From the NCBI GenBank assembly GCA_039091335.1, contig JAWCME010000002.1, forward strand, positions 13,263-77,262: DNA of 64,000 nucleotides, in the 5' to 3' direction. The position numbers and the translations under genes were made by a program. Every line of letters starts with the position of its first letter. Positions within the stretch are counted from its first letter, which is position 1. Source of the stretch: Candidatus Aenigmatarchaeota archaeon. Lineage in GTDB: Archaea; Aenigmatarchaeota; Aenigmatarchaeia; CG10238-14; SCSR01. The notes under the pieces were generated by a model. That model saw only the letters and a program-made list of their open reading frames with translations. It was not told the origin of the DNA and searched no databases. This document shows, piece after piece, positions 1 to 64,000 of this stretch.

Positions 1-181
1 CTTAAACTCTATCCGGAGTTTTCAATTCTCTTCCCCCCAATATTTCTTTTTGAGGGATGTATGGAATCGATAATTGCATACAAAAAAATAAAAAAAAACA
101 AATCAAAGAGAGAAAATTTAGCCCAATTTTAATTAAAATAGCTTATAAAATATTATCAGTGTTGTACAAAGAAGTGAATAT

Positions 182-2509
182 ATGGTTACGAAAAAAGAGT
201 TGATAGAAAAGTTAAACAAGAACCCAGAAAGGTATTGGAAAGTTAAACTCTTCGATGAAGTTGGTTTTAAAAGGAAGAAATGCATAAATTGCGGGAAGTT
301 CTTTTGGACTTTAACAGAGCAAGAAAAATGTAACGATTCTACTTGTAGACCATATGATTTTATAGGAAACCCGCCGACAAATAAAAGGCTTGGCTTTTTT
401 GAGACTTGGAATGAAATAGAAAAATTTTTTGTGAAAAGGGGGCATACTTCAATAAAACCATATCCGGTTGTTTGTAGATGGTTCCCTCTATATTTTACAA
501 TAGCGGGGGTTGTGGATTTTTACAGAATAAGTGATGGAAAGCTTGAGTTCGAATTTCCAGCAAATCCTATAATTCTGCCGCAAATTTGCCTTCGTTTTAA
601 TGATATAGCAAATACAGGAGTAAATGCAAGGTCTTATACTTGTTTTGGTATGATTCAACAAAGCTCTTTGTACGACGGAAGAGAAGGTTATTGGAAGGAC
701 GAATGCATGGAAATTGATTTTGATTTACTAGTAAAGGTCTTTGGAATAAACCCAGAGGAAATAGTTTTTATAGAGGATGCTTGGCTCGGGCCTTCTGCCT
801 TTGGAAGTAGTTTGGAATATCATGTTAGGGGATTAGAATTGGGTAATGCTGTGTTTACAGAGTTTTTAGGAACTCCTGATAATTATGAGGAAATGAAAGA
901 AAAGGTCATTGATATGGGTGCCGGGTGGGAAAGATTTACATGGATAACACAAGGCACTCCTACAAGCTATGATTGTGTTTTTGGTTCTGTGCTAAAAAAA
1001 TTAAAAAAAGAATGTGATGTGGAATACGATGAAGAATTTTTTCTCAATTATTCAAAATTTTCTGGTGTGTTAAACTTGGATGAGGTTAAGAGTTTAAAGG
1101 AGGAAAGAGTAAGAATTGCAGAAATGCTGAACGTTTCTATAGAAGAATTGGAAAAAAAAGTAGCCACGATGGAGGCGCTGTATTCAATAGCAGATCATTC
1201 CCGTGCCTTAGTTTTTGCAATTTCTGATGGTGGGCTTCCTTCAAACGTTGGAGGAGGTTATAATTTAAGAGTAATTTTGAGAAGGGCCTTAAATTTTATA
1301 AATAAGTTTAAATGGAACATAAAACTACAAGATGTTGCTATTTGGCATATAGATTATCTAAAAAAAATTTTCCCGGAGTTAAAAAATCAGAAGGAAGAGA
1401 TTTTAAAAATTCTTGATGTGGAGGAAAAAAGGTATAATCAAGCAAAAGAAAGGAGTAGAAGAATAGTTGAATCCTTGTCTGGAAAAAAGATTACAGAAGA
1501 AGATTTAATAACACTATACGAGTCTGAGGGAATTACTCCAGACCAATTAGGATTAGAAACACCAAACGATTTTTATGTTAAAATTACCGAAAGGCATATG
1601 AAACCAAAGGAGGAAGAGAGAAAAATAAAGTTAGATGTAAGCAAACTGCCTCCAACAAAAATTCTTTACTATGACCAAATTTATGAGTTTGATGCAATGG
1701 TTTTGGGAGTTTTTGGGGATTATGTTGTGCTCGACCAGACAGCCTTCTATCCAAGAAGTGGGGGTCAAGAGCCAGATTCCGGAACTATAAATGGATTTAA
1801 GGTTATAGATGTTGAAAAAATTGGCTCGGTCATAATTCATAAGCTTGAAAACCATAATTTAAAAACAAACCAAAAAGTATCTTGTGTTTTAGATAAAGAG
1901 AGAAGAGTTATTCTATCCAAACACCATGTAGCTACTCATCTTATAAATGCTGCTTCAAGAAAGATTCTTGGTAAACATGTATGGCAGCACTCGGCTTTTA
2001 AGGACATAGACGGAGCAAGGCTTGACATAACACACTATGAAAGCTTAACACAAGAGCAAGTCGAGAGAATAGAGAATCTTGCAAACGATTTTGTTAGAAT
2101 GGCTTTACCAATTAACACAGAAATATTACCAAGAGGTGAAGCTGAAAAAAAGTATGGTTTTACGATATACCAGGGAGGTGCTTTCCCAGAGAAAACCCTT
2201 AGAATTGTTAAAATTGGAGACGTTGATATAGAAGCGTGTGGTGGAACGCATCATATGCTTGAAAATACAAAAGATATTGGATGTGTAATAATTCAAAGGA
2301 CTAAAAGAATACAGGACGGAGTGGTTAGAATAGAGTTTGTTGCAGGAGACGTTGCACTAAAGTATTTGAAAGAAAAGGAAAAAATATTGATAGACGTGGC
2401 GAATTTTTTAAATGTCAAAGAAGAGGACGTTCCAAAAGAAGTAGAAAAAATTTTCAAAAGATGGAAAGAACTTAGAAAAAATATTAAAAAACTTAAAGTG
2501 GTGAAATGA
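182..2509 (+). CDS. alaS: Alanyl-tRNA synthetase (archaeal type, lacks C-terminal C-Ala globular domain)
   Basis: Motifs FTIAG, GLELGNAVF, IDMGAGWER; editing domain HxxxH and IEACGGTH; ends after the helical linker. Confidence 0.95.
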   Translation: MVTKKELIEKLNKNPERYWKVKLFDEVGFKRKKCINCGKFFWTLTEQEKCNDSTCRPYDFIGNPPTNKRLGFFETWNEIEKFFVKRGHTSIKPYPVVCRWFPLYFTIAGVVDFYRISDGKLEFEFPANPIILPQICLRFNDIANTGVNARSYTCFGMIQQSSLYDGREGYWKDECMEIDFDLLVKVFGINPEEIVFIEDAWLGPSAFGSSLEYHVRGLELGNAVFTEFLGTPDNYEEMKEKVIDMGAGWERFTWITQGTPTSYDCVFGSVLKKLKKECDVEYDEEFFLNYSKFSGVLNLDEVKSLKEERVRIAEMLNVSIEELEKKVATMEALYSIADHSRALVFAISDGGLPSNVGGGYNLRVILRRALNFINKFKWNIKLQDVAIWHIDYLKKIFPELKNQKEEILKILDVEEKRYNQAKERSRRIVESLSGKKITEEDLITLYESEGITPDQLGLETPNDFYVKITERHMKPKEEERKIKLDVSKLPPTKILYYDQIYEFDAMVLGVFGDYVVLDQTAFYPRSGGQEPDSGTINGFKVIDVEKIGSVIIHKLENHNLKTNQKVSCVLDKERRVILSKHHVATHLINAASRKILGKHVWQHSAFKDIDGARLDITHYESLTQEQVERIENLANDFVRMALPINTEILPRGEAEKKYGFTIYQGGAFPEKTLRIVKIGDVDIEACGGTHHMLENTKDIGCVIIQRTKRIQDGVVRIEFVAGDVALKYLKEKEKILIDVANFLNVKEEDVPKEVEKIFKRWKELRKNIKKLKVVK

Positions 2510-2658
2510 TTGAATTAAGAAAGAAAGAAAAAATACTGAAGGAAGCTTCTGCCATACTTAAGGTTGAAGATAAAGATTTGTTAAGGGTTATAGACAGATT
2601 CAAGAAGGAAATAGATGAGATGGAGAAAAAAATAAAAGAATTTAAATCTAATCTTTGA
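2506..2658 (+). CDS. 50-aa coiled-coil peptide resembling the AlaRS C-terminal helical segment
   Basis: ATGA overlap with the alaS stop; MIELRKKEKILKEASAILKVEDKDLLRVIDRFKKEIDEMEKKIKEFKSNL; too short for the ORF track. Confidence 0.7.
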   Translation: MIELRKKEKILKEASAILKVEDKDLLRVIDRFKKEIDEMEKKIKEFKSNL

Positions 2659-2668
2659 GTTATTTTAT

Positions 2669-3277
2669 ATGGATTTTTCAGACGAGATGATAAAAAAATC
2701 AAATGTTCTTGTAAAAACATTAGAAAAATATATCTCAATTCTAGAAGAACAAAAAGAAACATTGGATGAAATTTATAAAAATATAGAAAATGCAAAAGCA
2801 ATCCATACTTGGGGGAAAGGTAGGTCTGGAACGGCAGCCGTGGCTCTTGCCCTTAGGTTAAAACAATTTGGATATAATGTTTGGTTTATTGGTGATACGA
2901 TTAAGGAGCCTATTAGAAGAGGGGACGTTGTTATACTTTTTTCCGGATCTGGTGAGACTGCTGAGATAGTGGATGTTGCTAAAAAGGCAAGAAGAGACGA
3001 AGCAACAGTAATTTCAATAACATCTTATAAAGAAAGTGAATTGGCTAAATTTTCAGACTTGATATTTTGGTTACCAGGAGGAATGGAAAAGAAGAAGGGC
3101 TGGGACTACCTAGAAGCTCAGCTTACAAATAAAAAACAACCTTTTTATGGTGGGGGGGAGTTTGAGCTTTTGGCATATCTCTTTCAAGAATCTTTTGTAA
3201 ATTCAATAGGAAGCTACAAAGGAATTTCTCAAGGAAAAATTGCAAAGGAGCATGAAAGGGACGAGACTATTTCTTAA
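2669..3277 (+). CDS. SIS-domain sugar isomerase (6-phospho-3-hexuloisomerase-like)
   Basis: GKGRSG and SGSGET motifs. Confidence 0.8.
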   Translation: MDFSDEMIKKSNVLVKTLEKYISILEEQKETLDEIYKNIENAKAIHTWGKGRSGTAAVALALRLKQFGYNVWFIGDTIKEPIRRGDVVILFSGSGETAEIVDVAKKARRDEATVISITSYKESELAKFSDLIFWLPGGMEKKKGWDYLEAQLTNKKQPFYGGGEFELLAYLFQESFVNSIGSYKGISQGKIAKEHERDETIS

Positions 3278-3854
3278 TCTTTGGTAAGATCATCAATATT
3301 TCTTTTGGGTCTCCTATTGCAATACAATTTCCTTCTAAGTAAAACTTTCCTACCAAAGCAGAAGTTATTGCATCTAGCTCGTCGCCAGTAATTTTTTCTT
3401 TTATTCCCTTTATACCAAAATTTATCAACCCATCTCTAAGTTTTTCTATTCCTTTCTGTTTTCTTGGGATTTTAAGTATATCTTGTGCAGCGCCAGGATA
3501 AACTTCTATTACCTTTAATCCTTTATTTTCAAAAATTTTCCTAAGTTTAATCCCCCTTTTTGTCAAGGCCCTCATTGGTCCAAGTGTTATTGGAAAAAAC
3601 TTTATCCCGATTTTTAAAAGCTCCCTGTCACATTCTCTCAAATGAATATTACTTCTTTCCTCCAGACTTTTTCTTCCTATCGGTAAAGCTAGGGGGGCGT
3701 CTATTGCAACAACCTTTGGCTTTGATTTTAAAGTTTCTTCAATAATTTCTTTGTCAGAAAAGAGCAAAGAGGTTTTTACCTTATTTTTTTCAAGAACGCA
3801 AAATCCTGTGGGCCTTTTCTTACTACCTGCTAAGTCGATTCCTATTACTCTCAT
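3267..3854 (-). CDS. DUF429 family protein (RNase H-like fold)
   Basis: IGIDLAG, AIDAPL, IEVYP, DELDA motifs; start moved to the ATG at 3854. Confidence 0.8.
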   Translation of the reverse strand: MRVIGIDLAGSKKRPTGFCVLEKNKVKTSLLFSDKEIIEETLKSKPKVVAIDAPLALPIGRKSLEERSNIHLRECDRELLKIGIKFFPITLGPMRALTKRGIKLRKIFENKGLKVIEVYPGAAQDILKIPRKQKGIEKLRDGLINFGIKGIKEKITGDELDAITSALVGKFYLEGNCIAIGDPKEILMILPKIKK

Positions 3855-4276
3855 ACCTTTCTCACAATACACGCCACAGGGGGCTTGACTATCAAGTCAC
3901 AAACAACATCAAAAACTACATCTTTAGTGATGTTTTTAATTTTTTTCTCCCCCCTATAGCTTTTTATTGTTAGTGAAGTATAATTTTCTAAAACTTCTTG
4001 TAAGAATATTTGGTCAGGAAATCTATTTGCAATTTCTTCTAAAAAATTTATTTGTTCTCTACACTCTATGCAATTCTTTTGATAATAATATTTTATTATT
4101 GTTTTTCCATTTTCTATTAAAAACATTTCCTTCTCAGGCCCGAGTTCGTAATCCACTATATTCTTCTCAGGAAGATTTATTTTGTTTTTTTCTGTTGTCC
4201 TAAACGAGATAAATGTAAAAGTTGAGAATACCATCAGTATGATAAAGAATATTGCAATTAGGCTCTTTTTCTCCAT
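3851..4276 (-). CDS. Membrane-anchored hypothetical protein with CxxC (thioredoxin-like)
   Basis: N-terminal TM helix, CIEC motif. Confidence 0.55.
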   Translation of the reverse strand: MEKKSLIAIFFIILMVFSTFTFISFRTTEKNKINLPEKNIVDYELGPEKEMFLIENGKTIIKYYYQKNCIECREQINFLEEIANRFPDQIFLQEVLENYTSLTIKSYRGEKKIKNITKDVVFDVVCDLIVKPPVACIVRKV

Positions 4277-4334
4277 TTACTTCAAAATAATATTCATAAA
4301 AAGAAATAAATTGTTTTTTTTATTAAATTTATTT

Positions 4335-5126
4335 GTGGTGCTTGAAAGAATAGTTTCTATAAAGGAGGCTGTAAGAAATCCATATTGGTTGTTTGTTATA
4401 GGTGGAGTGGTTTCAGTAATATGTCTATTTGTTTCTTTGACTGTTTTTGAAAGTTCAATTGGTCTATTCTTCTCCTTTTTAGTTACGATGACGATGATGC
4501 CGTTTATGATTAATTTGATGAGATACGAGGAGGCAAGGCAGGAAGAACTGATTAAAAAAGGAAAAGAATTGAGTGTTTTGGAGAGAAACAAAAACATATT
4601 AAAAGTTTATGTTTCGTTCTTTTGTGGAATGATACTTTCACTTTCAATAATATATCTCATGCTTCCAGAAAGGATTGTAGAAAAGGCGTTTCAAGACCAG
4701 ATAAACGAAATAAACGCGATAAGGGCAAGGGTTGTTTTTGCAGACACCTTTACAAGAATAATAGTAAATAATGTTGGAGTGCTTTCCCTCTCTTTTTTGT
4801 TTTCAGTTTTGTTCGGTGCAGGTGCTATTTTCATCCTAACGTGGAATGCTTCTGTGTTATCTGCTGCAATAGGTATGGTTGCCAAGAGTGTTGGAGGGAT
4901 GAAAGGGTTACCAATAGCAATATTAACGTTTTTCCCACATGGTAGCTTAGAAATTCTTGCATACTTTATAGGTGGAATATCAGGAGGAATAGTTTCAGCA
5001 GCATTAACAAGAAGGAAGACAGAAGGGCTTTACCTTATACTCAAGGATAGCTTTAGCCTTTTGATAATATCACTTTTGTTACTTGTTGTTGCTGCTTTAA
5101 TAGAGTCGATACAAATAGTGATTTAA
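4335..5126 (+). CDS. SpoIIM/DUF95 family membrane protein
   Basis: Multi-TM protein with NN and PHGSLE motifs; GTG start inferred. Confidence 0.8.
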   Translation: MVLERIVSIKEAVRNPYWLFVIGGVVSVICLFVSLTVFESSIGLFFSFLVTMTMMPFMINLMRYEEARQEELIKKGKELSVLERNKNILKVYVSFFCGMILSLSIIYLMLPERIVEKAFQDQINEINAIRARVVFADTFTRIIVNNVGVLSLSFLFSVLFGAGAIFILTWNASVLSAAIGMVAKSVGGMKGLPIAILTFFPHGSLEILAYFIGGISGGIVSAALTRRKTEGLYLILKDSFSLLIISLLLLVVAALIESIQIVI

Positions 5127-7799
5127 TCATTCAAGATAAATTCCTGGTTTTCCGTACTTTGCTCTTTCTGCCCTGTTTTCTGGGTCATATCTCTTTGGGT
5201 CAGATGAAATAAATAGTTTTAATTTTTCAAATTCAAACTTCTTTTTTATAAAATCTACAGCTTCTCTAAAATATTCCAATTCTTTTTTTGTAGAAAAATA
5301 TAGATAAGCACTCCTCTTTTTTCCTTTAAGTTTTATAATCTCATTTAAATCTTGTAAGAACTTTTTCAGTATCTCCTCAAGCTCGACTACCTCTTTTTTA
5401 AATTCCTTTGGATTATATTTTGGCCATTTTTCGATACAAACAATTTTTTTATTTCCTAGTTTTTCCCATAGCTCTTCGCAAACATGTGGTAAGAGCGGCG
5501 TAAAAAGTTTTATTCCAATGTTTAAAAATTCAAGCAATACTTTTCTGTTGCAATTTTTTATTCCACCGTTCCTTTCTATGTACCATTTCAAATCATTTGT
5601 TAAATCAAAGAAAGCACATTGTGCAGCACTTCTAAACTTTAACTCTTCATAATTTTCTGTAGCAAGTTTTATATGAAGTTGAAGTTTGCTCCTCAAGAAC
5701 AAATCTATTTTTTCCACATTTTTTCTCGTCGCTTTTTTTACGTTTGAGACAATACTTTCTAAAAAATTTATTCTTGAAATGTAAGTTGATAAATTCTCTT
5801 CGACCCAATCTGCATCGTTCAATCCTTCATTAGATGCAATTAGATTAATTCTCACAAGGTCAGAACCAAATTCATTAATTAGTTTTCTTATTGGTATTAT
5901 ATTTCCCTTTGACTTACTCATCTTCTCCCCACCAACTTGAACATATCCATTAACACCAATCCCTCTTGGCCAGTATTTCTGGTTTTTCCATATGGCAACA
6001 TGATGAAACAAATAAAATGTTAAGTGGTTTTGAACCAAATCCTTACCAGAGTTTCTTAAGTCAACAGGATAAAAATAATCAAACTCCCTTCTCATTTCAT
6101 CTAAGATTTTTTTATCTATACCAACTTTTTTACTCAAAACTTTAGAGTTACCTTTTCCAAGAAAGATGTAGTCAAAAACATCATCAGTTAGTTTTTCTGC
6201 TTCAATTTTTCTCTCGTTTATTATTCTTGCTATAGTATAGTAAGCAGGATATATGACACTATCAGATAAAGTTTCTATAATCCACTCTTTATCCCAAGGC
6301 AAATTAGTTCCAAGACCAGTTTTTCTCGTACATGCCTTATCTTTTAACCATTCGACAGTATTTTCAAACTGTGTTCTAACTTCTTCCGGATAGAATTTCA
6401 TCTTTTTTATCAACTTCCTTACCTTTTCCTTCCATTTTTCATCAGAATATCTTAAGAACCACTGGTTTTCTAAAATTTTTACATGGTTTGGAGTTGTACA
6501 CCTACAAATAACAGGGGCGCTGGGTTCCCACATTTTCTCTGCAATACCACTTTCAAAAAATTCTTTATAAAGCCTTTCCTTTATTTCAGAAACCTTAAAT
6601 CCAGCATATTTGCCACACCTATCGTTTAAAATTCCAAGATGAAACTCTTTTTTATAAATTATTGAGGTTGCTTCATCCAGCTTCTTTCTTTCATCTTGAG
6701 ATTTTATTCCTATTTTTCTACAAATTTCTTCAGCAGGATTTTCGCCAAAGCCTTCTGTTTTAATCACAGTAATTGGTTTTATATCAAAAGTTCCATACTT
6801 TTTTAATTCCCCACTATTTTTCAAATCTTCTATTCCAATCCAATCATATGGTGCATGGGAAGGAACCGACATAACAATTCCTGTGCCAAAATTTGGGTCT
6901 ACAAACTTTGCTGGAAGGATTGGAACCTTTTCCTTCAATACAGGATTTTCTGCGTATTTTCCTATTAAATCTTCTCCTTTTAGCTCTCCTTTTACAGAAA
7001 CATTCTTTAACTGATCCCTTAACTTTTCTACTGCCCCTTCGCTCAAAATCCATTTTTCCCCATCAACTTCTGCCAAACAATATTTAACATCAGGATTAAC
7101 CCATATGTTTGTCACACCAAAAACAGTTTCTGGTCTGAGAGTTGCAGTTGGTAAAATCTTATCATCCAATGAAAATTTTATGATTAAATGTTCTACGGGA
7201 CTTTCTCCTATTCCCTCAAGCCTATCATGGTCTCCTGTAGGAGATTTACATTTTGGACACCAAATTACAGGATGAGTCCCTTGATAAACATACCCCATTT
7301 TTCTTAATGTGTTATACTGCCACTCTATGAAACGAGAATAAGTTGGATTCATTTTTGTTGTTATAAAAGTTCTCCTCCAATCTATGGAAAAGCCGGCTAT
7401 CTTTAAATCTTCAATCCATCTCTTCATCCAGAATTTTGCTACAAACTCTGGTCCGTATTCAATAAAATTTTTTATATCTTTGTCAGTTGCCCCAAAGGTT
7501 TTGAAAGTTTCAATTTGAATAGAATCTTTTAATTTAACTCTTTCTATACTTCCAACTATCGGCTCCCCTGTTGCATGAAAGCCTTGTGGATAAAGCACGT
7601 TAAAACCCTGCATCCTTTTAAACCTTGCATAAGAGTCGCATCTAAACGCAGAAAATGCGTGTCCTATGTGCATCGAACCATTAACATAAGGGTAGGGCCA
7701 GGTGATGAAAAATTTTGGTTTGTTCTTTACATTAGCCTCAAAGATTTTCTTCTTTCTCCATATTTTTTCCCACTTCTTCTCTATTTTTTTAATGTTCAT
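5127..7799 (-). CDS. leuS: Leucyl-tRNA synthetase
   Basis: PYPYVNGSMHIGH (HIGH), TLRPET, KMSKS. Confidence 0.95.
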   Translation of the reverse strand: MNIKKIEKKWEKIWRKKKIFEANVKNKPKFFITWPYPYVNGSMHIGHAFSAFRCDSYARFKRMQGFNVLYPQGFHATGEPIVGSIERVKLKDSIQIETFKTFGATDKDIKNFIEYGPEFVAKFWMKRWIEDLKIAGFSIDWRRTFITTKMNPTYSRFIEWQYNTLRKMGYVYQGTHPVIWCPKCKSPTGDHDRLEGIGESPVEHLIIKFSLDDKILPTATLRPETVFGVTNIWVNPDVKYCLAEVDGEKWILSEGAVEKLRDQLKNVSVKGELKGEDLIGKYAENPVLKEKVPILPAKFVDPNFGTGIVMSVPSHAPYDWIGIEDLKNSGELKKYGTFDIKPITVIKTEGFGENPAEEICRKIGIKSQDERKKLDEATSIIYKKEFHLGILNDRCGKYAGFKVSEIKERLYKEFFESGIAEKMWEPSAPVICRCTTPNHVKILENQWFLRYSDEKWKEKVRKLIKKMKFYPEEVRTQFENTVEWLKDKACTRKTGLGTNLPWDKEWIIETLSDSVIYPAYYTIARIINERKIEAEKLTDDVFDYIFLGKGNSKVLSKKVGIDKKILDEMRREFDYFYPVDLRNSGKDLVQNHLTFYLFHHVAIWKNQKYWPRGIGVNGYVQVGGEKMSKSKGNIIPIRKLINEFGSDLVRINLIASNEGLNDADWVEENLSTYISRINFLESIVSNVKKATRKNVEKIDLFLRSKLQLHIKLATENYEELKFRSAAQCAFFDLTNDLKWYIERNGGIKNCNRKVLLEFLNIGIKLFTPLLPHVCEELWEKLGNKKIVCIEKWPKYNPKEFKKEVVELEEILKKFLQDLNEIIKLKGKKRSAYLYFSTKKELEYFREAVDFIKKKFEFEKLKLFISSDPKRYDPENRAERAKYGKPGIYLE

Positions 7800-7837
7800 T
7801 AAATCGCTTTTTATTTTATAAATTATTAAACATCATA

Positions 7838-8203
7838 TTAAAAATTTTCAAAATAATTTCTGATGTTCGGCAATAATTTTCCTAATAAACAAAAAAGCAA
7901 ATCATCTCTTATGTTGATTATATTTGCTTTCTTCATACTTTTCCTTGAAAAAGTAAATCCACTTAACCTCAAGTCAAGGAGTGCAGTAGCACCATGAGCA
8001 ACATGAGGACTTATACCAAATTCCTTGCTCCATCCATCCCTTATATTTTCGCTTTCTTCAATCCAGTTGCTTTCAGTGTCTTCTATTATGTTAGGAACTT
8101 CTTTTCTTAATTTTTTGAAATATTTTGAAATTTTTTTATCTACTTCATTTTCATCTGCCTGAGTCGTTCTAAAATCAAATTCTACTATGTCACTTAAAAA
8201 CAA
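7838..8203 (-). CDS. Hypothetical protein, possibly the C-terminal part of the frameshifted nucleotidyltransferase upstream
   Basis: Overlaps the upstream ORF; its frame stays open upstream of the TTG. Confidence 0.4.
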   Translation of the reverse strand: MFLSDIVEFDFRTTQADENEVDKKISKYFKKLRKEVPNIIEDTESNWIEESENIRDGWSKEFGISPHVAHGATALLDLRLSGFTFSRKSMKKANIINIRDDLLFCLLGKLLPNIRNYFENF

Positions 8204-8652
8204 TTCTTCCTGTTCGTATGGGTTTTTTGGAGTTCTTGGGAGTATAAATAAATAATCTCAACTCTTTCGATCTGCGGAAATCTTCTTTTTAAGTCTAGGC
8301 TATAAGTTATAAGCGCTCTTCTTGTTTCTTTTAACACACTCTTTCTTTTTGTTCCAATAAAAACAATATCTATGTCATCCTTATAGTTGATTGTCCCTCT
8401 TATAACAGAGCCTCTTATCCCACAAATTAATGTGGTGGAATATATTTTCCTCGTTGTTTCAAATACACTTTCTAGAGATAAAAAGGCTGTTTTTAGCGTT
8501 GTTTTATAAAAGTCGTCAGAAAAATATCTCTCAAACATTGTTTTTAATCTTTTGTATTGAGATTCTGGCAATTCTTCCATTTTAGTTTTAACTTTTTTTG
8601 GTAAACTTTCATAAAATTCATCATAGTTTTTGTACAGGTCAACCTGTTCCAT
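8194..8652 (-). CDS. Pol-beta-superfamily (MNT-like) nucleotidyltransferase domain protein
   Basis: RGSVIRG...DDIDIV signature. Confidence 0.6.
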   Translation of the reverse strand: MEQVDLYKNYDEFYESLPKKVKTKMEELPESQYKRLKTMFERYFSDDFYKTTLKTAFLSLESVFETTRKIYSTTLICGIRGSVIRGTINYKDDIDIVFIGTKRKSVLKETRRALITYSLDLKRRFPQIERVEIIYLYSQELQKTHTNRKNCF

Positions 8653-8759
8653 GCCCTTTTCACTAAATGTAATTTTTTTAATATTAAAAAAATTAAAGTT
8701 AAATTTTTTTATAGTATATTTTTAAAAACCATAATTATTAAAAATGTTTAGAAAGAAAT

Positions 8760-10760
8760 TTAACGGTATGTTGAAGGCAATTCTATTCCGTTAATTTCTT
8801 TTAAATCGGTTAACTCGTTCATTTTTATCATTCTGTCAGAAAAAGTATAAAGCACATCATCTATGTAAAGAGATCTTTTTATCCTAGAAAGATAGTCATA
8901 ATATTCTTCGGTTTTATTTGTATGTGTCACCTTCCCTTTCAACACAAACCCATTCTCTAAATCAACATTAAATACATAAGCACCCTGCCAAACATTCCAT
9001 TTCTTTTCTTCTATGTTTTCTCCCTCTATAACCCTAAGTGGTATGACCAAAATATTCTTTGATTTACTGAACAAGAATGCTTTATGATCCCTTAGTGCGT
9101 CTGAATCCGTGCCTCTCTCCCCAATTATGTATTTTGAAATTTCTTTTGGGTTTGAAACATCGGTAATATCAAAAAGGGACAGTTTCATTCCTTTTATTCT
9201 ACCCTCTTCTGTAGCATCTCTTCCAACACCAATAAGATGTGTTTCATCATACGGATGCAAATAGTCCGAAACACCAGTAATTTTCAAATAACCCAAAACC
9301 TTGGGGTTGTTTGGACTTCCCAAATCTATTACAAACAACGGATCAATCTGTCTGAAAGTTACCACATATCCCTTGTCTCCAATAAACCTAACTGAATAAA
9401 TTCTTTCCCCGGAGGCGAGGTCCTCTATTTTTCCAACTATTTTTAGACCATCGTCAAGAATATAAACATGGTTTAATGATTCGTTTATCCATCCTGTTGT
9501 TGTAGCTATTCTGAAATAACTATTGTATTCGTCCATAGAAAATTGGTTTAAAATATAGCCAGGAACCTCACCACTTGCCTTGTATTCTATTTTTTCATTC
9601 TCAACAGAAATTTTATGAATAATTGTTTTTTCAACCTCCTTTTCAATTTCCCTATAAATATTAAATACCCTTTCTTCCACAATCTTCATAAAATTTGTTG
9701 CTTCTTCTGGGTTCAAAGAGTTTATATAGTTACGAAACTCTTCTTCTATTTTTGCAATTTTTTCTTGTTTGCTTATATCTGAATTTTTTATCTCTCTTAT
9801 TTTGGCTTGGATATGTGCGGGGAAAATAGGAATAAGTTTGTCAACTACTTTGTCATAAAAATCTAGGTAGTTAAATGTTTTAGTGTAAACAATAAAGATG
9901 TTTTTAGTTGAAACGTACATGTTTTGGCTATATCCCAAAAGAAATGTTTTAATTGAAATTTCTTCTTCGTCTTTCTGTGTATTTATTGACAATATGTTTG
10001 TATAGATGTAAGAAGAGTCGGGAAAATCAAAATAATAAATTTCTGAAGCAGGTATAGTTTTTAGTTTGTTTTCGTATTGAACTGTTGGTAAAGGCATTAG
10101 TTCTCCATAATATATTGGCTGATTGATTATCACATACACATAATCTCCTATCATCCTGGAATCAAAATAGTTGCCATCCACAGATACATTTCTTTTTAAA
10201 ACAGGATTTTCTCTGTCTGATATATCATAAACTTTTATAAATGTTTTTGGCGTATGTGAAATTATTTCCGTTCTACCAATACCCCCTTTAACACTCTCAA
10301 TCGTTGGGCCATAGCAATCGCATGACCCAAAAACAACCAATTTGTCGCCATTTATAAATATTTCATAAGGGACTCCGTTCAATTCTATCTTAGATAAAAT
10401 TTTGGCATCTTCTGCTGGATAAGCGTCGATAATAATGACATTTCTACCTGAGACTACATATAAGTATTTTCCGTCATTTTTTATAATGTCTGCCTCATCA
10501 ACTCCAGTTACTTGCACATTTGTGGTTGAATAATCTTCTGACACATCAATTGTGGCCGGAATACCCTTTGCGGAAGCAATTTCAAGGACGGGCGTGTAGA
10601 AAGGTATATAAGTTTCGGTGTTTCTCTTTACAAAACTGTTTAATTCGTCGTAAGAAGAGAATTTTTTCAGTTTTTGCTCAATAACGATTGGGGGTTTAGT
10701 AAGATATAGACTAAAAAGAATTACAAGAGCTAGCCCCATGATTAAAATTTTTTTATACAT
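8760..10760 (-). CDS. Secreted beta-propeller domain protein
   Basis: Signal/TM helix; STTNVQVTGVDEADIIKNDG, LNQFSMDE, VTFRQIDPLFVIDL. Confidence 0.85.
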   Translation of the reverse strand: MYKKILIMGLALVILFSLYLTKPPIVIEQKLKKFSSYDELNSFVKRNTETYIPFYTPVLEIASAKGIPATIDVSEDYSTTNVQVTGVDEADIIKNDGKYLYVVSGRNVIIIDAYPAEDAKILSKIELNGVPYEIFINGDKLVVFGSCDCYGPTIESVKGGIGRTEIISHTPKTFIKVYDISDRENPVLKRNVSVDGNYFDSRMIGDYVYVIINQPIYYGELMPLPTVQYENKLKTIPASEIYYFDFPDSSYIYTNILSINTQKDEEEISIKTFLLGYSQNMYVSTKNIFIVYTKTFNYLDFYDKVVDKLIPIFPAHIQAKIREIKNSDISKQEKIAKIEEEFRNYINSLNPEEATNFMKIVEERVFNIYREIEKEVEKTIIHKISVENEKIEYKASGEVPGYILNQFSMDEYNSYFRIATTTGWINESLNHVYILDDGLKIVGKIEDLASGERIYSVRFIGDKGYVVTFRQIDPLFVIDLGSPNNPKVLGYLKITGVSDYLHPYDETHLIGVGRDATEEGRIKGMKLSLFDITDVSNPKEISKYIIGERGTDSDALRDHKAFLFSKSKNILVIPLRVIEGENIEEKKWNVWQGAYVFNVDLENGFVLKGKVTHTNKTEEYYDYLSRIKRSLYIDDVLYTFSDRMIKMNELTDLKEINGIELPSTYR

Positions 10761-10763
10761 ACT

Positions 10764-11270
10764 TCACCTTTTAGTTTTTATTTTTAAAAAATAAACAAAA
10801 AAGCCAATTGATGAAGCAACAAATAGTGTGATGGAAAGTAAAAGGAGTGGTGCTACTACAGTTTTTGAAATTCCTTTCAAAACTTCACCACCAACAAAAG
10901 CTTCTGCTCTATACTCTCGGTATTGTATAAAGTATTGCACAAAAGCAAAAAGTCCTCCCACAAAAGCCAATATAGAGCTAACAAGAAGGATGACCAACTT
11001 CCTAGATTTACTTGAAATAATCCCATATCCTTTTTCAGTTAAAGTATAAAAAACCCACTTCTTTCCAGGCTCTTCAATCTTTTTTACTAACTCACTTTTG
11101 GCTAAAATATCTAAGTGCTCCACTATCGTTGCATCGCTTTTGTTTAGAATCTTGCTTAAGTCAGATGGTGTTCTTTTTCCTTTGGAAAGTTCTTTCAATA
11201 TGTTCATCCTTGTATCTACAGACAAAACCTTCAATATTTCTCTGTCTACAATAGTTACTGGCTCTTCCAT
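10764..11270 (-). CDS. ArsR-type wHTH regulator with two C-terminal TM helices
   Basis: TRMNILKEL...TPSDLS...EHLDIL wHTH followed by hydrophobic helices. Confidence 0.75.
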   Translation of the reverse strand: MEEPVTIVDREILKVLSVDTRMNILKELSKGKRTPSDLSKILNKSDATIVEHLDILAKSELVKKIEEPGKKWVFYTLTEKGYGIISSKSRKLVILLVSSILAFVGGLFAFVQYFIQYREYRAEAFVGGEVLKGISKTVVAPLLLLSITLFVASSIGFFVYFLKIKTKR

Positions 11271-11406
11271 AATTTAAATTGCTAACAAAAGAATAAAACA
11301 GTGTCGATTTTATTAGGTGTTAACCGAACTTTTCTCAGGCAGTAAAAAATAATTTTAGTTTTTTACTGAATAAAAATAAAGTTAAAAACAAAAGATAAAT
11401 TATAAA

Positions 11407-11496
11407 GCCCCCGTAGCTCAACTTGGATAGAGCAGTGGCCTTCTAAGCCATTGGTTGCGGGTTCAAAAGCTTAGACTGAAATTCCCGTCGGGGGCA
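11407..11496 (+). tRNA. tRNA-Arg(TCT) with a 15-nt T-loop intron (11468-11482)
   Basis: Acceptor stem GCCCCCG/CGGGGGC, anticodon arm GTGGC-CTTCTAA-GCCAT; removing the intron gives GCGGG-TTCAAAT-CCCGT. Confidence 0.93.
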
Positions 11497-11576
11497 CTTC
11501 CAAAAAATCGATTTTTAGGGAATTCTAAGATACATGTAAAGTTTATTACCTTTCAATAAACAATATTAATGTGTAA

Positions 11577-12350
11577 ATGACAAGGGTTATAAACATAGCA
11601 TCAGGAAAAGGTGGGGTGGGAAAGACAACTTTAACTACAAATTTGGCATATGCCCTGGCAAAAATGGGTCAAGATGTTACGGTTGTGGACACAAACCTAA
11701 CCACACCAAACCTTGGTATACATCTTGGTTTATATTTAGCTCCAAATAATTTGCAGGGAGTGCTAAAAGGAGATACTAACCTTAAAGATGCAATATATCC
11801 ACATACATTTGGGTTTAAGGTAATTCCAGCTGGTCTTGGAATAGATAGTTTGATTGGAGTAGACCCATCCAGACTATACGAAGTACTTTCCGGATTGTTT
11901 GGAAAAACGGATTATGTAATATTGGACTCTGCACCTGGTTTGGGAAGGGAGGCTATTTCTTCCATAAACGCTTGTGAAGAAGTTTTGATCGTAACAAACC
12001 CGGATCTTCCAAGTATTATAGATGCATTAAAAGTTTCGAGGATAGCTATCAATACAGGGAAAAAAATAATTGGTGTTGTTGTAAACAGGAGAAATAAAAG
12101 ACGAGATGAGTTTAGTTCAAATAGAATAGAAAACATTCTTGGAATTCCTATATTGGCAGAAATTCCAGAGGATAAAAATATACCAAAAAGCATAATGTTA
12201 AAAAGGCCTGTGCTGGAAGTTTTTCCAAATTCACCATCATCAATAGAAATAAAAAGACTTGCATTCAAAATACTTGGAATTGAGGGAGGATCAGAATTTA
12301 GAGGTAAGCTTGGTCTTCTTGGAAGAATGGTAAAATGGATTACCGGATGA
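11577..12350 (+). CDS. minD: MinD/ParA-family ATPase
   Basis: Deviant Walker A SGKGGVGKT; LDSAPG. Confidence 0.85.
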   Translation: MTRVINIASGKGGVGKTTLTTNLAYALAKMGQDVTVVDTNLTTPNLGIHLGLYLAPNNLQGVLKGDTNLKDAIYPHTFGFKVIPAGLGIDSLIGVDPSRLYEVLSGLFGKTDYVILDSAPGLGREAISSINACEEVLIVTNPDLPSIIDALKVSRIAINTGKKIIGVVVNRRNKRRDEFSSNRIENILGIPILAEIPEDKNIPKSIMLKRPVLEVFPNSPSSIEIKRLAFKILGIEGGSEFRGKLGLLGRMVKWITG

Positions 12351-13983
12351 AGTTAAGTAAGGCCTCCAAATCAATCTCAAAGCATGATACGGGCATTTCA
12401 ATTTTCCAGTTTTCTATAACCTCTGGATGGATTTCACCAAACATTCCAACTTCTTTTCCGTTGATTTTAACTAGGCAGCATCTTCCATCAATAAAAGAGG
12501 GATGGGAAAATTCTTCAATATTAAAATTAAGACCCAAACTTTTAATCAAGCTTTCAACCACTCCCTTTACTTCAGAGAAACTTGATTTGGAATGACAAAT
12601 CGTACATCCAACCTTTCTTATAGTTTTTGTTAGTACCTCCTCGTTTTCGTCCATAACAACAACATCGCCAATTTCAAATATGTTTTGAGGATATTCCACA
12701 TGCTTGTTCAAAGACAATACTTTTAAAAGGCTTGGTATTATCCAAACTCTAAGGCAATTATACTCTTCAGATACAGGGTTTTCTATTTCTATTGCCTCTC
12801 CTTTTAACCTCATCTTATCGAATTGGTCAAAAAAATTTGTGAGAGTTGGTCTTAGAACTTCAATGAAACCAAAACCAACCATAAGATTCCTAATTTTTTC
12901 ACAAAAATTTTCAAGCGGTAGGTCAAGTCCAACAGTTGCCAAGTTTGGCATTTCTGGTATCAAGTTATTATAACCATAAGCTATTGCCACATCTTCTACT
13001 ATATCAACAGAATGAAGTATGTCATTCCTATAACAAGGAATTATTACGTTTATCTTCTTTCCTTTCTTCTCAATAGTTCCATATCCCATTCTTTCTAAAA
13101 GCATGCAAATTTCTTTTTTGCTCAAATTCAAACCTATTAACTTATTCACAAAATCAGTATCAATCTCCATGTTTTCCTCTTCCAATACTGGTGTTTTTTC
13201 AGCTTTCTTTCCGTACTTTACCTTTACAGCTTCAACTCTACATCCCCTATCAATCAAGTTAGTAACCAATATGTTTAGGGTTTGAAGAGTTGACTTCTTC
13301 TCGGTTCCTGTTACTTCAACAAACATAGATTTCGTCCCTTCTTTTATTCTTGTGCGCTCAGAATTTAATATCGGTGGAAAACTGAATATTCCCTTAGAAT
13401 CGACATATACAGGGAATTCCCCAGAAAGAACATGAGCAAATTCAATTCCTTTTTGGGTGTTTGTTAGCACTTCCTTCAGGCTCATTTCCTTTTTTTCCCC
13501 AAGAGGTAAAAATTTTGCTTCTGGGCTTGCGGTTTTGTAGGAGATTGGTGGTTCTATCTTTTCAAGGTCATGAATTCCGATAGCAACCCTTTTCCTATTT
13601 CTTCCAATAGTTTCATGCAATGCTTCTTGTATGTTCATAAGGCTTCTTATTAGTTCATCACTAAGCTTCACATTCTTAACTATGGCACATGCAATATATG
13701 GCCTACTTTTAACTTCCCCAACCATCACCTCTGTTTTTGCCTCCTCTACATGGTATTTTACTAATCCTGTTTCAATCCCTAAGAAATACCTTATTGCTCT
13801 TGCCAGTCCTTCTATTCCAAAAAGGTCTGCTCTGTCGGGTGTTAGTTCAACTGTTATTTCATTTTTCTCAATTTTTTCTACATTAAGTTTTATCATATTT
13901 ATAGCTTCTTCTATCTCTTTTTCTGTTATGTCCTTTCCTATTAGCTTGATCAAATCTTTTTTATCATAAGTTAGTGTTGGCAC
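12340..13983 (-). CDS. pheT: Phenylalanyl-tRNA synthetase beta subunit
   Basis: TPDRADL, FPPILNS, RNDILHSVDIVEDVAIAYGY; GTG start inferred. Confidence 0.93.
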   Translation of the reverse strand: MPTLTYDKKDLIKLIGKDITEKEIEEAINMIKLNVEKIEKNEITVELTPDRADLFGIEGLARAIRYFLGIETGLVKYHVEEAKTEVMVGEVKSRPYIACAIVKNVKLSDELIRSLMNIQEALHETIGRNRKRVAIGIHDLEKIEPPISYKTASPEAKFLPLGEKKEMSLKEVLTNTQKGIEFAHVLSGEFPVYVDSKGIFSFPPILNSERTRIKEGTKSMFVEVTGTEKKSTLQTLNILVTNLIDRGCRVEAVKVKYGKKAEKTPVLEEENMEIDTDFVNKLIGLNLSKKEICMLLERMGYGTIEKKGKKINVIIPCYRNDILHSVDIVEDVAIAYGYNNLIPEMPNLATVGLDLPLENFCEKIRNLMVGFGFIEVLRPTLTNFFDQFDKMRLKGEAIEIENPVSEEYNCLRVWIIPSLLKVLSLNKHVEYPQNIFEIGDVVVMDENEEVLTKTIRKVGCTICHSKSSFSEVKGVVESLIKSLGLNFNIEEFSHPSFIDGRCCLVKINGKEVGMFGEIHPEVIENWKIEMPVSCFEIDLEALLNFIR

Positions 13984-15491
13984 TATATCACCAGTTCTTT
14001 GTTTCTTAACCAATTCAAGTCGTCTGAATAAAGATACCTTATATCCTCAACACCAAGCCTAACCATTGCCATCCTACCAATACCAAGTCCCCATGCTAAA
14101 ACTGGTACTTCTATTCCAAGAGGAACTGTTACTTCTGGCCTAAAAATACCAGCACCACCAAACTCGAACCAACCAAGCTTAGGATGATAAGCTATACCTT
14201 CTACACTCGGTTCTGTAAATGGGAAGAAGGATGGCTTAAACCTAACTTTTTCTACTTCCATAATAGCTACTGCTATTTCCTTAAGGAAGCCCAAAAGGTT
14301 CCTTAAGTTTAAGTCTTCTCCCACAACTATACCTTCGCAATGTTCAAACTCTATGAAGTGCTTAGCATCTATCACATCTGGCCTGAATACTCTATCTATC
14401 ATAAACATTTTATGAGGCAGTTTCTTTCCTTTTAACGAATAAAGTGTTCTTGAAGATACAGCGGTTCCATGACTTCTTAGTATAAGTCTTCTTGCAAGAT
14501 CAAAGTCCCAGTTTCCCCAGCCTTTACTTCCTGTTATCCATCCATTTTTGTGTGTTTCTTCAACCCTCTCCCACAACTCTTTATCCAGAACTTTCCCAAA
14601 TTTTATGTTTTTGACAGTATATATGTCGTGAACACTTCTAGCAGGATGGTCAGACGGCATAAATAAGGCATCACAATTCCAAAAATTTAGCTCAACAAAA
14701 GGTCCTCTTGCTTCCACAAAACCAAGACCAATAAGTCTTTTCCTTATTTTGTCTATGATTTGTCTGTACGGATGAATTTTTCCAGGATAAATTTTTGGTG
14801 CGGGAAGGAAAACGTCATACTTTCTAATCTTTTTATTTTTCCACTCTCCAGTTTTGATAATTTCTGGAGTAAGTTGACCAATTTCTTCAACTACTTCCTT
14901 TAACTTTTCAGACAAGCTTTTTCCAAGCTCGGAAAGAAAGAAGTTCCTTTCTACTTCAACTACTTTTTTAATTATTCCCCTTTTGATAAAATCTTCAACA
15001 AGCCCTATATTTTCTACCTCTTCTATTCTATGCCTTCCTACCATCAATCTTTTGATCAATTCTTCTCCTTCTGTAATCATTCTTACTGCTTTTTCCCCAG
15101 CATCCGTTAAAAAAATTTTTCCTTCCTTTATCTCAATCCATCCGTTCTTCCTTGCCCAAATTATTCCTATCTCAGCCCTTTCAATCTTGTCTTTAATTTT
15201 CGAAATTTCATTTATTCCAGAATCTATTGCTTGAATAAGATTTTTTTCTGGAAGTCCATACCTTACATATTCTATTCCCTCTTCTGTCAATTCTAGGAAT
15301 TCAAACTTAATTTCTTCTGTTTCCAAAATACCTTTAGCTCTTGCCCAAAGACATGCTCTTTCTATTTCATCCTTTTTAAGTCCGCTCTCTTTGGATATTT
15401 CTTCGACCCCCGTCTTTCCTAAAACCATTAAAGCCCTTACTACCTTTTTCTCGTTTTCATGCAGTTTTTCTATCAATTCTTCAACTCCCAT
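13983..15491 (-). CDS. pheS: Phenylalanyl-tRNA synthetase alpha subunit
   Basis: DHPAR, FPFTEPS, GAGIFRPE, AWGLG. Confidence 0.95.
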   Translation of the reverse strand: MGVEELIEKLHENEKKVVRALMVLGKTGVEEISKESGLKKDEIERACLWARAKGILETEEIKFEFLELTEEGIEYVRYGLPEKNLIQAIDSGINEISKIKDKIERAEIGIIWARKNGWIEIKEGKIFLTDAGEKAVRMITEGEELIKRLMVGRHRIEEVENIGLVEDFIKRGIIKKVVEVERNFFLSELGKSLSEKLKEVVEEIGQLTPEIIKTGEWKNKKIRKYDVFLPAPKIYPGKIHPYRQIIDKIRKRLIGLGFVEARGPFVELNFWNCDALFMPSDHPARSVHDIYTVKNIKFGKVLDKELWERVEETHKNGWITGSKGWGNWDFDLARRLILRSHGTAVSSRTLYSLKGKKLPHKMFMIDRVFRPDVIDAKHFIEFEHCEGIVVGEDLNLRNLLGFLKEIAVAIMEVEKVRFKPSFFPFTEPSVEGIAYHPKLGWFEFGGAGIFRPEVTVPLGIEVPVLAWGLGIGRMAMVRLGVEDIRYLYSDDLNWLRNKELVI

Positions 15492-15521
15492 TTATAAAAA
15501 TATTTTTATTGCAAGTATAAA

Positions 15522-15758
15522 TTAAACAACCCTCCACCCATTATCATTTTTCTCTACAGGAAGTTTTTTTAATATCCTTCCCACATTAAACGGATTAATT
15601 TCTATTCCATTTCTTTTCAATATTTCTGATATTTCTGTTGCAGTATAGTATTTTCTATTCGTACCACATAACTCTTTAAGTGTTTTATACACCATCTCCA
15701 CAATTTTTTCATAACCAAACTTATTTATAATTTCTCTTTCTTTTTTGTTGTATCTCAT
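15522..15758 (-). CDS. Small wHTH-like protein
   Basis: TATEISEIL...VGRILKKL pattern. Confidence 0.5.
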   Translation of the reverse strand: MRYNKKEREIINKFGYEKIVEMVYKTLKELCGTNRKYYTATEISEILKRNGIEINPFNVGRILKKLPVEKNDNGWRVV

Positions 15759-15981
15759 TTTCTCCCTCCTTTAAAAAATTTAAAAAAATTATCCCAAGGT
15801 TTGTGATTTTTACAGGAATTCCCTTGTTTTTTTGATCACCACATTCTATGATACCAAGCTCTTTAAGTTTTTTGGCATTCCACCTCAATGTAGATTCTGG
15901 GATGTTATGTTTTTTAGAAATTTCATACAAGAGCGAAGTAATGGTTATATTTTTCCATTTTATCATTTCGTTTAATATCAA
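15721..15981 (-). CDS. wHTH protein (true start probably further upstream)
   Basis: TITSLLYEISKK...ESTLRWNAKKLKELGII; frame open to 16050. Confidence 0.6.
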   Translation of the reverse strand: MILNEMIKWKNITITSLLYEISKKHNIPESTLRWNAKKLKELGIIECGDQKNKGIPVKITNLGIIFLNFLKEGENEIQQKRKRNYK

Positions 15982-16123
15982 AATCCCATGCTTATTAATT
16001 ACTCTAAGGAAAATGTTACTTAACTTCTTGGAAGAAATTGGTATGGCATCTTAATTAATTTGTGTTGTATTATTTATAAAGATAATGCGCAAATTTTATT
16101 GCAGTTATAAGAGAAAAAGTAAA

Positions 16124-16831
16124 TTACCTAACTGGTGTGTAAAAATTCTTATATGTCCTTCCTGTTAGAAAATAGGTTAATGTAAAAAAAATATATTTAT
16201 AGGCGGTTTTAATTCTTCCCCATTTTTCAAATCTTCTAACAGAATTAAAGACTAAGATTTTTTCTTTAAAAACGATTTTTCCAACCTTTGAGATTCTTTT
16301 GGATAAATCTAAATCTTCATCAAAATATAAATTTTCATTAAAGCCACCAACACTTTTAAAGGCGTCCTTTCTGTAGGCACAAAAAATTCCTGGAATACAG
16401 GGGGTTTTTAAAAATATAGAGAACTTTATAAAGTTGTTAATAAACCAATAGATAAGATAATCGATTATCTTATTGCTAATTGGTAAAATTAGGCAAGCCA
16501 CGCCAACCACTTCCTTTTTTTTAAAAACTTTGGCTAACTCGCTTAAGGTATTGTATAGTATTAGTGTATCCGCATCAACAAAAACCAATATATCCCCTTT
16601 TGCGACAGATGCTCCGGCATTCCTGCCTACTGCAGGGCATTTCTTCTTCGTAATAACTATTTTATTAGCATACTTTCTGGCTATTTTAAGAGTGTTGTCT
16701 CTGCTTCTTCCATCAGACACTATTATTTCTACCTTTCCTCCATAGTCTTGATTTTTTATACTTCTTAATGTAGCCTCAAGATATTTTTCTTCGTTATATG
16801 TTGGGACTATTACTGAAATTAGCGGTTTCAT
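16124..16831 (-). CDS. GT2 glycosyltransferase
   Basis: SVIVPTYNEE, FVDAD, GGFNE..EDLD. Confidence 0.9.
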   Translation of the reverse strand: MKPLISVIVPTYNEEKYLEATLRSIKNQDYGGKVEIIVSDGRSRDNTLKIARKYANKIVITKKKCPAVGRNAGASVAKGDILVFVDADTLILYNTLSELAKVFKKKEVVGVACLILPISNKIIDYLIYWFINNFIKFSIFLKTPCIPGIFCAYRKDAFKSVGGFNENLYFDEDLDLSKRISKVGKIVFKEKILVFNSVRRFEKWGRIKTAYKYIFFTLTYFLTGRTYKNFYTPVR

Positions 16832-16904
16832 AATTTTTTATTAATCTCATTAAAAACTTTAAATATTATCTAAATTAGCAAATAAAACTAAATTATCTGG
16901 TAAT

Positions 16905-18029
16905 TCAATCTCTTAACATAAATTTATCAATTTTATTTTTTGCGTCCTCCCTTTTTTTTTGATGTTCTTTGATGAATTTTTTTATCCTTTCCGAAAGAAT
17001 TTCTTTGCACTCACCACACAACCTATTTCCTTTTTTACAATCTTCAAAAATTTTTTGCACTTTTTTATCATCTTCTTCAAATAAAAAGTAATAGTACTGA
17101 TAAACTGGGCATAATTCAGGGTTTCCACCCTTCTCCTTCTGCTCTTTTATTGTCGGTTGTCCAGCATCAAAGGCATTCATCACCTTTCTTTCAATTTTTT
17201 CTTCTGTGTCAGATGTAAATATAGCTGTTTCTGGTTCGCTCGAGCTCATCTTTCCTCCTTTTCCTAATCCAGGAAAGAACTTAGAGTGGATTTCTGCTGG
17301 CTTATAAAAATTCAGTTTTGGTGCAACATCCCTTGCCATCCTCCAGTAGGGAGATTGGTCTATTGCCGCAGGTATAAGACAGGGTATATTCTTTCCTTTT
17401 AATACTGAAGGAAGAAAGCAAGGAACCGCCTGAATTGCTGGGAAGAAAACAATTCCTATGTTTGAAGTATTTTTAAAACCAAATATTGATTTTACAGTAG
17501 AAAATGTAACATGTTTTGCAATTTGTATAGCAATCTTATACTGCGTTTTTGCATATTCTGTATTAGAGAAAATAAACGTTTTTTTATAGTCAAAGTCACA
17601 TGCTATGACATCTAGAACATTGTCATAAGTATAACCAATAGTATCTTGAAGGCTAAGCTCGGGCTTAACTAAAAACTTTTCATCATCTGTCATTTGAAAA
17701 TACAACTCTGCATCAAATTTTTTTTGTAGCCAACTTGTGAATATCCAAGGTATTAAATGTCCTATGTGTGTGTGCCCAGAAGGTCCTCTTCCTGTATAAA
17801 GAAAAAATTTCTCTCCATTTTCATATCTTTCCAATATCCAATCCATATCTCTGTGAGAGAAAAATATTTTTCTTCTCAAAAGAAAATGAAGTTCTTTCGT
17901 ATGTTTCTTTATTCTTTCCAAAAGTTCATCTGTTATTCTTTTTACGCCAAACTCCTTTATCAGTTTTTCATAATCTACTTCTCCCCTAACTTCCCAAGGA
18001 GTTACTAAAAACTTTTTTTGTTTTATCAT
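16905..18029 (-). CDS. trpS: Tryptophanyl-tRNA synthetase
   Basis: VTPWEV, YTGRGPS..HIGH, AIDQ, KMSSS. Confidence 0.95.
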   Translation of the reverse strand: MIKQKKFLVTPWEVRGEVDYEKLIKEFGVKRITDELLERIKKHTKELHFLLRRKIFFSHRDMDWILERYENGEKFFLYTGRGPSGHTHIGHLIPWIFTSWLQKKFDAELYFQMTDDEKFLVKPELSLQDTIGYTYDNVLDVIACDFDYKKTFIFSNTEYAKTQYKIAIQIAKHVTFSTVKSIFGFKNTSNIGIVFFPAIQAVPCFLPSVLKGKNIPCLIPAAIDQSPYWRMARDVAPKLNFYKPAEIHSKFFPGLGKGGKMSSSEPETAIFTSDTEEKIERKVMNAFDAGQPTIKEQKEKGGNPELCPVYQYYYFLFEEDDKKVQKIFEDCKKGNRLCGECKEILSERIKKFIKEHQKKREDAKNKIDKFMLRD

Positions 18030-18094
18030 AGCTTATTATTCATTTTGTTTTTAAATTTAAAAATTAAAAATATTTTAATTTACTTGGTGATTGT

Positions 18095-18538
18095 TTGGCT
18101 GTATTTAAGTTGGTAGTAAGCGAACCAGAAACAAAGAAGAGTTATCAGTTAGAAGTAGAGCAGAGTAAAGTTCAGTCTCTAATCGGAAAAAAAATTGGAG
18201 AAGAATTTCCTGGAGACCTTATTGGTTTAAATGGCTATATGTTAAAGATTACAGGAGGAACTGACAAGGATGGCTTTCCCATGCACCCATCTGTTTCTGG
18301 AATGGGAAGAAAAAAAGTTTTGTTGTCCTCTCCACCCTGTTTTCATCCAAGGTTAAAGGGGGAGAGAAGGAGAAAAACGGTAAGAGGAAACACAATAAGC
18401 GAAGATATAGTCCAAATAAATGTTAAGGTTACAAAAAAAGGAGAAAAGCCTTTAGAGGAATTAATCCCTGTTAAGCCCAAAGAAAAGAAAGAAGAGGAAA
18501 AAACAAAAGAGGAGATAGAAACAAAAACAGAAAAATAA
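18095..18538 (+). CDS. rps6e: 30S ribosomal protein S6e
   Basis: KITGGTDKDGFPM, GERRRKTVRGN. Confidence 0.95.
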   Translation: MAVFKLVVSEPETKKSYQLEVEQSKVQSLIGKKIGEEFPGDLIGLNGYMLKITGGTDKDGFPMHPSVSGMGRKKVLLSSPPCFHPRLKGERRRKTVRGNTISEDIVQINVKVTKKGEKPLEELIPVKPKEKKEEEKTKEEIETKTEK

Positions 18539-18602
18539 ATTACAAATAAAAATTTCATCTTTATTTTTATTTATTAGAAAATATTTGAAGGGGTGATGAA
18601 AA

Positions 18603-19845
18603 GTAACAAAAGAGATTAATCCAAAGCTAATACCTAAATGTAACATAGGTATGGTCGGACATTGCTAAAGCAACCGAAAACGTTGCGCATGGAAAGACAA
18701 GCCTAGTTGAAACAATTACTGGAAAGTCAACACTAATGCATTCTGAAGAATTGAAAAGGGGAATTACAATTCGCTTGGGTTATGCGGATGCAAAAATTTA
18801 CAAATGTATAAAATGTGGAAAATATTGTTCAAGCGAAAAATGTCCTTTCTGTTTTTCTGATTGTGAGCTTCAAAGAACAGTAAGTTTTGTGGACGCCCCT
18901 GGACATGAAACTTTAATGGCCACAGTTTTAACTGGTGCTGCATTAATGAATGGGGCGATTCTTGTGATTGCAGCAAACGAGAAGTGTCCTCAGCCGCAGA
19001 CTCGTGAGCATCTTACTGCTTTGGAAGTCGTTGGAATTAAAAATGTGATAATAGTTCAAAGCAAGATAGATTTGGTTACAGAAGAAAGGGCATTGGATAG
19101 CTATAAAGAAATAAAAGAATTCATTAAAGGAAGTAGCATAGAGAATTCCCCAATAATACCGGTTTCCTCTAAACAGAGAATAAACATAAGTTCAGTTATA
19201 GAGGCAATAGAGGAATTCATTCCAGACCCGGAATTAGATGAGAAAAAAGAACTGAGAATGCTTGTTGCAAGAAGCTTTGACATAAATAAACCTGGTACAA
19301 GCCCGGAAAAGCTTGTTGGTGGGGTTTTGGGTGGAGCAATAATTCAGGGAAAATTAAGAGTTGGGGAGGAAATTGAAATTAGACCAGGTGTAATGGTCGG
19401 CTCAAAAAGAATTCCGCTTTTTACTCATGTTTTAGGGATTAAAAAATCGAATATAGAAATGGAAGAGGCTGGTCCAGGAGGTTTGCTTGGGGTATTAACT
19501 GGCTTAGACCCATTTTTAACTAAGTCTGATTCTCTTGTGGGAAGTGTGGTTGGTCTTCCAGGAAAAATTCCAGAAACAAGAGAGGAGTTAAGAATAAATG
19601 TTAATTTACTTGAGAGAGCAGTTGGTTCAAAGGATTTGAGCGCAATATCTCCAATTAAAATAGGAGAAGAGCTTATGATAAACGTAGGAACAGCACGATC
19701 TATAGGAAAGGTTAGCTCAATTAAAAAAGATTATATTGAATTAAAACTTAAAATACCAGTATGTGCTGAGGAAAAAGAAAGGATAGCGATTTCTAGGTCA
19801 ATCCTTGGAAGATGGAGGCTTATTGGTTGGGGTGTAATAAAGTAG
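18603..19845 (+). CDS. eif2g: Translation initiation factor aIF2 gamma; exons about 18603-18660 and 18680-19845
   Basis: Spliced product reads ..PKCNIGMVGHVAHGKTSL...HSEELKRGITIRLGY...DAPGHE...WRLIGWG (about 407 aa). Start codon uncertain. Confidence 0.9.
18661..18679 (+). other. Putative BHB mRNA intron (19 nt) in aIF2-gamma
   Basis: Helix TCGG/CCGA, bulges AC^A and AA^A, inner stem TTGC-TAAA-GCAA; in-frame TAA. Confidence 0.85.
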
Positions 19846-19846
19846 T

Positions 19847-20278
19847 TTATGCGCAGAATACAGATGCTTGAATGCTTTTTCCAATTGGAGGCACTATTCT
19901 ATAAACACATGTTTTTGGACCTGTGCAATCAGTGTTTTTGAGTGTTCCTGTCTTACCAGGCTCTATTCTACTAGTATCACCAGTTACTGAGTCAGCGGCA
20001 TAATTTCCACCAGAAGTTCTTATTACTGTTATACTACCACAAGTCGCCGCATTTTCTGATATTGTACAACTACCACTTACAAAACTTATATCAGATGTTC
20101 CTATATTTCTTATCATTATAGTTACAATACCTCCTGTACAGTAACTATCGACTATTTCAATTCCCTGAGTAGCTCCAGTAAAAACCCCGCTTATATACAT
20201 ATAAGCCATTCCTGCCAAAGCTATTGTTATTACTAACATTAAAATAGTAGCAATTACAGCAGAAACACCCTTTTCCAT
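19847..20278 (-). CDS. Archaeal type IV pilin
   Basis: Class III signal KG|VSAVIATILMLVITIALAG; Cys-containing variable region. Confidence 0.85.
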   Translation of the reverse strand: MEKGVSAVIATILMLVITIALAGMAYMYISGVFTGATQGIEIVDSYCTGGIVTIMIRNIGTSDISFVSGSCTISENAATCGSITVIRTSGGNYAADSVTGDTSRIEPGKTGTLKNTDCTGPKTCVYRIVPPIGKSIQASVFCA

Positions 20279-20341
20279 TCCTTCACCTTATTAATTTTTG
20301 TTTTTTTTAATTTAAATATTATTTAAATAGAAAATATTTTT

Positions 20342-20710
20342 GTGAGAATTGTTTTTGACACCAATTTCTTAATCGATATGATAAAGTTTAAGGTGGATAT
20401 AGAAGAAATAGAAGAGCTGGTTGGAAAATGTAATTTTTTTATTTTTGATAGTGTAATAGAGGAGCTAGAAAAAATTGCAAAAACAAGAAAAAAAGATGGT
20501 ATGAACGCGAAGCTCGCGCTAAATTTTTTAAAGTCTAGAAAATTTAAAACAATTAAAACGAAGTTTAAAAGCACAGACGAGGCTATAGTCAATAGTTTAG
20601 AAAAGGATTCAATAGTTGCCACTAACGACTCGGAGTTGAGAAAAATATTAAAAGCTAAAGGAATAAAAACAATTTATTTAAGATCCAAAAAACATTTAGA
20701 GGTAGGTTGA
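20342..20710 (+). CDS. PIN-domain ribonuclease (Fcf1/Utp24-like)
   Basis: VFDTNFL, TDEAI, VATNDSELR; conserved position after eif2g. Confidence 0.85.
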   Translation: MRIVFDTNFLIDMIKFKVDIEEIEELVGKCNFFIFDSVIEELEKIAKTRKKDGMNAKLALNFLKSRKFKTIKTKFKSTDEAIVNSLEKDSIVATNDSELRKILKAKGIKTIYLRSKKHLEVG

Positions 20711-20714
20711 TAAA

Positions 20715-21251
20715 ATGGTAAACTATTGGAAAGAATTGCCCACAGGTCCAAATCCGCCAGAAGAAATATTCATAGTTGTGGAAATACCAAAAGGATGGAG
20801 AAATAAAATAGAGTTTGATAAAGAATTAAATGTTTTTGTCCTTGATAGAGTTTTATATTCTCCCTTTCACTATGACTGGGCAGATTATGGCATAATTCCA
20901 AAGACTTTTTGTGAAGACGGAGACCCAGCAGATGGCTTTGTTTTGATGAGAGAAGGAACCTTTCCTGGTTGTGTGATTAAATGTAGGCCGATTGGGTTGC
21001 TTAAAATGATAGACTCTGGTGAAAAAGATGATAAAATAATAGCAGTACCTTCAAAAGACCCATTTTTTTCAGGAATAAAAGACATTTCAGACATTTCTAG
21101 TCATTTGCTCAAAGAGATTTCACATTTTTTTTCTCACTACAAAGACCTGCAGGAAAAAAAGGTTGAAGTTATAGGGTGGGAAGGGGCCAAAGAAGCAAAG
21201 GAATTTATAAAAAGGGCAAAAGAACTATACAAGGAAAAATTTGGAGATTGA
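20715..21251 (+). CDS. ppa: Inorganic pyrophosphatase (family I)
   Basis: EDGDPAD, DSGEKDDK, FFSHYK. Confidence 0.93.
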   Translation: MVNYWKELPTGPNPPEEIFIVVEIPKGWRNKIEFDKELNVFVLDRVLYSPFHYDWADYGIIPKTFCEDGDPADGFVLMREGTFPGCVIKCRPIGLLKMIDSGEKDDKIIAVPSKDPFFSGIKDISDISSHLLKEISHFFSHYKDLQEKKVEVIGWEGAKEAKEFIKRAKELYKEKFGD

Positions 21252-21252
21252 G

Positions 21253-21813
21253 ATGTATAGAGTTGTTACAGTTGAAGGAAGAATAAGGGTTCCTCCGGAA
21301 AAACTCAACATGAAGGTTAAAGAAGCTGTAAAGGAAAGTATTGCTGATTGGTTTGAAGGAAAAATAGACCAAAGGCTTGGTGTTATACTCTCAGTTGTTT
21401 CTGTTGAAAAAATAGGTGAGGGAAAAATAGTAGCAGGAGACCCAGGAGTTTATTATATGGCCACGTTTAAGCTTCTGACATTTAAGCCAGAATTGCATGA
21501 GATAGTTTATGGAGAAGTAATAGATAACACGGAATTCGGTTCATTTGTTCGTATAGGTCCAATGGACGGTTTGATTCATATCTCTCAGTTAATGGATGAT
21601 TTTGTAAGCTATGACAGCAAAAATTCTGTCTTCCTTGGAAAAGAAACCAAAAAAACGTTGAAAGAAGGAGACAAAGTAAGGGCAAGGATAATATCTGTTT
21701 CTTTGGGAAAAGGCGAGGAAAACAAAATTGGCTTAACGATGAGGCAGAATTTACTTGGTTCATTGAATTGGATAGAGGAGGAGAAGAGGAAGCAGAAGAA
21801 GGGAAGGGAATAA
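21253..21813 (+). CDS. rpoE1: RNA polymerase subunit Rpo7 (E')
   Basis: FGSFVRIGPMDGLIHISQ, KIGLTMRQ. Confidence 0.93.
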   Translation: MYRVVTVEGRIRVPPEKLNMKVKEAVKESIADWFEGKIDQRLGVILSVVSVEKIGEGKIVAGDPGVYYMATFKLLTFKPELHEIVYGEVIDNTEFGSFVRIGPMDGLIHISQLMDDFVSYDSKNSVFLGKETKKTLKEGDKVRARIISVSLGKGEENKIGLTMRQNLLGSLNWIEEEKRKQKKGRE

Positions 21814-21815
21814 AA

Positions 21816-22004
21816 ATGGTTAAAAAAATTCAAGTTTGTAGAAACTGTAGAAGGTTCACGACAGAAACTTTTTGTAATGTTTGTAAGTCTACAAACCTAT
21901 CTACGAGCTGGAAGGGGGTAGTAGTTATATTAAACACAGAAAGTGAGATAGCAAAAACACTAAAAGTTGAAGAGCCAGGAAGATACGCACTTTATGTTGG
22001 ATGA
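21816..22004 (+). CDS. spt4: Transcription elongation factor Spt4 (RpoE'')
   Basis: CxxC..CxxC zinc ribbon, WKG, PGRYAL. Confidence 0.9.
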   Translation: MVKKIQVCRNCRRFTTETFCNVCKSTNLSTSWKGVVVILNTESEIAKTLKVEEPGRYALYVG

Positions 22005-22008
22005 AGCC

Positions 22009-22503
22009 ATGAAAAAAAAGAAAGCAATTTTTATAGGAAGGTTTCAACCAATTCATTTTGGGCATGTTAAAGCAATTAAAGAAGCTATTAAAAGGTTTGA
22101 TTTGACTATTGTTGTGGGTAGTACTAACCAGAAGAGAAGTTTTGAAAACCCATTTTCATTCAAAGAGAGAAAAGAAATGATTTCAAGGGTTTTCAGAGGA
22201 ATTAGAATTGTTGGTGTTCCTGACACCAAAAACAATGGAGAATGGGTCAGGATGGTTAAGAGGAAGGTAAAATTTGATGTTGTTATCTCTGGCAGCAAAT
22301 GGGTAAACAAATGTTTCAAAAGATTTAATATAAGAGTGATTAAACCAAAACATTACAAAAGAAGAATTTTTAAAGGAGAAGAAATAAGGAGGAGGATTGT
22401 TGAGAATAAAAAATGGGTAAAACTTGTTCCAAAGGCCGTTGTTTCTTACATAAGAAAAATTAAAGGAATAGAAAGGATAAAGAAATTATATGGAAAAGCT
22501 TAA
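22009..22503 (+). CDS. Nicotinamide-nucleotide adenylyltransferase (NadM-like)
   Basis: FIGRFQPIHFGH, NPFSFKER. Confidence 0.8.
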   Translation: MKKKKAIFIGRFQPIHFGHVKAIKEAIKRFDLTIVVGSTNQKRSFENPFSFKERKEMISRVFRGIRIVGVPDTKNNGEWVRMVKRKVKFDVVISGSKWVNKCFKRFNIRVIKPKHYKRRIFKGEEIRRRIVENKKWVKLVPKAVVSYIRKIKGIERIKKLYGKA

Positions 22504-23236
22504 GGGAAAAATTGCAATAGTTACTGGCTCAGGTCAGGGAATAGGGAAAGAAATTGTAAAGACATTTGCTTCAGAAGGAGCTAAAGTAATAGTTTCTGAC
22601 ATAACAGATAAGGTATTTGAAGTTGCGAATGAAATAGAAAAAGATGGTTTTGAGGCATTTCCAATAAAATGCGATGTATCTAGTTTTAAAGAAGTTAAAA
22701 AAATGGTTGAAAAAACCATAGAAAGGTTTGGTAAGATTGACATATTAGTTAACAATGCAGGAATATTTCCATTTAAACCATTTACTGAGATGAATGAGGA
22801 GGATTGGAATAGAGTATTAGAAGTAAATTTAAAAGGAACTTTCAATTGTACAAGGGCTGTGATTGAAAAAATGGTTGAACAGAAATATGGAAAAATAATA
22901 AACATTTCTTCTATAGCAGGTACGATAGTAGGATTTGATAAGTTATCTCATTACTGTGCAAGTAAAGCAGGAATAGTTGGTTTTACTCGTGCTCTTGCTT
23001 TAGAGCTTGCTCAATACGGAATAAATGTAAATGCAATTGCTCCAGGTCCAATAGAAACTCCTGGCACCCAAATCCTTGGAAAGGACGTTTATGAAGATAT
23101 TAAGAAAAAAATACCAATGGGGAGGTGGGGGAAGCCAAAGGACATAGCAAACTTAGCTTTGTTTTTAGCTTCAGATGATTCTGATTTTATTACAGGGCAA
23201 TGCATAGTTGCAGATGGTGGATATTCAAATCAATAA
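22490..23236 (+). CDS. SDR oxidoreductase (FabG-like)
   Basis: TGSGQGIG, NNAG, YCASK. Confidence 0.9.
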   Translation: MEKLKGKIAIVTGSGQGIGKEIVKTFASEGAKVIVSDITDKVFEVANEIEKDGFEAFPIKCDVSSFKEVKKMVEKTIERFGKIDILVNNAGIFPFKPFTEMNEEDWNRVLEVNLKGTFNCTRAVIEKMVEQKYGKIINISSIAGTIVGFDKLSHYCASKAGIVGFTRALALELAQYGINVNAIAPGPIETPGTQILGKDVYEDIKKKIPMGRWGKPKDIANLALFLASDDSDFITGQCIVADGGYSNQ

Positions 23237-23237
23237 G

Positions 23238-24170
23238 TTAAGAAAGCTTAGTTAAATATTCATATGCAGAAAGGGCAGCCTTAGCTCCTTCTCCAGCAGC
23301 GATTATTATTTGCTTCCATTTTACGTCTGTCACATCTCCAGCAGCAAAAAGACCAGGAACACTTGTGTTACAGTTTTGGTCTACATCTATTTCATTCTTT
23401 TCGTTTAAAACCAATCCCTCCGGAACTTCAAAACTGATGCTTGGTTCTAATCCAATCTCTACCACAACTCCCCTTACCTTTAAATCAATCCCCTTTTTTG
23501 TTATTAAGTCAATTACTTCTATTCCTTCTACCTTTCCTTCTCCCTTTATTTCATTCACCTTTGTATTGTTAAAAATCTTTACAAACTTCAATTCCTTTAC
23601 TTTTTCTATCAATATCTCATCACCAGTCAATTCAGGAGCAATGTTGATCAAATATATTTTATTTGTAAACTTTGCTAGCTCTAAAACAGCCTGTAAAGCG
23701 GAATTGCCACCACCTATTACTGCGACTGGCTTATCCTTGAAAAATACTGCATCACAAATCGCACAATAAGTTACCCCTTTTCCAATAAGCCTTTTTTCTC
23801 CAGGAACATTAAGGCTACGTGGCTTTTTTCCAGTTGCAATGATAACGCTTTTTGCCCAGTAAACACCGTTTTCTGTTTCTACTTTAAAAAGTTTGTCTAT
23901 CTTCTTTATCGACCGAACCACTTCTTGTATAACCTTTATTTTAAAAACCTTTAGGTGTTCATCAAATCTTCTAACAAGTTCTTGCCCAGGAATCATCGTA
24001 AAGCCAGTATAGTTTTCTACATCAGTAGATAAATTTGCTTGTCCACCTATATCTAGGGTTAAAACAAGTATATCAAGTTTTTTTCTCGCTAGATAAATTG
24101 CTGCTGTTATTCCTGCAGGACCAGCACCAACTATTATAGAATCATAAGGAACTATAGATGCTACTTTCAT
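23238..24170 (-). CDS. trxB: Thioredoxin reductase-like FAD oxidoreductase
   Basis: GAGPAG, CAICD, GGGNSA, AAGD. Confidence 0.88.
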   Translation of the reverse strand: MKVASIVPYDSIIVGAGPAGITAAIYLARKKLDILVLTLDIGGQANLSTDVENYTGFTMIPGQELVRRFDEHLKVFKIKVIQEVVRSIKKIDKLFKVETENGVYWAKSVIIATGKKPRSLNVPGEKRLIGKGVTYCAICDAVFFKDKPVAVIGGGNSALQAVLELAKFTNKIYLINIAPELTGDEILIEKVKELKFVKIFNNTKVNEIKGEGKVEGIEVIDLITKKGIDLKVRGVVVEIGLEPSISFEVPEGLVLNEKNEIDVDQNCNTSVPGLFAAGDVTDVKWKQIIIAAGEGAKAALSAYEYLTKLS

Positions 24171-24190
24171 TCTCTCTAATTAATTTTAAA

Positions 24191-25051
24191 TTAATATCTT
24201 ATAAAATTCTTTATTACATTTGGAATTTCTTCTATTAAATCGCTTGTAATAATACCCTCGCTGTATTTTTTTGCTGCAATTTCTCCACTTTTTCCGTTAA
24301 TGTATGCTGCAGCGCAGGCTGCGGTAAAAACATCTACATTTCTTGCAAGATATGCTCCTAAGATTCCAGCCAAAGTATCACCCATTCCCCCTTTTGTCAT
24401 TACAGGGGAGCCAGTTCTATTTAAAGCAACTTTAGTTCCATCAGAGATCACATCAACATGACCCTTTAACAATATTGTTGTTTTAAGTTTTTTTGCAGTT
24501 TCTCTAACAACCTCAGCCCTTTCTTTTAAATTTTTTGAGACCTTAACCCCAGACAACACATACATTTCAAAGGAGTGGGGGGTAAGAACAAAATTTTTGT
24601 TTTTTATTACCTCCTTTTTTAATGAGATTGCGTGAATTGCATCAGCGTCTATTACACAGGGCAAATCAAGATTTTTAAGATATTCTAAAACAGCATCAAA
24701 AACTTCTTCTTTCCTACAAAGCCCACCTCCTATAACAACAGCACTCTTGTTTTTTGTGAATTCGATTAGCTCTGGCAAATGTTTTTTATTTAAAAACTCT
24801 CCTTTCAAAGGATACGCTATCAAGTCTGGCAAAAAAGATGCTATGATATTTGCAGCCCTTTCCGGTGCAAGTATTGTTACTAAATCTACCCCGGCCCTTA
24901 AAGCGGCCAATGCATTAAATACAGGAGAACCAGAATAATGTTTGCTTCCTCCTATAACCAATAAATGTCCAAAACAATATTTATGCGACCAAGCGTCTCT
25001 CTTCCTATAGATTTTTTTGAGAACACTTTCATTCACTTCAATCATTTTCAT
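24191..25051 (-). CDS. nnrD: NAD(P)HX dehydratase
   Basis: HK..FG, IDADA, LTPH, GGMGDTLAG. Confidence 0.88.
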   Translation of the reverse strand: MKMIEVNESVLKKIYRKRDAWSHKYCFGHLLVIGGSKHYSGSPVFNALAALRAGVDLVTILAPERAANIIASFLPDLIAYPLKGEFLNKKHLPELIEFTKNKSAVVIGGGLCRKEEVFDAVLEYLKNLDLPCVIDADAIHAISLKKEVIKNKNFVLTPHSFEMYVLSGVKVSKNLKERAEVVRETAKKLKTTILLKGHVDVISDGTKVALNRTGSPVMTKGGMGDTLAGILGAYLARNVDVFTAACAAAYINGKSGEIAAKKYSEGIITSDLIEEIPNVIKNFIRY

Positions 25052-25088
25052 AATTTAATTATACTGTTTATTATTAATTAAGAGAGGA

Positions 25089-25580
25089 ATGAAAAAAATA
25101 AGGGTTGGTATCTTTTCATTTACTTGTGATGAAGGATGTAGTATGAGCATACTTGAAATATTAAATAAAAAATTTTTTGAATGGAAGGATTTTATTAAAA
25201 TAGAACATTTCAGGCTTTTGAAATCAAAGAGCAGAACAAAAAATTTAGATGTTGCGTTTATAGAAGGAGCAATATCAACATTTAAAGAAAAGAAAAGTAT
25301 AGAGGAAATAAGAAAAAATTGTAAAAAAATTGTTTTGATTGGGAGCTGTGCAATTAGCGGTTCTCCTTCAAACGCAAGAAATTTTTTTGATGAAGAAAGA
25401 AAAAAAGAGATTCAAGGGATTATTAAAAAATTTGGTCATATGGAAAAGGTTTTTGCGGCGAGTGAAATAATTAAGGCAGACTATTATGTTTTTGGATGTC
25501 CGATAGAAGAAAGGTGTTTTGTTGAGACGATGGAAAAAATTTTAAAGGAATTTGGTGTTAAGGGTGCATCATGGGTTTGA
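25089..25580 (+). CDS. NiFe hydrogenase small subunit, short form (N-terminal domain only)
   Basis: CDEGC, IEGA, IGSCAISG, GCP; no C-terminal Fe-S domain. Confidence 0.8.
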   Translation: MKKIRVGIFSFTCDEGCSMSILEILNKKFFEWKDFIKIEHFRLLKSKSRTKNLDVAFIEGAISTFKEKKSIEEIRKNCKKIVLIGSCAISGSPSNARNFFDEERKKEIQGIIKKFGHMEKVFAASEIIKADYYVFGCPIEERCFVETMEKILKEFGVKGASWV

Positions 25581-26841
25581 GTTGAATATAGATGGTATAA
25601 GTAAGACAGAGGGGCATGCTGGTCTTGAAATAAAAGTAAGGAATAATAAAGTGGAGGAAGTAAAATTAAAGGTAAGCGAGAACAAAAGGTTTTTCACGCA
25701 AGCAGTTAGGGGGAAAAAATTTTATGAGGTTCCAAATTTTCTATCTAGGATATGTGGTACTTGCAGTATTGCACATGTGCTCGCATCCATAGAAGCCATA
25801 GAAAGGGCTTTGGGTATTGAAATTTCACATCAAACAATTGTGCTAAGAAGGTTACTTATGTTTGGTTTGATTATAAGGGACCATGCGATGCATCTCTATT
25901 TTCTTTCCTTGCCAGACGTATTTAAAAAAGATTCTATAATTGAGCTTTTAGAAAAAAAGCCAGAAATTGTAAGAGATGCATTTGAAATCAAGGCTGCTGG
26001 AAACAGCATTAGCAAGCTAGTTGGTGGAAGGGCAATCCACCCCTATCTATGCACCATAGGTGGTTTTTTGAAAATTCCAAAAGAAGAAGAGATAAGAAAA
26101 ACATTGAAAGAATTGAAGGCGATTAGGGAAAAAATTTTCCCACTTCTCGAAATCTTTTACGATTCAAACCTATCTTTTGAAAATGAAACAAACTATGTTG
26201 CCCTTTGCACACCAAGTTTTGACTTTTTGGAAGGTGAAATAAGAAGTTCAGATGGCTTAATCATTCCTGAAGATAGGTTTTGGGATTTTGTAAACAGGGT
26301 TGTTTTGCCTTACTCTCAATCAACAGCCTTCCAATTTTCAGGCAAGCCTTATAGGGTTGGGGCTTTGGCAAGAATAAACTTAAACTCAAAAGCATTGGAT
26401 GAGGATACAAAGAAAGATGTCAAAATTTACTTAAAAAAATTCCCTTCTCACAACATTTTTTATAACAATCTTGCACAAGGAATAGAAATACTTCACTCAA
26501 TAGACGCTTCAATAAAAATACTTGAGGGGTATGATTTCAAGGAAGAAAGAATAAAAGAAATAAAGGTAAAGGAAGGGGAGGGGGTTGGTGTGGTAGAAGC
26601 ACCAAGGGGAACTCTTTATCATATGGTTTACTTGGATTCAGAAGGCAAAGTTAGATTTATGAATCTTGTGATACCAACTGCCCAAAACCAAATCCAAATG
26701 GAGCTTGACATAAGAGATTTAGTGCAGAAAAATTTAGGGAAGAGAAAACACTCAATACAACACAAGGTTGAGGCTTTGATAAGGGCGTATGACCCATGTT
26801 TTAGCTGTGCAAGCCATTTCTTAAAGGTTAGATGGGTCTGA
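25564..26841 (+). CDS. NiFe hydrogenase large subunit (group 3-like)
   Basis: EGH, L1 RICGTCSIAH, EAPRG, L2 DPCFSCASH plus a C-terminal extension. Confidence 0.9.
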   Translation: MHHGFELNIDGISKTEGHAGLEIKVRNNKVEEVKLKVSENKRFFTQAVRGKKFYEVPNFLSRICGTCSIAHVLASIEAIERALGIEISHQTIVLRRLLMFGLIIRDHAMHLYFLSLPDVFKKDSIIELLEKKPEIVRDAFEIKAAGNSISKLVGGRAIHPYLCTIGGFLKIPKEEEIRKTLKELKAIREKIFPLLEIFYDSNLSFENETNYVALCTPSFDFLEGEIRSSDGLIIPEDRFWDFVNRVVLPYSQSTAFQFSGKPYRVGALARINLNSKALDEDTKKDVKIYLKKFPSHNIFYNNLAQGIEILHSIDASIKILEGYDFKEERIKEIKVKEGEGVGVVEAPRGTLYHMVYLDSEGKVRFMNLVIPTAQNQIQMELDIRDLVQKNLGKRKHSIQHKVEALIRAYDPCFSCASHFLKVRWV

Positions 26842-27633
26842 AAGCAAATTTACAAGCTTTTGAACAATGTTTTTTTTCTTTGAAATAGGAATACATATTA
26901 TTTTAAAACTTTCAATAAGTCCCAATCTCTTCAAAATTCTTAGCTCAAAACTTAAATCAAAGTCGTGCATAGAAAAAATCTTTTCTCTTTTTATTCTTTT
27001 AAAATCTTCTATTATCTCAACATTTTTTATTCCTTTTGCGACATCCATTATGATGAGGTTTTTTCCCTCTTTCTCCAAGTTCTCAACAACATCAAAAAAC
27101 GTAAAATTTATCCAAGGAAGTTCATGTTTCAATTTTTTCGCTATGTTTATTGCAACATTGTTTTCCTTCAAAAGAGGATTTCCAAAAACAAGAATCTTAA
27201 TTTTTTCTGGTTTATCTACTATATAATTCCAATGAATAACAACAGCATCTCCTGTTCTAACGTCTAAAAAACTTCTGTATTTTTTAACCTTTCCACAAAC
27301 TTTAACCAAGGGATTTTTTCCTACTTTCAAAACCTTACCAAACTTTACTTTACATTTTTCTCTTATTCCAGGAATTTTATTATGTTCTTTGAGAAAATAC
27401 CTTCTTATCACTTCTTTGTCTATTTTTTTCTTCCCCATTTTTTTCGCAATTTTTTTGAGATAAAAAAGAGCAACTTCAAAAAGTTTTTCATTCCCATCTG
27501 GTATTTTTTCTCCAAACTCATGCAGAAACAAAAGCCTTCTTACTTCTTCTCTCCCTATTTTAATCTTTTTTTTCGGGTTTTCTAGGCAAGGTAATGCATA
27601 GGAGAAAAAAATATTTTTATCTTCAATCTCCAT
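26821..27633 (-). CDS. Fusion of a hydrogenase-associated N-terminal domain and a maturation-protease-like domain
   Basis: C-terminal half ILVFGNPLL...IMDV...SMHDFDL resembles HyaD/HycI; N-terminal half ends in a HypC-like GDAVVIHW. Confidence 0.6.
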   Translation of the reverse strand: MEIEDKNIFFSYALPCLENPKKKIKIGREEVRRLLFLHEFGEKIPDGNEKLFEVALFYLKKIAKKMGKKKIDKEVIRRYFLKEHNKIPGIREKCKVKFGKVLKVGKNPLVKVCGKVKKYRSFLDVRTGDAVVIHWNYIVDKPEKIKILVFGNPLLKENNVAINIAKKLKHELPWINFTFFDVVENLEKEGKNLIIMDVAKGIKNVEIIEDFKRIKREKIFSMHDFDLSFELRILKRLGLIESFKIICIPISKKKNIVQKLVNLLSDPSNL

Positions 27634-27796
27634 TTTCTATCCTTTCCACTGCAAAATTATTCACACAAACAACTCTATCTCCAACCCTTAATCCGTTAAT
27701 CATTGAAATATTTACTCTTGATTTTTTCCCGTTAAAATTTACTAAAGCTATTTTTCCTTTCAATTTTTCAACCTTTCCTATTTTTGAAAAACACAT
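27623..27796 (-). CDS. hypC: Hydrogenase chaperone HypC
   Basis: MC start, ..VGDRVVCVNNFAVE. Confidence 0.75.
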   Translation of the reverse strand: MCFSKIGKVEKLKGKIALVNFNGKKSRVNISMINGLRVGDRVVCVNNFAVERIENGD

Positions 27797-27829
27797 ACTA
27801 AAAATTAATATAAAAGCCATATAAATTAA

Positions 27830-28858
<1,029 letters not shown>

Positions 28859-28866
28859 CGATTAAA

Positions 28867-30081
28867 ATGGAGAAAATTTTTACTTTGGATGATTTTGATT
28901 TTAACGAAAAAACGGTTCTTGTTAGGGTTGACATAAATGTGCCATACGATGCTTCTACGAAAAAAATTGAAGATTCGGAAAGAATTAGGGAGCATGCAAT
29001 AACGATAAAAGAGCTTGCAGAGAAGAATGCTAAGGTTGTAGTTCTTGCGCATCAGGGAAGAAAAGGTGATCCAGATTTTATCAATTTAAATCAACACGCA
29101 TCTCTTTTGAGCAAGCATGTTGGAAAAAAGGTGGAGTTTGTGGATGATGTTGTTGGCGAAAAGGCCATTAATAAAATAAAATCAATGAGAGGGGGAGAAA
29201 TAGTTCTTTTGGATAATGTTAGGTTTTTAGAAGATGAAACTTTAGAGCTATCCCCAAAAGAGCATTCTAAAAGCAAGATTGTAACTGTTTTATCACCAAT
29301 CTCAGATTATTTTGTATTAGACGGTTTTTCTGTTTCCCATCGTTCCCATGCTTCTGTTGTTGGTTTTTCAGAAATTCTGCCTTGTATAGCGGGAAGAATA
29401 ATGGAAAAAGAACTAAAAGCTCTTGAAAAGTTTTTTGTTGCAAAAAACAAGACATTTGTGCTTGGTGGAGCAAAGGTTGAAGAGTGTTTGGATATAATTG
29501 ATTACTTTCTTAAAAAAAAGAAAGAAGAAGTTAGAGTAGTGTTGCTATCTGGTGTTATAGCAGAACTATTTTTAATATCCAAAGGTTATGAATTGGGAAA
29601 AGGAACAAAAGATTTTTTAATAAAAAAAGATTATTTGAAGTTTATACCGCAAATAAAAGAAATCATTCAAAAACATGGAGAAAAAATTGAGCTACCAATA
29701 GATTTTGCTGTTGAGGTAAACGGAGGGAGAAAAGAATTTGACTTGGAGGATTTGCCTGTAGAGCAACAAATTTTAGATATAGGAAAAAAGACTGCGCTCA
29801 AATATTCAAAAGAAATTGAGGCTTCAGAATTTATAATTTTTAAAGGCCCTGCAGGAGTTTATGAGAAGAAGAATTTTGAATTTGGTACTAAAATTCTTTT
29901 AGATGCAATAACAAATTCCAAGGCATTTTCTTTAGCAGGGGGCGGGGATACTCTAACTGCAATAGAAAAATTGAATGTGGATAAAGGCAAATTTTCATAC
30001 ATAAGTCTAGGGGGTGGGGCTTTAATTACATATCTTTCTGGAAAAAATATGCCTGGGATAGAAATATTGAAAAAACTATAA
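28867..30081 (+). CDS. pgk: Phosphoglycerate kinase
   Basis: RVDINVP, AHQGR, GGGDT, SLGGGA. Confidence 0.95.
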   Translation: MEKIFTLDDFDFNEKTVLVRVDINVPYDASTKKIEDSERIREHAITIKELAEKNAKVVVLAHQGRKGDPDFINLNQHASLLSKHVGKKVEFVDDVVGEKAINKIKSMRGGEIVLLDNVRFLEDETLELSPKEHSKSKIVTVLSPISDYFVLDGFSVSHRSHASVVGFSEILPCIAGRIMEKELKALEKFFVAKNKTFVLGGAKVEECLDIIDYFLKKKKEEVRVVLLSGVIAELFLISKGYELGKGTKDFLIKKDYLKFIPQIKEIIQKHGEKIELPIDFAVEVNGGRKEFDLEDLPVEQQILDIGKKTALKYSKEIEASEFIIFKGPAGVYEKKNFEFGTKILLDAITNSKAFSLAGGGDTLTAIEKLNVDKGKFSYISLGGGALITYLSGKNMPGIEILKKL

Positions 30082-30273
30082 CTTCTTTACGATTTCAATT
30101 ATTATTTTGTTTCTCAGCCCTTGGTCTTTAAATACTTCTTCTATTATCATATTCCTTAATTTTTCTTTGTCTATTGATTCCATTAAAATGTTTGTTATTT
30201 TTTCTGTAATTTCTTGACTTGTCTTTGCGCCCTCTACTATAGATTTTATAATTTTTTCATCAACATCTTCCAT
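30076..30273 (-). CDS. Small hypothetical helical protein (65 aa)
   Basis: ATG start; fills the gap between pgk and tpi. Confidence 0.55.
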   Translation of the reverse strand: MEDVDEKIIKSIVEGAKTSQEITEKITNILMESIDKEKLRNMIIEEVFKDQGLRNKIIIEIVKKL

Positions 30274-30295
30274 AGCTATCTATTTAAGATAGATG

Positions 30296-30315
30296 GTAAA
30301 AGATTTATCTTTTAC
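30296..30315. promoter_or_regulatory. Perfect 9-bp inverted repeat between divergent small genes
   Basis: GTAAAAGAT-TT-ATCTTTTAC. Confidence 0.4.
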
Positions 30316-30338
30316 ATTAACTCTTTTTAAATGTTAAA

Positions 30339-30506
30339 ATGGGTTTGACGGAAGAAGTATTTGAAATAATAATTTCCAATTTAAAAAAAGATGAAGAGCT
30401 GTTTAATGAAGTGGTTAATTTCTTAAACAGACAAGAAAAAAGGGAAGTATTAACTGCTTTTTTAAAGAGGGTTTTAATAGAGGCAAGTGAAAAAATCTAT
30501 TCTTGA
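30339..30506 (+). CDS. Small hypothetical protein (55 aa)
   Basis: MGLTEEVFEIIISNLKKDEELFNEVVNFLNRQEKREVLTAFLKRVLIEASEKIYS; read manually. Confidence 0.55.
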   Translation: MGLTEEVFEIIISNLKKDEELFNEVVNFLNRQEKREVLTAFLKRVLIEASEKIYS

Positions 30507-31171
30507 ATAGCTTTAGCGAAATCTTCTAAAACATTTGTTGGTTTTTCCGAATTTACAACAGCAGACGCAACCAATATCCCCTTGGTTCCAAGTTTTAAGG
30601 CTGCTTTAACATCACTACCAGAGCTGATTCCAGCACCACATAAAACCTTGATTCTGGGATTGATCCTTCTAATTTCATCAACAAACTTTTTCACACTGTA
30701 AGCTTTAACCTTTGATATTGCCCTTCCACTTCCAATGAGAAGTGGGTCTTCAAAAGCGATGAAATCTGGACTAAGACGTGCAATTTTTTTTGCCTTTTCC
30801 AAGCTTTCTGAGCAAACAACAGAAACCAAGTCGTATTTTCTTGCTATTTCCAAGCATTTTTCAATTCTACTTAAATCAATTTTTTTCTCAGAATGATTTA
30901 TTATTGTTCCTATTGCCCCAGCTTCTCTTATCGCCATTGCAGTAATGTGTCCAGTATAAGCACCTTCCTCTACAGCATCTATATGTTGTGCAAATACCTT
31001 TACCTTAGTTTTTTCAGAAATAGTTTTAATGTCTGTGTATTGTGGGGCCACTGCTATCTCAACACCATATTTTTTAGAAACCATCTCGCACGCTTTAGCA
31101 ATTTTTAATGCATTCCTTCCCGTTCCTTTCTTATAACATTTAAAATTAACAAGGATTAGCGGAATTTCCAT
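30497..31171 (-). CDS. tpiA: Triosephosphate isomerase (archaeal type)
   Basis: VNFK, AQHID, INHSE, CGAGI, LVASAV. Confidence 0.92.
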   Translation of the reverse strand: MEIPLILVNFKCYKKGTGRNALKIAKACEMVSKKYGVEIAVAPQYTDIKTISEKTKVKVFAQHIDAVEEGAYTGHITAMAIREAGAIGTIINHSEKKIDLSRIEKCLEIARKYDLVSVVCSESLEKAKKIARLSPDFIAFEDPLLIGSGRAISKVKAYSVKKFVDEIRRINPRIKVLCGAGISSGSDVKAALKLGTKGILVASAVVNSEKPTNVLEDFAKAIQE

Positions 31172-31204
31172 AACATTAATTTAATTCTAAATCAAATAAA
31201 TAAT

Positions 31205-32329
31205 ATGGCAGAAAAAATTACATTGAGCTTGATTAAGGCAGATATAGGAAGTGTTTGTGGCCATCATGTCGTGCACCCAAAACAAATTGAACTTGCAAAA
31301 AAGTTGCTCGAGTCTTCTAAGAAAAAAGGCAAGATAATAGATTATTATGTTTTTAATTGTGGCGATGATTTAGAGCTACTATTTACTCATAGGGAAGGAG
31401 AAAACAACCCAAAAATTCACGAAATGGCATGGAATGTATTTAAGGAAGTTACCGAAAAGGTTTCAAAAAAACTAAAGCTTTATGCTGCAGGTCAAGACCT
31501 TCTAGTAGAAACATTTTCTGGGAACGTAAAAGGAATGGGTCCTGGTGTTGCTGAAATGGAAATAGAAGAGAGGCCATCAGAATCTATTGTTGTTTTTGCT
31601 GCTGATAAAACAGAGCCAGGAGCATGGAATTTACCCTTGTATAAAATTTTTGCTGACCCGTCTAATACAGCAGGTCTAATACTTTCTGAAGACATGTCTT
31701 ACGGATTTACTTTTAGAGTTCTTGATGTGATCGAAGGTAAGTACATAGACTTAAACTGCCCAGAGGACATCTATAACCTCATTTCCTTAATAGGAACGAC
31801 AGGAAGGTTTGTTGTTGAAAGGGTATTTAGAAGAAAGGATAAAATGCTTGCTGCTGTTGCAAGCACCACAAGACTAAGAATAATCGCTCATCGATATACC
31901 GGAAAGGACGACCCAGTTTTGATGATAAGGTTACAACACCAATTCCCTGCTCTTGGGGAAGTTCTTTCAGCATTTGTACCTGCTTATTTAGTTAGTGGAG
32001 CAATGCGTGGTTCTCATCGCCTACCACTACTTCCAGTCAGCCTTAAAGATGCAAAATGTTCTTACTGGGACGGTCCACCAAGATGTGTAGCACTTGGTTT
32101 TAACTTGTGCGAAGGAAAAATTGTTGGAAAAGGAGATGAACCAGCAGACCTTTTTGACGATCCTGCCTTTGATTATGCAAGACTGAAGGCAATGGAAATT
32201 TCTCAGTATATAAGGCAGCATGGCGAATTTGAACCAGCAAGACTTCCAGAAGAAGACTTGGAATATCTTGGTATATCCAAAATAAGAGAAAAATTGAAGG
32301 AAAGATGGGTGAAATTGAAGGAGCAGTGA
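31205..32329 (+). CDS. fbp: Fructose-1,6-bisphosphate aldolase/phosphatase
   Basis: IKADIG, GDD, QDLL, DKTEPG, YxGKDDP, MRGSH. Confidence 0.93.
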   Translation: MAEKITLSLIKADIGSVCGHHVVHPKQIELAKKLLESSKKKGKIIDYYVFNCGDDLELLFTHREGENNPKIHEMAWNVFKEVTEKVSKKLKLYAAGQDLLVETFSGNVKGMGPGVAEMEIEERPSESIVVFAADKTEPGAWNLPLYKIFADPSNTAGLILSEDMSYGFTFRVLDVIEGKYIDLNCPEDIYNLISLIGTTGRFVVERVFRRKDKMLAAVASTTRLRIIAHRYTGKDDPVLMIRLQHQFPALGEVLSAFVPAYLVSGAMRGSHRLPLLPVSLKDAKCSYWDGPPRCVALGFNLCEGKIVGKGDEPADLFDDPAFDYARLKAMEISQYIRQHGEFEPARLPEEDLEYLGISKIREKLKERWVKLKEQ

Positions 32330-32349
32330 ATTAAAAAAGTAAATATAAT

Positions 32350-33591
32350 TTATTCCATACGTTCTGCAAATAGTCTTGATTTAAAATCAGAAATAATTGC
32401 CATGAAATTTGCAAATCCGTCTTGGGGAGACGGAAAGCATGAAAAGTATCTATGTACATCACCATCTCCCCACCACTTTGTACATATATAATAAAGATGA
32501 TCGCTCGTTTGGAGTAGGCGCCAAATTCTTTTAAATTCTTGATTTTTAGATTTTTTTATAATTCCCTCAAGATTTTTTATCTCCTCAAAACAAATTTGTT
32601 GCATCCTATTCCCAAGCCAAGCTGAAACATCCCTTTCCATATCAGCCCATGAAGATGTACAAAATTCAAAAACATCTATCTCACCAACAGGATAATTCTT
32701 TTTTATGGTTTCAGATGGCGTTGAAAATTGTAATTGTTCGTACTTTAATATTTCATAAGGCAATGCTTTCAAAAACCAAAATATACCAGACTCTGGCCAA
32801 TGGTGCTCTCCAAATGTTTCATAATCCATGAAAAGGTTTATGCATTGTCCTGGGGTTGCATTTATCCATGCAGCAAACTTGTCTGCTGTCAACGGCCACT
32901 GATCCCAATCTTTAGCTGAAAATCTGTAGCCAATGTCGTCGCTTAGCCTATAATTCCTTAATAAAACCCTAATCCTTTTATCTTGTCCTGGGTCATTCGG
33001 AAAACAAAACTTCCTTATATAAACATAATTTGGACTTCTCCATCCCAAAATTCTTTCAGCGCCCTCAGTAAAAATTCCTTTAAACCCGAGATCTTCTACA
33101 ATCTTTGCTATTATATTGTTGTAAATCATTTCTGTATTAACAAAAACTTTTGGCTCTACACCAAAAAATTCCTTCATGGCTTGAGTATGCATCTTAACCT
33201 GTTCTACAAACTCTTCTTTTGATTCAAAAAGACTTGATAGGGAATGATAATATGTTTCTCCCAAAAATTCAACGCAACCGGTTCTACCCAATTCCTTAAA
33301 GCTTTCAATCACATCTTCATTAAACATCTTACACAGTTCTAAAAAAACCCCAGTTATTGAAAAACTGACTTTGAATTTTTTCTTTTCTCCTTTAAGGTTG
33401 TCTATTGCTTCAAGAAGAATCGAGTTGGCGTTTAGATAGCACCTGTTTGCAATTCTGTCAAAAACAAACTTATTCAAACCATGGTTGAAATAATTGTAAA
33501 AAATGTTTTCGTTTTTTATGTTTCCGTTTGGCTGAAAATTTGCTATTCTAAATGGCTGATGAACCTTGAAGCAAAGATTTATATCTACCAT
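32350..33591 (-). CDS. GH57 alpha-amylase family protein
   Basis: VHQP, ETYYHSL, NTEMIY, MDYETFGEH, LQTSDH. Confidence 0.9.
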   Translation of the reverse strand: MVDINLCFKVHQPFRIANFQPNGNIKNENIFYNYFNHGLNKFVFDRIANRCYLNANSILLEAIDNLKGEKKKFKVSFSITGVFLELCKMFNEDVIESFKELGRTGCVEFLGETYYHSLSSLFESKEEFVEQVKMHTQAMKEFFGVEPKVFVNTEMIYNNIIAKIVEDLGFKGIFTEGAERILGWRSPNYVYIRKFCFPNDPGQDKRIRVLLRNYRLSDDIGYRFSAKDWDQWPLTADKFAAWINATPGQCINLFMDYETFGEHHWPESGIFWFLKALPYEILKYEQLQFSTPSETIKKNYPVGEIDVFEFCTSSWADMERDVSAWLGNRMQQICFEEIKNLEGIIKKSKNQEFKRIWRLLQTSDHLYYICTKWWGDGDVHRYFSCFPSPQDGFANFMAIISDFKSRLFAERME

Positions 33592-33627
33592 CTATTCTTA
33601 TTTAATTTCACCTTAAATAAATTAATT

Positions 33628-35613
33628 ATGGACATACTTGGAGAGGGATTAGATAGTCGTTCTTATATACTTTCAGGAACAAAATCTTTTTTTCACAGAT
33701 TTTGCAACACAGGATTTAAAAATAAATGGTGTGGTCTTTGGTCTCCGCCCTATAAGTTCTTGGAATATTTTGCTTTTAAGTTAAATGAACAGTGGTTAAG
33801 CCCAGAAAACTGTGTGAGTTTTAGCTATGACGAGGCTTCTTCTTCACATTACTTCAATTTGGGGGATATTATAGCAAAAGAATTTTTATTTGTACCAAAT
33901 AACAAGGGAATGGTTTGTATATTAACGATACAAAACAAATCAGAAGAAAAGAAAAATATAAAGTTGTTTTTAGAAGTTGCAGTTAATATTAGACGGGCGA
34001 ATGAAAACTGGCATGAAAGAGTGTATAGTACAAAAGTGATAGAAAAAGGAGTTATGGTGAACTCAGAACTTGGCTCTTTTTTCTTTGGTAGCATACCCAT
34101 AGGAAGAATTGAGTTAATAAATTATTATAAAGAGCACTATCCTTCAGGAGAAAGACAAAGATGTTTTATACCATGCAATTATTATATAGATCTGGTTGTT
34201 GATAAAAAATCTAACGAAGATGTGTTTTTCTTTTTTTCTTGTGGAAAAAATGAGGAGGAAGCCCTGAATGAGTATAGTAATACAACAAACTTTTTTGCTT
34301 CAGAGTATGTGAAAAAAGAGAAAAAATATTTAGAAATATTTTCAAAGTCAAGGCTTGAAACAGGAATAAATTTTGTGGACCAACTATTCAAATGGAGCAT
34401 AGTAAGTATAGAAAAGCTTGGTTTTGAGTCCGATTTTGGTTTTGGGTATTTTGCTGGCTATCCTTGGTTTACACAGTTTTGGGGAAGAGACCTTGGATGG
34501 ATGATTCCTGCTATTGTTGATTATGGAAATTTTGAAGGAGCAAAGGAAAGTTTAGATACGCTCTCGAAATTCCAACGAAAAGGGTGCATACCAAACATAA
34601 TTTATATGGATGGAAGAGTAGAATATAACTCAGTAGACTCAACTTTACTTTGGATAATTGCTCTCCGACATTACATAAAAAATTCTGGAGATTTAGCGTT
34701 TTTGAATGAAAAAATGAAAAATTTGGTAGATGCTTTAAAGTGGTGTGAAAATAGGGAGGAAAACGGTTTTATAAAATCGTATCCAAACGAAACTTGGATG
34801 GACAGCATTAATAGAGAAGGGAAGCCAATAGAAGTTCAGGCTTTTTGGATATATGCACTTAAATGTGCTGGTGAGTTGTTTGGTTTAGTTGGCAATTCAG
34901 AGTTAAGAAAAAAACTGAAGGAAAAATCTAGAAAGTTAAATTATTTTTTTGAAGAAAATTTTTGGAAGGAGGAAAAGGGATACTATCTTGATAATTTGAA
35001 TAACAGCATGGAAACGATAAACCCAATTTTTAGTGTATTTTTTGAAGTATCAAAAAGAGAGAAGAAGATTTTGAAAAAAATTGAAGAAGACTTTTTCTCC
35101 GATTTTGGGATAGCTTGTGTATCAAGAAAAGATAAAATATACGATCCGAGGGGGTATCATACCGGAAGCGCATGGGGGTGGATTACTGCATTAACAGCGT
35201 GCGTTGAATTTAAAAACGATATAGATAAGGCAATGAAAATTTTAAACATTCTTTTTAACAACTTGAATAAAGGATGTGTTGGGGCAATAGGAGAAGCATG
35301 GAATTCTGAAGATGGAAGCAGTTTGTTGAAAAAAAATGGTTTTGAGGAAGAGGGGGCATGCTTACAAGGATGGAGTTCGGCCTTAGTTATAAGGTGCATA
35401 GACGAATACATGCTTGGAATTAAACCAGATGCAATAACAAATACAATAATTATTTCTCCTTCAATAAAAGATGGGATGAGCGTTTTTAGGAGGAAGAGAA
35501 TAGGAGAAGATTATGTTGATATAATAATTAAAAGGGAAAAAAATATGTTGGATGTAAGTTATAGAAGTACGTTAGGTAAGGCATACAGGATAATAAAGGT
35601 TCCTAATTTATGA
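33628..35613 (+). CDS. Amylo-alpha-1,6-glucosidase (glycogen debranching enzyme)
   Basis: AGYPWF..WGRD, NSVDSTL, TWMD, YHTGSAWGW, QGWS. Confidence 0.85.
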   Translation: MDILGEGLDSRSYILSGTKSFFHRFCNTGFKNKWCGLWSPPYKFLEYFAFKLNEQWLSPENCVSFSYDEASSSHYFNLGDIIAKEFLFVPNNKGMVCILTIQNKSEEKKNIKLFLEVAVNIRRANENWHERVYSTKVIEKGVMVNSELGSFFFGSIPIGRIELINYYKEHYPSGERQRCFIPCNYYIDLVVDKKSNEDVFFFFSCGKNEEEALNEYSNTTNFFASEYVKKEKKYLEIFSKSRLETGINFVDQLFKWSIVSIEKLGFESDFGFGYFAGYPWFTQFWGRDLGWMIPAIVDYGNFEGAKESLDTLSKFQRKGCIPNIIYMDGRVEYNSVDSTLLWIIALRHYIKNSGDLAFLNEKMKNLVDALKWCENREENGFIKSYPNETWMDSINREGKPIEVQAFWIYALKCAGELFGLVGNSELRKKLKEKSRKLNYFFEENFWKEEKGYYLDNLNNSMETINPIFSVFFEVSKREKKILKKIEEDFFSDFGIACVSRKDKIYDPRGYHTGSAWGWITALTACVEFKNDIDKAMKILNILFNNLNKGCVGAIGEAWNSEDGSSLLKKNGFEEEGACLQGWSSALVIRCIDEYMLGIKPDAITNTIIISPSIKDGMSVFRRKRIGEDYVDIIIKREKNMLDVSYRSTLGKAYRIIKVPNL

Positions 35614-35820
35614 TTATTCTAAAAGCTTATACAAAACTCCCTTTTTATCGTTTATTATTTCTATCTTGCCTTCTCTTCCTAGCCAGCCAAGCGCACCAAA
35701 AACATCATTAATTTTTAGTTGTGTTTCCTTGGCTATAGCTGAAACAGTTAATGGTCCCTTTTCTTTCAAAACACCCCAAACCTTACCAGCATTTAATCCA
35801 AATACTTCTTCTGGTTTCAT
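35614..35820 (-). CDS. Small winged-helix protein (DUF2582-like)
   Basis: GLNAGKVW...ALGWLGREGKI. Confidence 0.8.
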   Translation of the reverse strand: MKPEEVFGLNAGKVWGVLKEKGPLTVSAIAKETQLKINDVFGALGWLGREGKIEIINDKKGVLYKLLE

Positions 35821-35830
35821 TAATTAGTTT

Positions 35831-36544
35831 TTATAATCCTTTAAAATAAATTTTTCTATGTTTATCTGGGTTTTCAAGGATGTGTATAAGCTCACTCTTG
35901 CTTTTCTTAAAAATTTTTATTGGATTTTCTGATTCCATTCCATCTAAAAATTTAAATTCTCCACCACTATATTTTTTGTTTTTAACAAAACTTATTTTGT
36001 CTTTTTCTAAATTGTAAATAACATGAAAAGGAAATCCCCTGTTTTTTACCTTGTTATAGTCATGTCCAGCGTCTTTTGGAACAAAGTTAAATACAAGACA
36101 ATCCCTTTTATATGATATTATTCTGTGTAAAAAGTTTGGATGGATGAATATTGAATTACCTTCTTTCATATGTATGAAAAAGGTTTTGTAGTTGGTTATG
36201 TCGGATAGTTGGAAAAAGCAGTCGTTCTTAATTACATGGTAGGCTTCTCCTTTGTATTTTTCATGGACATGTCCATACGTTAAAAATGGTTCCCCAATTT
36301 TTGATGTTGACATTATTCCATGACGAAGAAGTGTAAAGTCGCACGAAAGATTTTTTATTTCAAAATGAAATACTTGATAGACTTCTACATCTCCTTTGTT
36401 TTTTAGAAAATTTATTCCATTAGTAATGTCTAGTATGACCCTGTCTTTGACTAGGGCAGATGCAAACCTTTTCCAGCATTCTGGTTTTTTTCTGAATGAA
36501 ACTTCAATCCTGTCATTTAATTCATTCACTTTTAAACCAAACAT
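35831..36544 (-). CDS. Cupin-type glucose-6-phosphate isomerase family protein
   Basis: TYGHVH...EAY, LHR, AGHDY. Confidence 0.75.
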   Translation of the reverse strand: MFGLKVNELNDRIEVSFRKKPECWKRFASALVKDRVILDITNGINFLKNKGDVEVYQVFHFEIKNLSCDFTLLRHGIMSTSKIGEPFLTYGHVHEKYKGEAYHVIKNDCFFQLSDITNYKTFFIHMKEGNSIFIHPNFLHRIISYKRDCLVFNFVPKDAGHDYNKVKNRGFPFHVIYNLEKDKISFVKNKKYSGGEFKFLDGMESENPIKIFKKSKSELIHILENPDKHRKIYFKGL

Positions 36545-36594
36545 ATTTACTAATAGATTTTTAGTTTATTAAAACCTCTAAGAAAATTAAATTT

Positions 36595-37851
36595 ATGAGA
36601 GTTTTTTACGTCCCTTGGCTTCATTTCCATCAACCACTTGTATGGGACAACAGCAAGCTTATAAGCAATGTTCAAAAAATGATTTTTTCTAAGGATTCAA
36701 GAGAAAGATGGGACGGCAAATTAATTTCAAGGGCTTATAAAAATCCTGCAAAATACATTAAACAACTTAGGGAGGAAGGTCATGATGCAAAGATAATGCT
36801 GGATTTTTCCGGCATTTTATTAGAAAGCTTGCATGAACTATCTAAACAAGGGTTTTTTGATAAACTTGAAGTAAACGGAGAAAAAATTGGGGATATAATA
36901 AAAATCTATAAAGAGGTTTTGAAAAAATTTCCAGATTCAATAGAGATTGCAGGAACCCCATATTCTCATTGCTACTTTCCTTCTACACCAGAAGATGATT
37001 GGCGTTTACAAATTGAAGAATGGAAAAAAGTTTTTAAAAAAATTTTTGGAATAAAAGCATTGAAAAGAGTAAGGGGATTTTGGCTTCCAGAAATGGGTGT
37101 TCCTGGATTTGAGGATAAACTTTTAAAGTTGATAAGTTTGATAAAGGAAACTGGGTTCGAGTGGATAATTTTGCCTTTACAATGCTTGGAAGGATACGAG
37201 AAGCTTTCTTTTGAAGGAAAAATCAAAATTGCATGCCAGCCCCATTTACTCAGAGTTAAGGATGAAACCATAACAACAATATTTAGAATCCCAACATATT
37301 TTATAGACCAACAGGCCGGATGTGCTGTAGAGGAGCTCTATAAAAGATTAATTTTTTTAGGGAATGTTTTTGAGAAAATAAGCAAAAAACCTGCATTAGT
37401 TGTTCCTGCTAGCGACGGAGAAAATGGAAATGTGATGATGAACGAATTTTTCCCAAAAACCTTTTTACCATTTTTTAAGGAAAAAAAAGATGAAAAAATT
37501 TGTTCTCTTTTAGTTTCCGATTTTCTTGATAATTTTTATGAATTGCCACCAAAAAGTGAAATAAAAATTAAGACCTTTGGGTCATCTTGGGTTGGTACAC
37601 ACAAGTTCTGGACGGAAGGAATAGAACGTTCAAAATTAATTGAAAGAAATTATAAACTGAGCAAAAATTTTCATCTCGTCGAAGAAAAATTGAAAATAAA
37701 AGGGAAAAAAGAGTTTGAAAATTTGAAGAAACTACTTCTTATATCAGAAACAAGCTGCTACTTGTACTGGGGCACAAGTTTTTGGCTTGAGCAGGGGATG
37801 AAAACAATGGAATTTCTTGAAAATAAAATTTCAGAGGTGAAAAAACGGTGA
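36595..37851 (+). CDS. GH57 family glycoside hydrolase
   Basis: HFHQP, GFWLPEMG, SDGENG, ETSCYLYWG. Confidence 0.85.
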   Translation: MRVFYVPWLHFHQPLVWDNSKLISNVQKMIFSKDSRERWDGKLISRAYKNPAKYIKQLREEGHDAKIMLDFSGILLESLHELSKQGFFDKLEVNGEKIGDIIKIYKEVLKKFPDSIEIAGTPYSHCYFPSTPEDDWRLQIEEWKKVFKKIFGIKALKRVRGFWLPEMGVPGFEDKLLKLISLIKETGFEWIILPLQCLEGYEKLSFEGKIKIACQPHLLRVKDETITTIFRIPTYFIDQQAGCAVEELYKRLIFLGNVFEKISKKPALVVPASDGENGNVMMNEFFPKTFLPFFKEKKDEKICSLLVSDFLDNFYELPPKSEIKIKTFGSSWVGTHKFWTEGIERSKLIERNYKLSKNFHLVEEKLKIKGKKEFENLKKLLLISETSCYLYWGTSFWLEQGMKTMEFLENKISEVKKR

Positions 37852-39338
37852 ACTTAACTTTTTTTGGAGGGGTTAATGAAATAGGAGGAAATAAAATTTT
37901 AATCGAAGAAAAAGACACTAGAATACTTTTAGACTTTGGAATGAGTTTTAATCTATATAAAAAATACTATGCTGAATTTTTGCAACCAAGAAAATGTAAT
38001 GCACTCTTTGATTACATCGAGTTTGGCTTATTGCCAAAAATAGAAGGAATATATCGTGAAGACTACCTTTTATATTGTGGTTTGAAGTATCCAAATAAAC
38101 CCCTTGTAGATGCTTTGTTTCTTTCTCATGCACATTTAGACCATTCTGCTTTTCTTCATTTTTTGAGATTAGACATACCCATTTACTGTACAGAAGAAAC
38201 TTATCTTATTCTTAAAGCTCTAGAAGAAACCTCAGCAAGACCTTTTATGGATTTGGTCAATTTGAAGAAAGATTTTTATTTTATCAAAACTCAAAAAGGA
38301 AACTATAAAAGATTGGAAGGAGATGATGCAAAAATAGAAAGAGATTTTGTGATAATGAAACCATTTAAAAAATATTATGTTGGTGGGATAGAAGTTGAGG
38401 CTGTACCCGTTGACCATTCCTTGCCCGGTGCAGTGGGGTTTATGGTTTATACTAATTCTGGAAATGTTGCGTATACTGGAGATTTAAGATTTCATGGTAG
38501 AAGAAAAGAATTGAGCAGGGAGTTTGTAAAAGTTGCTAAAAAGGCCGACTTAGAACTAATGTTGTGCGAAGGTACAAGGGTGGATGAGAAAGAGAATGTT
38601 ACAGAAGAGGATGTAGAAGAAAAATCAAAAAACATCATTTTAGAAACTCATGGCCATGTTGTGGTTAATTATCCAATAAGAGATTTAGACAGATTACTAA
38701 CTTTCTTTGAAGTTGCCAAAGATGTTGATAGAAAACTAGTGGTTAATTTAAAGCAGGCTTTTTTGCTAAAAATTTTTGAAAAATTCGGAATTTATCCAAA
38801 ATTAAAAGAAGTGGTTGTTTATATTCCAAGAAAAGGTTGGGGGTTGCAAAGTGATGAATTTTTTGTTTATCTTGAAGAGGGGGGTTGGGTGAATGCAAGC
38901 AAAACAGGTAAGGATGAAATAATGAAAGATTATGATAAATGGGAGAGAGAATTCTTAGAATTAGAAAATAGAATAACTTATAAGGAAATAAGAGACAACC
39001 CAAAAGATTACATTTTTAGATGTGATAATTTTGAATTAAAAGAACTAATAGACATAAAACCGAAAAACGGAGTTTACATAAGGTCTTTAACAGAACCTTT
39101 TGATGAAGATATGATAATTGAAGAAAAAAGAGTAAAAAACTGGTTAGAACATTTTAATTTATTGCCAATGCATCACATCCATTCTTCTGGGCATCTTAAT
39201 GGAAAAGAAATAAGTGAAATAATCAATGAAATTATGCCAAGGAAATTAATACCCATTCATACAAAGAATCCTGGTGGGTTCGAAAGAATTGTAGATAGGG
39301 ACATTAAGATTGAGTATGCCAAATTAAAATACGAATAA
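37848..39338 (+). CDS. MBL-fold/beta-CASP hydrolase (RNase J-like)
   Basis: GGVNEIGGN, SHAHLDH, DHS, YTGD, SSGH, PIH. Confidence 0.85.
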   Translation: MNLTFFGGVNEIGGNKILIEEKDTRILLDFGMSFNLYKKYYAEFLQPRKCNALFDYIEFGLLPKIEGIYREDYLLYCGLKYPNKPLVDALFLSHAHLDHSAFLHFLRLDIPIYCTEETYLILKALEETSARPFMDLVNLKKDFYFIKTQKGNYKRLEGDDAKIERDFVIMKPFKKYYVGGIEVEAVPVDHSLPGAVGFMVYTNSGNVAYTGDLRFHGRRKELSREFVKVAKKADLELMLCEGTRVDEKENVTEEDVEEKSKNIILETHGHVVVNYPIRDLDRLLTFFEVAKDVDRKLVVNLKQAFLLKIFEKFGIYPKLKEVVVYIPRKGWGLQSDEFFVYLEEGGWVNASKTGKDEIMKDYDKWEREFLELENRITYKEIRDNPKDYIFRCDNFELKELIDIKPKNGVYIRSLTEPFDEDMIIEEKRVKNWLEHFNLLPMHHIHSSGHLNGKEISEIINEIMPRKLIPIHTKNPGGFERIVDRDIKIEYAKLKYE

Positions 39339-39536
39339 TACAGTTTCGTCTTTTTATCAAGACCTTACTTATTTTGCTTTTGGGCATTAAAAATCTTAAC
39401 ACAAACTATTTTTTATTGTTTATCATTAATTTTTATATTATTTTTATCTACTAATGTTAAATATTAAAAATCAAATTTTTTCTAGAGAAAGTAATAATTT
39501 TATAAAGAAATTGAGTTAAATTTAAATATTGATATA

Positions 39537-40706
39537 ATGAGGATAGCTATATTTTCCTGGGAGTCTTTACACTCGATTTCTGTTGGTGGGTTGGCACTTC
39601 ATGTTACAGAGCTTGCAGCTGCATTGGAGAGAAAGGGGAACGAAGTTCATGTTTTTACTAGAATAGCACCTAATCAAAAGCTCTACGAAGTTATAGATGA
39701 TGTACATTATCATAGATGTCCTTTCGGTTTTAACTCAGACTTGATACAAGAGATGAATAACATGAGTAGATCAATGGCACATTTCTTTTTTGAAACAGAA
39801 AATGTGGCAGGAAATTTTGACATAATTCATGGCCATGATTGGCATGTAGTAAACGCGTTGGACGAAATTAAAAAAACTAGGAACAAAAAAATAATTTTTA
39901 CTCTCCATTCAAACCAATTTGGAAGAGATGGAAATCACTTTCACGACGGGACTGCAAGAACAATAACAAACATAGAGTGGTACGGAACATATATTGCTGA
40001 TAGAATAATAGTTTGTTCTTATGCGATGAAAGAAGAGACAAAGTGGTTACACCGTGTCCCAGAAGAAAAAATAAGGGTAATTCCAAACGGAATTTGGGTA
40101 AGGGATTTTGATGGTTTTATAGACCCATGGAAGGATGCAAAAGCAAAGTATGGAATTGGTCCCCTAGACCCCCTAGTTCTTTTTGTCGGAAGGATGACTT
40201 ACCAGAAGGGTGTAGATTTTCTTTTAGAAGCTATACCAGATGTTTTAAAAGACTATCCACAGGCAAAATTTGTTTTTGTTGGAGATGGTTATATGAAAAA
40301 CCAGCTTGAAAATAGGGCAAAAGAATTAAGGATAAGTCATGCAGTAAGGTTTACTGGTTATATTTCAAACGAGGAAAAAACAAATCTGATGAAAGCAAGC
40401 GAATGTATTGTAGTTCCAAGTAGGAATGAACCGTTTGGAATTGTTGTATTAGAGGCATGGGCATGTGGCAAGCCGGTAATCTCTACTCATGGCACAGGAG
40501 CAGGAGAAATTATTTGGCACGAAGTTACAGGACTAAAAGTCTACCAAAACCCTAACTCTATAGCATGGGGGATAAAATATATTCTATCAAATCCAGAAAA
40601 AGCAAGGTGGATGGGTAGTAATGGTAGATTTGCTGCCGAAAATGTTTTTAATTGGGATAAAGTTGCTGAACAAACCATAGAAGTTTATAAGGAGGTATTG
40701 AGATGA
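39537..40706 (+). CDS. GT4 glycosyltransferase (glycogen-related)
   Basis: SWES..VGGL, HGHDW, QKG, EPFGIVVLEAW. Confidence 0.88.
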   Translation: MRIAIFSWESLHSISVGGLALHVTELAAALERKGNEVHVFTRIAPNQKLYEVIDDVHYHRCPFGFNSDLIQEMNNMSRSMAHFFFETENVAGNFDIIHGHDWHVVNALDEIKKTRNKKIIFTLHSNQFGRDGNHFHDGTARTITNIEWYGTYIADRIIVCSYAMKEETKWLHRVPEEKIRVIPNGIWVRDFDGFIDPWKDAKAKYGIGPLDPLVLFVGRMTYQKGVDFLLEAIPDVLKDYPQAKFVFVGDGYMKNQLENRAKELRISHAVRFTGYISNEEKTNLMKASECIVVPSRNEPFGIVVLEAWACGKPVISTHGTGAGEIIWHEVTGLKVYQNPNSIAWGIKYILSNPEKARWMGSNGRFAAENVFNWDKVAEQTIEVYKEVLR

Positions 40707-40924
40707 AGTGTTGGTTTTGCGAAAAAGAGGCAAGAGGGATATGTATAGCATGCGGAAGAGCGGTTTGTCACGAGCATGGATATAAGCTGGATGAATTCAC
40801 ACATGCAAAATCGGACACAAGCACAGGGTTTGCAAGCTATTTTAAGGCATTTAATGTGTTGAAATGTAAAGATTGCAAGATAGAATGGGAAAGTTGGGAA
40901 CAAGGAAAGAAGATTTTAAAATGA
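40703..40924 (+). CDS. Small zinc-finger protein
   Basis: CWFC, CIAC, CHEH, CKDC. Confidence 0.7.
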   Translation: MKCWFCEKEARGICIACGRAVCHEHGYKLDEFTHAKSDTSTGFASYFKAFNVLKCKDCKIEWESWEQGKKILK

Positions 40925-40951
40925 GCGTCTAGATAAAAAATAAACTTAAAG

Positions 40952-41878
40952 TTAATTTATAAATTTTTTATAGTATTCTATTGTTTTTTCAATACCCTCT
41001 TCCAATTTAACCTTGGCTTCAAAGTTAAGAACCTCTTTTGCTTTTTTAGTATCAGCTAAAGTGTGATAAACATAATTTTTAATCGGGTTTTTGATATAAC
41101 TTGGGGTAATGTTTTTTCCCAATTTTTTATTTAAAATTTCTACAATAGAATTAAAACTCAAATTCTTTCCAGAACCAACATTTATTATTTCAAAATTTAT
41201 ATCCTTCTCCATTGCAAGCATATTGGCTTTTACCACGTCCTCAATAAATATAAAATCTCTTGATTGCGTACCATCGCCATAAATTGTCGGTCTTTTGTTT
41301 TTTAACATGCGCCATAGGAATTGAGATATTATGTTTGCAAATCTTCCTTTAAACTCTTCTCCTGGACCATAAACACTAAATAACCTTAATATTATACACT
41401 CCATTCCATAAAACTTGTTATATAACTCAGCAAACCTTTCTATTGCTATTCTCGTTTCTGTATAAAAATCTGTTACAATAGGACTCATATCCTCTTTCCA
41501 TGGAGTTGGTAGTCCATTATATACGCTAGAAGAAGAGCTTAGTATAACTTTGCTCCCATTCTTTCTTGCGAGCTCAAATAGCGAAATAGAATCTTTTATT
41601 GAATTTTGAATTAAATTTTTGTTCTTTACATACATCTGAGATGAAGATGGAATTCCGTAATGGAACATTACATCAAAACTTGGTAATTTAAAATTTGAAA
41701 TTTTCCCAATACTTCCTTTTAAAAAATTAATTTCCATTCCTTCCAAATTTTTTGTTGAGCCCGTATGAAGGTTGTCTATCACAAAAACTTCATGTCCCAT
41801 ATTAAATAGTTTTCTGACGATGTGTGAGCCTATAAAACCTGCACCACCAGTAACTAAAACCCGCATTATTTTTACCAT
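40952..41878 (-). CDS. NAD-dependent nucleotide-sugar epimerase/dehydratase
   Basis: TGGAGFIG, SSSSVY, YGDGTQSRDF. Confidence 0.9.
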   Translation of the reverse strand: MVKIMRVLVTGGAGFIGSHIVRKLFNMGHEVFVIDNLHTGSTKNLEGMEINFLKGSIGKISNFKLPSFDVMFHYGIPSSSQMYVKNKNLIQNSIKDSISLFELARKNGSKVILSSSSSVYNGLPTPWKEDMSPIVTDFYTETRIAIERFAELYNKFYGMECIILRLFSVYGPGEEFKGRFANIISQFLWRMLKNKRPTIYGDGTQSRDFIFIEDVVKANMLAMEKDINFEIINVGSGKNLSFNSIVEILNKKLGKNITPSYIKNPIKNYVYHTLADTKKAKEVLNFEAKVKLEEGIEKTIEYYKKFIN

Positions 41879-42798
41879 TTGTTTTTTAAAAAATTTATTA
41901 TTTCTTTTTCTTCTGGAAACCTTTTTTTACCAAATTTTGTTGTTGATAAGGCGCCAGCAGCATTTGCAAATTTTCCACAATCTTTCAAGCTTAAACCAGA
42001 TAAAAATGCCTTTATGAAGCCCGCATCAAAAATGTCACCTGCACCAGTGGTTTGTATAGCTTTAACTTTAAATCCCTTAACAAAAAATATTTCAGAGTCC
42101 CTACCAATCATACACCCCATTCTACCAAGTTTTAAAGCAACTATCCCCTTACAATAGTCCAATAGTCTTGAAATTATCTCCTTTGGTTCAGAAAGTTTTG
42201 TTATTGCTTTTCCCTCTTCATAATCAGGAAAGAAAAAATCTGTTATTCCCAATATTTTTATAACATCTTTTACTCTTCCACTTGGCCAGTTCCTTGGATC
42301 CCAATTCGGATCTAAGCTAGTTTTCATGTTCTTTTTTCTCGCCTGTTTGAAAATTTCATAAACATCCTTTCTCAGGCTCTCAAGTAAATTAAACCCACCC
42401 ATGTGTAAAATTTTTCCTTCTATTTCTTTAAGAGAAAAATCCTTTCTTGATAAATTTGAGTTGCTCCCCCCGAAAGTTATCATTGCCCTTTTCATATCTT
42501 CAAAAGTTAAAGAAATTGTTATTCCCGCTTCTTCACATTCAACCCTCTTTATTTTTGTTTCCACACAAGCTTTCTTAATTTCTTTGATTAAAAACTCAGA
42601 GACGAAATCATATCCCAGGCGTCCTATGAAACGTGTTTTGAGTCCAAGCTTGGAGCAAGCCGAAGCAAAAATAGCAGAAGAGCCCCCAAGTTGAACTATC
42701 AATTTAGGTATTGTTGTCTGTTTGTCTTTTTCAGGATAATTTTTCAAGGGAAGAGAAATAATATCGAGGTTTATATCACCAATCACACTCAAATCCAT
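41872..42798 (-). CDS. PfkB family carbohydrate kinase
   Basis: GGSS, DPN, TTGAGDIF, ANAAGA. Confidence 0.9.
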   Translation of the reverse strand: MDLSVIGDINLDIISLPLKNYPEKDKQTTIPKLIVQLGGSSAIFASACSKLGLKTRFIGRLGYDFVSEFLIKEIKKACVETKIKRVECEEAGITISLTFEDMKRAMITFGGSNSNLSRKDFSLKEIEGKILHMGGFNLLESLRKDVYEIFKQARKKNMKTSLDPNWDPRNWPSGRVKDVIKILGITDFFFPDYEEGKAITKLSEPKEIISRLLDYCKGIVALKLGRMGCMIGRDSEIFFVKGFKVKAIQTTGAGDIFDAGFIKAFLSGLSLKDCGKFANAAGALSTTKFGKKRFPEEKEIINFLKNKW

Positions 42799-42835
42799 AT
42801 AATTTATTTAGGATATTGAAACTAAATTTAGTTTT

Positions 42836-44338
42836 ATGAATGAAAATTTAAAACCAACTGTCTTGCTTGTTTCTGCTGAGCTTAAGAGTTTCAAGTCAAG
42901 GGCAGGGGGGCTGGGTCCTGCTGTTGAAGAACTTGCTTATGCTTTGAGTAAATTTGGATGTAAAGTAAGTGTAGTGAGCTTGCTCTACAAGTACAAAAGG
43001 AATGAAAGGGATGAAATTGAAGAAATAGATTACACTGACATTCCTTTAGAAGATTTAGCAACTATAAGTTTTTGGGTAAGTAATGAAAAAGTGAGCGCTA
43101 ATATCAAGAGAGTTGAAAAAAATGGAGTTACATTCTACTTTTTAGAGAATGAAAGATTTGCAAATCTTTTGTACGAAGGAGACGGACTTAAGAGAGCAAT
43201 TTTCCTGGGAAGAGGGACTTTAGATTTAGTAAAACTTTTGGACGGTATTGAGGTGGTTCACCTAAACGATGCCCATACAGGCTTAATTCCAGTTTTCTTT
43301 AAGGCTGAATATAGATATCATGGTGACCCCAAGCTTAAAAATTTGAAATTTGTCTATACAATCCATAATGCTGGGAAAGCATACCAACAAATCTTTGATG
43401 GTGAAAGATTTTGGGAGTTGGGAATAGGAGAAGAATGGAGGGAAAAAGTAACATGGGAAGGGAAAATCAACTTAACTTATGCTGCTGTAGTCCTTTCAGA
43501 TATCTGTAATACAGTTAGTCCAGACTATGCTAACACTTTGCTGAAAAATGGCGAAGGCCTGGCTGAAATTTTCAGGTCTAAGAAGGTTTTTGGAATTACC
43601 AATGGTATAGATGTAGATTACTGGATGATGCCTGAATTCAAAGATGTGAAATCGATAAAGGCCCTGAAAGAAAAGAAGAAGAAAGCTAAGATTGAATTGC
43701 TAAAAGAAGTAGAGAAGATAAAAGGTGATAGGCTTTCTGAAGAAAAACTCACAATAGTAATACCAAGGAGGTTTGCTGACCAAAAAGGTTTTGAAATTTT
43801 CTTAAATCATGTTGATGAAATAGTGAAAGATAGGGAAGAGGGTGGTATAGGAGCCCAAATCATAATTCTTGGTAGGGCTGCTCTAGGAGACCCAATAGGA
43901 AGAAGATGGGTAGAGGTGTGTAAAAAACTTGATGAAGAGTTAGATAATAAATTTGTTTTCATATATGGTTTCAATGAAGAGCTTGCTAAGAAGATGTACT
44001 GGGGAGGGGATTTGATTATTTATCCGTCTCTACCAGAAAAAGAGCCTTGTGGCACAGGATATATGATGGCCAGTATCAATGGTACATTAACTCTTGGAAC
44101 TGATACAGGTGGTATGGTTGATAAAATTATAGATTTTAAGAACGGGTTTAAAATTGGGAAGGAAAATTATTCTTGGGAAGCATTTTTTGAAAAACTGAAA
44201 AAAATCTCAGAGTTATTTTATGAAAAAAAAGGAGACTGGAATAAAATTGTCTGGGCCGCTTTCAACACAGATGTTGACATAAATAAGGTTGCTAAAGAAT
44301 ACTTAACAAAATTATATTTTCCAGCGCTAAAAAAATAA
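42836..44338 (+). CDS. glgA: Glycogen/starch synthase (GT5)
   Basis: AGGLG, HLND, TIHN, TVSPDYA, RFADQKG, EPCG. Confidence 0.85.
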   Translation: MNENLKPTVLLVSAELKSFKSRAGGLGPAVEELAYALSKFGCKVSVVSLLYKYKRNERDEIEEIDYTDIPLEDLATISFWVSNEKVSANIKRVEKNGVTFYFLENERFANLLYEGDGLKRAIFLGRGTLDLVKLLDGIEVVHLNDAHTGLIPVFFKAEYRYHGDPKLKNLKFVYTIHNAGKAYQQIFDGERFWELGIGEEWREKVTWEGKINLTYAAVVLSDICNTVSPDYANTLLKNGEGLAEIFRSKKVFGITNGIDVDYWMMPEFKDVKSIKALKEKKKKAKIELLKEVEKIKGDRLSEEKLTIVIPRRFADQKGFEIFLNHVDEIVKDREEGGIGAQIIILGRAALGDPIGRRWVEVCKKLDEELDNKFVFIYGFNEELAKKMYWGGDLIIYPSLPEKEPCGTGYMMASINGTLTLGTDTGGMVDKIIDFKNGFKIGKENYSWEAFFEKLKKISELFYEKKGDWNKIVWAAFNTDVDINKVAKEYLTKLYFPALKK

Positions 44339-44339
44339 T

Positions 44340-45515
44340 ATGAGAATCGCTTTCTTTTCTTGGGAGTATCCACCCTTCTTGGTGGGTGGTCTTGGAACTT
44401 ACTCTTTTAACATGGTTAAAAAATATGTTGAAAGGGGAAATGAAGTTTCAGTTTTTACAATGAATTTTAATTCAAAAGAATTTGAAGAAAAAAATGGGAT
44501 AAAAATCTATAGGCCTTTTTATCCGGATAGTTCAAAGGCAATTTCAATTTTTGCTAATTTTGACATACTAAGCTGGGGTGAAAACATCAAACTCTTTTCA
44601 GACATTTTCAACTACAACCTTCTCTCAGCCAAGAAGTTCATCGAAGTTTCAAAAAAAGAAAAGTTCGATGTAATAGCGATACACGACTGGATTTCAGCCT
44701 TTTCTGGGCTCATGCTTAAACAAACCAAAATTCCAACAGTTTTTCACTTACATTCTGTGGAAGAAGTGAGAAACTACTTTGGTTCAGAAACTTTGAAAAG
44801 GTTGGAAAGGGAGATGGCAAAAGAAGCGGAGAAGATAATTACCGTTTCTGAATCCATGAAAAATTTTTTGAGTTCAATAGGGTATGAAAGAGAAAAAATT
44901 TCAGTTTGTTGGAATGGAGCCGACCCTGAAGTTTTAGACCCTAAAAAAGTTGATTTTGATTTGGTAGAAAAATTGAGGGAAAAGTACAACCTTCGAGAAG
45001 AGAGAGTTATTTTCTTTATCGGTAGACTTACATGGTTCAAGGGAATTTTTAATCTAGTCAAAGCAATGCCCATTGTATTGAAAGAATTTCCAGAAACAAA
45101 ATTGATAATGGTAGGAATCGGTGAAGTGAAATTTCTAATGGATTTGGTAAAAAATCTATGTTTGGAAAAAAAAGTAGTTCTAGTTAACAAGTGGTTGAAA
45201 GACGAAGAAAAACTTGCTCATTTTGCTTTAGCCGATGTTTGCGTTTTTCCAAGCATAAACGAGCCTTTTGGTATAGTTGCTTCTGAGGCCATGGCAATGG
45301 AAAAACCAGTTGTGGTGGGAGCTTCGGGAGTTTCTGGTTTCAAAGAACAAGTTGTTCCGGCTGGAGAAAAAAGAACGGGCGTGCATGTTGATGGTAATAG
45401 TCCAGAAGAAACAAAAAAATGGGGAAAGAATGGAAGAAAGCTAGTTTTGGAAAAATTCAATTTTGATGTAGCTTCAGATAGAACATTATCAATTTATGAA
45501 GATTTAATCAAATAA
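44340..45515 (+). CDS. GT4 glycosyltransferase (glycogen-related)
   Basis: WEYPPFLVGGLG, HDW, EPFGIVASEAM. Confidence 0.85.
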   Translation: MRIAFFSWEYPPFLVGGLGTYSFNMVKKYVERGNEVSVFTMNFNSKEFEEKNGIKIYRPFYPDSSKAISIFANFDILSWGENIKLFSDIFNYNLLSAKKFIEVSKKEKFDVIAIHDWISAFSGLMLKQTKIPTVFHLHSVEEVRNYFGSETLKRLEREMAKEAEKIITVSESMKNFLSSIGYEREKISVCWNGADPEVLDPKKVDFDLVEKLREKYNLREERVIFFIGRLTWFKGIFNLVKAMPIVLKEFPETKLIMVGIGEVKFLMDLVKNLCLEKKVVLVNKWLKDEEKLAHFALADVCVFPSINEPFGIVASEAMAMEKPVVVGASGVSGFKEQVVPAGEKRTGVHVDGNSPEETKKWGKNGRKLVLEKFNFDVASDRTLSIYEDLIK

Positions 45516-45521
45516 TAATTG

Positions 45522-46292
45522 ATGTCAAGAATAATAAGCATAATTTCTGGAAAGGGCGGAGTTGGAAAAACAACCTTAACTGCAAATCTTGGGGTGGCGC
45601 TGGCAAAATTTGGAAAAAGAGTGGTAGCAGTAGATTGTAATCTAACCACATCTCATCTTGGTTTTTATTTTGGTTTGTATTATTATTCAAAAACATTGAA
45701 TCATGTTTTAAAAGGAGAGGCCGCTGTTTCTGACACAATCTACAATTTTTATCCAAATTTTTCGATTATTCCAGCTTCTCTCTCATTAGAAGATTTGGTT
45801 GGGGTTGAAATCTCTCAACTCAAGCCATCTTTGGATGAACTTTCCTCAAAGAACGATATAATTTTGCTAGATTCTGCTCCTGGAATTGGAAGGGAGGCTT
45901 TAAGTGTTTTAACAATAAGCAAAGAGGCAATTTTTGTTGCAACCCCAAACATACCATCTATTGCAGATGTTATGAAATGTAGTAAGTTAGTAAAAGAATT
46001 GGAAGTTGAGCCTATAGGAATTGTATTGAACATGGTAAAGAAAAATTCAACCGAACTAAGCGAAACGGAGGTTGAAGAATTAACAAACCTTCCGATACTT
46101 GCAAAAATACCATACGATAAGAATGTGGAAAAGAGCTTAAAATTAGGTTTACCTTTGATTTATGTTAAGCCATATTCTCCTGCAAGTGTGGAAATAACAA
46201 ATTTGGCAGCGCTTCTATTAGGAGAAAAGCCTTTAAAAAAAGGATTTTTCCATAGGATAATATCAACATTTAGGTCAGCTATAAATTTTTAA
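45522..46292 (+). CDS. minD: MinD/ParA-family ATPase (second paralogue)
   Basis: SGKGGVGKTT, LDSAPG. Confidence 0.85.
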   Translation: MSRIISIISGKGGVGKTTLTANLGVALAKFGKRVVAVDCNLTTSHLGFYFGLYYYSKTLNHVLKGEAAVSDTIYNFYPNFSIIPASLSLEDLVGVEISQLKPSLDELSSKNDIILLDSAPGIGREALSVLTISKEAIFVATPNIPSIADVMKCSKLVKELEVEPIGIVLNMVKKNSTELSETEVEELTNLPILAKIPYDKNVEKSLKLGLPLIYVKPYSPASVEITNLAALLLGEKPLKKGFFHRIISTFRSAINF

Positions 46293-46309
46293 AAGCAATA
46301 ATTTAAAAA

Positions 46310-46555
46310 ATGGAAATTACTGTTTTGAAAGAAAAAGATAATCAATTATTGAAAAGAAAGGAAATTTTACTAGAGTTAAGTCATTTATCACAACCAACCC
46401 CAAAAAAAGAAGAAGTAAAAGAAAAAGTAGCTTCTTTGTATAACGTAGAAAAGGATAGGGTATTTGTCCAATACATATTTACAAAAAAAGGGATACCTAA
46501 ATCAATAGCTAAGGTTAAAATAGAGGAGGGGAAGGTTGAAACACAAACAAGTTAG
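46310..46555 (+). CDS. rps24e: 30S ribosomal protein S24e
   Basis: [15 protein letters not shown]; next to S27ae. Confidence 0.85.
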
Positions 46556-46709
46556 ACAAGCAGATTTTTTTGCAGTAGAAGAAGGAAAAATAAATAGAAA
46601 ATTGAGAAGTTGCCCTAGGTGCGGAAGCGGTGTTTTTATGGCCGAGCATGAACAGGAAGGAAAGAAAAGATACTATTGTGGAAAGTGCCGTATGACCATT
46701 TGGGAATAA
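46536..46709 (+). CDS. rps27ae: 30S ribosomal protein S27ae
   Basis: Read manually: ..[13 protein letters not shown]...YCGKC; TTG start after GGAGG. Confidence 0.9.
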
Positions 46710-46711
46710 AA

Positions 46712-46957
46712 TTAAATTGGTTCTGCTAAAAACCCCTTTTCAACTTTTGTTATTTTTACTCTAACTTTTGTCCTTGGTTTTTTGATTCCGGAAGACCAGA
46801 TGAGTTCACTCAATCTCTTGTCAATCTTAACTTCTCCTTTGACCTTTTCTTCTAACTCCTTTTTAATAATTTTCATCGCTTCCTTAGCTCTTTTCCAGTT
46901 CGGTGTTTTAACCAAACCTTTTCTTATGTTTATGGTTAGTATTTTTTCCTCAACCAT
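46712..46957 (-). CDS. rpl31e: 50S ribosomal protein L31e
   Basis: TINIR..KRAKEA..LSELIWSSGIKKP. Confidence 0.85.
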   Translation of the reverse strand: MVEEKILTINIRKGLVKTPNWKRAKEAMKIIKKELEEKVKGEVKIDKRLSELIWSSGIKKPRTKVRVKITKVEKGFLAEPI

Positions 46958-47041
46958 ATTCTTTTATTTTATGAATTAGCTTAAAAAGGTATTGAAACTT
47001 CTTCAAAAACTTTATCTATTAAAAAAAACAAAAGAAAAAAT

Positions 47042-47488
47042 ATGAAAGGAATAAGCGCAATGATTGCTGTAGTTCTTCTAATAGCATTCACAGTAGCAGT
47101 AGGGGGACTAATAAGCGTTTGGTTCACAACATTCACAAGAACAACAACAAGTGGTGTAGAAGCAGCAACAACAAACCAAACAAGATGTGCAGGTGCATAT
47201 ATAAAAGTAGACAGTGTCAAATCTCTTGGCGATTATGTTGGTATCGATAATACTAATACTACGGTAATATATTCAAATCCCTCCCCACATACAATATCCT
47301 CCATTTCAATAATCTCAAATGGTGGAGAAAGTTTTGTTGGAACAACAACTTCGCTAGAACCTTCTGGAATAGGAAAATCCTATCTTAACCTTTCCTCTGG
47401 AACATCAGTAATTTTAAAAGGACTATGCCTAGCTTCAGTTCCAGTAGAAGGAAGCTGCAAAGTTGGAGAAGTTTGTTGGCAAATTTGA
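47042..47488 (+). CDS. Archaeal type IV pilin
   Basis: KG|ISAMIAVVLLIAFTVAVGG class III signal. Confidence 0.85.
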   Translation: MKGISAMIAVVLLIAFTVAVGGLISVWFTTFTRTTTSGVEAATTNQTRCAGAYIKVDSVKSLGDYVGIDNTNTTVIYSNPSPHTISSISIISNGGESFVGTTTSLEPSGIGKSYLNLSSGTSVILKGLCLASVPVEGSCKVGEVCWQI

Positions 47489-47490
47489 TT

Positions 47491-47640
47491 TTATATTTTA
47501 ATCCTTTTCCTGTTTACTCTAATTCTTCTTGTTCTGGCTCTCTTTAACCCAAATTTTTTTATATCGGCCCATCTTGGAGCTTGCTTTACTTTCATTATTG
47601 CTCCAAGTTTAATCTTCTTAGCAATATTTTTTTTACTCAT
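47491..47640 (-). CDS. rpl39e: 50S ribosomal protein L39e
   Basis: Read manually: MSKKNIAKKIKLGAIMKVKQAPRWADIKKFG..; close to L31e. Confidence 0.75.
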   Translation of the reverse strand: MSKKNIAKKIKLGAIMKVKQAPRWADIKKFGLKRARTRRIRVNRKRIKI

Positions 47641-48398
47641 AAAATCACTAACTCCCTTATTTCCTTGCTTTTTTCTATTGCCATCTCAATCATCTTTTCT
47701 ATGTCTTCTGGGGACAATTCCTCATTTCCTTGTTTTTGAATAGAGCAGATCTTATCATCGTCCCTTACACATACCGCCAGCTTCGCATTGATAACATTTT
47801 CTTCTTCAAAATTTGGATCAACTAAAAATCTTTCTTTGATTTTTGCCACACTGATATTTATTGGTTTAAAAACAACAGGCAAACTTTTTTCAAACTCTCC
47901 CCTAACTATTTTATCTCCCTCAAGTCTTGGTATTTTTGTGTTTAAAAGGGCAGCAACACTTGCCAAGGCCGAGGCATCAAGCAAATTTCCATGATGATTG
48001 AGGATATGGATGTCTATAAATACACCCCAAACCATTTTCCCTGGCTCTAAACAAATCTTTTCAAGTTCTATTGCCTTTGATTCCCTTATTCCCCTATCAA
48101 CAATTCTCGCAAGCTCTATTGCGTCTTCTCCTGGTGGGCCTAACTCAAAATCAGGAGAAGCGAGTGGTGTGAATTCTGCACTGACGGATAAAACCCCATG
48201 CTCAGGAGAATCAGGAAAGGGCTGTGTTATATCAAGCTTAACTCCTGCCATAACCTCTGTTTCACCCATTTTAACAAGTGCAGAGCCTTCAGCTTTTTTA
48301 ATTATCCCTGTTTTTATTTCTATTTTTCTAAATTGGTCAAAAGACCTACCATCCACTCTTTTACCTTTTTCTAATAATTCTATTGTATAATTTTCCAT
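47637..48398 (-). CDS. rrp42: Exosome subunit Rrp42
   Basis: GKRVDGR, KAEGSA, IELARIVDRGIRES. Confidence 0.93.
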   Translation of the reverse strand: MENYTIELLEKGKRVDGRSFDQFRKIEIKTGIIKKAEGSALVKMGETEVMAGVKLDITQPFPDSPEHGVLSVSAEFTPLASPDFELGPPGEDAIELARIVDRGIRESKAIELEKICLEPGKMVWGVFIDIHILNHHGNLLDASALASVAALLNTKIPRLEGDKIVRGEFEKSLPVVFKPINISVAKIKERFLVDPNFEEENVINAKLAVCVRDDDKICSIQKQGNEELSPEDIEKMIEMAIEKSKEIRELVIL

Positions 48399-49105
48399 TA
48401 CAATCTACCATACTTTTCTTTCAAAACCTTTTTTTGTATTTCATATATTTTTTTGCAAGACTCTGTCCCCATTTCTATAAGTTTCTTAATCTCTTCTCTT
48501 GTTAGAATTCCGTCCATCTGTAATAGTGTTATTTTATTTTTTGTTGGTAATATCGCAAACGCAACATCTGCCTCAGAGTGTTGGTCTTCTATGCCAGAGA
48601 GGTCAACTATGAGCTTATCGTCTATCTTTCCGATAGAGCATGCTGCCACCAAATCTTTCATAGGAATTCCTGCATCAGCAAGTGCTAGGCTAGCAGCATT
48701 TAATCCAGTAACACGAGTTGAGCCGTCTGCCTGTAAAACTTCTATAAAAACATCTATAACCGCCCTTGGAAATTCTTCAAGAAATATTACCGGTTCAAGT
48801 GCAAGCCTCACAACTTTTGAGATTTCTGTGCTTCTTCTATCTGGTCCAGGGCTTTTCCTTTCATCTACACTAAATGGTGCCATGTTATATCTACACCTCA
48901 AAATACATTTCTCCGGCTCCCTAAGATGCTCCGGAAAAAGTGCTTTTGGTCCGTACACAGAAGCAATAACTATGGTATTACCAAACCTTACCATGGCAGA
49001 ACCATCTGCCCTAGAAACAGCATCTAGTTTTATCTCTATCTCTCTCATCTCTTCCGGTAATCTTCCATCAAGTCTTTTCCCCTCTTTTATCAACTCTACT
49101 TTCAT
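48398..49105 (-). CDS. rrp41: Exosome subunit Rrp41
   Basis: RYNMAPFS, PDRRSTEIS, QADGSTR. Confidence 0.95.
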   Translation of the reverse strand: MKVELIKEGKRLDGRLPEEMREIEIKLDAVSRADGSAMVRFGNTIVIASVYGPKALFPEHLREPEKCILRCRYNMAPFSVDERKSPGPDRRSTEISKVVRLALEPVIFLEEFPRAVIDVFIEVLQADGSTRVTGLNAASLALADAGIPMKDLVAACSIGKIDDKLIVDLSGIEDQHSEADVAFAILPTKNKITLLQMDGILTREEIKKLIEMGTESCKKIYEIQKKVLKEKYGRL

Positions 49106-49761
49106 TCGCTCAACATCCTCTCTATTTTTTCGGTCAACCCAATTAAATGAGACTCCTTCTCTATCGTTAAAATTGCCTCTATAACTTTCGCTTTATTCAC
49201 CCCATTTATCCAAACTATTCCATTTTGACCAGCTATAATCTCACATCCACTCTTAGATTTAAGTATTGTTATCATACTTCCTCCCCTTCCTATTACTCTT
49301 GGTATTTTTGTTGGGGTGATTTTTATAGTAGTTCCTCCATATAACTTTCTTGCGCCTATAGTTTTCATACTTATTGTAACGGTTTTGTTTTTTGCTACTT
49401 TTGATATCTTGCAATATATAAGCTCTCCCAAGTCATAATATCTACTAATATCTGTTTTGAGGATGTCAACATATTCTCCCACAGCTTCGCTGATAGGAAG
49501 GAATGCAGTATAAGGCGAATTTATGTCAACGACCCAGCCAGAAGTTTGTATGTCGCTTATTGTTCCAATAACCATATCTCCAACAGATGGAATATAAACT
49601 CCAGAAAGTGCCACTACTGTTATTTCGTTTTCAGTTATCTTTGGTATTCCAAGAACCTTTGCAAAAACCTCTTCTCCTTCAGCATAAGCACCTCTTCCAA
49701 TTCTCCTTCCTTTCCTTTCTCCTATTTTTTCTCCGGGCAATACTATCTCTCTAACTTCCAT
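49102..49761 (-). CDS. rrp4: Exosome RNA-binding subunit Rrp4
   Basis: VLPGE, YIP.VGD, PRVIGRGGSM, GQNG. Confidence 0.92.
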   Translation of the reverse strand: MEVREIVLPGEKIGERKGRRIGRGAYAEGEEVFAKVLGIPKITENEITVVALSGVYIPSVGDMVIGTISDIQTSGWVVDINSPYTAFLPISEAVGEYVDILKTDISRYYDLGELIYCKISKVAKNKTVTISMKTIGARKLYGGTTIKITPTKIPRVIGRGGSMITILKSKSGCEIIAGQNGIVWINGVNKAKVIEAILTIEKESHLIGLTEKIERMLSE

Positions 49762-50467
49762 ATTCTTCCCTCTTTACTATTTTTAGTTCAAAGTCACCAT
49801 GAGTAATTGAAGAAATTTTTTGAAAAAGTTCGTCTTTAATACCAGCCAAAACTTGTAGGCTAACTTTTAAACTTCCGTCATTCAACCAAGTCTCTGATAA
49901 TAAATTACCATAATTCCTTAGAAAAGAATAACCTTTTCCAGCATATTGAGCAGGAATTTTTATCTCCAGAGTTAGTTTTTGAAAGCTTATTGGTATGACT
50001 GTTTTTATTGCTTTCACCACATTATCAACCTGTTGCTCTGCATCAAGAAAAGGGTCTATGTTTATTCCAACCTTTTCTATTGCGCTTAATATTCTCTGAG
50101 GAGGATGTGGGGAGTTTGTTTGTGGGTTTATCCCTCTTCTTGAAATTATGTCTGCTATTTGGTTTTTTTTAGTTTTAATCATTTCCCTTCTTTGTTCTGT
50201 TGTAAGTTGTATCTCTCCTTCCTTTATTATTTTTTCTGCAACTTTAAGCACATCGGTTGTGCCAAAAACATTTTGCAATTCTGATTCCGGAATAGTTTCA
50301 GTGCTTCTAACATCACGATATATTGCCGGATATGCAAGTACATCTTCTATCAAAACCTTCTCCCCCTTCTTTAGTCCTAAGGCTTTGTAAGGATCTACCA
50401 ACACCTCAAATTTTTTTCCAGAGCGATGTAGTCTAGCAATAACCGCCTTCTCTATGCTTACAGTCAA
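49751..50467 (-). CDS. Ribosome maturation factor SBDS/Sdo1
   Basis: FEVLVDP, GEIQLTTEQRR, PHPPQRI. Confidence 0.93.
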   Translation of the reverse strand: MTVSIEKAVIARLHRSGKKFEVLVDPYKALGLKKGEKVLIEDVLAYPAIYRDVRSTETIPESELQNVFGTTDVLKVAEKIIKEGEIQLTTEQRREMIKTKKNQIADIISRRGINPQTNSPHPPQRILSAIEKVGINIDPFLDAEQQVDNVVKAIKTVIPISFQKLTLEIKIPAQYAGKGYSFLRNYGNLLSETWLNDGSLKVSLQVLAGIKDELFQKISSITHGDFELKIVKREEYGS

Positions 50468-50471
50468 ACCA

Positions 50472-51211
50472 TCACTTAATTTTTTCCGTCTCTTCTCTAC
50501 TTAACTTTCTAAATTTTCCATCCTTTTCTATTATTGCAATATCTATACTCTCTTCTTTTCCAATTTTTTCTGATTTTGATAGAATATCAATTGCAAGTCT
50601 TATTGCTTCCTTTCTGTCCATTCCCTCCCTCCATTTCTGTCTCAATGTTTTGTTTGCTAGCGTCCCACCCCTTCCTATGCCGTATGCCTTCCACTCATAA
50701 AGCATACCAGAAGGATCTGATTCTATTAGATGCGCTCCAGTTTTGTCAACACCTCCAATAAGAATGGTTGTTCCAAAGGGTCTTAGTCCTGCATATAATG
50801 TGGAGAGTTGCATTCTATCACCTATTGCCCTTGCAATACCCCAAACATCTATAGGTTCTTCATAGGTTATTTTATGTACTTGTGCCTTTATTCTTGCTTG
50901 GTTTATCAAAACCCTAGCATCAGCTAACAACCCAGCTGAGACAGAACCTATGTGTTCATCTATCTGGAATATCTTCTCCACGGATTCTGAAACGATTAAT
51001 GTGCCTGTTGGCTTTATTGTTGCAAGTAGCACACCGTCCTTAAAGATAATTCCAAGGCAAGTTGTTCCTCTTTTGACAGCTTCTTTTGCATATTCTACTT
51101 GAAATAGTCTTCCGTCTGGGGAGAAGACAGCAATTGTTCTATCATAACCCATATGAGCAACCTTCAGCTATTAGCTGAAGGTTAATACTCTGGAAGTATT
51201 TGTGGTGGCAT
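50472..51211 (-). CDS. psmA: Proteasome alpha subunit; exons 51211-51185 and 51152-50472
   Basis: Spliced product [31 protein letters not shown] (235 aa); GAGGTGA Shine-Dalgarno 6 nt upstream of ATG 51211. Confidence 0.92.
51153..51184 (-). other. Putative BHB mRNA intron (32 nt) in psmA
   Basis: Outer stem CCA/TGG, helix GAGT/GCTC, bulges AT^T and AT^A, perfect 11-bp inner stem; starts with an in-frame TAA. Confidence 0.85.
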
Positions 51212-51287
51212 TATTCATCACCTCATTTTTCTCCTAATCATAATAATCAATTTATTTTTATTAGTTTTTCATGTTTTAAAATGTATG

Positions 51288-51626
51288 CTATAAACCCAAG
51301 GATTTTATTGTTCCAGATACTTTTAATATTTTAAAAATTACCCTTGAGTCTCCTAGTCTTGAGATAAGACCTAAACAAGAAATAACTTTTTGCACAGATT
51401 TGTTATTGCACTTTATTACTCCAACTTGTTCTTTTTCCTTATACAAATTCTTTATTATCCACAAAGAAGTTTGAGAAAAGCCATGCTCTCCAAAAAACTC
51501 TAAGCAGGAATTAATTATTGCGTGTTCTAAATCAGAATAGACTATTGGTTCTTCGGAAATAACCTTAAATTTTATGTATCTTTCTTTTTCCCTTAGCGTG
51601 GGCAACAAATTCTTTAGTTTTTTCAT
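51288..51626 (-). CDS. rnp2: RNase P protein Pop5/Rpp14
   Basis: PTLREKERYI, VSGTIK. Confidence 0.88.
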   Translation of the reverse strand: MKKLKNLLPTLREKERYIKFKVISEEPIVYSDLEHAIINSCLEFFGEHGFSQTSLWIIKNLYKEKEQVGVIKCNNKSVQKVISCLGLISRLGDSRVIFKILKVSGTIKSLGL

Positions 51627-52051
51627 TTTTTTCTCCTCATAATATCTATCAAAATTTTTCTATGGTCAAAACCGAGATTTAGTTTTAAAGCCTCTTTTAT
51701 TGGAAAAAAATCAACTTCTTCTGCTTCTCTTCTCGCTTTAACTCTATTTCCTATGGGTTTACAAAAGTATGCAATAGATATAACATGTCCTCTTGGGTCA
51801 CGATTAGGAGAATCATAAATACCAATTAAATCCAGAATTTTTACTTCAAGTCCAGTTTCTTCTTTAACCTCTCTTATGCATGCCTCTTTTGTTTTTTCCC
51901 CAGGAATAACAAATCCTCCCGGAAGCGCATAACTCCCTTTAAACGGTTGTGTTTTTCTTTTCAATAAAAGCACTCTTCCTCTATGAATAACAACAGCATC
52001 TACAGCCACAGGCACGGTTGGTCTTGTTACTTTTATTGCAGACATTCTCAT
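51623..52051 (-). CDS. Nudix hydrolase
   Basis: GG..GE...ACIREVKEETG Nudix box, RDPR. Confidence 0.9.
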   Translation of the reverse strand: MRMSAIKVTRPTVPVAVDAVVIHRGRVLLLKRKTQPFKGSYALPGGFVIPGEKTKEACIREVKEETGLEVKILDLIGIYDSPNRDPRGHVISIAYFCKPIGNRVKARREAEEVDFFPIKEALKLNLGFDHRKILIDIMRRKK

Positions 52052-52764
52052 CTCACTATCTTTACTCCAGGCATAATCCATTTTTCATCCTTCCTCTCTT
52101 CAATCATCTTAATAATATTACTTGGAATATTTGTTATTGCATCCTTTGCTTCTTTATATTCTAGGCCAAGCTGACAAGCCATTGATACCAAGCATTCTGG
52201 GGCCCTAAGTTCCCAGCAAGATATTGCACCAGAGCAAAGTATTATTTTTGCACCAAACTTTTTTGCTAAAAAAACATTCTGTGCAATATTTTTTAATACG
52301 ATACTCCTATTCCTTTTTGTAGATAGAAGAATTTCTCTAAAGTTTATTTCTATTGCTACATTATTCTCTGCAGCCAGTCTTACTGAAACATGGTCAAGCC
52401 CGGAATCATTTCTATTGTATTCGGGATGTGTCAAAATATCAACTTCTGGCGTCCCACACGCCTTTCTGTTTAAATTTAAATCCCCTCCTCTTGCCAGTAG
52501 AATATCAAACTCTCTTCTTCTATTTGCTAATTGTATCAATTCCTTTATGTTTCTGGCTTCAAAACCTAGTAGAATTTTTATTTTGGTTTTTTCTTCAACT
52601 CTTTTGATTTCAGCTTTTAATATTTCCTCCTCTTCCTTTCTAAGAGGATAAGAAGTAAAACAAATTCCACAATATCCCAATTCTTTTGCCATGGACGCCA
52701 ATTCTTCTAGGCTAGACTCACCACCTGAGAATGCACTATGTACATGTAAGTCATACGCCTTCAT
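52048..52764 (-). CDS. rnp3: RNase P protein Rpp30 (PHP fold)
   Basis: GGDLNLNRKAC, VDILTHP, ELRAP; operon position. Confidence 0.88.
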   Translation of the reverse strand: MKAYDLHVHSAFSGGESSLEELASMAKELGYCGICFTSYPLRKEEEEILKAEIKRVEEKTKIKILLGFEARNIKELIQLANRRREFDILLARGGDLNLNRKACGTPEVDILTHPEYNRNDSGLDHVSVRLAAENNVAIEINFREILLSTKRNRSIVLKNIAQNVFLAKKFGAKIILCSGAISCWELRAPECLVSMACQLGLEYKEAKDAITNIPSNIIKMIEERKDEKWIMPGVKIVR

Positions 52765-52798
52765 AATTATCTTGGTTTTGTTTTAAACTTAAATTTGA

Positions 52799-53302
52799 CT
52801 ACTTTTTTCTTGATTTTTTGGCAGCAGCAGTTAATCCCCTTAAAGCCCTTTTTCTATGTGCAGGTAGAGATATCCAATTAATCTTTGGGTCTTTAATTAT
52901 ATTTGGATTTTTAGGGTCTACAAGCAAACATTCAAACCATTTATACATACCATCTTCACCCACATAGTAGCTTCCAATTACTTCAAGGTTCGGGAATTTT
53001 CTGTTCGCTTTCTGTTCGGCTATTGCTTGTAAAGATTGTTTTGGTGTAAATTTTACTAGTCCTGACTTCGACGGTTTCCTTCCTCTCCTTCCATAAAGTT
53101 TTCTCCTTCTTCCTCCCTTCCTTACTTTTACTCTAGCTACTACATATCCCTTCTTGGCTTTATATCCCAATTCCCTTGCTCTATCGAGACGAGTTGGCTT
53201 TTCTATTTTTTCTACTGTATGCTGCCTTCTCCATTCTATTAATTTTTCCTTTAACTCTTTCTTCCAATTTTCCTTTATATAATGATACATTCCTTTGACC
53301 AT
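52799..53302 (-). CDS. rpl15e: 50S ribosomal protein L15e
   Basis: [27 protein letters not shown]. Confidence 0.95.
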
Positions 53303-53361
53303 GGTTTCACTTTACATTAACTTTATATATATTACAGATTAAATTGTTTTAAAGGTGAAGT

Positions 53362-53610
53362 ATGCATCCAATAGGTAAAATAATAGTAGGAGCAATCCTG
53401 ATGATAGGTAGTGTATACTACATTTTCCGAGGAATACCAGGTATGTTTGAACCAGCACTTCCTGCTTTGATAGTAGTATTAAATGGAGCAATTCCACCAT
53501 TCGTTTTCCTTATAGGACTTTTCATAGTATGGCTAGAATTAGACGAGCTTAGAATAGAGAGGGAACTGAAGCAGGAAGAAAAGAAGGCAAGAGCAAAAAG
53601 AAAGAGATAA
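53362..53610 (+). CDS. Small two-TM membrane protein
   Basis: Hydrophobic helices and a charged tail WLELDELRIERE. Confidence 0.65.
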   Translation: MHPIGKIIVGAILMIGSVYYIFRGIPGMFEPALPALIVVLNGAIPPFVFLIGLFIVWLELDELRIERELKQEEKKARAKRKR

Positions 53611-53659
53611 GTCCTTTCATTTTTAAATTTTATTAGTACTATTTTTTAAAGGTAAGTTT

Positions 53660-54685
53660 ATGGGTATTCAGCTAACAGGAATTATTCCAAAAAAAGAAAT
53701 AGATTTGAATTCTCTTTCTGGAAAAAAAATTGGAATAGACGGGTATAATGCAGCATATCAGTTTTTAAGCATTATTAGGCAAAGACCAACAGGAGAATTT
53801 CTAAGGGATTCGAAAGGAAACATAACCTCTCATCTAAGTGGAATATTCTATAGGACTGCAATACTTATAGAGGCAGGAATAAAGCCTTTATATGTTTGGG
53901 ATGGAGAACCACCAGAATTCAAGAAGAGAGTTGTGGAAGAAAGAGTTGAAAGAAGAGAAGAGGCAAGAAAAAAATGGATGGAAGCATTAGAAAAGGGAGA
54001 AGAGGCAATGCCATATGCTCAGGCCGCAGTAATGCTTACAAAAGAGATAATTGAAGAATCAAAGAAACTTTTGGAATACATGGGTATACCTTCTATTCAA
54101 GCAAAAAGCGAAGGTGAAGCTCAGCTTGCGTTTCTAGCGAAAAAAGGAGAAATATGGGCATCAGCTTCTCAAGACTGGGACAGTATTTTGTTTGGTTCGC
54201 CAAGACTTTTAAGGAATTTATCAATTACAGGGAAAAGAAAACTTCCAAGAAAAGAAGTATACATAGAAATTAAACCAGAGATAGTAGAGCTTGATTTTGT
54301 TCTCTCGAGTTTGGGGATAACAAGAGAACAACTTGTTATGATTGGAATTTTAATAGGGACAGATTATAATCCCGGGGGGGTTGAGGGGTTTGGACCAAAA
54401 AAGGCCTTAAGCCTTGTAAAGGAATGTAAAAGTTTGGATGAAATACTTAAAAGGATAGAATGGAAGTTTGAAGTTGGGGCTGAAGATATATACAACTTCT
54501 TTATGCACCCACCTGTTAATGAAAAATATAAAATACAATTTAAAGAGCCGAACAAGGAAAAGATAATTGAATTTATGGTAGAAGAGCATGACTTTTCAAG
54601 AGAAAGGGTAGAAAAGGTGGTTGATAAGCTTCAGCAATCCTTTGCTACAGGAACACAGGCTAGTTTGAAAGGATGGTTAAAATAA
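53660..54685 (+). CDS. fen: Flap endonuclease 1
   Basis: YQFLSIIRQ, EGEAQ, GTDYN, C-terminal PIP box QASLKGW. Confidence 0.95.
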   Translation: MGIQLTGIIPKKEIDLNSLSGKKIGIDGYNAAYQFLSIIRQRPTGEFLRDSKGNITSHLSGIFYRTAILIEAGIKPLYVWDGEPPEFKKRVVEERVERREEARKKWMEALEKGEEAMPYAQAAVMLTKEIIEESKKLLEYMGIPSIQAKSEGEAQLAFLAKKGEIWASASQDWDSILFGSPRLLRNLSITGKRKLPRKEVYIEIKPEIVELDFVLSSLGITREQLVMIGILIGTDYNPGGVEGFGPKKALSLVKECKSLDEILKRIEWKFEVGAEDIYNFFMHPPVNEKYKIQFKEPNKEKIIEFMVEEHDFSRERVEKVVDKLQQSFATGTQASLKGWLK

Positions 54686-54708
54686 ATTTAGAAAGATAAA
54701 TTATTTTC

Positions 54709-56208
54709 ATGGAATTAGAAAAAATAATCTCTATCGCAAAGTCAAGAGGGTTCTTTTGGCCATCTTTTGAAATCTACGGAGGAGTTGCTGGGTTTTGGGA
54801 CTATGGTCCACTGGGATGTGTTTTAAAAAGGAAGTTTGAAAATTTTTGGATAGATTTTTTTGGAAAAAAAGAGGGGTTTGTAGAAGTAGAGACACCATCT
54901 TTAATGCCAAAAGAAGTTTTTGTTGCTTCTAAACATTTAGAAAAATTTGTAGATCCGATAACGAGATGTAAGAGATGCAACTCAGTATACAGGGCAGACC
55001 ACCTTATTCAAGAAAAGTTAAAGTTGAGTAAAGAGGAAACAGAAGGTCTTAGTTTGGAAAAGCTTTCGGAGATCATAGAAAAAAATAAGATAAAATGCAA
55101 ATGTGGTGGAGAGTTAAGAAAAGTAGAATTTTTTAACATGATGTTTAAAACAATTGTCGGGACTCAGAAAGAATTTTTTCTTCGTCCAGAAACAGCACAA
55201 GGCCAGTTCTTATGTTTCAAAAGGGTTTTTGAGTTGCAAGGAAGGAAACTTCCTCTTGGAATAATTCAAATAGGGAAAGCTTTCAGGAATGAAATATCCC
55301 CTAGACAGGGAATAATAAGGCTAAGAGAGTTTACCCAAGCCGAGGCAGAAGTATTCTTTGATGAGGAAGAAATTAATGAGTTTGAAAAATTTGAAGAAAT
55401 AAAAGATTATGAGTTGAATTTGTTCACACTTAAAAACAGGAAAGAAGAAAAAATTTTAAAAATTAAAGCAAGTGAAATAGTTAGAAAAAAAATATTGCCA
55501 AAGCTTATTGTTTATTTTATGGCAAAAGTCCAACAATTTTTTGAAATTCTTGGCATTCCAAGAGAAAGTATGCGTTTCAAGGAAATGTCGAATGAAGAAA
55601 AACCGTTTTATACAAGATACGCTTGGGACCTTGAAATATTTACCAAAGCATTTGGTTGGGTTGAGTGCGTCGCAAACAACTACAGGACAGACTGGGATCT
55701 TTCTGGTCATATGAACATGAGCAGAGAAGATTTAAGGGTTTTTAAAGATGGAAAAAAATTTTTACCCCATGTTTGGGAAATTTCTTTTGGTATTGATAGA
55801 CCAATCTACTGTCTTTTTGAGCATTGGCTTACAGAAATTAAAGATAGGGTTGTGTTGAGAATTCCTCCGAAACTTGCTCCATTTGATGTAGCCGTTTTTC
55901 CTTTGGTTGCAAAGAACGGTCTTAACGCAAAGGCAAAAGAGGTTTTTAAACTACTTTTTGAAAGAGGGTTTAACGTGAAGTATGAAGAAAAGGACTCAAT
56001 AGGAAGAAGGTATTATAGGGAAGATATGGGAGGTACGCCGTATTGTGTTACTGTAGATTATGAAAGCATGGAAAAGGAAGATGTAACAATAAGAGAAAGG
56101 GATTCAAGTGCACAAGTGAGGGTTAAAATAAAGGATTTACCTGAAATTCTTAGAAGATTGTTAGAAAAAGAGTTGGAGTTTAGTGGTGCTGGAAAAACAC
56201 TAGGTTGA
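54709..56208 (+). CDS. glyS: Glycyl-tRNA synthetase (alpha2 type)
   Basis: LRPETAQG, FRNEISPR, RLREFTQAE, SFGIDR. Confidence 0.93.
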   Translation: MELEKIISIAKSRGFFWPSFEIYGGVAGFWDYGPLGCVLKRKFENFWIDFFGKKEGFVEVETPSLMPKEVFVASKHLEKFVDPITRCKRCNSVYRADHLIQEKLKLSKEETEGLSLEKLSEIIEKNKIKCKCGGELRKVEFFNMMFKTIVGTQKEFFLRPETAQGQFLCFKRVFELQGRKLPLGIIQIGKAFRNEISPRQGIIRLREFTQAEAEVFFDEEEINEFEKFEEIKDYELNLFTLKNRKEEKILKIKASEIVRKKILPKLIVYFMAKVQQFFEILGIPRESMRFKEMSNEEKPFYTRYAWDLEIFTKAFGWVECVANNYRTDWDLSGHMNMSREDLRVFKDGKKFLPHVWEISFGIDRPIYCLFEHWLTEIKDRVVLRIPPKLAPFDVAVFPLVAKNGLNAKAKEVFKLLFERGFNVKYEEKDSIGRRYYREDMGGTPYCVTVDYESMEKEDVTIRERDSSAQVRVKIKDLPEILRRLLEKELEFSGAGKTLG

Positions 56209-56547
56209 TTTTCCTCTATATATTTTTGCAAAATTTGGTGTTATTATTAAAAAGTCTTCGTCAACTCCTGCTATATCTCCGTTCATCGCTAAACATGTTT
56301 TCCTAAGCTTATCAACGCTTCTTTTAAGTTCTGTTATGTCTTTTTGTCTTATTTCCCTTATTTTTAGGAATATTATGTTACCTTCTCTGAGCATTTTTTG
56401 TATTCTTTCTGTATCTGCATAATCCCTAAGATTTTCTATCTTTATGTTTATTTTTTCTTCTTCTGGTACAGGCTCTACTTCAACAAACTCCTCCTTCTCT
56501 TCCTTTGTTCTCCTCTTAAGCAAATCTTTAAGAGCCATTTCAATCAA
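56200..56547 (-). CDS. sepF: Cell division protein SepF (archaeal)
   Basis: LREGNII, GDIAG, IITP. Confidence 0.8.
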   Translation of the reverse strand: MIEMALKDLLKRRTKEEKEEFVEVEPVPEEEKINIKIENLRDYADTERIQKMLREGNIIFLKIREIRQKDITELKRSVDKLRKTCLAMNGDIAGVDEDFLIITPNFAKIYRGKST

Positions 56548-56574
56548 TATTAATTATTTTTTAAAATTAAAAAA

Positions 56575-56829
56575 TTAGCTTATTTCCCTCCTTTTTTCTT
56601 CTAGTATGCTTACAGCATTCCATATCTTTGTTCTAGCATAGACCGGCATGTTTGGGTCGTTTATTATTTCGTCTAGGATATGAATTGCTGTACTTATTTT
56701 TACTTCTAGAGATTCTTTACTATTCAATACATTTTTTGAATCTTCTGCAGCCTTTCTTATGTTCTTTGGAACAGTTTTATCGTTTATTATTTGATCCAAA
56801 AATGAGATTGCTTTGGTTATTTCTTCCAT
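56575..56829 (-). CDS. UPF0147 family protein
   Basis: DKTVPKNIR, DPNMPVYART. Confidence 0.88.
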   Translation of the reverse strand: MEEITKAISFLDQIINDKTVPKNIRKAAEDSKNVLNSKESLEVKISTAIHILDEIINDPNMPVYARTKIWNAVSILEEKRREIS

Positions 56830-56874
56830 AACATCACTTTATATAAAATTAATTAAATGAAGACTAAAAAATTA

Positions 56875-57210
56875 TCAAATTTTTTCCCTTATTTTTGTTT
56901 CTAATTCTTTCAGCTTTTCGTTTGTTTTTGCTTCGCTTTTCTCTAAACTTTTTATTCTTATTTCTATAGATTCTTTTGCTTCACTAAGCTCCTTTTTAAG
57001 TTCTTCAACGGGCTTTTTTATCATTACCTGCCCAGCAATTTTATATGCTTCATTTTCCTTTGTTTTGTTTAACTCTTCAAGCGCCCTCTCTATCTCAAAA
57101 ATTTGCATGTTTAAACTTTCTTTCTGTAGCAGTATTGTTTGAAGTTGCTGTTGATAAGCCTGAAATTGTGTTATCATATTTTTTGTTTCTTCAGACATCT
57201 CTTCTGGCAA
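56875..57210 (-). CDS. pfdB: Prefoldin beta subunit
   Basis: Coiled coils flanking AYKIAGQVMIK. Confidence 0.88.
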   Translation of the reverse strand: MPEEMSEETKNMITQFQAYQQQLQTILLQKESLNMQIFEIERALEELNKTKENEAYKIAGQVMIKKPVEELKKELSEAKESIEIRIKSLEKSEAKTNEKLKELETKIREKI

Positions 57211-57241
57211 AAAATCACCACATATTATTTAATTGTATAAA

Positions 57242-57398
57242 CTATATAGATTCAACCCTTTTTATTACTTCTGGTCTCGTTTTTGCCAAAATTCTATGGG
57301 CCCTGCTTGCTTTAAAGCAAGCAAGTAAACCCGCAATATGGACATCTAATGTTTTCTTCCACATTCACAATTTTCTTACATTTTACACACTTATACAT
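57242..57398 (-). CDS. rpoP: RNA polymerase subunit Rpo12 (P); exons 57398-57327 and 57295-57242
   Basis: Spliced 41-aa product MYKCVKCKKIVNVEENIRCPYCGFRILAKTRPEVIKRVESI; canonical position between L37ae and prefoldin. Confidence 0.9.
57296..57326 (-). other. Putative BHB mRNA intron (31 nt) in rpoP
   Basis: Helix GGGT/GCCC, bulges TT^A and AT^A, 10-bp inner stem with TTAA loop; in-frame TAA. Confidence 0.88.
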
Positions 57399-57399
57399 A

Positions 57400-57618
57400 T
57401 CACTCCCCCTTTAAGTAATATGCTGGACCAGCAAACTTTAAACCGCATTTTTTACATTTCCATATTCCACAAGCAACCCTTTTAACATATGGTAAATTAC
57501 ACTTTGGACAAACATATCTTTTTCTTTCCTCCTTTTCAATCTTAGACACAGTTAGTCTAATCTTCCTTCCGTATCTTGTCCCAAACCTTCCTGCTGAGCC
57601 AACCTTTTTCTTAGCCAT
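57400..57618 (-). CDS. rpl37ae: 50S ribosomal protein L37ae
   Basis: [26 protein letters not shown]. Confidence 0.95.
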
Positions 57619-57879
57619 TTATTTCACTATTCTGAATTCTTTTTTCCCCTTTATGTTTTCCAGTATCTTTATTAACATCCCTTCCGTTATTTCGTTTTTT
57701 ATTTTTCCTGTTTGAAAAAGCTGGATTAGATACAACTCCACTTGTGCGGCAAGTTCTGGTTTTACCATCCTAACTCTACCGAGCCTTTCTAATGCTTCCT
57801 TTGAAAGTATTTTTTTCATCAAAATTCTTTTTAGTTCTTCAATTTTTTTCATCTCCTCTATGCTGATTTCTTCGTTCAC
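57619..57879 (-). CDS. DNA-binding protein, PDCD5 family
   Basis: LSKEALERLGRVRMVKPELA. Confidence 0.9.
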   Translation of the reverse strand: MNEEISIEEMKKIEELKRILMKKILSKEALERLGRVRMVKPELAAQVELYLIQLFQTGKIKNEITEGMLIKILENIKGKKEFRIVK

Positions 57880-58292
57880 TCCTTGCTCACCTCAAACGCT
57901 ATTCTGTCTAGAAGTTTTTTCCCCTTGTTTGTTATTACTCTTCCCCCCCTTTCTTTTTTCAAAAGTCCAGCCCTTTCAAGCTGTTGTAAGATCTTTCTTA
58001 TTATATTTCCAGAGGCTTTTCTAAACTGTGGTGGGCGATGCCCCCTCCTTTTTCTCCCCCCGTAATATGTTCTTAATCTTTCAACGCCGACTGGACCATC
58101 AATATAAATTCTTCTGAGAATGGATGCCGCTCTAATATACCAAAAGTCTTTTTGAAATGGAGGTCTTTCTTTATGAGATCCTGACTTTACGAAATTTGCC
58201 CAGTGAGGCGTAGATATTTCTTTAAAAAGTTTAAGTTCCTCCTTTAACTTATTCACGAGTTTATGTGGGTTTACTTCCCTTGCTGTTACCAT
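57876..58292 (-). CDS. rps19e: 30S ribosomal protein S19e
   Basis: WYIRAASILR, GPVGVERL, ILQQLE. Confidence 0.95.
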   Translation of the reverse strand: MVTAREVNPHKLVNKLKEELKLFKEISTPHWANFVKSGSHKERPPFQKDFWYIRAASILRRIYIDGPVGVERLRTYYGGRKRRGHRPPQFRKASGNIIRKILQQLERAGLLKKERGGRVITNKGKKLLDRIAFEVSKE

Positions 58293-58331
58293 AAAATATA
58301 AATTTAAATTTTATTTATTAAAGGGTTTGTG

Positions 58332-58568
58332 TTAGGCAGAGAGCATTATATAACTTGTCAAGCATATTATTATTATAAAACCACTTAGGATAAGAAGCAC
58401 AATCAGCATAGAAAAACTAAAAGAATTGAATTTTTTACACGTTTCTGGAGGGTTATTGCCCTTACATACTTCTGAAAATTTTACTATGTTGTCGAAAACA
58501 AAAAATAGCATGATTGTAGCGATGAAGACTGTTAATAGTCCAAAACCAACATGGGAAAAAGCCTTCAT
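58332..58568 (-). CDS. Small two-TM membrane protein
   Basis: Two hydrophobic helices around a Cys-Cys loop; ATGA coupling to the upstream gene. Confidence 0.55.
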   Translation of the reverse strand: MKAFSHVGFGLLTVFIATIMLFFVFDNIVKFSEVCKGNNPPETCKKFNSFSFSMLIVLLILSGFIIIICLTSYIMLSA

Positions 58569-58864
58569 TTTTTCACCAAATATCTATAAATTTTTTTACA
58601 GTTTGAACACTTAACTGTAACGTATCCATTCTCAATTCTAATTGTTGAAGATATTCCTGGAATTAGAAAACTATTGCATTCTTTACAAAATTTTCTCTTT
58701 AATTCTTTCTTTAATCTTACATTGTACCTTAGTCCAATTTTTCTTGCAAGTTCTACGTATCTTCTACTCCTTTCAGGATGTTTTTTTAATTCTTTCTCTG
58801 CAAGGTTGAACAATATTTCAATTCTTTCTTTAGCTATTTTTTTTGTCCAGGCAGCTTTTTTCAT
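58565..58864 (-). CDS. rnp4: RNase P protein Rpp21
   Basis: IAKERIEIL, RRYVELA, CKEC..CSNC. Confidence 0.9.
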   Translation of the reverse strand: MKKAAWTKKIAKERIEILFNLAEKELKKHPERSRRYVELARKIGLRYNVRLKKELKRKFCKECNSFLIPGISSTIRIENGYVTVKCSNCKKIYRYLVKK

Positions 58865-58908
58865 CTAATAATAAATTGTTTTAAAATAAATTGAGTAAAG
58901 AATAAAAA

Positions 58909-59005
58909 TGGGTCCGACCGGATTCGAACCGGTGACCTCCGCCGTTCTGATACATTCGTCAGGGTTCCGCTCTCTCTCGACGTCCTACCACTAGACCACG
59001 GACCC
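58909..59005 (-). tRNA. tRNA-Val(GAC) with two introns (29/30: 58965-58977; 37/38: 58945-58956)
   Basis: Acceptor GGGTCCG/CGGACCC, T arm ACCGG-TTCGAAT-CCGGT; removing both introns gives TCGCC-CTGACGC-GGCGG. Confidence 0.88.
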
Positions 59006-59012
59006 AACTTTA

Positions 59013-59519
59013 TCATATTTTGTAAAGGTAAACATAAAAATGTTCGGTCCTTATTTTTTTTACTTCTTTCCACTCACTTAAAACATGGTCTGCAGAAATT
59101 ATTCTTGTCCCCTTTCTAAGTTCTTTTTCTAGTTTTGGTTTAATTTCGTCGTTCAGTCTTTGCGATAGATATAATGTTACTATAGTAGCATTACTTAAGT
59201 TTTCTTTAAAAAAATCATTTTCTATTAATTCAACCCTATCTTCAACTCTGTTTCTTTTAATATTCCATCTACATATTAAACAAAGAATTTTATTTTTTTC
59301 TATACCCACAGCCTTTATTCCATATTCTTTTGCAGCAGTTATTATTACTCTGCCAGTACCACATCCCAAATCATAAAGTATATCATCCTTTTTAATTTCT
59401 GCTAACTCTAACATTTTCCTTATAGTTTTTTTTGATAATGGAACGAATATGGCTTCCCCTCTTACTAACTTTAATAGAAGTAAAAACAATGGGATTGAAA
59501 GAAGAAGCCAGGGTTGCAT
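59013..59519 (-). CDS. Class I SAM-dependent methyltransferase
   Basis: FVP, YDLGCGTG, ATIVTLYL. Confidence 0.85.
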   Translation of the reverse strand: MQPWLLLSIPLFLLLLKLVRGEAIFVPLSKKTIRKMLELAEIKKDDILYDLGCGTGRVIITAAKEYGIKAVGIEKNKILCLICRWNIKRNRVEDRVELIENDFFKENLSNATIVTLYLSQRLNDEIKPKLEKELRKGTRIISADHVLSEWKEVKKIRTEHFYVYLYKI

Positions 59520-59582
59520 GAGTTCACTAAATATTTTTACTTTTTTGAAATGTTTATAATTAAATAAATTAAATATTTTTTG

Positions 59583-60044
59583 ATGTACACTATAAAGAAA
59601 ATTGTTATATTAACGATAATTTTTGCAGGTTTTGTTTTTGCTGTTTCTTTTAGTACTCTTTACGCACAGGTTCATATATACGAAGGTACAGCATGTAGTT
59701 GTACTTTACCAATTCCATTGCTAATTCCAACCCTTTCTTCTCTTGGAATATTTGTGGGTTCTATTGTTTACTATTTACTCATTCCAAGAATAGAAGAGAG
59801 GGGAGTTGAGAAAGCTGAATTTTGGTTGGATATACTAAAAGAAGACGAGAGAGAGGTATTGAAAGAGATTTTTAAAAACAAGGGAAAGGTTTTGCAAAGT
59901 AAAATATCTTCAAAAATGGGTAAAGTTAAAACATTTAGAGTGATAGACCGACTTATAAAGAGGGGAATTATAGAAAAGGAGAGTTATGGAAAAACGAATA
60001 TTATAAAATTATCTGAAAAGTTCAATAAGTTTCTAGGGTTTTAA
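59583..60044 (+). CDS. Membrane protein with C-terminal wHTH domain
   Basis: Two TM helices, then EDEREVL..GKVLQS..KRGII..YGKTN. Confidence 0.75.
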   Translation: MYTIKKIVILTIIFAGFVFAVSFSTLYAQVHIYEGTACSCTLPIPLLIPTLSSLGIFVGSIVYYLLIPRIEERGVEKAEFWLDILKEDEREVLKEIFKNKGKVLQSKISSKMGKVKTFRVIDRLIKRGIIEKESYGKTNIIKLSEKFNKFLGF

Positions 60045-60769
60045 ATCTCAAATATTTGGGAAAATTCCAAAACTTCAATTTTATTTTCACTTGCCTCTTT
60101 TAGACAAACGTAACATAATGGGCAGGAAGTAATTAAAATCTTTCCACCAACTTCTTTTGCTTGCTCAATTCTTTCTTTTGAAATTTCTAAGGATAGTTCA
60201 GGAAAGTTTGATTTAACTCCACCTCCTCCTCCACAACAAAATGTGTTTTCCTTAGTAAATTTCATCTCAATAAAATTTCCTACAACTTTAATGATTTCTC
60301 TTGGTTCTTCGTAAATTTTACTATACCTTGCTAGATGGCATGGATCATGATAAGTAATTTTTTCATTTAATTTCTTTATCTTTAATTTTCCTTCCTTAAA
60401 AGCTTTGGCTATGGTTTGAGAGATGTGCTCTACTTCAATATCCCAGTTTTCTAAAATTTTTGGATAGTCCTGAGAAAAAACTTTAAAACAGGCAGGACAT
60501 GAGGTTATTATCTTTCTTACAGAGTGTTCTTTAAAAATCTTAAAATTTTTTTCAGCGTTTTTTTGTGTATCTTCTCTATATCCAGCATTCAATGTTGGTG
60601 AGCCACAACAAACTTCTAAATCTTTAAGTTCGATAAAGTCTATTCCTATCTTTCTTAGAATTTTCCTGTAATTTTCTCCTACATCCTTCAATACAAACTT
60701 TGTTAGGCAACCAGGATAATAAATTATATTTCCTCCTTTCAACTTTTCAAAAAATTTTATCATATCCAT
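60041..60769 (-). CDS. CCG-domain Fe-S protein (LutA/HdrB-like)
   Basis: YPGC, CCG, CPAC, YHDPC, CCGGGG, CPLC. Confidence 0.88.
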   Translation of the reverse strand: MDMIKFFEKLKGGNIIYYPGCLTKFVLKDVGENYRKILRKIGIDFIELKDLEVCCGSPTLNAGYREDTQKNAEKNFKIFKEHSVRKIITSCPACFKVFSQDYPKILENWDIEVEHISQTIAKAFKEGKLKIKKLNEKITYHDPCHLARYSKIYEEPREIIKVVGNFIEMKFTKENTFCCGGGGGVKSNFPELSLEISKERIEQAKEVGGKILITSCPLCYVCLKEASENKIEVLEFSQIFEI

Positions 60770-61539
60770 CCCATAAAGAAACTAATTCCAAACAATATCA
60801 AAATTATCCCTGCTATTAGTCTCATGAATTTTCTCAGTTCAACTCTCTTTTTTTCTACCTCCTCTACTTTTAGAAAACCAAAGTAAAAGATTAGAATTAA
60901 AGAAAACAAAGGTGCAACAAAGAAGAGGTTGTACCAACACAAGTAAAAGATTGTTTGGATGCCATGTGTTTTTTTACTGATCATGTAGGCGTATGATAGT
61001 GGGAATGCCCCAGCACAAGGAATTTCGACCAAACTAACTAAAATCCCGAGCAATATAGCAGAGGGAACTGTTGAAGATTTTATCAACCTTTCTATTTTTG
61101 GCTTTGCAAATTTTGGAATCTCTATTGAGAAAAATTTACCATAAAAAAAGAAATCTTTAATATCTATTATACCAACCGTTATTACTATAATTCCTATAGT
61201 GTATCTTATTGCTTGACTATAACCAATATAATAACTTACTAACGAAACCCCATTGATTAAAAGATACATAAAAGAGAAATAAATTAAAAATATTATTGTC
61301 GAATAAATTATTCCTATTTTGAGAATTTTTCTTCTCGATCCCAATGCAAGCATGTATGCAACCATAAATAATATAACAGATAAAGCACATGGATTGAAAA
61401 TCCCATCGATCAACCCAAAAAACATACCAACCAAAATCAATGGAAGATTGCTAGTTTTTTCCAAGCTTGGGTGATAGAAGTCTTGTGCGGTTACTAGTGG
61501 GATTAATAGAAAAGGAATTAGTAGCAAGCCTTTTTTCAT
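60760..61539 (-). CDS. CcdA/DsbD-like membrane protein
   Basis: NPCA and EIPC cysteines within TM segments. Confidence 0.75.
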   Translation of the reverse strand: MKKGLLLIPFLLIPLVTAQDFYHPSLEKTSNLPLILVGMFFGLIDGIFNPCALSVILFMVAYMLALGSRRKILKIGIIYSTIIFLIYFSFMYLLINGVSLVSYYIGYSQAIRYTIGIIVITVGIIDIKDFFFYGKFFSIEIPKFAKPKIERLIKSSTVPSAILLGILVSLVEIPCAGAFPLSYAYMISKKTHGIQTIFYLCWYNLFFVAPLFSLILIFYFGFLKVEEVEKKRVELRKFMRLIAGIILILFGISFFMGWI

Positions 61540-62027
61540 ACCTTCACCTTTATCCTAACTTTTTTTGAAATGAGGAATAAAATCCCAATAATTATAAAAA
61601 CAACTAAAACAGTTATGGGTATAATGTTTAAGTACGATGAATTTTTTTTTGAAAACCCAATAAATGCCCTGCTCCCAATAAAAGTCATGGGCACACCAGA
61701 TGCCTGCAAATTGTTTTTCTCACAAATTTTTCTCCACAAATTAAGGTTTTCTTCGTGAAAATAAACTTCAAAATCATAAACTTCTATAGGATATTTTTTC
61801 TTTAGTTCTTCTAAGAATGGTTTTTCTTCAGCACAATGTGGACACCCCTGCCCCCAGAAAAAGTAAACACATATTTTTCCTTCTTCTATGGTTTTTCCAT
61901 CAGCACATACGTTGCATTCATTGCAATTTAATATCGCTTCTTCTATTTTATCACTATAACCAACATTTTGAGCATGAGCAATAATACTGAAAGCAATTAA
62001 AAAACCAATTATTGCAACATGCTTCAT
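61536..62027 (-). CDS. Exported membrane-anchored thioredoxin/glutaredoxin-like protein
   Basis: Signal peptide, GCPHC, GVP, C-terminal TM helix. Confidence 0.8.
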   Translation of the reverse strand: MKHVAIIGFLIAFSIIAHAQNVGYSDKIEEAILNCNECNVCADGKTIEEGKICVYFFWGQGCPHCAEEKPFLEELKKKYPIEVYDFEVYFHEENLNLWRKICEKNNLQASGVPMTFIGSRAFIGFSKKNSSYLNIIPITVLVVFIIIGILFLISKKVRIKVKV

Positions 62028-62035
62028 ATAACCAC

Positions 62036-63331
62036 CTAACAACAATACAGTTCTTTTGGAATCTTTTCTTCTCCAATTTTTCCAAAAGGATTTCCGTATT
62101 CTCTTATATTTTTAATCATCTTTTTATTGGTTTCTGTTTCCATCCCCATCCTTACAGAAGCTTCCCTGACATTTCTTACAATTTCAGCTACATTGATATC
62201 TAAGGGGCAATTAATCTTACATGCTTCGCATGTTGTGCAACAATAAAGTCCTCTTTCAAAAGCTATTTTCAAATCATTGATGAAAGCCGTTTTAGCTATA
62301 CCTATTCCACCTAAATAATCATACCCATAATTGTCAAAAATTTGTCTGTACACGGGACAAAAATAAAGGCAAGAACCGCAATTAATACAATAAAGTATTT
62401 CACCTAGTCCCTCTTTAATCATACTGCTTCTTCCATTGTCAACTAGAATTAAAAAAACTTCTTTTGCACCGTGTACACCATAAACAATTTTCTTCTCTAT
62501 GTCTGCTGTCTTGCTTGGTGAGGAAATTATGTTTATGTAAGTTGGAAGAGATGTGCCTGTGCCCCAAATAGAAGATGCTTTACATATAACCATAGCATCT
62601 TGCAGAGAAGGCACCAGCTTATCTATTCCACTTACTATAACATGTTTTTCCGGTATTCTTGAGATTAGTGAAATGTTTCCTTCATTTTCGAGTATGACTA
62701 TTGTTCCATCTGCTGTTATCGCATTAGCTCCTGTTAAACCAATTTTTGCCTCAACAATTTTTTTCTTCAAATAATATTTAACCCATTCAACAATTTTTTC
62801 ATGACTTTTTTCAAGTTCAACTTTGAATTTTTTCCTTATTTTTTCCAACATTATTTCAATTGGTATGTGTAGGGCTGGAGTTACGGGGTGGCTCGAAACT
62901 TCATCGCAAACCTTAACAAGAAAATCTCCACAATCGGTTTCGGTGAGTTCGTTCCTCCCTTCAAAAATCTCTTCAACTTTAATTTCATTCAAAACATTAG
63001 ACTTTGATTTCACAATTTTTTCTTTTTCTGGTATAATTTCAAGAAGCATTTTTTTTGCTTTGTTCGAATTTTCTGCCTGTAAAACTCTCACCCCATGTTC
63101 TTCTAGGTTTTTAATTGCTCTTTCCTTTAAGTTTTCTATGTTGGATATGGAAAATTCTTTTATTCTTCTAAGCTCTTTTTTGAGTAATTCGATATTTTCT
63201 AATTGCATCGCCCTTTCTCTATTCTTCTTATAAGTATTAAAAGCTTCTGATAGAGCTACTTTGGCCATACAAATTCTTTTTGAACTTAAAATTTCTTTTA
63301 TTTTCATCATAAAATAATAAGCTGAAACCAT
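62036..63331 (-). CDS. LUD-domain Fe-S protein (LutB-like)
   Basis: KSKS, ETD.G, HPVTPALH, ENEGN, CINCGSC..CPVY. Confidence 0.85.
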   Translation of the reverse strand: MVSAYYFMMKIKEILSSKRICMAKVALSEAFNTYKKNRERAMQLENIELLKKELRRIKEFSISNIENLKERAIKNLEEHGVRVLQAENSNKAKKMLLEIIPEKEKIVKSKSNVLNEIKVEEIFEGRNELTETDCGDFLVKVCDEVSSHPVTPALHIPIEIMLEKIRKKFKVELEKSHEKIVEWVKYYLKKKIVEAKIGLTGANAITADGTIVILENEGNISLISRIPEKHVIVSGIDKLVPSLQDAMVICKASSIWGTGTSLPTYINIISSPSKTADIEKKIVYGVHGAKEVFLILVDNGRSSMIKEGLGEILYCINCGSCLYFCPVYRQIFDNYGYDYLGGIGIAKTAFINDLKIAFERGLYCCTTCEACKINCPLDINVAEIVRNVREASVRMGMETETNKKMIKNIREYGNPFGKIGEEKIPKELYCC

Positions 63332-63473
63332 ATTTAAGCTTAGGTTTTGATTTTTGAAACCATTAAATTAAGTTCTTGAATAACAATAAACTCAATTTTT
63401 CGTAAATTTCAAATTTCTTAATAACTAGGCATTTTAAATAAAAAATAAAATTTTAAAAATATAATATTTTTTT

Positions 63474-63815
63474 ATGATAGAGTTAAAGACGGTTAAATTT
63501 GGAAAAACTGCTGGCAGAGTTCCGATAGAAGATATGAAAAAAATTTTTGAGTTTTGTAAAAAATTCGATGTAATCGATGGAATGAAAGATGATATTCTTA
63601 GGTTTGATGTTAGACCAAATGCAATTCATTGGTTAAATAAAGACAATATTATTTTATCTAGTATGTACTATGATCGGAATACTGGTGAGATAAAATTACA
63701 GAAAGGAAGTGTAATCTATATGAATGGTGAAGCTAAAAAATTTGATGGAATTGATTGGGATGAAAAAATTGCAACAAAGAGATGGAATGAATTGATTAAA
63801 AAAATTTTAGAATAA
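63474..63815 (+). CDS. Hypothetical protein
   Basis: 113-aa ATG-started ORF with no recognised motif. Confidence 0.5.
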   Translation: MIELKTVKFGKTAGRVPIEDMKKIFEFCKKFDVIDGMKDDILRFDVRPNAIHWLNKDNIILSSMYYDRNTGEIKLQKGSVIYMNGEAKKFDGIDWDEKIATKRWNELIKKILE

Positions 63816-63952
63816 ACATAAATATTTTATGGTTAAAAGGAAATCGTCAATCCTAGAGCTTTAAATCTTTTCTAACCTAAGGGCTTATCTTTACTACTCT
63901 ATCAAAAACATACACTTGTGAGAAAACGAAAAAGTATTTAAATAAATTGAGG

Positions 63953-64000
63953 TGCAGGGGGTGAGAATCCTGTTGAATTGTAATGCACACGCTTTAGTAG
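63953..64000 (-). tRNA. Probable 3' end of a Leu-like tRNA, cut by the window edge
   Basis: Minus strand ..ATT-CTCAC-CCCCTGC-A-CC resembles T-stem 3' strand, acceptor 3' strand and discriminator. Confidence 0.4.

Follow-up and report, generated by a model that had tools for sequence, protein, structure and literature searches.

Short bulge-helix-bulge introns predicted within core protein-coding genes of a tiny hot-spring archaeon

Textbooks, to our knowledge, describe the protein genes of Archaea as free of interruptions, cbf5 being the sole exception; the cbf5 intron was reportedly studied by Watanabe (2002) and Yoshinari (2006). In eukaryotes, the HAC1 and XBP1 mRNAs are cut by IRE1 and joined by a tRNA ligase or RtcB, in a regulated stress switch. 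In the literature on bulge-helix-bulge (BHB) introns of archaeal mRNAs, we found only the coding-sequence intron of cbf5 and one intron in a Haloferax 5'UTR. The former occurs in the cbf5 pre-mRNA of Crenarchaeota (Desulfurococcales and Sulfolobales), according to the part of PMC2738675 drawn on here, which also gives the rule that the cut falls between the second and third bulge bases; the latter lies in the HVO_1309 mRNA of Haloferax volcanii (PMC7714728, in excerpt). Archaeal tRNA and rRNA introns of the BHB type measure 11–129 nt, with medians of 12–25 nt, in the excerpts of PMC4090602 and PMC5829648; the first of these presents the BHB geometry as the defining substrate of the splicing endonuclease EndA, and the second has alpha4-type enzymes cutting strict motifs only. 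The unconventional mRNA splicing of HAC1 and XBP1 is named in the excerpt of PMC13149111.

Here we analyse a stretch of 64,000 nucleotides (the window) from a tiny hot-spring archaeon, whose assembly comprises 570 kb in 29 contigs and is 87% complete. A first-pass annotation of the window had claimed inserts in aIF2-gamma (19 nt), psmA (32 nt) and rpoP (31 nt), all of which lie where it placed them. The features are the following.

18600..18660, forward strand: aIF2-gamma exon 1, an open frame up to the 5' cut, with putative start
18661..18679, forward strand: putative aIF2-gamma BHB intron, 19 nt (helix, bulges and hairpin; same-site introns; covariation)
18680..19845, forward strand: aIF2-gamma exon 2, the rest of the P-loop up to the stop codon
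51185..51211, reverse strand: psmA exon 1, 9 codons, with its ATG 6 nt downstream of GAGGTGA and a conserved peptide
51153..51184, reverse strand: putative psmA BHB intron, 32 nt, of canonical form with a 4-bp outer helix
50472..51152, reverse strand: psmA exon 2, whose first codon is the ATG at the 3' splice site; Pfam match
57327..57398, reverse strand: rpoP exon 1, 24 codons, containing the zinc ribbon's first three Cys
57296..57326, reverse strand: putative rpoP BHB intron, 31 nt (structure; in-frame TAA)
57242..57295, reverse strand: rpoP exon 2, 17 codons and stop; the 28 relatives have a colinear stretch as the C-terminal half of their RpoP
58909..59005, reverse strand: intron-containing tRNA, called tRNA-Pro by ARAGORN and scoring 50.1 bits against the Rfam tRNA model; its anticodon arm is lengthened by an insertion of 36 nt

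The claimed structure can be read directly in all three inserts: two 3-nt bulges on opposite strands around a 4-bp helix, with a hairpin stem and an in-frame TAA in each. In aIF2-gamma, TCGG (18655–58) pairs with CCGA (18674–77), the bulges are aca (18659–61) and aaa (18678–80), the hairpin spans 18662–73, and the TAA at 18666–68 is in the frame of exon 1. The psmA helix is formed by GAGT (51190–87) and GCTC (51158–55), with bulges att and ata and an 11-bp hairpin, the TAA standing directly after the last exon-1 codon. In rpoP, GGGT (57332–29) pairs with GCCC (57301–298), the bulges are tta and ata, the hairpin has 9 bp, and the TAA again lies inside the insert. In the minimum-energy folds of psmA (z −4.2) and rpoP (z −2.6), the hairpin, the central helix and the first of the 3-nt bulges are all recovered. 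The psmA fold draws a 5-bp register with an equal pair count, the frame being restored by the 4-bp register, and for rpoP the outer helix is irregular. The short aIF2-gamma element, taken alone, has a minimum-energy fold that is not a BHB (z 0.02); its outer helix is only 1 bp, and the inner hairpin is present.

Excision behind the second base of each bulge had been said to restore frame and motif, and the products are indeed colinear with uninterrupted homologues. For aIF2-gamma, which has orthologues in 31 of 31 genomes, exon 1 encodes a conserved N-terminal segment and the P-loop strand up to its middle, both aligning with relatives, exon 2 carries the Pfam domains GTP_EFTU, GTP_EFTU_D2 and eIF2_C, and excision regains the P-loop; the product is colinear with uninterrupted homologues in 21 of 26 informative relatives and with 75 of 80 loci sampled across Archaea. 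Excision in psmA puts the conserved N-terminus back in front of GYDR, and the product is colinear with the uninterrupted genes of 24 of 29 relatives, in which the exon-1 peptide, ending in PEY, is conserved. Exon 2 matches Proteasome_A_N (1–23) and Proteasome (1–189). In rpoP, where exon 1 gives a weak match to Zn_ribbon_RPAB4 (profile 1–25 of 32), the zinc ribbon is regained and the product is colinear with 28 of 28 relatives. Gene callers would misread all three, as had been foreseen: the first plain ATG, GTG or TTG frame gives aIF2-gamma without the P-loop, PsmA without its tail and RpoP in two fragments.

At the aIF2-gamma site, 8 of 118 genomes of the order, from three families, carry inserts of 19, 20, 22, 22, 24, 24, 30 and 33 nt; beside the 19 nt of the window, seven further genomes have same-site introns of 20–33 nt. 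A pattern search of the 118 genomes gave 9 matches, against 7 for a reversed control pattern, and matches were accepted only when positioned at the aIF2-gamma gene; one match, in G003, was rejected. Among six aligned sequences, all four hairpin pairs have changed on both sides, 98% of the cells are paired, and the covariation score is reached by none of 500 shuffles; the central helix is invariant in this alignment and hence uninformative for covariation. Other archaea carry an intein at about the P-loop site. Same-site psmA introns are found in G014, G017, G004, G091 and G060. Rule-based excision in 20 psmA regions of relatives yields a perfect 21/21 motif, or joins the conserved exon 1, in 11, and the inserts so removed occupy several distinct positions; psmA is an intron hot spot across the order. 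The rpoP intron was found in none of the 28 relatives examined.

One geometric rule fits all 25 inserts compiled, of 19–35 nt. The complete 4-bp helix present in every one of them was a selection criterion for 17 (psmA and rpoP). In-frame stops occur in 24 of the 25, and seven combine stops with a length that is a multiple of 3. The published cut rule also delimits the canonical 37/38 intron of this genome's tRNA-Arg, and it holds for inserts of different length that occupy these sites in other genera. The genome has many tRNA BHB introns, including that of tRNA-Arg and the one in the window, whose gene (58909..59005) adds a further predicted substrate for this splicing machinery.

We consider it highly probable that the three inserts are archaeal BHB introns within coding sequences. 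In the pre-mRNA, the four exon bases before the 5' cut would pair with the four intron bases before the 3' cut, which would leave a 3-nt bulge on each of the two strands, with the remaining intron folded into a hairpin. EndA would then cut each bulge between its second and third base, RtcB would ligate the exons, and the intron would probably be circularised by RtcB. Only spliced mRNA would encode an aIF2-gamma with a complete P-loop, a PsmA with its conserved N-terminal tail and an RpoP with a complete zinc ribbon; translation of unspliced copies would end early at the intron stop codons, and expression may be affected. Translation initiation, transcription and proteolysis would, if the three mRNAs are spliced in this way, depend on EndA. 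For psmA, the ATG located exactly at the 3' splice site (51152) opens a product with complete Pfam domains, and a shortened PsmA could be made from it without splicing.

EndA had been named as the nuclease and RtcB as the ligase. RtcB is encoded in the genome (284.5 bits, profile 1–209 of 426), in a gene cut off by a contig end. A search of the 87%-complete assembly found no endA, even when E values up to 10 were admitted or the protein of a relative served as query; all 30 relatives searched encode a single alpha-type EndA of about 190 aa, whose homology to the M. jannaschii enzyme 1a79 extends along the whole protein.

The first-pass annotation had further suggested genome-wide mRNA splicing, which holds in a modest form. 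Four more coding-sequence BHB introns were recognised outside the window, in the genes for aIF5A, a TyrRS-like synthetase, L37e and SMC, whose exon pairs match adjoining parts of one Pfam profile (for L37e, 2–18 and 20–50 of 53; for SMC, SMC_N 2–36 and 38–216 of 220). With at least seven protein-gene introns in 570 kb, the sequences support splicing across the genome to this modest extent. A genome-wide BHB scan, which had been proposed as a check, gave counts with no excess over decoys. A loose motif has 171,083 matches and is by itself not rare, so the argument is built on exact junctions, recurrence among relatives and covariation instead of motif counts; the strict motif has about 50% more matches than block-shuffled sequence and is not specific. 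When motif and frame restoration were combined, the genome gave 15,300 matches versus 15,421–15,839 for shifted-junction decoys, and in other settings 7,931 versus 7,872–8,165, 519 versus 454–574, 499 versus 523–558 and 756 versus 672–736, again with no excess; a further scan gave 36 versus 23–35, likewise without excess. Motif statistics therefore add nothing to the case. A codon-usage filter on the exon flanks of candidates produced no enrichment, and a longer candidate list inspected by eye held no additional clear introns. Candidates in RpoD, PpsA, an AAA-ATPase, an IleRS-like gene and RtcB were rejected because their exon 1 is not coding-like, and split tblastn matches between window proteins and relatives' loci reflected only the overlapping rrp4/rrp41 genes.

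Could the inserts be passed over without any RNA splicing? In translational bypassing, for which gene 60 of phage T4 is the precedent, the ribosome would leave the message ahead of the hairpin and its stop codon and resume beyond them. Each insert does contain a hairpin, and the psmA stop right behind the last exon-1 codon resembles the gene 60 take-off site; however, no matching take-off and landing codons yield the conserved junctions, and the sole downstream TAT in psmA lands out of frame. Bypassing also leaves unexplained the conserved 4-bp helix with its two 3-nt bulges, the covariation and the single geometric rule across 25 inserts of 19–35 nt, and we regard it as extremely improbable. 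We give hardly any credence either to the idea that the genes are broken, as pseudogenes or artefacts of assembly or binning, and the hairpins incidental. The assembly is a fragmented metagenome assembly (29 contigs, 87% complete), and a second, one-base frame problem near the 5' end of aIF2-gamma is not explained by the intron; but the three are single-copy core genes, their exons are still conserved, the aIF2-gamma hairpin covaries, and genomes from other genera, each assembled separately, show the same type of insert at the same sites. The assembly yielded no further copy of either aIF2-gamma or psmA, nor a convincing second rpoP, one weak zinc-ribbon match lying elsewhere on contig C12. 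Moreover, four DNA sequencing runs contain the window stretch, with shares of 0.24 to 0.94; of the runs found in this search none is on record as RNA, two small-share 'metatranscriptomic' runs being marked 'probably DNA'.

The inserts might also be real structured RNAs with which EndA and RtcB have nothing to do: another nuclease or programmed frameshifting through the insert may be at work or, for psmA, the hairpin may be a 5' leader with translation beginning at the ATG behind it. This would suit the failure to find endA in the 87%-complete assembly, the complete Pfam domains of the protein starting at the psmA ATG at 51152, and the exon-2 frame of aIF2-gamma, which is open from 18649 so that a +1 shift could in principle read through. 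Frameshifting, however, would bring extra residues into the P-loop and is unworkable for the 7 of 25 inserts that have stops and a length divisible by 3, while a psmA leader is at odds with the conservation of the exon-1 peptide in 24 of 29 relatives. As the geometry is the one given as defining for EndA substrates (PMC4090602, in excerpt) and all 30 relatives searched encode EndA, we judge such alternatives very unlikely.

On the preferred reading as BHB introns, the elements are probably selfish or neutral mini-introns, often gained and lost; they are located in the most conserved motif near the 5' ends of their genes. A bolder joint reading, which we think unlikely, is that the order is a prokaryotic lineage with routine enzymatic mRNA splicing used as a switch. 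Mini-introns may then invade the best-conserved 5' motifs of core genes again and again, the type of site that inteins also occupy, and their in-frame stops may tie genes of translation, transcription, proteolysis and the chromosome to EndA and RtcB activity. Unspliced psmA may, via the ATG at the 3' splice site, give an alpha subunit without its N-terminal gating tail, in which case splicing may toggle the proteasome between gated and open.

At least seven core genes of one 570-kb genome are apparently unreadable without removal of a tRNA-type intron. If the predicted splicing is true, spliceosome-free mRNA splicing would proceed alongside coupled transcription and translation in a prokaryote, a timing problem that can be tested; the lineage would provide a natural setting in which protein genes often gain and lose introns; and gene callers and completeness estimates would systematically truncate or miss such genes of DPANN archaea.

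How do these introns compare with the systems described so far? They would resemble those of HAC1 and XBP1 in the protein-only, spliceosome-independent removal of a short mRNA intron at stem-loops, in the joining of exons by tRNA ligase machinery and in the change of reading frame by excision; the HAC1/XBP1 system, in contrast, uses a different nuclease and motif and is a regulated stress switch of eukaryotes. With tRNA and rRNA introns, as portrayed in the excerpts of PMC4090602 and PMC5829648, they share motif and size range and, as predicted, the enzymes; there, however, the hosts are untranslated, with no ribosome conflict and no frame to restore. The HVO_1309 intron is, as predicted for those described here, an mRNA substrate of EndA, which the part of PMC7714728 used here reports as confirmed in vivo and in vitro, but it lies in the untranslated leader and leaves the reading frame uninterrupted, unlike the interrupted coding sequences found here. 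The cbf5 intron, as described in the portion of PMC2738675 cited above, is likewise of the BHB type, lies within the coding sequence in a catalytic motif, has its cut sites behind the second base of each bulge, and is gained and lost among relatives. The cbf5 motif is mostly relaxed and has been linked by its authors to a hetero-oligomeric EndA, whereas here the geometry is a strict 3-4-3 with introns of 19–35 nt, and relatives carry a single alpha-type EndA. Finally, cbf5 represents one gene and one site in that account, compared with at least seven genes in one 570-kb genome, and several psmA sites, in the present case.

Three conserved genes in the window are each interrupted by a short insert that we read as a bulge-helix-bulge (BHB) intron of the tRNA type, with frames and inserts lying exactly where the first-pass annotation had placed them:

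18661-18679, + strand: 19-nt insert in aIF2-gamma
51184-51153, - strand: 32-nt insert in psmA
57326-57296, - strand: 31-nt insert in rpoP

In aIF2-gamma, the N-terminal frame runs through the first half of the P-loop and meets a TAA two codons later; the remainder of the gene lies in another frame. In psmA, a TAA ends a 9-codon frame preceded by a good ribosome-binding site, and a perfect 11-bp hairpin is followed by the start of the known PsmA frame. In rpoP, the break comes behind the third cysteine of the zinc ribbon. The layout is common to all three: a 4-bp helix formed by four bases of the exon and four of the intron, a 3-nt bulge on either strand, and a hairpin flanked by the first bulge on one side and the 3' strand of that helix on the other. 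Cuts placed behind the second base of both bulges, as had been proposed, excise 19, 32 and 31 nt, respectively, and return the frame every time. The window lies on contig C12 of the source genome (570 kb, 29 contigs, 87% complete, 33% G+C); the stretch is present in hot-spring metagenome runs, and among named records its aIF2-gamma is closest to those of Candidatus Aenigmatarchaeota genomes.

The predicted junctions held when the in silico spliced products were compared with uninterrupted homologues, with which all three are colinear residue for residue. The aIF2-gamma site is covered in 26 of 29 relatives' loci, 21 of them uninterrupted and five with an insert in the same place; in a wider comparison of the 80 best loci, drawn from archaeal species representatives, the site is uninterrupted in 75. 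For psmA, 24 of 29 relatives are uninterrupted and retain the short N-terminal peptide encoded by exon 1 in the window, which is therefore real coding sequence; the remaining relatives have inserts at the same site (3/29) or a few codons downstream (2/29). As rpoP is uninterrupted in all 28 relatives, its intron in the window is a recent gain. We infer that the introns are spliced from mRNA.

The 5' ends of two of the genes have further peculiarities. An ATG (51150-51152) falls exactly at the psmA 3' splice site, so unspliced mRNA could yield PsmA without the 9-residue N-terminal tail that is kept in relatives. The aIF2-gamma start (18590-18615) is odd, with two in-frame TGA codons directly upstream of the exon-1 frame and no in-frame ATG, GTG or TTG ahead of 18651. 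Relatives, read by eye, have an in-frame GTG within GG(A/G)GGTG followed by the same N-terminus; its counterpart in the window (18593) is +1 out of frame, an offset apparently caused by a surplus A in the 18599-18602 run. Possible accounts of the odd start are an assembly error, a +1 frameshift on the A-run, or initiation from an ATT at 18615.

Inserts at the aIF2-gamma site measure 19, 20, 22, 22, 24, 24, 30 and 33 nt, and a single geometric rule brings back the frame for every one. In an alignment of six, 98% of cells are paired and all four hairpin pairs have changed on both sides, giving a covariation score reached by none of 500 shuffles; when pairing partners were slid, pairing fell to 8-41%. 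The central helix is invariant in these six and uninformative for or against. Minimum-energy folds take the layout of bulge, 4-bp helix and hairpin in most members; that of the short aIF2-gamma element in the window does not. Among 25 compiled introns, the first bulge begins with A in 24, and 18 have AA as their last two bases. A stop codon lies in the exon-1 frame of 24, including all seven with a length divisible by three, an excess that may be biased in that the psmA set was partly found via broken alignments and the relatives are not independent.

These properties bear on explanations other than splicing. Ribosomal bypassing of the inserts is most improbable, as matching take-off and landing codons are missing, and frameshifting through them is unusable for the 7 of 25 that are multiples of three carrying stops. 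That the genes are pseudogenes or artefacts is likewise very hard to credit, given the hairpin covariation and the recurrence of the inserts in separate assemblies. None of the three accounts for the 3-4-3 geometry.

The expectation that BHB introns extend genome-wide was borne out to a modest degree. Generic motif-and-frame scans gave no excess over decoys; they cannot count introns in the source genome, because shifted-junction decoys score equally in this A+T-rich sequence. A signature derived from the 25 compiled introns (A at the start of the first bulge, an A-rich second bulge, at least two G-C pairs in the central helix, 17-37 nt in total) gave 98 matches, 36 of which restore the frame. 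Six of these 36 join recognisable conserved motifs, namely aIF2-gamma and psmA of the window and four new introns on contigs C1 and C23, outside it (L-numbers denote sequence records, these four from the source genome):

L216:262-285, + strand: 24-nt aIF5A intron at the hypusine loop
L217:1036-1056, - strand: 21-nt intron of a TyrRS-like class I synthetase, directly ahead of the HIGH motif
L218:165-184, - strand: 20-nt L37e intron in the zinc knuckle
L219:2501-2525, - strand: 25-nt SMC intron in the Walker A loop

The motif is visible in the folds of all four. The exons match adjoining profile parts in L37e (Pfam, 2-18 and 20-50 of 53) and SMC (SMC_N, 2-36 and 38-216 of 220); in aIF5A, exons 1 and 2 match the N-terminal and OB-fold domains, respectively, and the match of exon 2 of the synthetase begins at profile position 19. 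With the three in the window, the predicted coding-sequence introns thus number at least seven, a lower bound. All seven interrupt a highly conserved motif, and counting from likely starts places each of them in roughly the first 50 codons.

As for the machinery, the source genome has RtcB, its gene cut by a contig end. EndA was typed in relatives, as a single alpha-type enzyme, and not in the 87%-complete source assembly, where searches with the Pfam family (E up to 10) and with a relative's protein did not find it; this presumably reflects assembly incompleteness. All 30 relatives searched have the gene; members of the window's own family have one copy, of ~190 aa, whose product aligns full length with homotetrameric M. 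jannaschii EndA (1a79). Relative to 1a79, this EndA, as represented by that of relative G007 (L100:1240-1806), has a 6-residue insertion in the C-terminal half, within a conserved stretch; the insertion may be the DPANN-specific loop that a passage of PMC5829648 associates with greater disruption of tRNA genes. ARAGORN reports only 25 tRNA genes in the source genome, many intron-containing, and non-canonical or multiple introns probably conceal more of them. One tRNA is in the window:

58909-59005, - strand: tRNA whose anticodon arm carries 36 inserted nt, its intron placed differently by ARAGORN and Rfam

Within the archaeal order, psmA is present in 114 of 118 genomes, with an alignment that begins at residue 9 or later in 23. 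Rule-based excision in 20 of the 5' regions (L196-L215) gave a perfect 21/21 motif or a joined conserved exon 1 in 11, with introns ahead of the M in MGYDR, behind DRT (in either of two phases) and behind IAV. One region has no intron, and eight have no clear assignment, some resembling two adjacent introns. Together with L033, L040, L046, L056 and L057, these regions identify the first ~20 codons as an intron hot spot that takes insertions at four or more different positions or phases; L198, L206 and L056 seem to contain two adjacent introns each, and the inserts of L203 and L209 lack a clear assignment. The aIF2-gamma intron is found in 8/118 genomes from three families, and its patchiness within single genera (1/6 and 2/4 genomes) points to frequent gain or loss. 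In two other genomes, one from Aenigmatarchaeota and one from Bathyarchaeia, aIF2-gamma contains an intein (L137:2-460, L183:2-448) that ends at about the same P-loop site (Pfam Intein_splicing, E ~2e-9), and L125 probably holds one of the same kind; this site seems to attract two kinds of mobile element.

The mRNA cases found in a full-text literature search, with subscription journals outside its scope, were only the cbf5 intron and an intron in a Haloferax 5'UTR. In a passage of PMC7714728, the authors who described the latter in 2020 name cbf5 as the sole case reported earlier, and passages of 2018 and 2025 EndA papers cite the cbf5 papers alone for pre-mRNA. The cut rule followed by the introns described here is already published for the cbf5 intron (PMC2738675), and it also fits the borders of the canonical 37/38 tRNA-Arg intron of the source genome.

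Follow-up and report, generated by a model that had tools for sequence, protein, structure and literature searches.

The locus described here raises the question of whether an archaeal aIF2-gamma gene whose coding sequence is interrupted is a broken gene or one that is expressed through a spliced messenger. In the window, which is the whole 64,000-nt stretch of DNA that was analysed, a 19-nt insert (ATTGCTAAAGCAACCGAAA, 18661–18679 on the forward strand) falls in phase 1 of a His codon within the G1 motif of aIF2-gamma. An ATG lies at 18651–18653, C18660 is the last base of the 5´ exon and A18680 is the first base of the 3´ exon, which opens with AC GTT GCG CAT GGA AAG ACA. When the insert is left in place, translation in frame 0 gives KVTKEINPKLIPKCNIGMVGHC* and ends in H-C-stop; when it is taken out, NIGMVG-H-VAHGKT is read in one frame. 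No single DNA frame carries an intact G1 motif (GHVxHGKT), which is regained only via the inferred splicing. Protein homology sets the boundaries of the insert to about 1 nt, and the downstream frame (...ENVAHGKTSLVE...) is open up to the stop at 19843–19845. The best explanation, with a probability of about 0.9, is that 18661–18679 represents an archaeal BHB mini-intron in the coding sequence of a single aIF2-gamma gene, which would be spliced by EndA and RtcB in an Aenigmatarchaeota-like DPANN archaeon.

The identity of the gene can be established from exon 2 alone. The translation of 18682–19842 scores 567.6 bits against TIGR03680 (cut-off 514.5) and 571.5 bits against NF003077 (cut-off 315). 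All 387 codons that remain can be read without a stop and score above the equivalog cut-off, and the TIGR03680 alignment begins at model position 14 of 407, with only the first 13 positions missing. The mechanical ORF at 18736..19845 begins with MHSEELKRG and has lost the P-loop. A previous sequence-only reading had described a 19-nt insert dividing the P-loop, an unspliced frame ending in H-C-stop, a G1 motif restored by excision and an ORF at 18736 devoid of the P-loop; the letters are as it quoted them, and the translations agree with it on each of these points.

The N-terminal peptide encoded by the 5´ exon is kept across orthologues, the differences being synonymous. No in-frame ATG, GTG or TTG was found between the TGA at 18597 and the ATG at 18651. 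Translation may begin in frame 0 at a non-canonical codon (ATT 18615), or at ATG 18596 with a +1 shift within the A-run. A canonical start is missing from 4/9 intron-bearing and from 1/24 intronless aIF2-gamma genes (Fisher p = 0.013); this association is not relied on, being drawn from about three independent lineages, with a sole intronless case (G034) that is the sister of the intron-bearing G025. The ORF that ends just upstream presumably encodes ribosomal protein S6e, and in most relatives the 3´ end of the S6e gene overlaps the start of aIF2-gamma.

The genome harbours one aIF2-gamma locus. An intact copy elsewhere, envisaged by the sequence-only reading, was searched for and not found in this genome, where two further matches belong to weak paralogues (E values of 3.4e-14 and 1.3e-5). 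The intron-bearing genomes checked in this respect (G001, G004, G010, G014 and G025) likewise have one aIF2-gamma match each at E ≤ 1e-30. The assembly is a metagenome bin of 29 contigs, 87% complete and with 33% GC. Logan contigs from three DNA runs of one study, which may include the source sample, cover 18562–18894 without any differing letter, and a variant contig in run X3 has one loop base fewer, at 18668. The runs containing the insert DNA are hot-spring metagenomes. Among the runs listed as containing this DNA, none is recorded as RNA; run X5, labelled metatranscriptomic, covers 18000–18512 and parts of 19206–19339, and not 18536–19205.

The coordinates of the gene and of the predicted splicing motif are collected in the table.

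Table. Features of the aIF2-gamma locus and of its putative BHB mini-intron (positions in the window).
Feature	Position	Strand	Basis and remarks
Ribosomal protein S6e gene (presumed), just upstream	18095..18538	+	ORF; context only
5´ exon of aIF2-gamma	18600..18660	+	Open in frame; KVTKEINPKLIPKCNIGMVG plus first base of His; translation
Exon AUG, pairing with CGU 18681–18683	18651..18653	+	Non-canonical outer helix, G18654 unpaired; constrained and free folds
Central 4-bp helix H, exon strand TCGG	18655..18658	+	Pairs with CCGA 18674–18677; same in 9/9 genomes and 3 metagenome contigs
5´ bulge (A, C, A)	18659..18661	+	Predicted 5´ splice site between 18660 and 18661
19-nt putative BHB mini-intron ATTGCTAAAGCAACCGAAA	18661..18679	+	Frames; same-site inserts in 8 other genomes
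Intron hairpin h´ (TTGC, loop TAAA, GCAA)	18662..18673	+	TTGC 18662–18665 with GCAA 18670–18673
Central helix H, intron strand CCGA	18674..18677	+	Pairing with TCGG
3´ bulge (A, A, A)	18678..18680	+	Predicted 3´ splice site between 18679 and 18680
3´ exon of aIF2-gamma	18680..19845	+	Last two bases of His, VAHGKT..., stop TAG 19843–19845; translation, profile scores

The layout of a BHB motif, with two 3-nt bulges on opposite strands and a 4-bp helix between them, is present at the insert and recurs unchanged in nine genomes and three metagenome contigs. An intron-side helix h´ adjoins the 5´ bulge, with a stem of 4–12 bp across the sequences. By the established rule, EndA cleaves each bulge between its second and third bases, and this is the sole position that gives His in all sequences; the 3´ bulge reads AA|A in seven of the eight genomes tabulated and AT|A in one. 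The exon-side helix h of the strict hBHBh´ form is lacking, with 0–1 bp in the canonical register. An alternative register, in which AUG pairs with CGU, provides 3 bp (9 bp in G010), with a single base facing the bulge that stays unpaired. Because only 0–1 bp stack on the 3´ bulge and the alternative register is imperfect, the motif is of the relaxed HBh´ kind. The AUG/CGU pairing lies beyond the reach of a covariation test, since its columns are invariant and protein-coding. The hBHBh´/HBh´ nomenclature is said to go back to Marck and Grosjean in 2003. The terms are also used here as in the available part of PMC5829648. Both the central TCGG/CCGA helix and the weak outer exon stem had been recognized from the letters alone and were found again in this analysis; the inner TTGC/GCAA hairpin was absent from that reading.

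By our own estimate, the prior for finding, at fixed positions, a Watson–Crick helix of 4 bp together with a hairpin whose stem also has 4 bp is around 1e-4, and the same geometry appears in 11 further sequences whose hairpin letters differ. Judged by these comparisons, the BHB geometry of the insert is more than chance. Single-sequence folding was set aside as uninformative here: the free MFE fold of 18636–18705 is a different structure with no BHB (z-score of -1.45). The BHB of this sequence amounts to -6.5 kcal/mol at 37 °C, and at 75 °C its folding energy is about 0.

Comparison with orthologues, which the sequence-only reading had proposed, revealed an insert at the same site in 9 species-level genomes of the 371 searched in the phylum, as well as in metagenomes. 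The inserts of the nine genomes measure 19, 20, 22, 22, 24, 24, 30, 31 and 33 nt; five of these lengths are not divisible by three, and the inserts that keep the frame contain stops. Canonical excision in silico yields the CAC His codon and GH-V-x-HGK in 9/9 genomes. Among the orthologous loci, the insert is present at the site in 6/30 and absent in 24/30. An order-wide pattern search gave matches in 9/118 genomes, eight of them in aIF2-gamma and one (G003:C2) lying outside this gene and attributed to chance, with five matches for the reversed-pattern control. A phylum-wide, helix-agnostic pattern matched 7/371 genomes, with no control matches, and added one new case from another order (G267). 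G035, whose aIF2-gamma gene ends at a contig edge, was left out. In metagenomes, at least three further loci of the intron-bearing type occur among the 120 loci listed, and these three have exon ends as in the intron-bearing genomes; locus L170 was rejected as a doubtful case. The pattern for an uninterrupted motif (GGNCAYGTNNNNCAYGGNAAR) also matches paralogous GTPases and is unfit for counting intronless aIF2-gamma genes.

The hairpin letters change among these inserts in a way that conserves pairing. Over eight sequences, 97.1% of the cells are paired, vs. 2.9–42.3% when the 3´ partners are slid, and in the hairpin all four closing pairs have changed on both sides while 100% of the cells remain paired, although these cells are not independent events, because the intron-bearing sequences share ancestry. 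The observed covariation score was matched in 0/500 shuffles. The central helix is invariant and has no covariation support. The synonymous sites of the exon that belong to the helix and the bulges are fixed in 9/9 intron-bearing genes, whereas NTCGGAC..AC is found in 2/24 intronless orthologues. Co-conversion of the flanking exons was also looked for: only the motif bases are common, the neighbouring synonymous sites differ, and no recent transfer tract was found. The aIF2-gamma gene tree, which is poorly resolved (15/28 inner branches left open), forces at least five intron changes, and the intron-bearing genes that fall in supported pairs each have an intronless sister.

Regarding the enzymes, the genome contains an RtcB gene (PF01139, 284.5 bits, model positions 1–209 of 426), which runs off the edge of contig C25. 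Searches of the assembly for EndA yielded nothing, whether with the PF01974 profile or by tblastn, for which 14 ORFs taken from the EndA loci of 12 relatives served as queries (no match better than E 0.1); since the assembly is only 87% complete, this does not show that the gene is absent. EndA is present in 40/40 relatives, mostly as one single-domain match whose open frame spans some 180–236 aa. According to the available part of PMC5829648, alpha4-type EndAs of DPANN archaea with an extra loop accompany disrupted tRNA genes. The EndA of this lineage would be of relaxed specificity, accepting a non-canonical exon-side helix.

The proposed mechanism would begin in the pre-mRNA, where pairing of the exon UCGG with the intron CCGA would build the central helix of 4 bp, the hairpin of the intron itself would provide the inner helix, and a 3-nt bulge would be left on each strand. 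EndA would then cut after 18660 and after 18679, at the second base of each bulge, and ligation of the exons by RtcB would create the CAC His codon, giving ...NIGMVG-H-VAHGKT... and an intact G1/P-loop. From the unspliced message, no more than a peptide of some 20 residues would be made. From the sequence comparisons we infer that the aIF2-gamma pre-mRNA is cleaved and ligated in vivo, and very probably this is a genuine gene with a spliced message.

Other inserts of similar style are found in the same genome. Its rRNA has inserts with BHB geometry of 17, 31 and 56 nt, and the TyrRS gene contains a second coding-sequence mini-intron of like style in the HIGH region, where the exons match consecutive model positions and the insert recurs in 3/30 loci. 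A naive genome-wide BHB scan returned 25,073 matches, which is the chance level in a genome with 33% GC; an ORF-fusion filter reduced them to 1,572 and a stricter one to 123, mostly false. The candidates in AlaRS (C9) and in an APC-permease (C1) lie inside intact ORFs and were discarded, as were C12:75316-75341, C16:3642-3690, C25:25062-25098 and C12:35839-35863, which have the look of neighbouring genes or of spurious frames. The survivors of the scan are aIF2-gamma and TyrRS only. An ArlJ/FlaJ-like split gene is a further candidate from the scan. ARAGORN called 25 tRNA genes in the whole genome, many with odd introns.

Explanations other than splicing by EndA and RtcB must be weighed against these data. 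In a fragmented metagenome bin of 29 contigs the insert might be an assembly or sequencing artefact, a view effectively refuted by contigs of three runs that are identical over the site, and by homologous inserts in eight further species-level genomes and in three metagenome contigs that are unrelated. The gene might instead be a decaying pseudogene, inactivated by the insert and hit a second time by the loss of its start codon. The insert does introduce a frameshift and a stop, no in-frame canonical start lies upstream of 18651, and DPANN genomes are reduced, with a host that might supply functions. However, decay seems highly improbable for the sole aIF2-gamma locus of a genome, whose 387 remaining codons are open and above the equivalog cut-off and whose 5´ exon peptide is kept, with synonymous changes, especially as the inserts of nine genomes, varying in length, all keep the BHB pairing and restore both His and the frame. 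The start-codon gap would be readable as decay only when taken alone, and it counts to that extent against an intron. The intron is also opposed by the energetic weakness of the BHB in DNA that comes from hot-spring metagenomes, the absence of the BHB from the free MFE fold, its non-canonical exon-side helix, the invariance of its central helix and the failure to find EndA in the assembly.

The ribosome could also deal with the insert with no RNA splicing, either by gene-60-like bypassing or by programmed frameshifting to +1. The insert can be read through in the +1 frame, and a stop follows soon after a possible take-off site, with a hairpin in the gap, much as in known translational bypassing, where a similar stop lies near the take-off and a hairpin in the gap. 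Nevertheless, we regard this as a very slight prospect: frameshifting would place at least six extra residues in the P-loop and turn its first Gly into Glu, bypassing would lack matched take-off and landing codons around the insert, and for both of them the exon-end codon in G010 and G025 is CUU (Leu), not His, stops lie in the path in G010, G025 and the other in-frame inserts, and the exact 3-4-3 geometry and the covarying stem are left unexplained. Excision at the RNA level by another agent, such as a different nuclease or a self-cleaving element, would fit with the missing EndA and the non-canonical exon helix. It is scarcely to be expected, given a geometry exactly as in EndA substrates and shared by the rRNA inserts of this genome, and EndA in 40/40 relatives; to our knowledge, 19 bases are too short for any known ribozyme intron. 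The intron first proposed by the sequence-only reading is favoured by the same-site inserts, the covarying hairpin, the exon sites fixed only in intron-bearing genes and the single copy, all of which point to splicing.

The cbf5 pre-mRNA of Crenarchaeota was reportedly found to carry a BHB intron by Watanabe in 2002 and by Yoshinari in 2006. In the available parts of PMC10485636 and PMC7714728, cbf5 (with an intron in the coding sequence, in Crenarchaeota) and HVO_1309 (with an intron in the 5´UTR, in Haloferax volcanii) are described as EndA-spliced archaeal mRNAs, and the former, a 2023 review, states that more of them probably await discovery. In the literature searched, which left most subscription journals outside, no report of a BHB intron in aIF2-gamma or in a DPANN coding sequence was found, nor any EndA-spliced archaeal mRNA besides cbf5 and HVO_1309. 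The cbf5 intron resembles the one described here in being short, in having a relaxed BHB within a coding sequence and in its patchy distribution among relatives, with gains and losses (Yokobori 2009, PMC2738675, and PMC10485636, as far as available). The tRNA-splicing endonuclease cuts it out and ligation follows, according to the accessible text of PMC10485636, whereas the splicing of aIF2-gamma is deduced from DNA. Furthermore, cbf5 encodes a pseudouridine synthase of Crenarchaeota, while the present gene encodes a translation initiation factor of a DPANN/Aenigmatarchaeota-like archaeon and is interrupted in the G1 GTP-binding motif. The authors of the cbf5 work tied their case to a hetero-oligomeric EndA (available sections of PMC2738675 and PMC10485636). 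HVO_1309 is likewise a messenger on which the archaeal splicing endonuclease acts, beyond tRNA and rRNA, but its intron lies in the untranslated leader and leaves the frame uninterrupted, and its splicing has in vivo and in vitro support (PMC7714728, in the part available).

Archaeal tRNA and rRNA BHB introns share with the aIF2-gamma insert the succession of 3-nt bulge, 4-bp helix and 3-nt bulge, and the same enzymes would act on them; the difference is that the aIF2-gamma exons are codon-constrained and excision must restore the reading frame. The IRE1-dependent splicing of XBP1/HAC1 also involves a very short intron that is removed with no spliceosome by a structure-recognising protein endonuclease, with a consequent shift of frame; in animals, the exons are joined by RtcB. 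A role for RtcB in XBP1 splicing is described in the available part of PMC8718801. In contrast, XBP1/HAC1 splicing depends on IRE1 and twin stem-loops and is a regulated stress switch. Taken as a prediction from genomic DNA, the aIF2-gamma intron is well supported as an additional archaeal mRNA intron of the EndA type, located in an essential gene and outside the superphyla of the earlier cases.

A broader and rather doubtful proposal is that the insert could be one of a lineage-wide set of mobile mini-introns whose targets, in essential translation genes, are codons of the signature loops that bind nucleotides. In this genome, they would have struck aIF2-gamma in its P-loop and TyrRS in its HIGH region, and the introns would have been repeatedly gained and lost. 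Because LAGLIDADG inteins share the P-loop, only 17 nt downstream, such mini-introns may derive from homing elements that lost their endonuclease, or may hitch-hike on them. As a further possibility of this kind, since the intron lies about 20 codons into the gene and a canonical start is absent in 4/9 cases, splicing may compete with translation initiation and in this way gate the synthesis of an initiation factor itself.

For the organism, an intron in the GTP-binding loop would make any mis-splicing lethal. Gene callers truncate such genes, as in the ORF at 18736, where the P-loop is lost, and DPANN bins consequently seem to hold shortened or broken versions of essential genes. The pair EndA and RtcB would become essential to the translation machinery itself, beyond their part in tRNA and rRNA. 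Finally, the scattered distribution, together with the TyrRS intron and the inteins in the same loop, would offer a concrete system for how BHB introns spread.

The aIF2-gamma gene of this Aenigmatarchaeota genome (G000) is interrupted within the GTP-binding G1 motif by 19 nucleotides which, with a probability of roughly 90% judging from sequence and comparison, are an intron spliced in vivo by the tRNA-splicing endonuclease EndA and the RNA ligase RtcB. Positions 18682-19842 encode an aIF2-gamma equivalog, matching TIGR03680 with 567.6 bits (cut-off 514.5; model positions 14-407 of 407) and NF003077 with 571.5 bits (positions 18-411 of 412). Since these matches begin at positions 14 and 18, the downstream frame lacks precisely the N-terminal strand together with the first half of the G1 motif, both of which are found in another frame just upstream of the insert. 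This downstream frame is open from 18652 and its translation includes ENVAHGKTSLVE. Read without splicing, frame 0 gives KVTKEINPKLIPKCNIGMVGHC followed by a stop, and a mechanical ORF list holds only 18736..19845 (369 aa, starting MHSEELKRG), devoid of a P-loop. The sequence-only reading had quoted the letters around the insert, the stop within the motif, the P-loop-less annotated ORF and the restoration of G1 on removal of the insert, and the sequence from 18651 through 18680 onward agrees on all of them.

Features of the aIF2-gamma insert and of other interruptions (bare coordinates refer to the window; L numbers are individual loci, C numbers contigs, and G numbers other than G000 relatives' genomes)
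Feature	Position	Strand	Basis or remark
ATG codon in 5' exon	18651-18653	+	sequence reading
5' exon end, ...GGA C	last base 18660	+	sequence reading
19-nt insert, ATTGCTAAAGCAACCGAAA	18661-18679	+	sequence reading
Exon 2 start, AC GTT GCG CAT GGA AAG ACA	from 18680	+	sequence reading
aIF2-gamma stop codon	19843-19845	+	translation of downstream frame
Central helix, exon TCGG / intron CCGA	18655-18658 / 18674-18677	+	pairing read as RNA
5' bulge A, C, A	18659, 18660, 18661	+	pairing read as RNA
Intron hairpin TTGC, loop TAAA, GCAA	18662-18665, loop, 18670-18673	+	pairing read as RNA
3' bulge A, A, A	18678, 18679, 18680	+	pairing read as RNA
SSU rRNA insert, 56 nt	L046:2264-2319 (G000:C1)	minus	BHB geometry
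LSU rRNA insert, 17 nt	L047:3315-3331 (G000:C1)	minus	BHB geometry
LSU rRNA insert, 31 nt	L047:1720-1750 (G000:C1)	minus	BHB geometry
TyrRS mini-intron, 21 nt	G000:C1:30935-30955 = L266:3436-3456, outside window	minus	in-frame stop, full BHB geometry
G069 intein, PF14890 + PF14528 (LAGLIDADG)	L054:3-1502	minus	Pfam
G038 intein, insert about 545 aa ending ...HN before T	L265:747-3539	minus	
Further inteins after the Lys of GKT	L066, L078, L124		
ArlJ/FlaJ-like gene split by 53 nt	G000:C24:28044-28096 = L268:1245-1297	minus	weaker BHB-like motif

The insert and its flanks, as predicted RNA, have bulge-helix-bulge (BHB) geometry. The central helix lies where the sequence-only reading had it, and an inner hairpin, absent from that description, completes the motif. 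The archaeal splicing endonuclease cleaves after the second base of each bulge, so that cuts at both bulges would remove exactly the insert, and ligation of C18660 to A18680-C18681 would create a CAC His codon within the G1 motif. Passages of PMC12397907 discuss the part played by the third nucleotide of the bulge.

The comparison of orthologues proposed in the earlier reading bears out the insert. An aIF2-gamma match is present in 39 of 41 genomes of the family and order; among 30 fetched loci, six carry an insert at the same site and 24 read GH-V uninterrupted. A pattern of exon and intron ends matches in 9 of the 118 genomes of the order, with eight matches within aIF2-gamma (reversed-pattern control: 5 matches); the remaining one, on G003:C2, lies outside the gene and was discarded as chance. 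With the helix bases left free, 7 of 371 genomes of the phylum match (reversed pattern, 0), adding G267 from another order; the two variants with Met-Leu, G004 and G069, escape this form of the pattern. Altogether the insert is present in nine species-level genomes, with lengths of 19 (G000), 20 (G001), 22 (G014 and G010), 24 (G004 and G069), 30 (G056), 31 (G267) and 33 nt (G025). At least three further examples (22, 31 and 31 nt) occur among 120 loci listed in a metagenome scan, and 80 aIF2-gamma loci from across Archaea comprise 75 uninterrupted, two with an insert and three with inteins.

All nine share the TCGG/CCGA central helix, a 5' bulge of AC plus one intron base, and a 3' bulge in which AA or AT precedes the exon A. 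Hairpin stems span 4-12 bp and differ in sequence in each genome (TTGC/GCAA, TTGG/CCAA, TTAGC/GCTAA, CCGC/GCGG and an 11-12-bp stem among them). In an alignment of eight of the nine, standard pairs occupy 97.1% of cells, compared with 2.9-42.3% after displacing the 3' partners by 1-3 columns; the hairpin closing pairs show changes on both sides in 4 of 4 cases, and the observed covariation score is reached by 0 of 500 shuffles. The central helix is invariant, so its support comes from conservation, not covariation. Of the nine inserts, five have lengths not divisible by three, the in-frame ones contain stop codons, and canonical excision in silico yields NIGM(V/L)GH-V-(A/S/D)-HGK in every sequence. 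Furthermore, the exon bases that the motif requires, NTCGGAC up to the splice site and AC beyond it, occur in 9/9 intron-bearing vs 2/24 intronless genes, most of the latter using other synonymous codons, a silent-site constraint that makes sense only if RNA structure matters.

The outer, exon-side stem is weak, as had been noted from the sequence: the canonical register leaves just 0-1 bp stacked on the 3' bulge. Folds with the BHB enforced offer an alternative outer helix, AUG 18651-18653 with CGU 18681-18683, which is longer in some genomes (nine pairs at most, in G010) and leaves one base unpaired opposite the bulge (G or C, corresponding to 18654); coding constraint fixes its columns, which puts it beyond a covariation test. 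The motif is thus of the relaxed BHB kind, HBh' in the usual nomenclature. The BHB of the G000 sequence contributes only -6.5 kcal/mol at 37 C and close to 0 at 75 C, and a free fold of a 70-nt stretch favours another structure; single-sequence thermodynamics gives the motif no support, whereas the comparative data do.

An assembly or sequencing artefact is excluded by identical contigs in sequencing runs and by the same-site inserts in other genomes and metagenome loci. The segment 18562-18894 recurs without a differing letter in Logan contigs of three DNA runs, all from one hot-spring metagenome study that may include the source sample, so that the runs do not count as independent support. 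One run (X3) also holds a second, diverged contig over 18642-18683 that lacks base 18668 in the hairpin loop, has three other differences and probably represents a related strain whose intron is 18 nt long. Decay of the locus into a pseudogene is contradicted by an exon 2 intact over 387 codons, by the conserved 5' exon peptide and by the retention of the structure in all nine different inserts. It would also have struck the sole aIF2-gamma copy of the assembly (569,737 bases in 29 contigs, 87% complete; the window lies on contig C12): a six-frame search with exon 2 returned one full match and two weak paralogous GTPases (E 3.4e-14 and 1.3e-5), with no second full copy. A ribosome shifting frame at the insert or bypassing it would either place extra residues inside the P-loop or need matched codons that are absent, and the exon-end codon would be Leu in G010 and G025, which contradicts this explanation as well. 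The insert is real, and its earlier interpretation as an intron is supported.

The beginning of the gene is unusual in its own right. No in-frame ATG, GTG or TTG occurs upstream of 18651; GTG 18593 and ATG 18596 belong to the -1 frame, closed by a stop at 18617-18619, and the conserved 5' exon peptide starts directly after TGA 18597. In-frame translation would require either a +1 shift within the A-run 18599-18602 or a non-canonical initiation codon, ATT 18615. The three DNA runs contain no variants in 18590-18620. A canonical start is also missing in G025, G004 and G069, which would need a +1 shift at an A-run or an ATT/ATA start, making 4/9 intron-bearing vs 1/24 intronless genes, a comparison of few lineages in which the intronless case (G034) is the sister of G025. 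In G267 the 5' exon frame is open for 503 codons upstream (L143 = G267:C55:8654-11711), perhaps through fusion to the gene before it or by chance.

A maximum-likelihood tree of 31 aIF2-gamma proteins includes seven intron-bearing rows, that is, all but G267 and the intein-bearing G069. These seven need seven changes, at least five of them forced by well-supported branches in a poorly resolved tree (15 of 28 inner branches open), and the intron-bearing G014, G001, G025 and G056 pair with intronless sisters (G007, G015, G034 and G030, respectively). Because the introns share the core adjoining the helix, their distribution could stem either from common descent followed by many precise losses or from repeated lateral gain. 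Silent sites beyond the motif differ among intron-bearing genes, and so no recent co-conversion tract is seen there.

Passages of PMC7714728 (2020) and of a 2023 review (PMC10485636) name cbf5 of Crenarchaeota as the only BHB intron in a coding sequence and HVO_1309 of Haloferax as a 5'UTR case; the review adds that more such introns likely exist. A full-text search, with most subscription journals outside its coverage and absence therefore unproven, gave no report of a BHB intron in aIF2-gamma or in DPANN coding sequences; as far as searched, the aIF2-gamma intron is new in print.

A second coding-sequence mini-intron of G000 lies in the nucleotide-binding signature region of TyrRS, between exons matching NF006330 positions 1-43 and 46-338. 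Same-site inserts occur in 3 of 30 loci (G000, G020 and G015), among which the central helix shows a compensatory change, and the G000 intron likewise has a weak exon helix. Two ORFs of an ArlJ/FlaJ-like membrane protein match consecutive parts of NF004705 (positions 3-163 and 192-443); the interruption may reflect a third intron, a genuinely split gene or a frameshift. LAGLIDADG inteins follow the Lys of the P-loop GKT, 17 nt downstream of the aIF2-gamma intron site, and G069 has both intein and BHB intron, the same loop being interrupted at the RNA and the protein level.

G000 encodes RtcB: its gene, truncated by the edge of contig C25, matches PF01139 with 284.5 bits over model positions 1-209. 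A search of the 87%-complete assembly for EndA (PF01974) found nothing, and tblastn of the assembly with 14 ORFs from 12 relatives' EndA loci gave a best E of 0.1; since 13% of the marker set is missing, an assembly gap is assumed. EndA is found in 40 of 40 relatives searched, mostly as a single match with an open frame of about 180-236 aa. According to passages of PMC5829648, DPANN alpha4-type EndAs with an extra loop are associated with disrupted tRNA genes. At 1746 nt the SSU rRNA match is longer than its 1478-position model, and further inserts may therefore exist there. The three rRNA inserts of G000 share the geometry of the aIF2-gamma insert, and some enzyme handling such motifs must therefore be at work in this organism; that the enzyme of the lineage may tolerate relaxed motifs, as the sequence-only reading supposed, is a reasonable supposition.

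Follow-up and report, generated by a model that had tools for sequence, protein, structure and literature searches.

Does the proteasome alpha subunit gene (psmA) of this small archaeon begin where automatic gene calling places its start, or does its mRNA carry an intron that separates the N-terminal residues from the rest of the coding sequence? The question is raised by the 5' end of a minus-strand gene in the 64,000-nucleotide stretch of DNA that we analysed (the window; C12:13263-77262), part of a 570-kb assembly of 29 contigs that is 87% complete. The gene belongs to the archaeal exosome/RNase P/proteasome gene cluster, for which Pfam matches and open reading frames gave the minus-strand order Rpp30 (52764-52048), a NUDIX gene, Pop5 (51626-51288), psmA, SBDS, an Rrp4-like and an Rrp41-like gene. 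The Pop5/Rpp14 gene (51288-51626, minus strand) is the direct upstream neighbour of psmA, and the 76-nt spacer between the two holds no endonuclease gene. As a side observation, the NUDIX hydrolase gene between Rpp30 and Pop5 (51623-52081, minus strand) overlaps each of them by a few bases, and the same slot is occupied by a CutA1 gene in two relatives (G005 and G094) and by a LAGLIDADG gene in G056, which marks it as a variable junction of the operon.

The 226 codons and stop codon that follow the ATG at 51152-51150 (50472-51152, minus strand) encode a proteasome alpha subunit according to Pfam (PF00227 Proteasome, 3.6e-50; PF10584 Proteasome_A_N, 2.4e-13), and the YDR signature is present. 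Upstream lies a short frame of 27 nt (51185-51211, minus strand), which consists of the ATG at 51211-51209 and eight further codons and reads MPPQILPEY. Six bases before its ATG stands the Shine-Dalgarno-like motif GAGGTGA (51218-51224, minus strand), which also precedes the long-form start of intronless relatives. An original prediction made from the letters of this DNA had described these elements as a strong ribosome-binding site and a nine-codon first exon, and both can be read on the minus strand as described. The 32 nt between the two frames (51153-51184, minus strand; C12:64415-64446) open, as had also been noticed, with TAA, an in-frame stop right after the last exon-1 codon. Removal of 51184-51153 sets MPPQILPEY straight before MGYDR and leaves the frame intact.

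The 32 nt and their flanks fold into a bulge-helix-bulge (BHB). In the RNAfold centroid of 51193-51147 an outer helix of 3 bp is combined with a 4-bp helix, 3-nt bulges and an 11-bp inner helix closed by a 3-nt loop; the energy is -21.5 kcal/mol compared with -9.0 +/- 2.7 for shuffled sequences (z = -4.59), and none of the 200 shuffles folded as well. A fourth outer pair (U-G) is possible, and a dedicated BHB scan returned L=32 with an outer helix of 4 and an inner helix of 11. On the 5' side (51187-51194) the outer helix takes up 51194-51191 and the central helix, GAGU, 51190-51187. These are followed by the 5' bulge AUU (51184-51186), the inner hairpin (51159-51183) and the 3' strands (51148-51158), in which the central-helix strand GCUC (51158-51155), the 3' bulge AUA (51152-51154) and the outer-helix strand (51151-51148) succeed each other, all on the minus strand. 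The hallmarks of the motif are all there: two 3-nt bulges on opposite strands, a helix of 4 bp between them with all four pairs formed, and helices flanking on both sides. The predicted cuts were placed after the second base of each bulge, at 51185/51184 by the canonical BHB rule and the restored frame and at 51153/51152 from the fold, which takes out the 32 nt 51184-51153. Cuts at these canonical sites restore both the frame and the conserved peptide, as expected from the original prediction, which had exon 1 joining MGYDR in frame.

How much weight can a BHB fold bear in this genome? A strict scan, in which the outer helix had to reach 3 bp, the inner helix 9 bp and the insert a length of 14-150 nt, with no more than three G-U pairs, gave 32 matches in the 570 kb of this AT-rich genome against 6-16 (about 11) in 10 local shuffles, and the other two of three genome-wide motif scans gave 563 matches against about 306 expected and 215 against about 85. 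Since the motif is so common by chance, the case for the intron rests on comparison with relatives; the window intron stands above the chance background because its predicted junction recreates a conserved peptide. Further frame-restoring candidates, on C16, C19, C27 and elsewhere, came from the same high-background scans. Two other candidate mRNA introns in the window were rejected, one (17802-17865) being part of a continuous 374-aa ORF in which a class I aaRS-like motif occurs, the other (61993-62057) straddling the border of two separate genes. A self-splicing group I or group II intron was likewise discarded, because the insert is just 32 nt long and matches nothing in Rfam, whereas a ribozyme core takes hundreds of nucleotides; the Rfam search covered 50900-51500 and gave no match at E <= 1. 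A scan of the minus strand at the locus for promoters and terminators returned nothing relevant.

For the comparison, 118 genomes of the order were sampled, 114 of which have a psmA match and 113 a readable 5' end (in G097 the match covers the C-terminal part only). In 87 of the 113 the 5' end of the gene is intronless. Seven or more codons stand open and in frame before the conserved [MIL][GA]YDR in every one of these 87, and in 66 the stretch ends in PEY; the compared genomes are kin, and such counts overstate their independence. This alignment with intronless orthologues, the check proposed along with the original prediction, shows the same N-terminal extension in one piece in all 87, and agrees with the canonical fold in upholding a textbook BHB intron in the N-terminal region of psmA. 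The 12-residue stretch recreated by removing the window's 32 nt is uninterrupted in the intronless gene of G007 (L004). In the seven exon-1 codons that can be compared, the window differs by 3 bases from G007 and by 5 from G014; all these differences are synonymous, which argues that exon 1 is under coding constraint. The residue corresponding to the methionine after the intron is M in most intronless orthologues and L or I in a few. On the evidence of these aligned sequences, the methionine of MGYDR did not arise as a start codon together with the intron; it is an ordinary residue that the orthologues conserve. As an aside, the psmA match contains one in-frame TGA in five genomes (G026, G028, G033, G107 and G108), four of them from one genus, which another intron, codon recoding or an error might explain.

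The same comparison bears on the alternative that nothing is spliced at all, the protein starting at MGYDR behind a 5' UTR that holds the hairpin and, as a short upstream ORF or a remnant in decay, the nine-codon frame. Automatic ORF calling yields exactly the 226-aa protein that this alternative demands. It leaves unexplained, however, that exon 1 keeps the orthologous peptide, differs from it by synonymous changes only and has a Shine-Dalgarno site of its own, and that the conserved peptide picks up again at precisely the cuts which the structure predicts. The hairpin, moreover, is followed by no U-run on the minus strand and corresponds to no Rfam family.

The relatives whose psmA is interrupted also bear on both readings. 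Inserts of 18-35 nt within the first approximately 25 codons were found in 26 of the 113 genomes, the window included. In 17 of the 113 the insert lies at the PEY/M junction or at most 3 nt from it (site A), and the remaining inserts are located after DRT, at two positions 1 nt apart, or at V/F codons; three or four insert sites are thereby crowded into about 30 nt. Relatives with inserts after DRT and at V/F could make no proteasome subunit if these stayed in the message. Two or three inserts are present in each of the psmA genes of G022, G078, G091, G039 and G073, and such a gene is unreadable unless all of them are removed, which means that mRNA splicing must work in this lineage. By manual reading and RNAfold most of the relatives' inserts fold as BHB or near-BHB structures. 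Many have a U-U mismatch beside the central helix or one mismatch inside it, and the strict scan resolved two of the ten intron-bearing loci of the first sample. Among the site-A inserts those of L102 (G096), L126 (G094) and L139 (G068) measure just 18-20 nt and have inner stems of 3-5 bp, which brings them close to the minimum size for a BHB intron. A fourth insert position, with inserts of about 35-40 nt, was seen after FQV in L044 (G039) and L057 (G073), where three inserts fall in the first approximately 35 codons.

Nine site-A introns could be aligned. In this alignment 83.6% of the cells are paired, compared with 67.8% after shuffling and 31-52% when the partner strand is slid, and 9 of the 19 pairs have changed on both sides; the underlying structure came from one of the rows, which are related to each other, and a five-sequence version gave the same picture. 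The central helix is paired in all nine. Its third pair is A-U in six introns and G-C in three, following the synonymous choice between GAA and GAG in the exon codon, and the first outer pair is unpaired in six of the nine. Helices that co-vary across nine genomes speak, like the multiply interrupted genes, for removal of the insert from the RNA, and we regard the reading in which the hairpin stays in a 5' UTR as very improbable.

A message can also be decoded across an insert that is never removed. A stop codon and a stable hairpin are features of the bypass in phage T4 gene 60, and in psmA too the last exon-1 codon is followed by a stop codon and then a stable hairpin, the 32 nt of which the ribosomes would have to hop over. 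A hop, however, has no need of an exact BHB, in which two bulges of 3 nt are separated by 4 bp, and ribosomes landing at a matching codon, the UAU overlapping the second ATG, would leave out the conserved methionine. The relatives' inserts vary in their first codon and in length yet keep the BHB, and splicing enzymes are present in the lineage. We hold the probability of translational bypass to be practically nil.

The splicing enzymes themselves were sought in the assembly. RtcB is represented by a match to PF01139 (4.6e-85; model positions 1-209) at C25:37091-37729, in a gene cut off by the end of the contig. The search of the 87%-complete assembly for EndA was negative both with the PF01974 profile and by tblastn with the EndA proteins of six relatives (nothing below E = 0.1), which is a point on the side of an unspliced message. 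All 25 of the relatives searched for EndA have it; members of the window's own family encode it in open frames of 189-236 aa, and the frame of G069 accommodates both EndA domains in 191 aa. The missing EndA is taken here as a gap in the assembly. In intron mode ARAGORN listed 28 tRNA genes, 19 of them with introns, many of which are implausible, so this is a rough sign of heavy tRNA disruption. A side observation concerns the 99-nt tRNA gene in the window (58908-59006, minus strand), which default ARAGORN calls tRNA-Pro(CGG) and the intron mode tRNA-Leu(CAG) with a 26-nt intron; it probably contains a non-canonical intron. Three hot-spring metagenome runs, none of them recorded as RNA and two labelled metatranscriptomic but probably DNA, contributed four 151-nt contigs, which show no joints, fall on 50472-50875 only and lie outside the intron.

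If the intron is removed, is its removal regulated? Unspliced RNA would stop after nine codons, and for this reason splicing is most likely constitutive and required. The original prediction had instead suggested that splicing might act as a switch between long and short forms of the gate, with unspliced mRNA starting at the internal ATG at 51152. In such a scheme the spliced message would give the gated full-length alpha subunit and the unspliced one a subunit with two residues before YDR, nine tail residues short, and hence a 20S gate that is more open. There is something to be said for such a switch. The window gene has a single intron with an intact ATG behind it, which makes an internal start physically possible, unlike in the relatives with two or three introns, and AGGU occurs 8-11 nt upstream of that ATG. 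The available part of PMC10349882 describes N-terminal tails and the YDR motif as forming the archaeal 20S gate, and N-terminal truncation as opening the eukaryotic gate; that of PMC7714728 reports that the Haloferax BHB intron in a 5' UTR influences the expression of its gene. The comparative evidence points the other way. The methionine is conserved in intronless orthologues and preceded by an open in-frame extension in 87 of 87, the 11-bp stem and the central helix bury the AGGU together with everything up to the ATG, and the introns vary freely in sequence and, between 18 and 35 nt, in length. In addition, the distribution of the intron is patchy (17 of 113 genomes have one at this site) and goes with an endonuclease gene and not with a lineage-wide regulatory need. 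For these reasons the isoform switch found no support, and we consider regulated splicing improbable.

The endonuclease gene in question encodes a LAGLIDADG protein and is, in 14 of the 113 genomes, the immediate upstream neighbour of psmA on the same strand (identified by Pfam in five, by tblastn at E values of 1e-35 to 1e-156 in seven and by partial matches at contig ends in two). The encoded proteins are homologous, with 33-53% identity. Where the gene is present, psmA has an insert in 14 of 14 genomes and a site-A insert in 12; where psmA has no such neighbour, the corresponding figures are 12 and 5 of 99, with the reservation that in the last 66 loci the endonuclease was sought up to 1.5 kb upstream and that seven of these loci were shortened by contig ends. 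The five genomes with a site-A insert and no neighbouring endonuclease gene are the window and G096, G094, G091 and G102; in the latter four, Pop5 is upstream of psmA and Pfam detected no endonuclease gene between them. In the window's assembly, tblastn with five of the psmA-linked LAGLIDADG proteins gave a best hit of E = 0.002, on another contig. The tip of the window's hairpin recurs in the site-A introns of three genomes that do bear the endonuclease gene, G081, G073 and G078. In a psmA tree the carriers belong to two taxonomic families and to at least three supported clades in which the remaining genomes are without the cassette; 17 of the 37 forks of this tree are open, its bootstrap is not settled and its backbone is poorly resolved, and repeated loss would give the same pattern. 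A sporadic intron that tracks a neighbouring endonuclease gene has the pattern of a selfish insertion and not of a regulatory device.

The LAGLIDADG family has many members in the order, some of them free-standing and others inserted in open frames of great length. Next to six of the more distantly related free-standing copies no interrupted gene was obvious. Some distant copies adjoin conserved genes, and were seen between Rpp30 and Pop5 in L063 (G056), upstream of a radical-SAM gene in L066 (G015), about 650 nt upstream of EndA in L068 (G069) and directly upstream of alanyl-tRNA synthetase in L069 (G045). Some distant copies also have a C-terminal domain of the winged-helix/ArsR type. In L064 and L065 (G099 and G024) a 402-aa LAGLIDADG ORF is flanked by many short ORFs on the same strand, in shifting frames and without a Pfam match; these flanks could be a heavily interrupted or a non-coding (rRNA-like) host region.

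Taken together, we think it highly probable from the sequence comparisons that the window contains a genuine BHB intron in the coding mRNA of psmA, most likely constitutively spliced and most likely an orphan of an endonuclease-linked family of mini-introns. EndA would cut both 3-nt bulges, between 51185 and 51184 and between 51153 and 51152, and RtcB would join the exons and probably circularise the 32-nt intron. The product would be a 235-codon frame, whose protein has an N-terminal tail ahead of the YDR gate motif like the proteins of intronless relatives. The intron would have its origin in the family of 18-35-nt mini-introns that occupy the first approximately 25 codons of psmA in this order of DPANN-like archaea. 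These co-occur with the free-standing LAGLIDADG gene just upstream and probably interrupt the target site of the enzyme, and the window genome would have kept the intron while the endonuclease gene is absent. From this association we infer psmA to be the target of the endonuclease and the introns to be a protection against its cutting. It is tempting to go one step further and to see here an undescribed archaeal mobile element, made up of ORF-less BHB mini-introns and an upstream LAGLIDADG enzyme that cuts intronless psmA. The introns would serve as immunity patches, and repair would sometimes copy the intron alone, as in the window and the four other genomes, a form of collaborative homing; incomplete splicing might in addition leak some gate-less alpha subunit. 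This extended scenario is tentative, and we rate it as conceivable but somewhat short of probable.

It is useful to compare the psmA intron with known systems, for which we rely on the available parts of the cited papers. A BHB intron has been described in the cbf5 (pseudouridine synthase) pre-mRNA of Crenarchaeota (Watanabe 2002; Yokobori 2009, PMC2738675). In the accessible text of PMC7714728 cbf5 is named as the only reported coding-region BHB intron, and HVO_1309 of Haloferax volcanii as a case in the 5' UTR; EndA papers of 2018 and 2025 cite the cbf5 work alone for pre-mRNA. The psmA intron resembles that of cbf5, as far as described there, in being a protein-spliced BHB intron within an archaeal coding frame that has been gained and lost among relatives. 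It differs in its host gene, in belonging to a DPANN-like order with small genomes instead of Crenarchaeota and in that its splicing is predicted from sequence. It is also much smaller (32 nt, 18-35 nt in relatives), its sites are clustered within about 30 nt and it is linked to an endonuclease. HVO_1309 shares with psmA the presence of a (for psmA putative) EndA substrate in an mRNA, and removal of its intron matters for expression (PMC7714728, available part). Unlike the intron of psmA, however, that of HVO_1309 lies in an untranslated leader, interrupts no frame and was verified in vivo and in vitro.

The link to an endonuclease has parallels elsewhere. LAGLIDADG genes reside in some archaeal rRNA and tRNA BHB introns, I-DmoI and I-PorI being examples. 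The psmA intron has the splice motif, the presumed enzymes and the endonuclease family in common with such introns (for an rDNA example, see the available part of PMC2602781), but its host is an mRNA, and its endonuclease gene is free-standing, upstream of and outside an intron that has no ORF. The pattern also matches the collaborative homing described for phage group I introns (PMC3984707, in the part available). There, too, an ORF-less intron in a conserved coding target stands beside a free-standing endonuclease gene (in psmA this applies to the 14 relatives and not to the window), and intron-only alleles occur along with intron-plus-endonuclease alleles. In contrast to the group I introns, the psmA mini-introns are protein-spliced BHB introns of archaeal hosts, and cleavage of psmA by the endonuclease is a proposal. 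HAC1/XBP1 splicing by Ire1 and RtcB is similarly independent of the spliceosome, with cuts in mRNA stem-loops, ligation by RtcB and a changed protein (for the role of RtcB, see the available part of PMC8718801). It is, however, a regulated stress switch with a dedicated sensor nuclease, and at psmA nothing regulatory was seen.

A full-text literature search in a limited collection turned up no protein-spliced mRNA intron reported from a proteasome gene or from DPANN archaea, and no paper tying such mRNA introns to Nanoarchaeota or to free-standing LAGLIDADG genes. Judged by its sequence and within the literature covered, psmA is a new host gene for a BHB intron. Protein-spliced introns in archaeal mRNAs amount to essentially two published cases, the cbf5 coding region and the Haloferax 5' UTR, and with psmA an essential gene of a very small genome would depend on tRNA-splicing enzymes. 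The observation also matters for the annotation of DPANN genomes, as ordinary gene calling would silently drop the nine residues that precede the gate motif. With mini-introns tied to an endonuclease in roughly a quarter of the order, psmA would offer a testable model of how introns enter archaeal protein genes and persist in them, and the pattern bears on ideas of intron spread.

A last observation concerns the leader of psmA. A short upstream ORF, the TGA of which overlaps the psmA start (ATGCCTGA), was seen in L057-L060, L062, L098, L100, L126, L127 and L139. It was found at endonuclease-bearing loci and also in G094, G091 and G102, in which that gene is absent; the leader of the window is of the ordinary type. 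The upstream ORF is mostly about 9-14 codons long, ends in ...L-V-I-x-D-A-stop and contains a GGTGAT motif, and it looks like a cassette-specific leader or a device of translational coupling.

Follow-up and report, generated by a model that had tools for sequence, protein, structure and literature searches.

According to the accessible part of a paper from 2020 (PMC7714728), the intron of cbf5 is the only intron of the bulge-helix-bulge (BHB) kind that is named inside an archaeal coding sequence. The cbf5 pre-mRNA carries it in Desulfurococcales and Sulfolobales (Watanabe 2002 and Yoshinari 2006, as cited in the available text of PMC2738675), and for these introns the excerpt states a cleavage rule, by which each bulge is cut between its second and third residues. 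The available text of PMC7714728 also describes a BHB intron in the 5′ UTR of the HVO_1309 mRNA of Haloferax volcanii, which was confirmed both in vivo and in vitro. Relaxed introns of the HBh′ form are described for archaeal tRNA and rRNA in the part of PMC5829648 at hand, which also links versions of the tRNA-splicing endonuclease EndA with an extra loop, found in DPANN archaea, to disrupted tRNA genes. Here, we report a 31-nt insert in the rpoP gene of an aenigmatarchaeal genome. Judged from comparisons of DNA sequences, it is very likely a further archaeal BHB mRNA intron of this known kind and would be the second case within a coding sequence beside cbf5.

RpoP, also termed Rpo12, is a zinc-ribbon subunit of archaeal RNA polymerase of approx. 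7 kDa. We examined a stretch of 64,000 nucleotides, referred to as the window throughout, from Candidatus Aenigmatarchaeota archaeon, which we take to be a tiny hot-spring archaeon. The features of the locus are collected in Table 1. In the window, as in the four relatives L003, L015, L042 and L049 with L37ae-like ORFs upstream, rpoP directly follows L37ae. A preliminary description, made from the sequence alone, had stated that no ORF is called at the rpoP position between L37ae and prefoldin beta. This agrees with our analysis, in which the gap holds no full ORF, only two frames 31 nt apart. The start codon ATG (57396-57398, minus strand) opens an ORF of 28 codons (57312-57398, minus strand; MYKCVKCKKIVNVEENIRCPYCGFTCLL) that then runs into a stop. 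The Shine-Dalgarno-like motif before this ATG is a putative ribosome-binding site. The insert lies between the Phe codon (codon 24) and an Arg codon and corresponds exactly to the 31 nt quoted in the preliminary description.

Table 1. Features of the rpoP locus and its neighbors, in window positions
Feature	Position	Strand	Basis or remark
S19e	57876-58292	minus	Pfam
PDCD5-like dsDNA-binding protein	57619-57879	minus	Pfam
L37ae	57400-57618	minus	PF01780, 1.9e-26
Gap without a full ORF	between L37ae and prefoldin beta	minus	
Shine-Dalgarno-like GGGGGAGTG	57401..57409	minus	just upstream of ATG, overlaps the end of L37ae
rpoP exon 1, codons 1-24, MYKCVKCKKIVNVEENIRCPYCGF	57327..57398	minus	CxxC...CxxC zinc ribbon
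31-nt insert ACTTGCTTGCTTTAAAGCAAGCAGGGCCCAT, proposed BHB intron	57296..57326	minus	phase 0; frame-0 TAA stop inside
rpoP exon 2 RILAKTRPEVIKRVESI plus TAG stop (57242-57244)	57242..57295	minus	+1 frame relative to exon 1
Predicted helix H, 5′ strand GGGT, last bases of exon 1	57329..57332	minus	MFE fold
Predicted 5′ three-base bulge TTA	57326..57328	minus	predicted cut between 57327 and 57326
Predicted intron hairpin h′, 10-bp stem CTTGCTTGCT/AGCAAGCAGG, loop TTAA	57302..57325	minus	MFE fold
Predicted helix H, 3′ strand GCCC, inside the intron	57298..57301	minus	fold and covariation
Predicted 3′ three-base "bulge" ATA	57295..57297	minus	predicted cut between 57296 and 57295
Prefoldin beta	56875-57210	minus	PF01920, 4.6e-20
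UPF0147, SepF	after prefoldin beta in gene order	minus	Pfam

All four zinc-binding cysteines (CxxC...CxxC) are encoded by exon 1, while the sequence R-I-L begins exon 2. Compared with PF03604 (Zn_ribbon_RPAB4), exon 1 alone covers positions 1-25 of 32 and scores 15.7 bits, under the cut-off of 24 bits; many intact relatives likewise stay under this cut-off, which 13 of 41 genomes exceed. We also used a profile of our own, built from 27 contiguous rpoP genes of relatives, each encoding 41-43 amino acids and running straight across the position at which the window gene breaks. Against this profile, exon 1 scores 42.3 bits over positions 1-28, and exon 2 matches positions 25-40. A second intact rpoP was not found in a six-frame search of the whole assembly (569,737 bases, 87% complete), and a search of the genome for other copies of the insert, allowing up to 5 mismatches, returned none.

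The genome behind the window was assembled from a metagenome and is fragmented into 29 contigs, a circumstance that would favor an assembly or sequencing artefact, with the 31 nt absent from the DNA of the organism. Against this, a Logan contig of run X1 (2310 nt), which was assembled independently, spans positions 57079-57700 with 0 differences and 0 gaps, indicating that the insert is part of the DNA and not the product of one assembly. Run X1 is probably the source sample. Different inserts at the same site in three other distinct genome sequences and in two metagenome contigs (see below) also argue against an artefact, which we regard as scarcely credible. Among the contigs of the four runs compared, only that of X1 covers the insert, unspliced and as DNA; the contigs of X2, X4 and X7 do not reach the insert, and none of the contigs shows a spliced junction, a result without bearing on expression. 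X4 and X7 are the runs labelled metatranscriptomic, and the sequencing-run search returned none recorded as RNA that hold the region.

Split Rpo12 matches with hairpin inserts, which the preliminary description had envisaged in related genomes, were recovered by combining profile and pattern searches. At family rank, 59 of 70 genomes carry a full-length contiguous rpoP, five carry a split gene (the genome of the window, G000, and G073, G074, G075 and G079) and six show no match. At order rank (118 genomes), 102 genes are contiguous and six are split, the additional one in a genome from another family (G101). At class rank, at least 338 of 371 genomes have an rpoP match, and the pattern search found six split genes. 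The two exons of each split gene match in different frames. The class-wide pattern, applied to all 371 genomes with the insert length left free between 20 and 50 nt, returned only the same six genomes, all with 31 nt. With the length fixed, a search of one genome per species of all prokaryotes yielded the same relatives and one chance bacterial match, and a search of metagenome contigs yielded seven stretches, two of which are true rpoP genes with new inserts (L091 and L097). The other five were rejected as unrelated zinc-ribbon genes with poor pairing. Chance matches to the pattern pair at only 2-3 of the 4 helix positions and 4-6 of the 10 stem positions.

Because G074, G075 and G079 are identical over the rpoP region, they were counted once. 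This leaves six distinct split sequences: the window, three from genomes (representing three genera and two families of Aenigmatarchaeota) and the two from metagenome contigs. In all six, an insert of 31 nt follows codon 24, while the insert sequences differ. Precisely empty sites, which read straight through (e.g., TAT AGA), occur in relatives of the same genus: in G019, G072, G076, G077 and G078 as compared with the split G073 and G074, and in the contiguous genes of G100 and G102 as compared with the split G101. An apparent split of rpoP in G310 was discarded since its two parts lie on separate contig ends, with no intron involved, and weak PF03604 matches in G028 and G033 are other genes, both genomes having a contiguous rpoP.

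The three identical loci (L044, L045 and L046, on G074:C136, G079:C144 and G075:C25) agree over at least 196 nt and come from genomes listed as different species. The three assemblies are larger and more contaminated, and the contig may represent one population binned three times.

Such genes will be reported as missing or broken by gene callers. The suggestion in the preliminary description that introns cause an apparent loss of small RNA polymerase subunits holds marginally for rpoP, but the effect is small, the split gene being rare in the class (6 of 371 genomes). Among the matches listed, 33 of the 371 class genomes have no rpoP match at E ≤ 1e-4; a gene this small could have dropped out of those that are incompletely assembled.

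We then considered the fold of the RNA. In the MFE fold of 81 nt around the insert (z = –2.27), the end of exon 1 pairs with the 3′ part of the insert in the helix GGGT/GCCC, followed by the bulge TTA and the 10-bp stem. A central 4-bp helix with three-base bulges on opposite strands is thus predicted, as in a BHB motif, and this helix is paired in all six sequences. Outer helices on both sides, as in the canonical hBHBh′ form, are not present: the helix on the intron side is strong (9-10 bp), while the exon side consists of one C-G pair followed by mismatches. The 3′ bulge is closed only by this pair (C57333-G57294), which the MFE fold does not form. The predicted motif therefore fits a relaxed, HBh′-like bulge-helix-bulge and not the canonical one. 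As a side observation, all six sequences have A as the last of the three bases of the 5′ bulge, and the 3′ bulge reads A-N-A in five of them and T-T-A in L091 (columns 25, 54 and 56).

Applied to the window, the bulge cleavage rule places the cuts after 57327 and 57296, which is the frame-restoring junction and exactly the one proposed in the preliminary description; the same rule restores the product in all six sequences. Removal of the insert was predicted there to yield the Rpo12 signature CPYCGFRILAK, and the joined product of 41 amino acids indeed contains it and resembles the intact relatives, including the RpoP tail pattern G-x-R-[IV]-[LF] after the cysteines. We scored 31-nt deletions at shifts from –6 to +6 against the profile of the 27 relatives, the only profile used for the joined product. 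Shifts 0, +1 and –1 give one and the same product, which reaches the top score of 73.6 bits and covers profile positions 1-40 of 42; the product of shift –2, in which Tyr replaces Phe at codon 24, equals it at 73.6 bits. The relatives themselves score 71.2-90.9 bits.

If the fold matters to the cell, substitutions should preserve it. The six sequences align over 79 columns without gaps, and the structure was taken from the fold of the window. Across the 14 pairs, 94.0% of the 84 cells form standard pairs, and nine of the 14 changed on both sides. The covariation score of 0.710 compares with a mean of 0.262 after shuffling and was reached by none of 500 shuffles. When the 3′ partners are slid by 1-3 columns, pairing falls to 30-56%. 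In the intron stem, eight of the nine counted pairs change on both sides across the six sequences. The 4-bp helix (pairs 19-53 to 22-50) is 100% paired, and one of its pairs changes on both sides, from G-C to A-T. The exon bases of this helix are at the same time codons (Gly GGN and the next base), and the third codon position therefore covaries with the intron: the third base of the Gly codon forms G-C in four sequences and A-T in two. The neighboring helix pair switches between T-G and C-G. The outer pair 18-57 is C-G in all six sequences but is constrained by coding. RNAalifold, unaided, predicts the same helices and further proposes only a distant exon-exon helix that lacks covariation. 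The sample is small, with six sequences, and L091 and L097 were retrieved by a pattern that prescribes the length together with A in the first and CC in the 28th and 29th position of the insert; with the four genome-derived sequences alone, the covariation result is the same in kind.

These data bear directly on a programmed +1 frameshift, in which ribosomes would slip on the sense codon just ahead of the in-frame stop and produce an RpoP of 51 amino acids with an insertion of 10 residues. A site of the prfB type reads CTT TGA, and the stop context in the window, CTT TAA A, resembles it; G074 has TTT TAG and G101 GTT TGA. The length of the insert is 3n+1 in all six sequences and constant at 31, a constancy that splicing alone does not require, and in five of the six the insert has no stop in the exon-2 frame. 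Yet the motif of the window is not conserved in the other five sequences, and no slippery site is common to the six (CTT TAA, TTC TGA, TTT TAG, GTT TGA, CCT TAG and ACT TGA). The position of the stop varies as well (codons 5, 3, 3, 5, 11 and 2), the insert of L091 contains a stop in the exon-2 frame, and the frameshift product scores 57.1 bits against the same profile, compared with 73.6 for the spliced one. Moreover, the substitutions compensate at the level of RNA and do not conserve a peptide, pointing to a structure that is removed, and a frameshift gives no role to the helix that joins the end of exon 1 with the 3′ end of the insert and has bulges of exactly three bases. We consider a frameshift highly improbable.

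Translational bypassing, for which gene 60 of phage T4 is the precedent, would have the ribosome take off before the insert and land behind it. The hairpin and an in-frame stop soon after the break are in line with such hopping. In none of the six sequences, however, do take-off and landing codons at the edges of the insert match: exon 1 closes with the codon TTT, TAT or CAT, and the insert, read in the exon-2 frame, closes with CAT, CAC, CAA, CAG or CTT. Bypassing would also leave the 4-bp helix with its bulges unexplained, and its probability appears negligible to us.

If the insert is removed, exon 2 should be maintained as coding sequence. In all six pairs of the four genome-derived genes, pN in exon 2 (0.07-0.24) is well below pS (0.62-1.03), with pN/pS at roughly 0.1-0.33, indicating that R-I-[LF] is the frame in which exon 2 is translated. 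Judging from these ratios, purifying selection acts on exon 2 within this frame. For exon 1, comparisons with the window were left out because they are misaligned by a one-codon indel.

This selection, seen in every pair of intron-bearing genes compared, is hard to reconcile with a pseudogene, that is, a dispensable or vanishing rpoP inactivated by insertion of a hairpin, for example of a palindrome resembling a terminator or of a small mobile element. Such a reading could draw on the 28-amino-acid product of the unspliced gene, on the C-terminus of exon 2 in the window (…VESI), which departs from the nearly invariant Ala of the relatives, and on the failure to find EndA in the assembly (see below). 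On the other hand, six distinct lineages keep the site, the length and, through compensatory changes, the fold; the start codon and the Shine-Dalgarno-like motif are intact; no second copy of rpoP is present; and the insert is unique in it. Inactivation of rpoP is in our judgment improbable.

With regard to the enzymes that splicing would require, the ligase RtcB is encoded in the genome, its gene being cut by the end of contig C25 (37091-37747), which affects the N-terminal half. For EndA, neither a PF01974 match nor, by tblastn with EndA of six relatives, any hit below E = 0.1 was found in this assembly; since the assembly is only 87% complete, this is not proof of absence. EndA was found in 25 of 25 relatives searched. 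Most of these proteins are single units of about 180-236 amino acids (about 190 amino acids), and the genomes of five relatives contain longer EndA ORFs of about 246-409 amino acids with two domain matches. The single-unit class of EndA has long been regarded in the literature as strict.

A genome-wide scan for BHB motifs returned 4867 raw candidates, of which 1017 remained with a coding filter and 44 with a stricter filter for helix, bulge and stem. The strict scan recovers the rpoP insert and inserts in the rRNA genes. Naming further introns in protein-coding genes from the 1017 filtered candidates was rejected as too noisy. In the 23S rRNA gene, two adjacent helix-bulge-stem elements of 38 and 31 nt are located on contig C1 (84048-84121, minus strand; L098 about 4049-4122), where the Rfam alignment holds 76 bases as compared with 7 in the model, an excess of 69. 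The 31-nt element is built like the rpoP insert: it combines a 4-bp helix and three-base bulges with a 10-bp stem that is capped by a TTAA loop. At 1746 nt (C1:92675-94420, L098 12676-14421, minus strand), the 16S rRNA gene exceeds its model of 1478 nt, and the scan places a 56-nt BHB-like candidate within it, at C1:93438-93493.

Taken together, the interruption of the gene, the fold, the compensatory changes, the selection on exon 2, the empty sites and the 23S inserts suggest, with a probability that we put at roughly 85%, that the rpoP transcript contains an intron of the archaeal BHB kind, 31 nt long and in phase 0; cutting, joining and the enzymes involved are what we infer from these. 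The interruption by such an intron, as claimed in the preliminary description, is thereby supported by the fold geometry, the covariation of six inserts, the selection on exon 2 and the empty sites. Within the pre-mRNA, exon 1 would contribute its final four bases, GGGT, to a 4-bp helix with GCCC, which lies close to the intron's 3′ end; this helix would sit between two three-base bulges, one on each strand, with the 10-bp intron hairpin stacked on one side. Cleavage by EndA behind base two of each bulge and ligation of the exons by RtcB would then yield a frame of 41 codons, in which ...CPYCGF is directly followed by RILAK....

As far as the available parts of the cited papers describe them, the known systems share several features with this proposed intron. 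Like that of cbf5, it is a short intron within a protein-coding gene with an "unconventional", relaxed BHB, in which predicted cuts between the second and third bulge bases restore the frame; its presence is patchy and lineage-specific, and the gene is mis-annotated as broken or frameshifted. It differs from the cbf5 case in the gene (rpoP), in the phylum (Aenigmatarchaeota of the DPANN archaea instead of Crenarchaeota), in the length fixed at 31 nt and in the endonuclease: the hosts of the cbf5 intron possess heterotetrameric EndA, whereas the relatives of the present genome encode single-unit EndA of about 190 amino acids. Splicing of cbf5 was shown by cDNA, while that of rpoP is predicted from DNA. 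The case of HVO_1309 likewise makes an mRNA a substrate of the tRNA-splicing endonuclease outside tRNA and rRNA, as is predicted for rpoP; unlike that leader intron, the rpoP intron would lie within the coding sequence, and the reading frame would depend on its removal. With the HBh′ introns of tRNA and rRNA, the rpoP insert has in common the 4-bp helix, the three-base bulges, an intron-internal helix and a weak second flank, and differs in that its host is an mRNA.

In the literature on archaeal rpoP introns, on BHB introns in protein-coding genes of DPANN archaea and on introns of Aenigmatarchaeota, we found no description of this case; supplementary intron predictions could include it. A second case, supported by covariation, would mean that splicing of mRNA by the tRNA machinery is not a crenarchaeal oddity. 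The rpoP insert would also provide a compact substrate of 79 nt for studying how single-unit EndA of DPANN archaea handles relaxed motifs.

The distribution of the intron raises the question of its history. The exons of the intron-bearing genes are nearest to those of intron-less genes from their own genus or family (with the G074 row excluded because of its GTG start), indicating that the whole gene was not passed around, and lateral transfer of the entire gene was rejected on these grounds. The insert of the window shares 25 of 31 bases with that of G101 from another family, as compared with only 19 of 31 with that of G074 from its own. At 31 bases, an insert identity of 25/31 is, in such a comparison, not distinguishable from identity at the level of the exons. 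To account for the patchy presence, the intron must either have been lost precisely more than once or have entered one and the same site more than once.

One tentative explanation, which we consider rather unlikely, is that the rpoP insert belongs to a family of minimal 31-nt BHB introns moving among essential RNA and protein genes of DPANN archaea. Its members may share one build, namely a single base, then a 10-bp stem capped by a tetraloop, then 4 bases of the helix and 2 more. The same build in the 23S rRNA of this genome would fit such a family, as would rpoP sites that are filled or precisely empty within single genera while the exons follow the species groupings. If true, it would imply ongoing site-specific gain, for example by a reversed EndA/RtcB reaction or by recombination with invaded alleles, or else repeated exact loss, and production of an RNA polymerase subunit would depend on the tRNA-splicing machinery.

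Two further elements were observed in the window. A tRNA gene at 58909-59005 (minus strand) is read by ARAGORN as Pro(CGG) in one mode and as Leu(CAG) in another, and its anticodon arm measures 36 nt compared with 11 nt in the model. The surplus implies that about 25 nt are inserted at a non-standard position; the exon borders could be placed neither by eye nor by folding. The second is a 32-nt element at 51153-51184 (minus strand), which has a 4-bp helix, three-base bulges and an 11-bp stem. It sits in the spacer after an ORF at 51288-51626, which is Pop5-like by eye only, and ends at the ATG of the proteasome alpha gene (50472-51152). This element could be a leader intron, a terminator or a product of chance.
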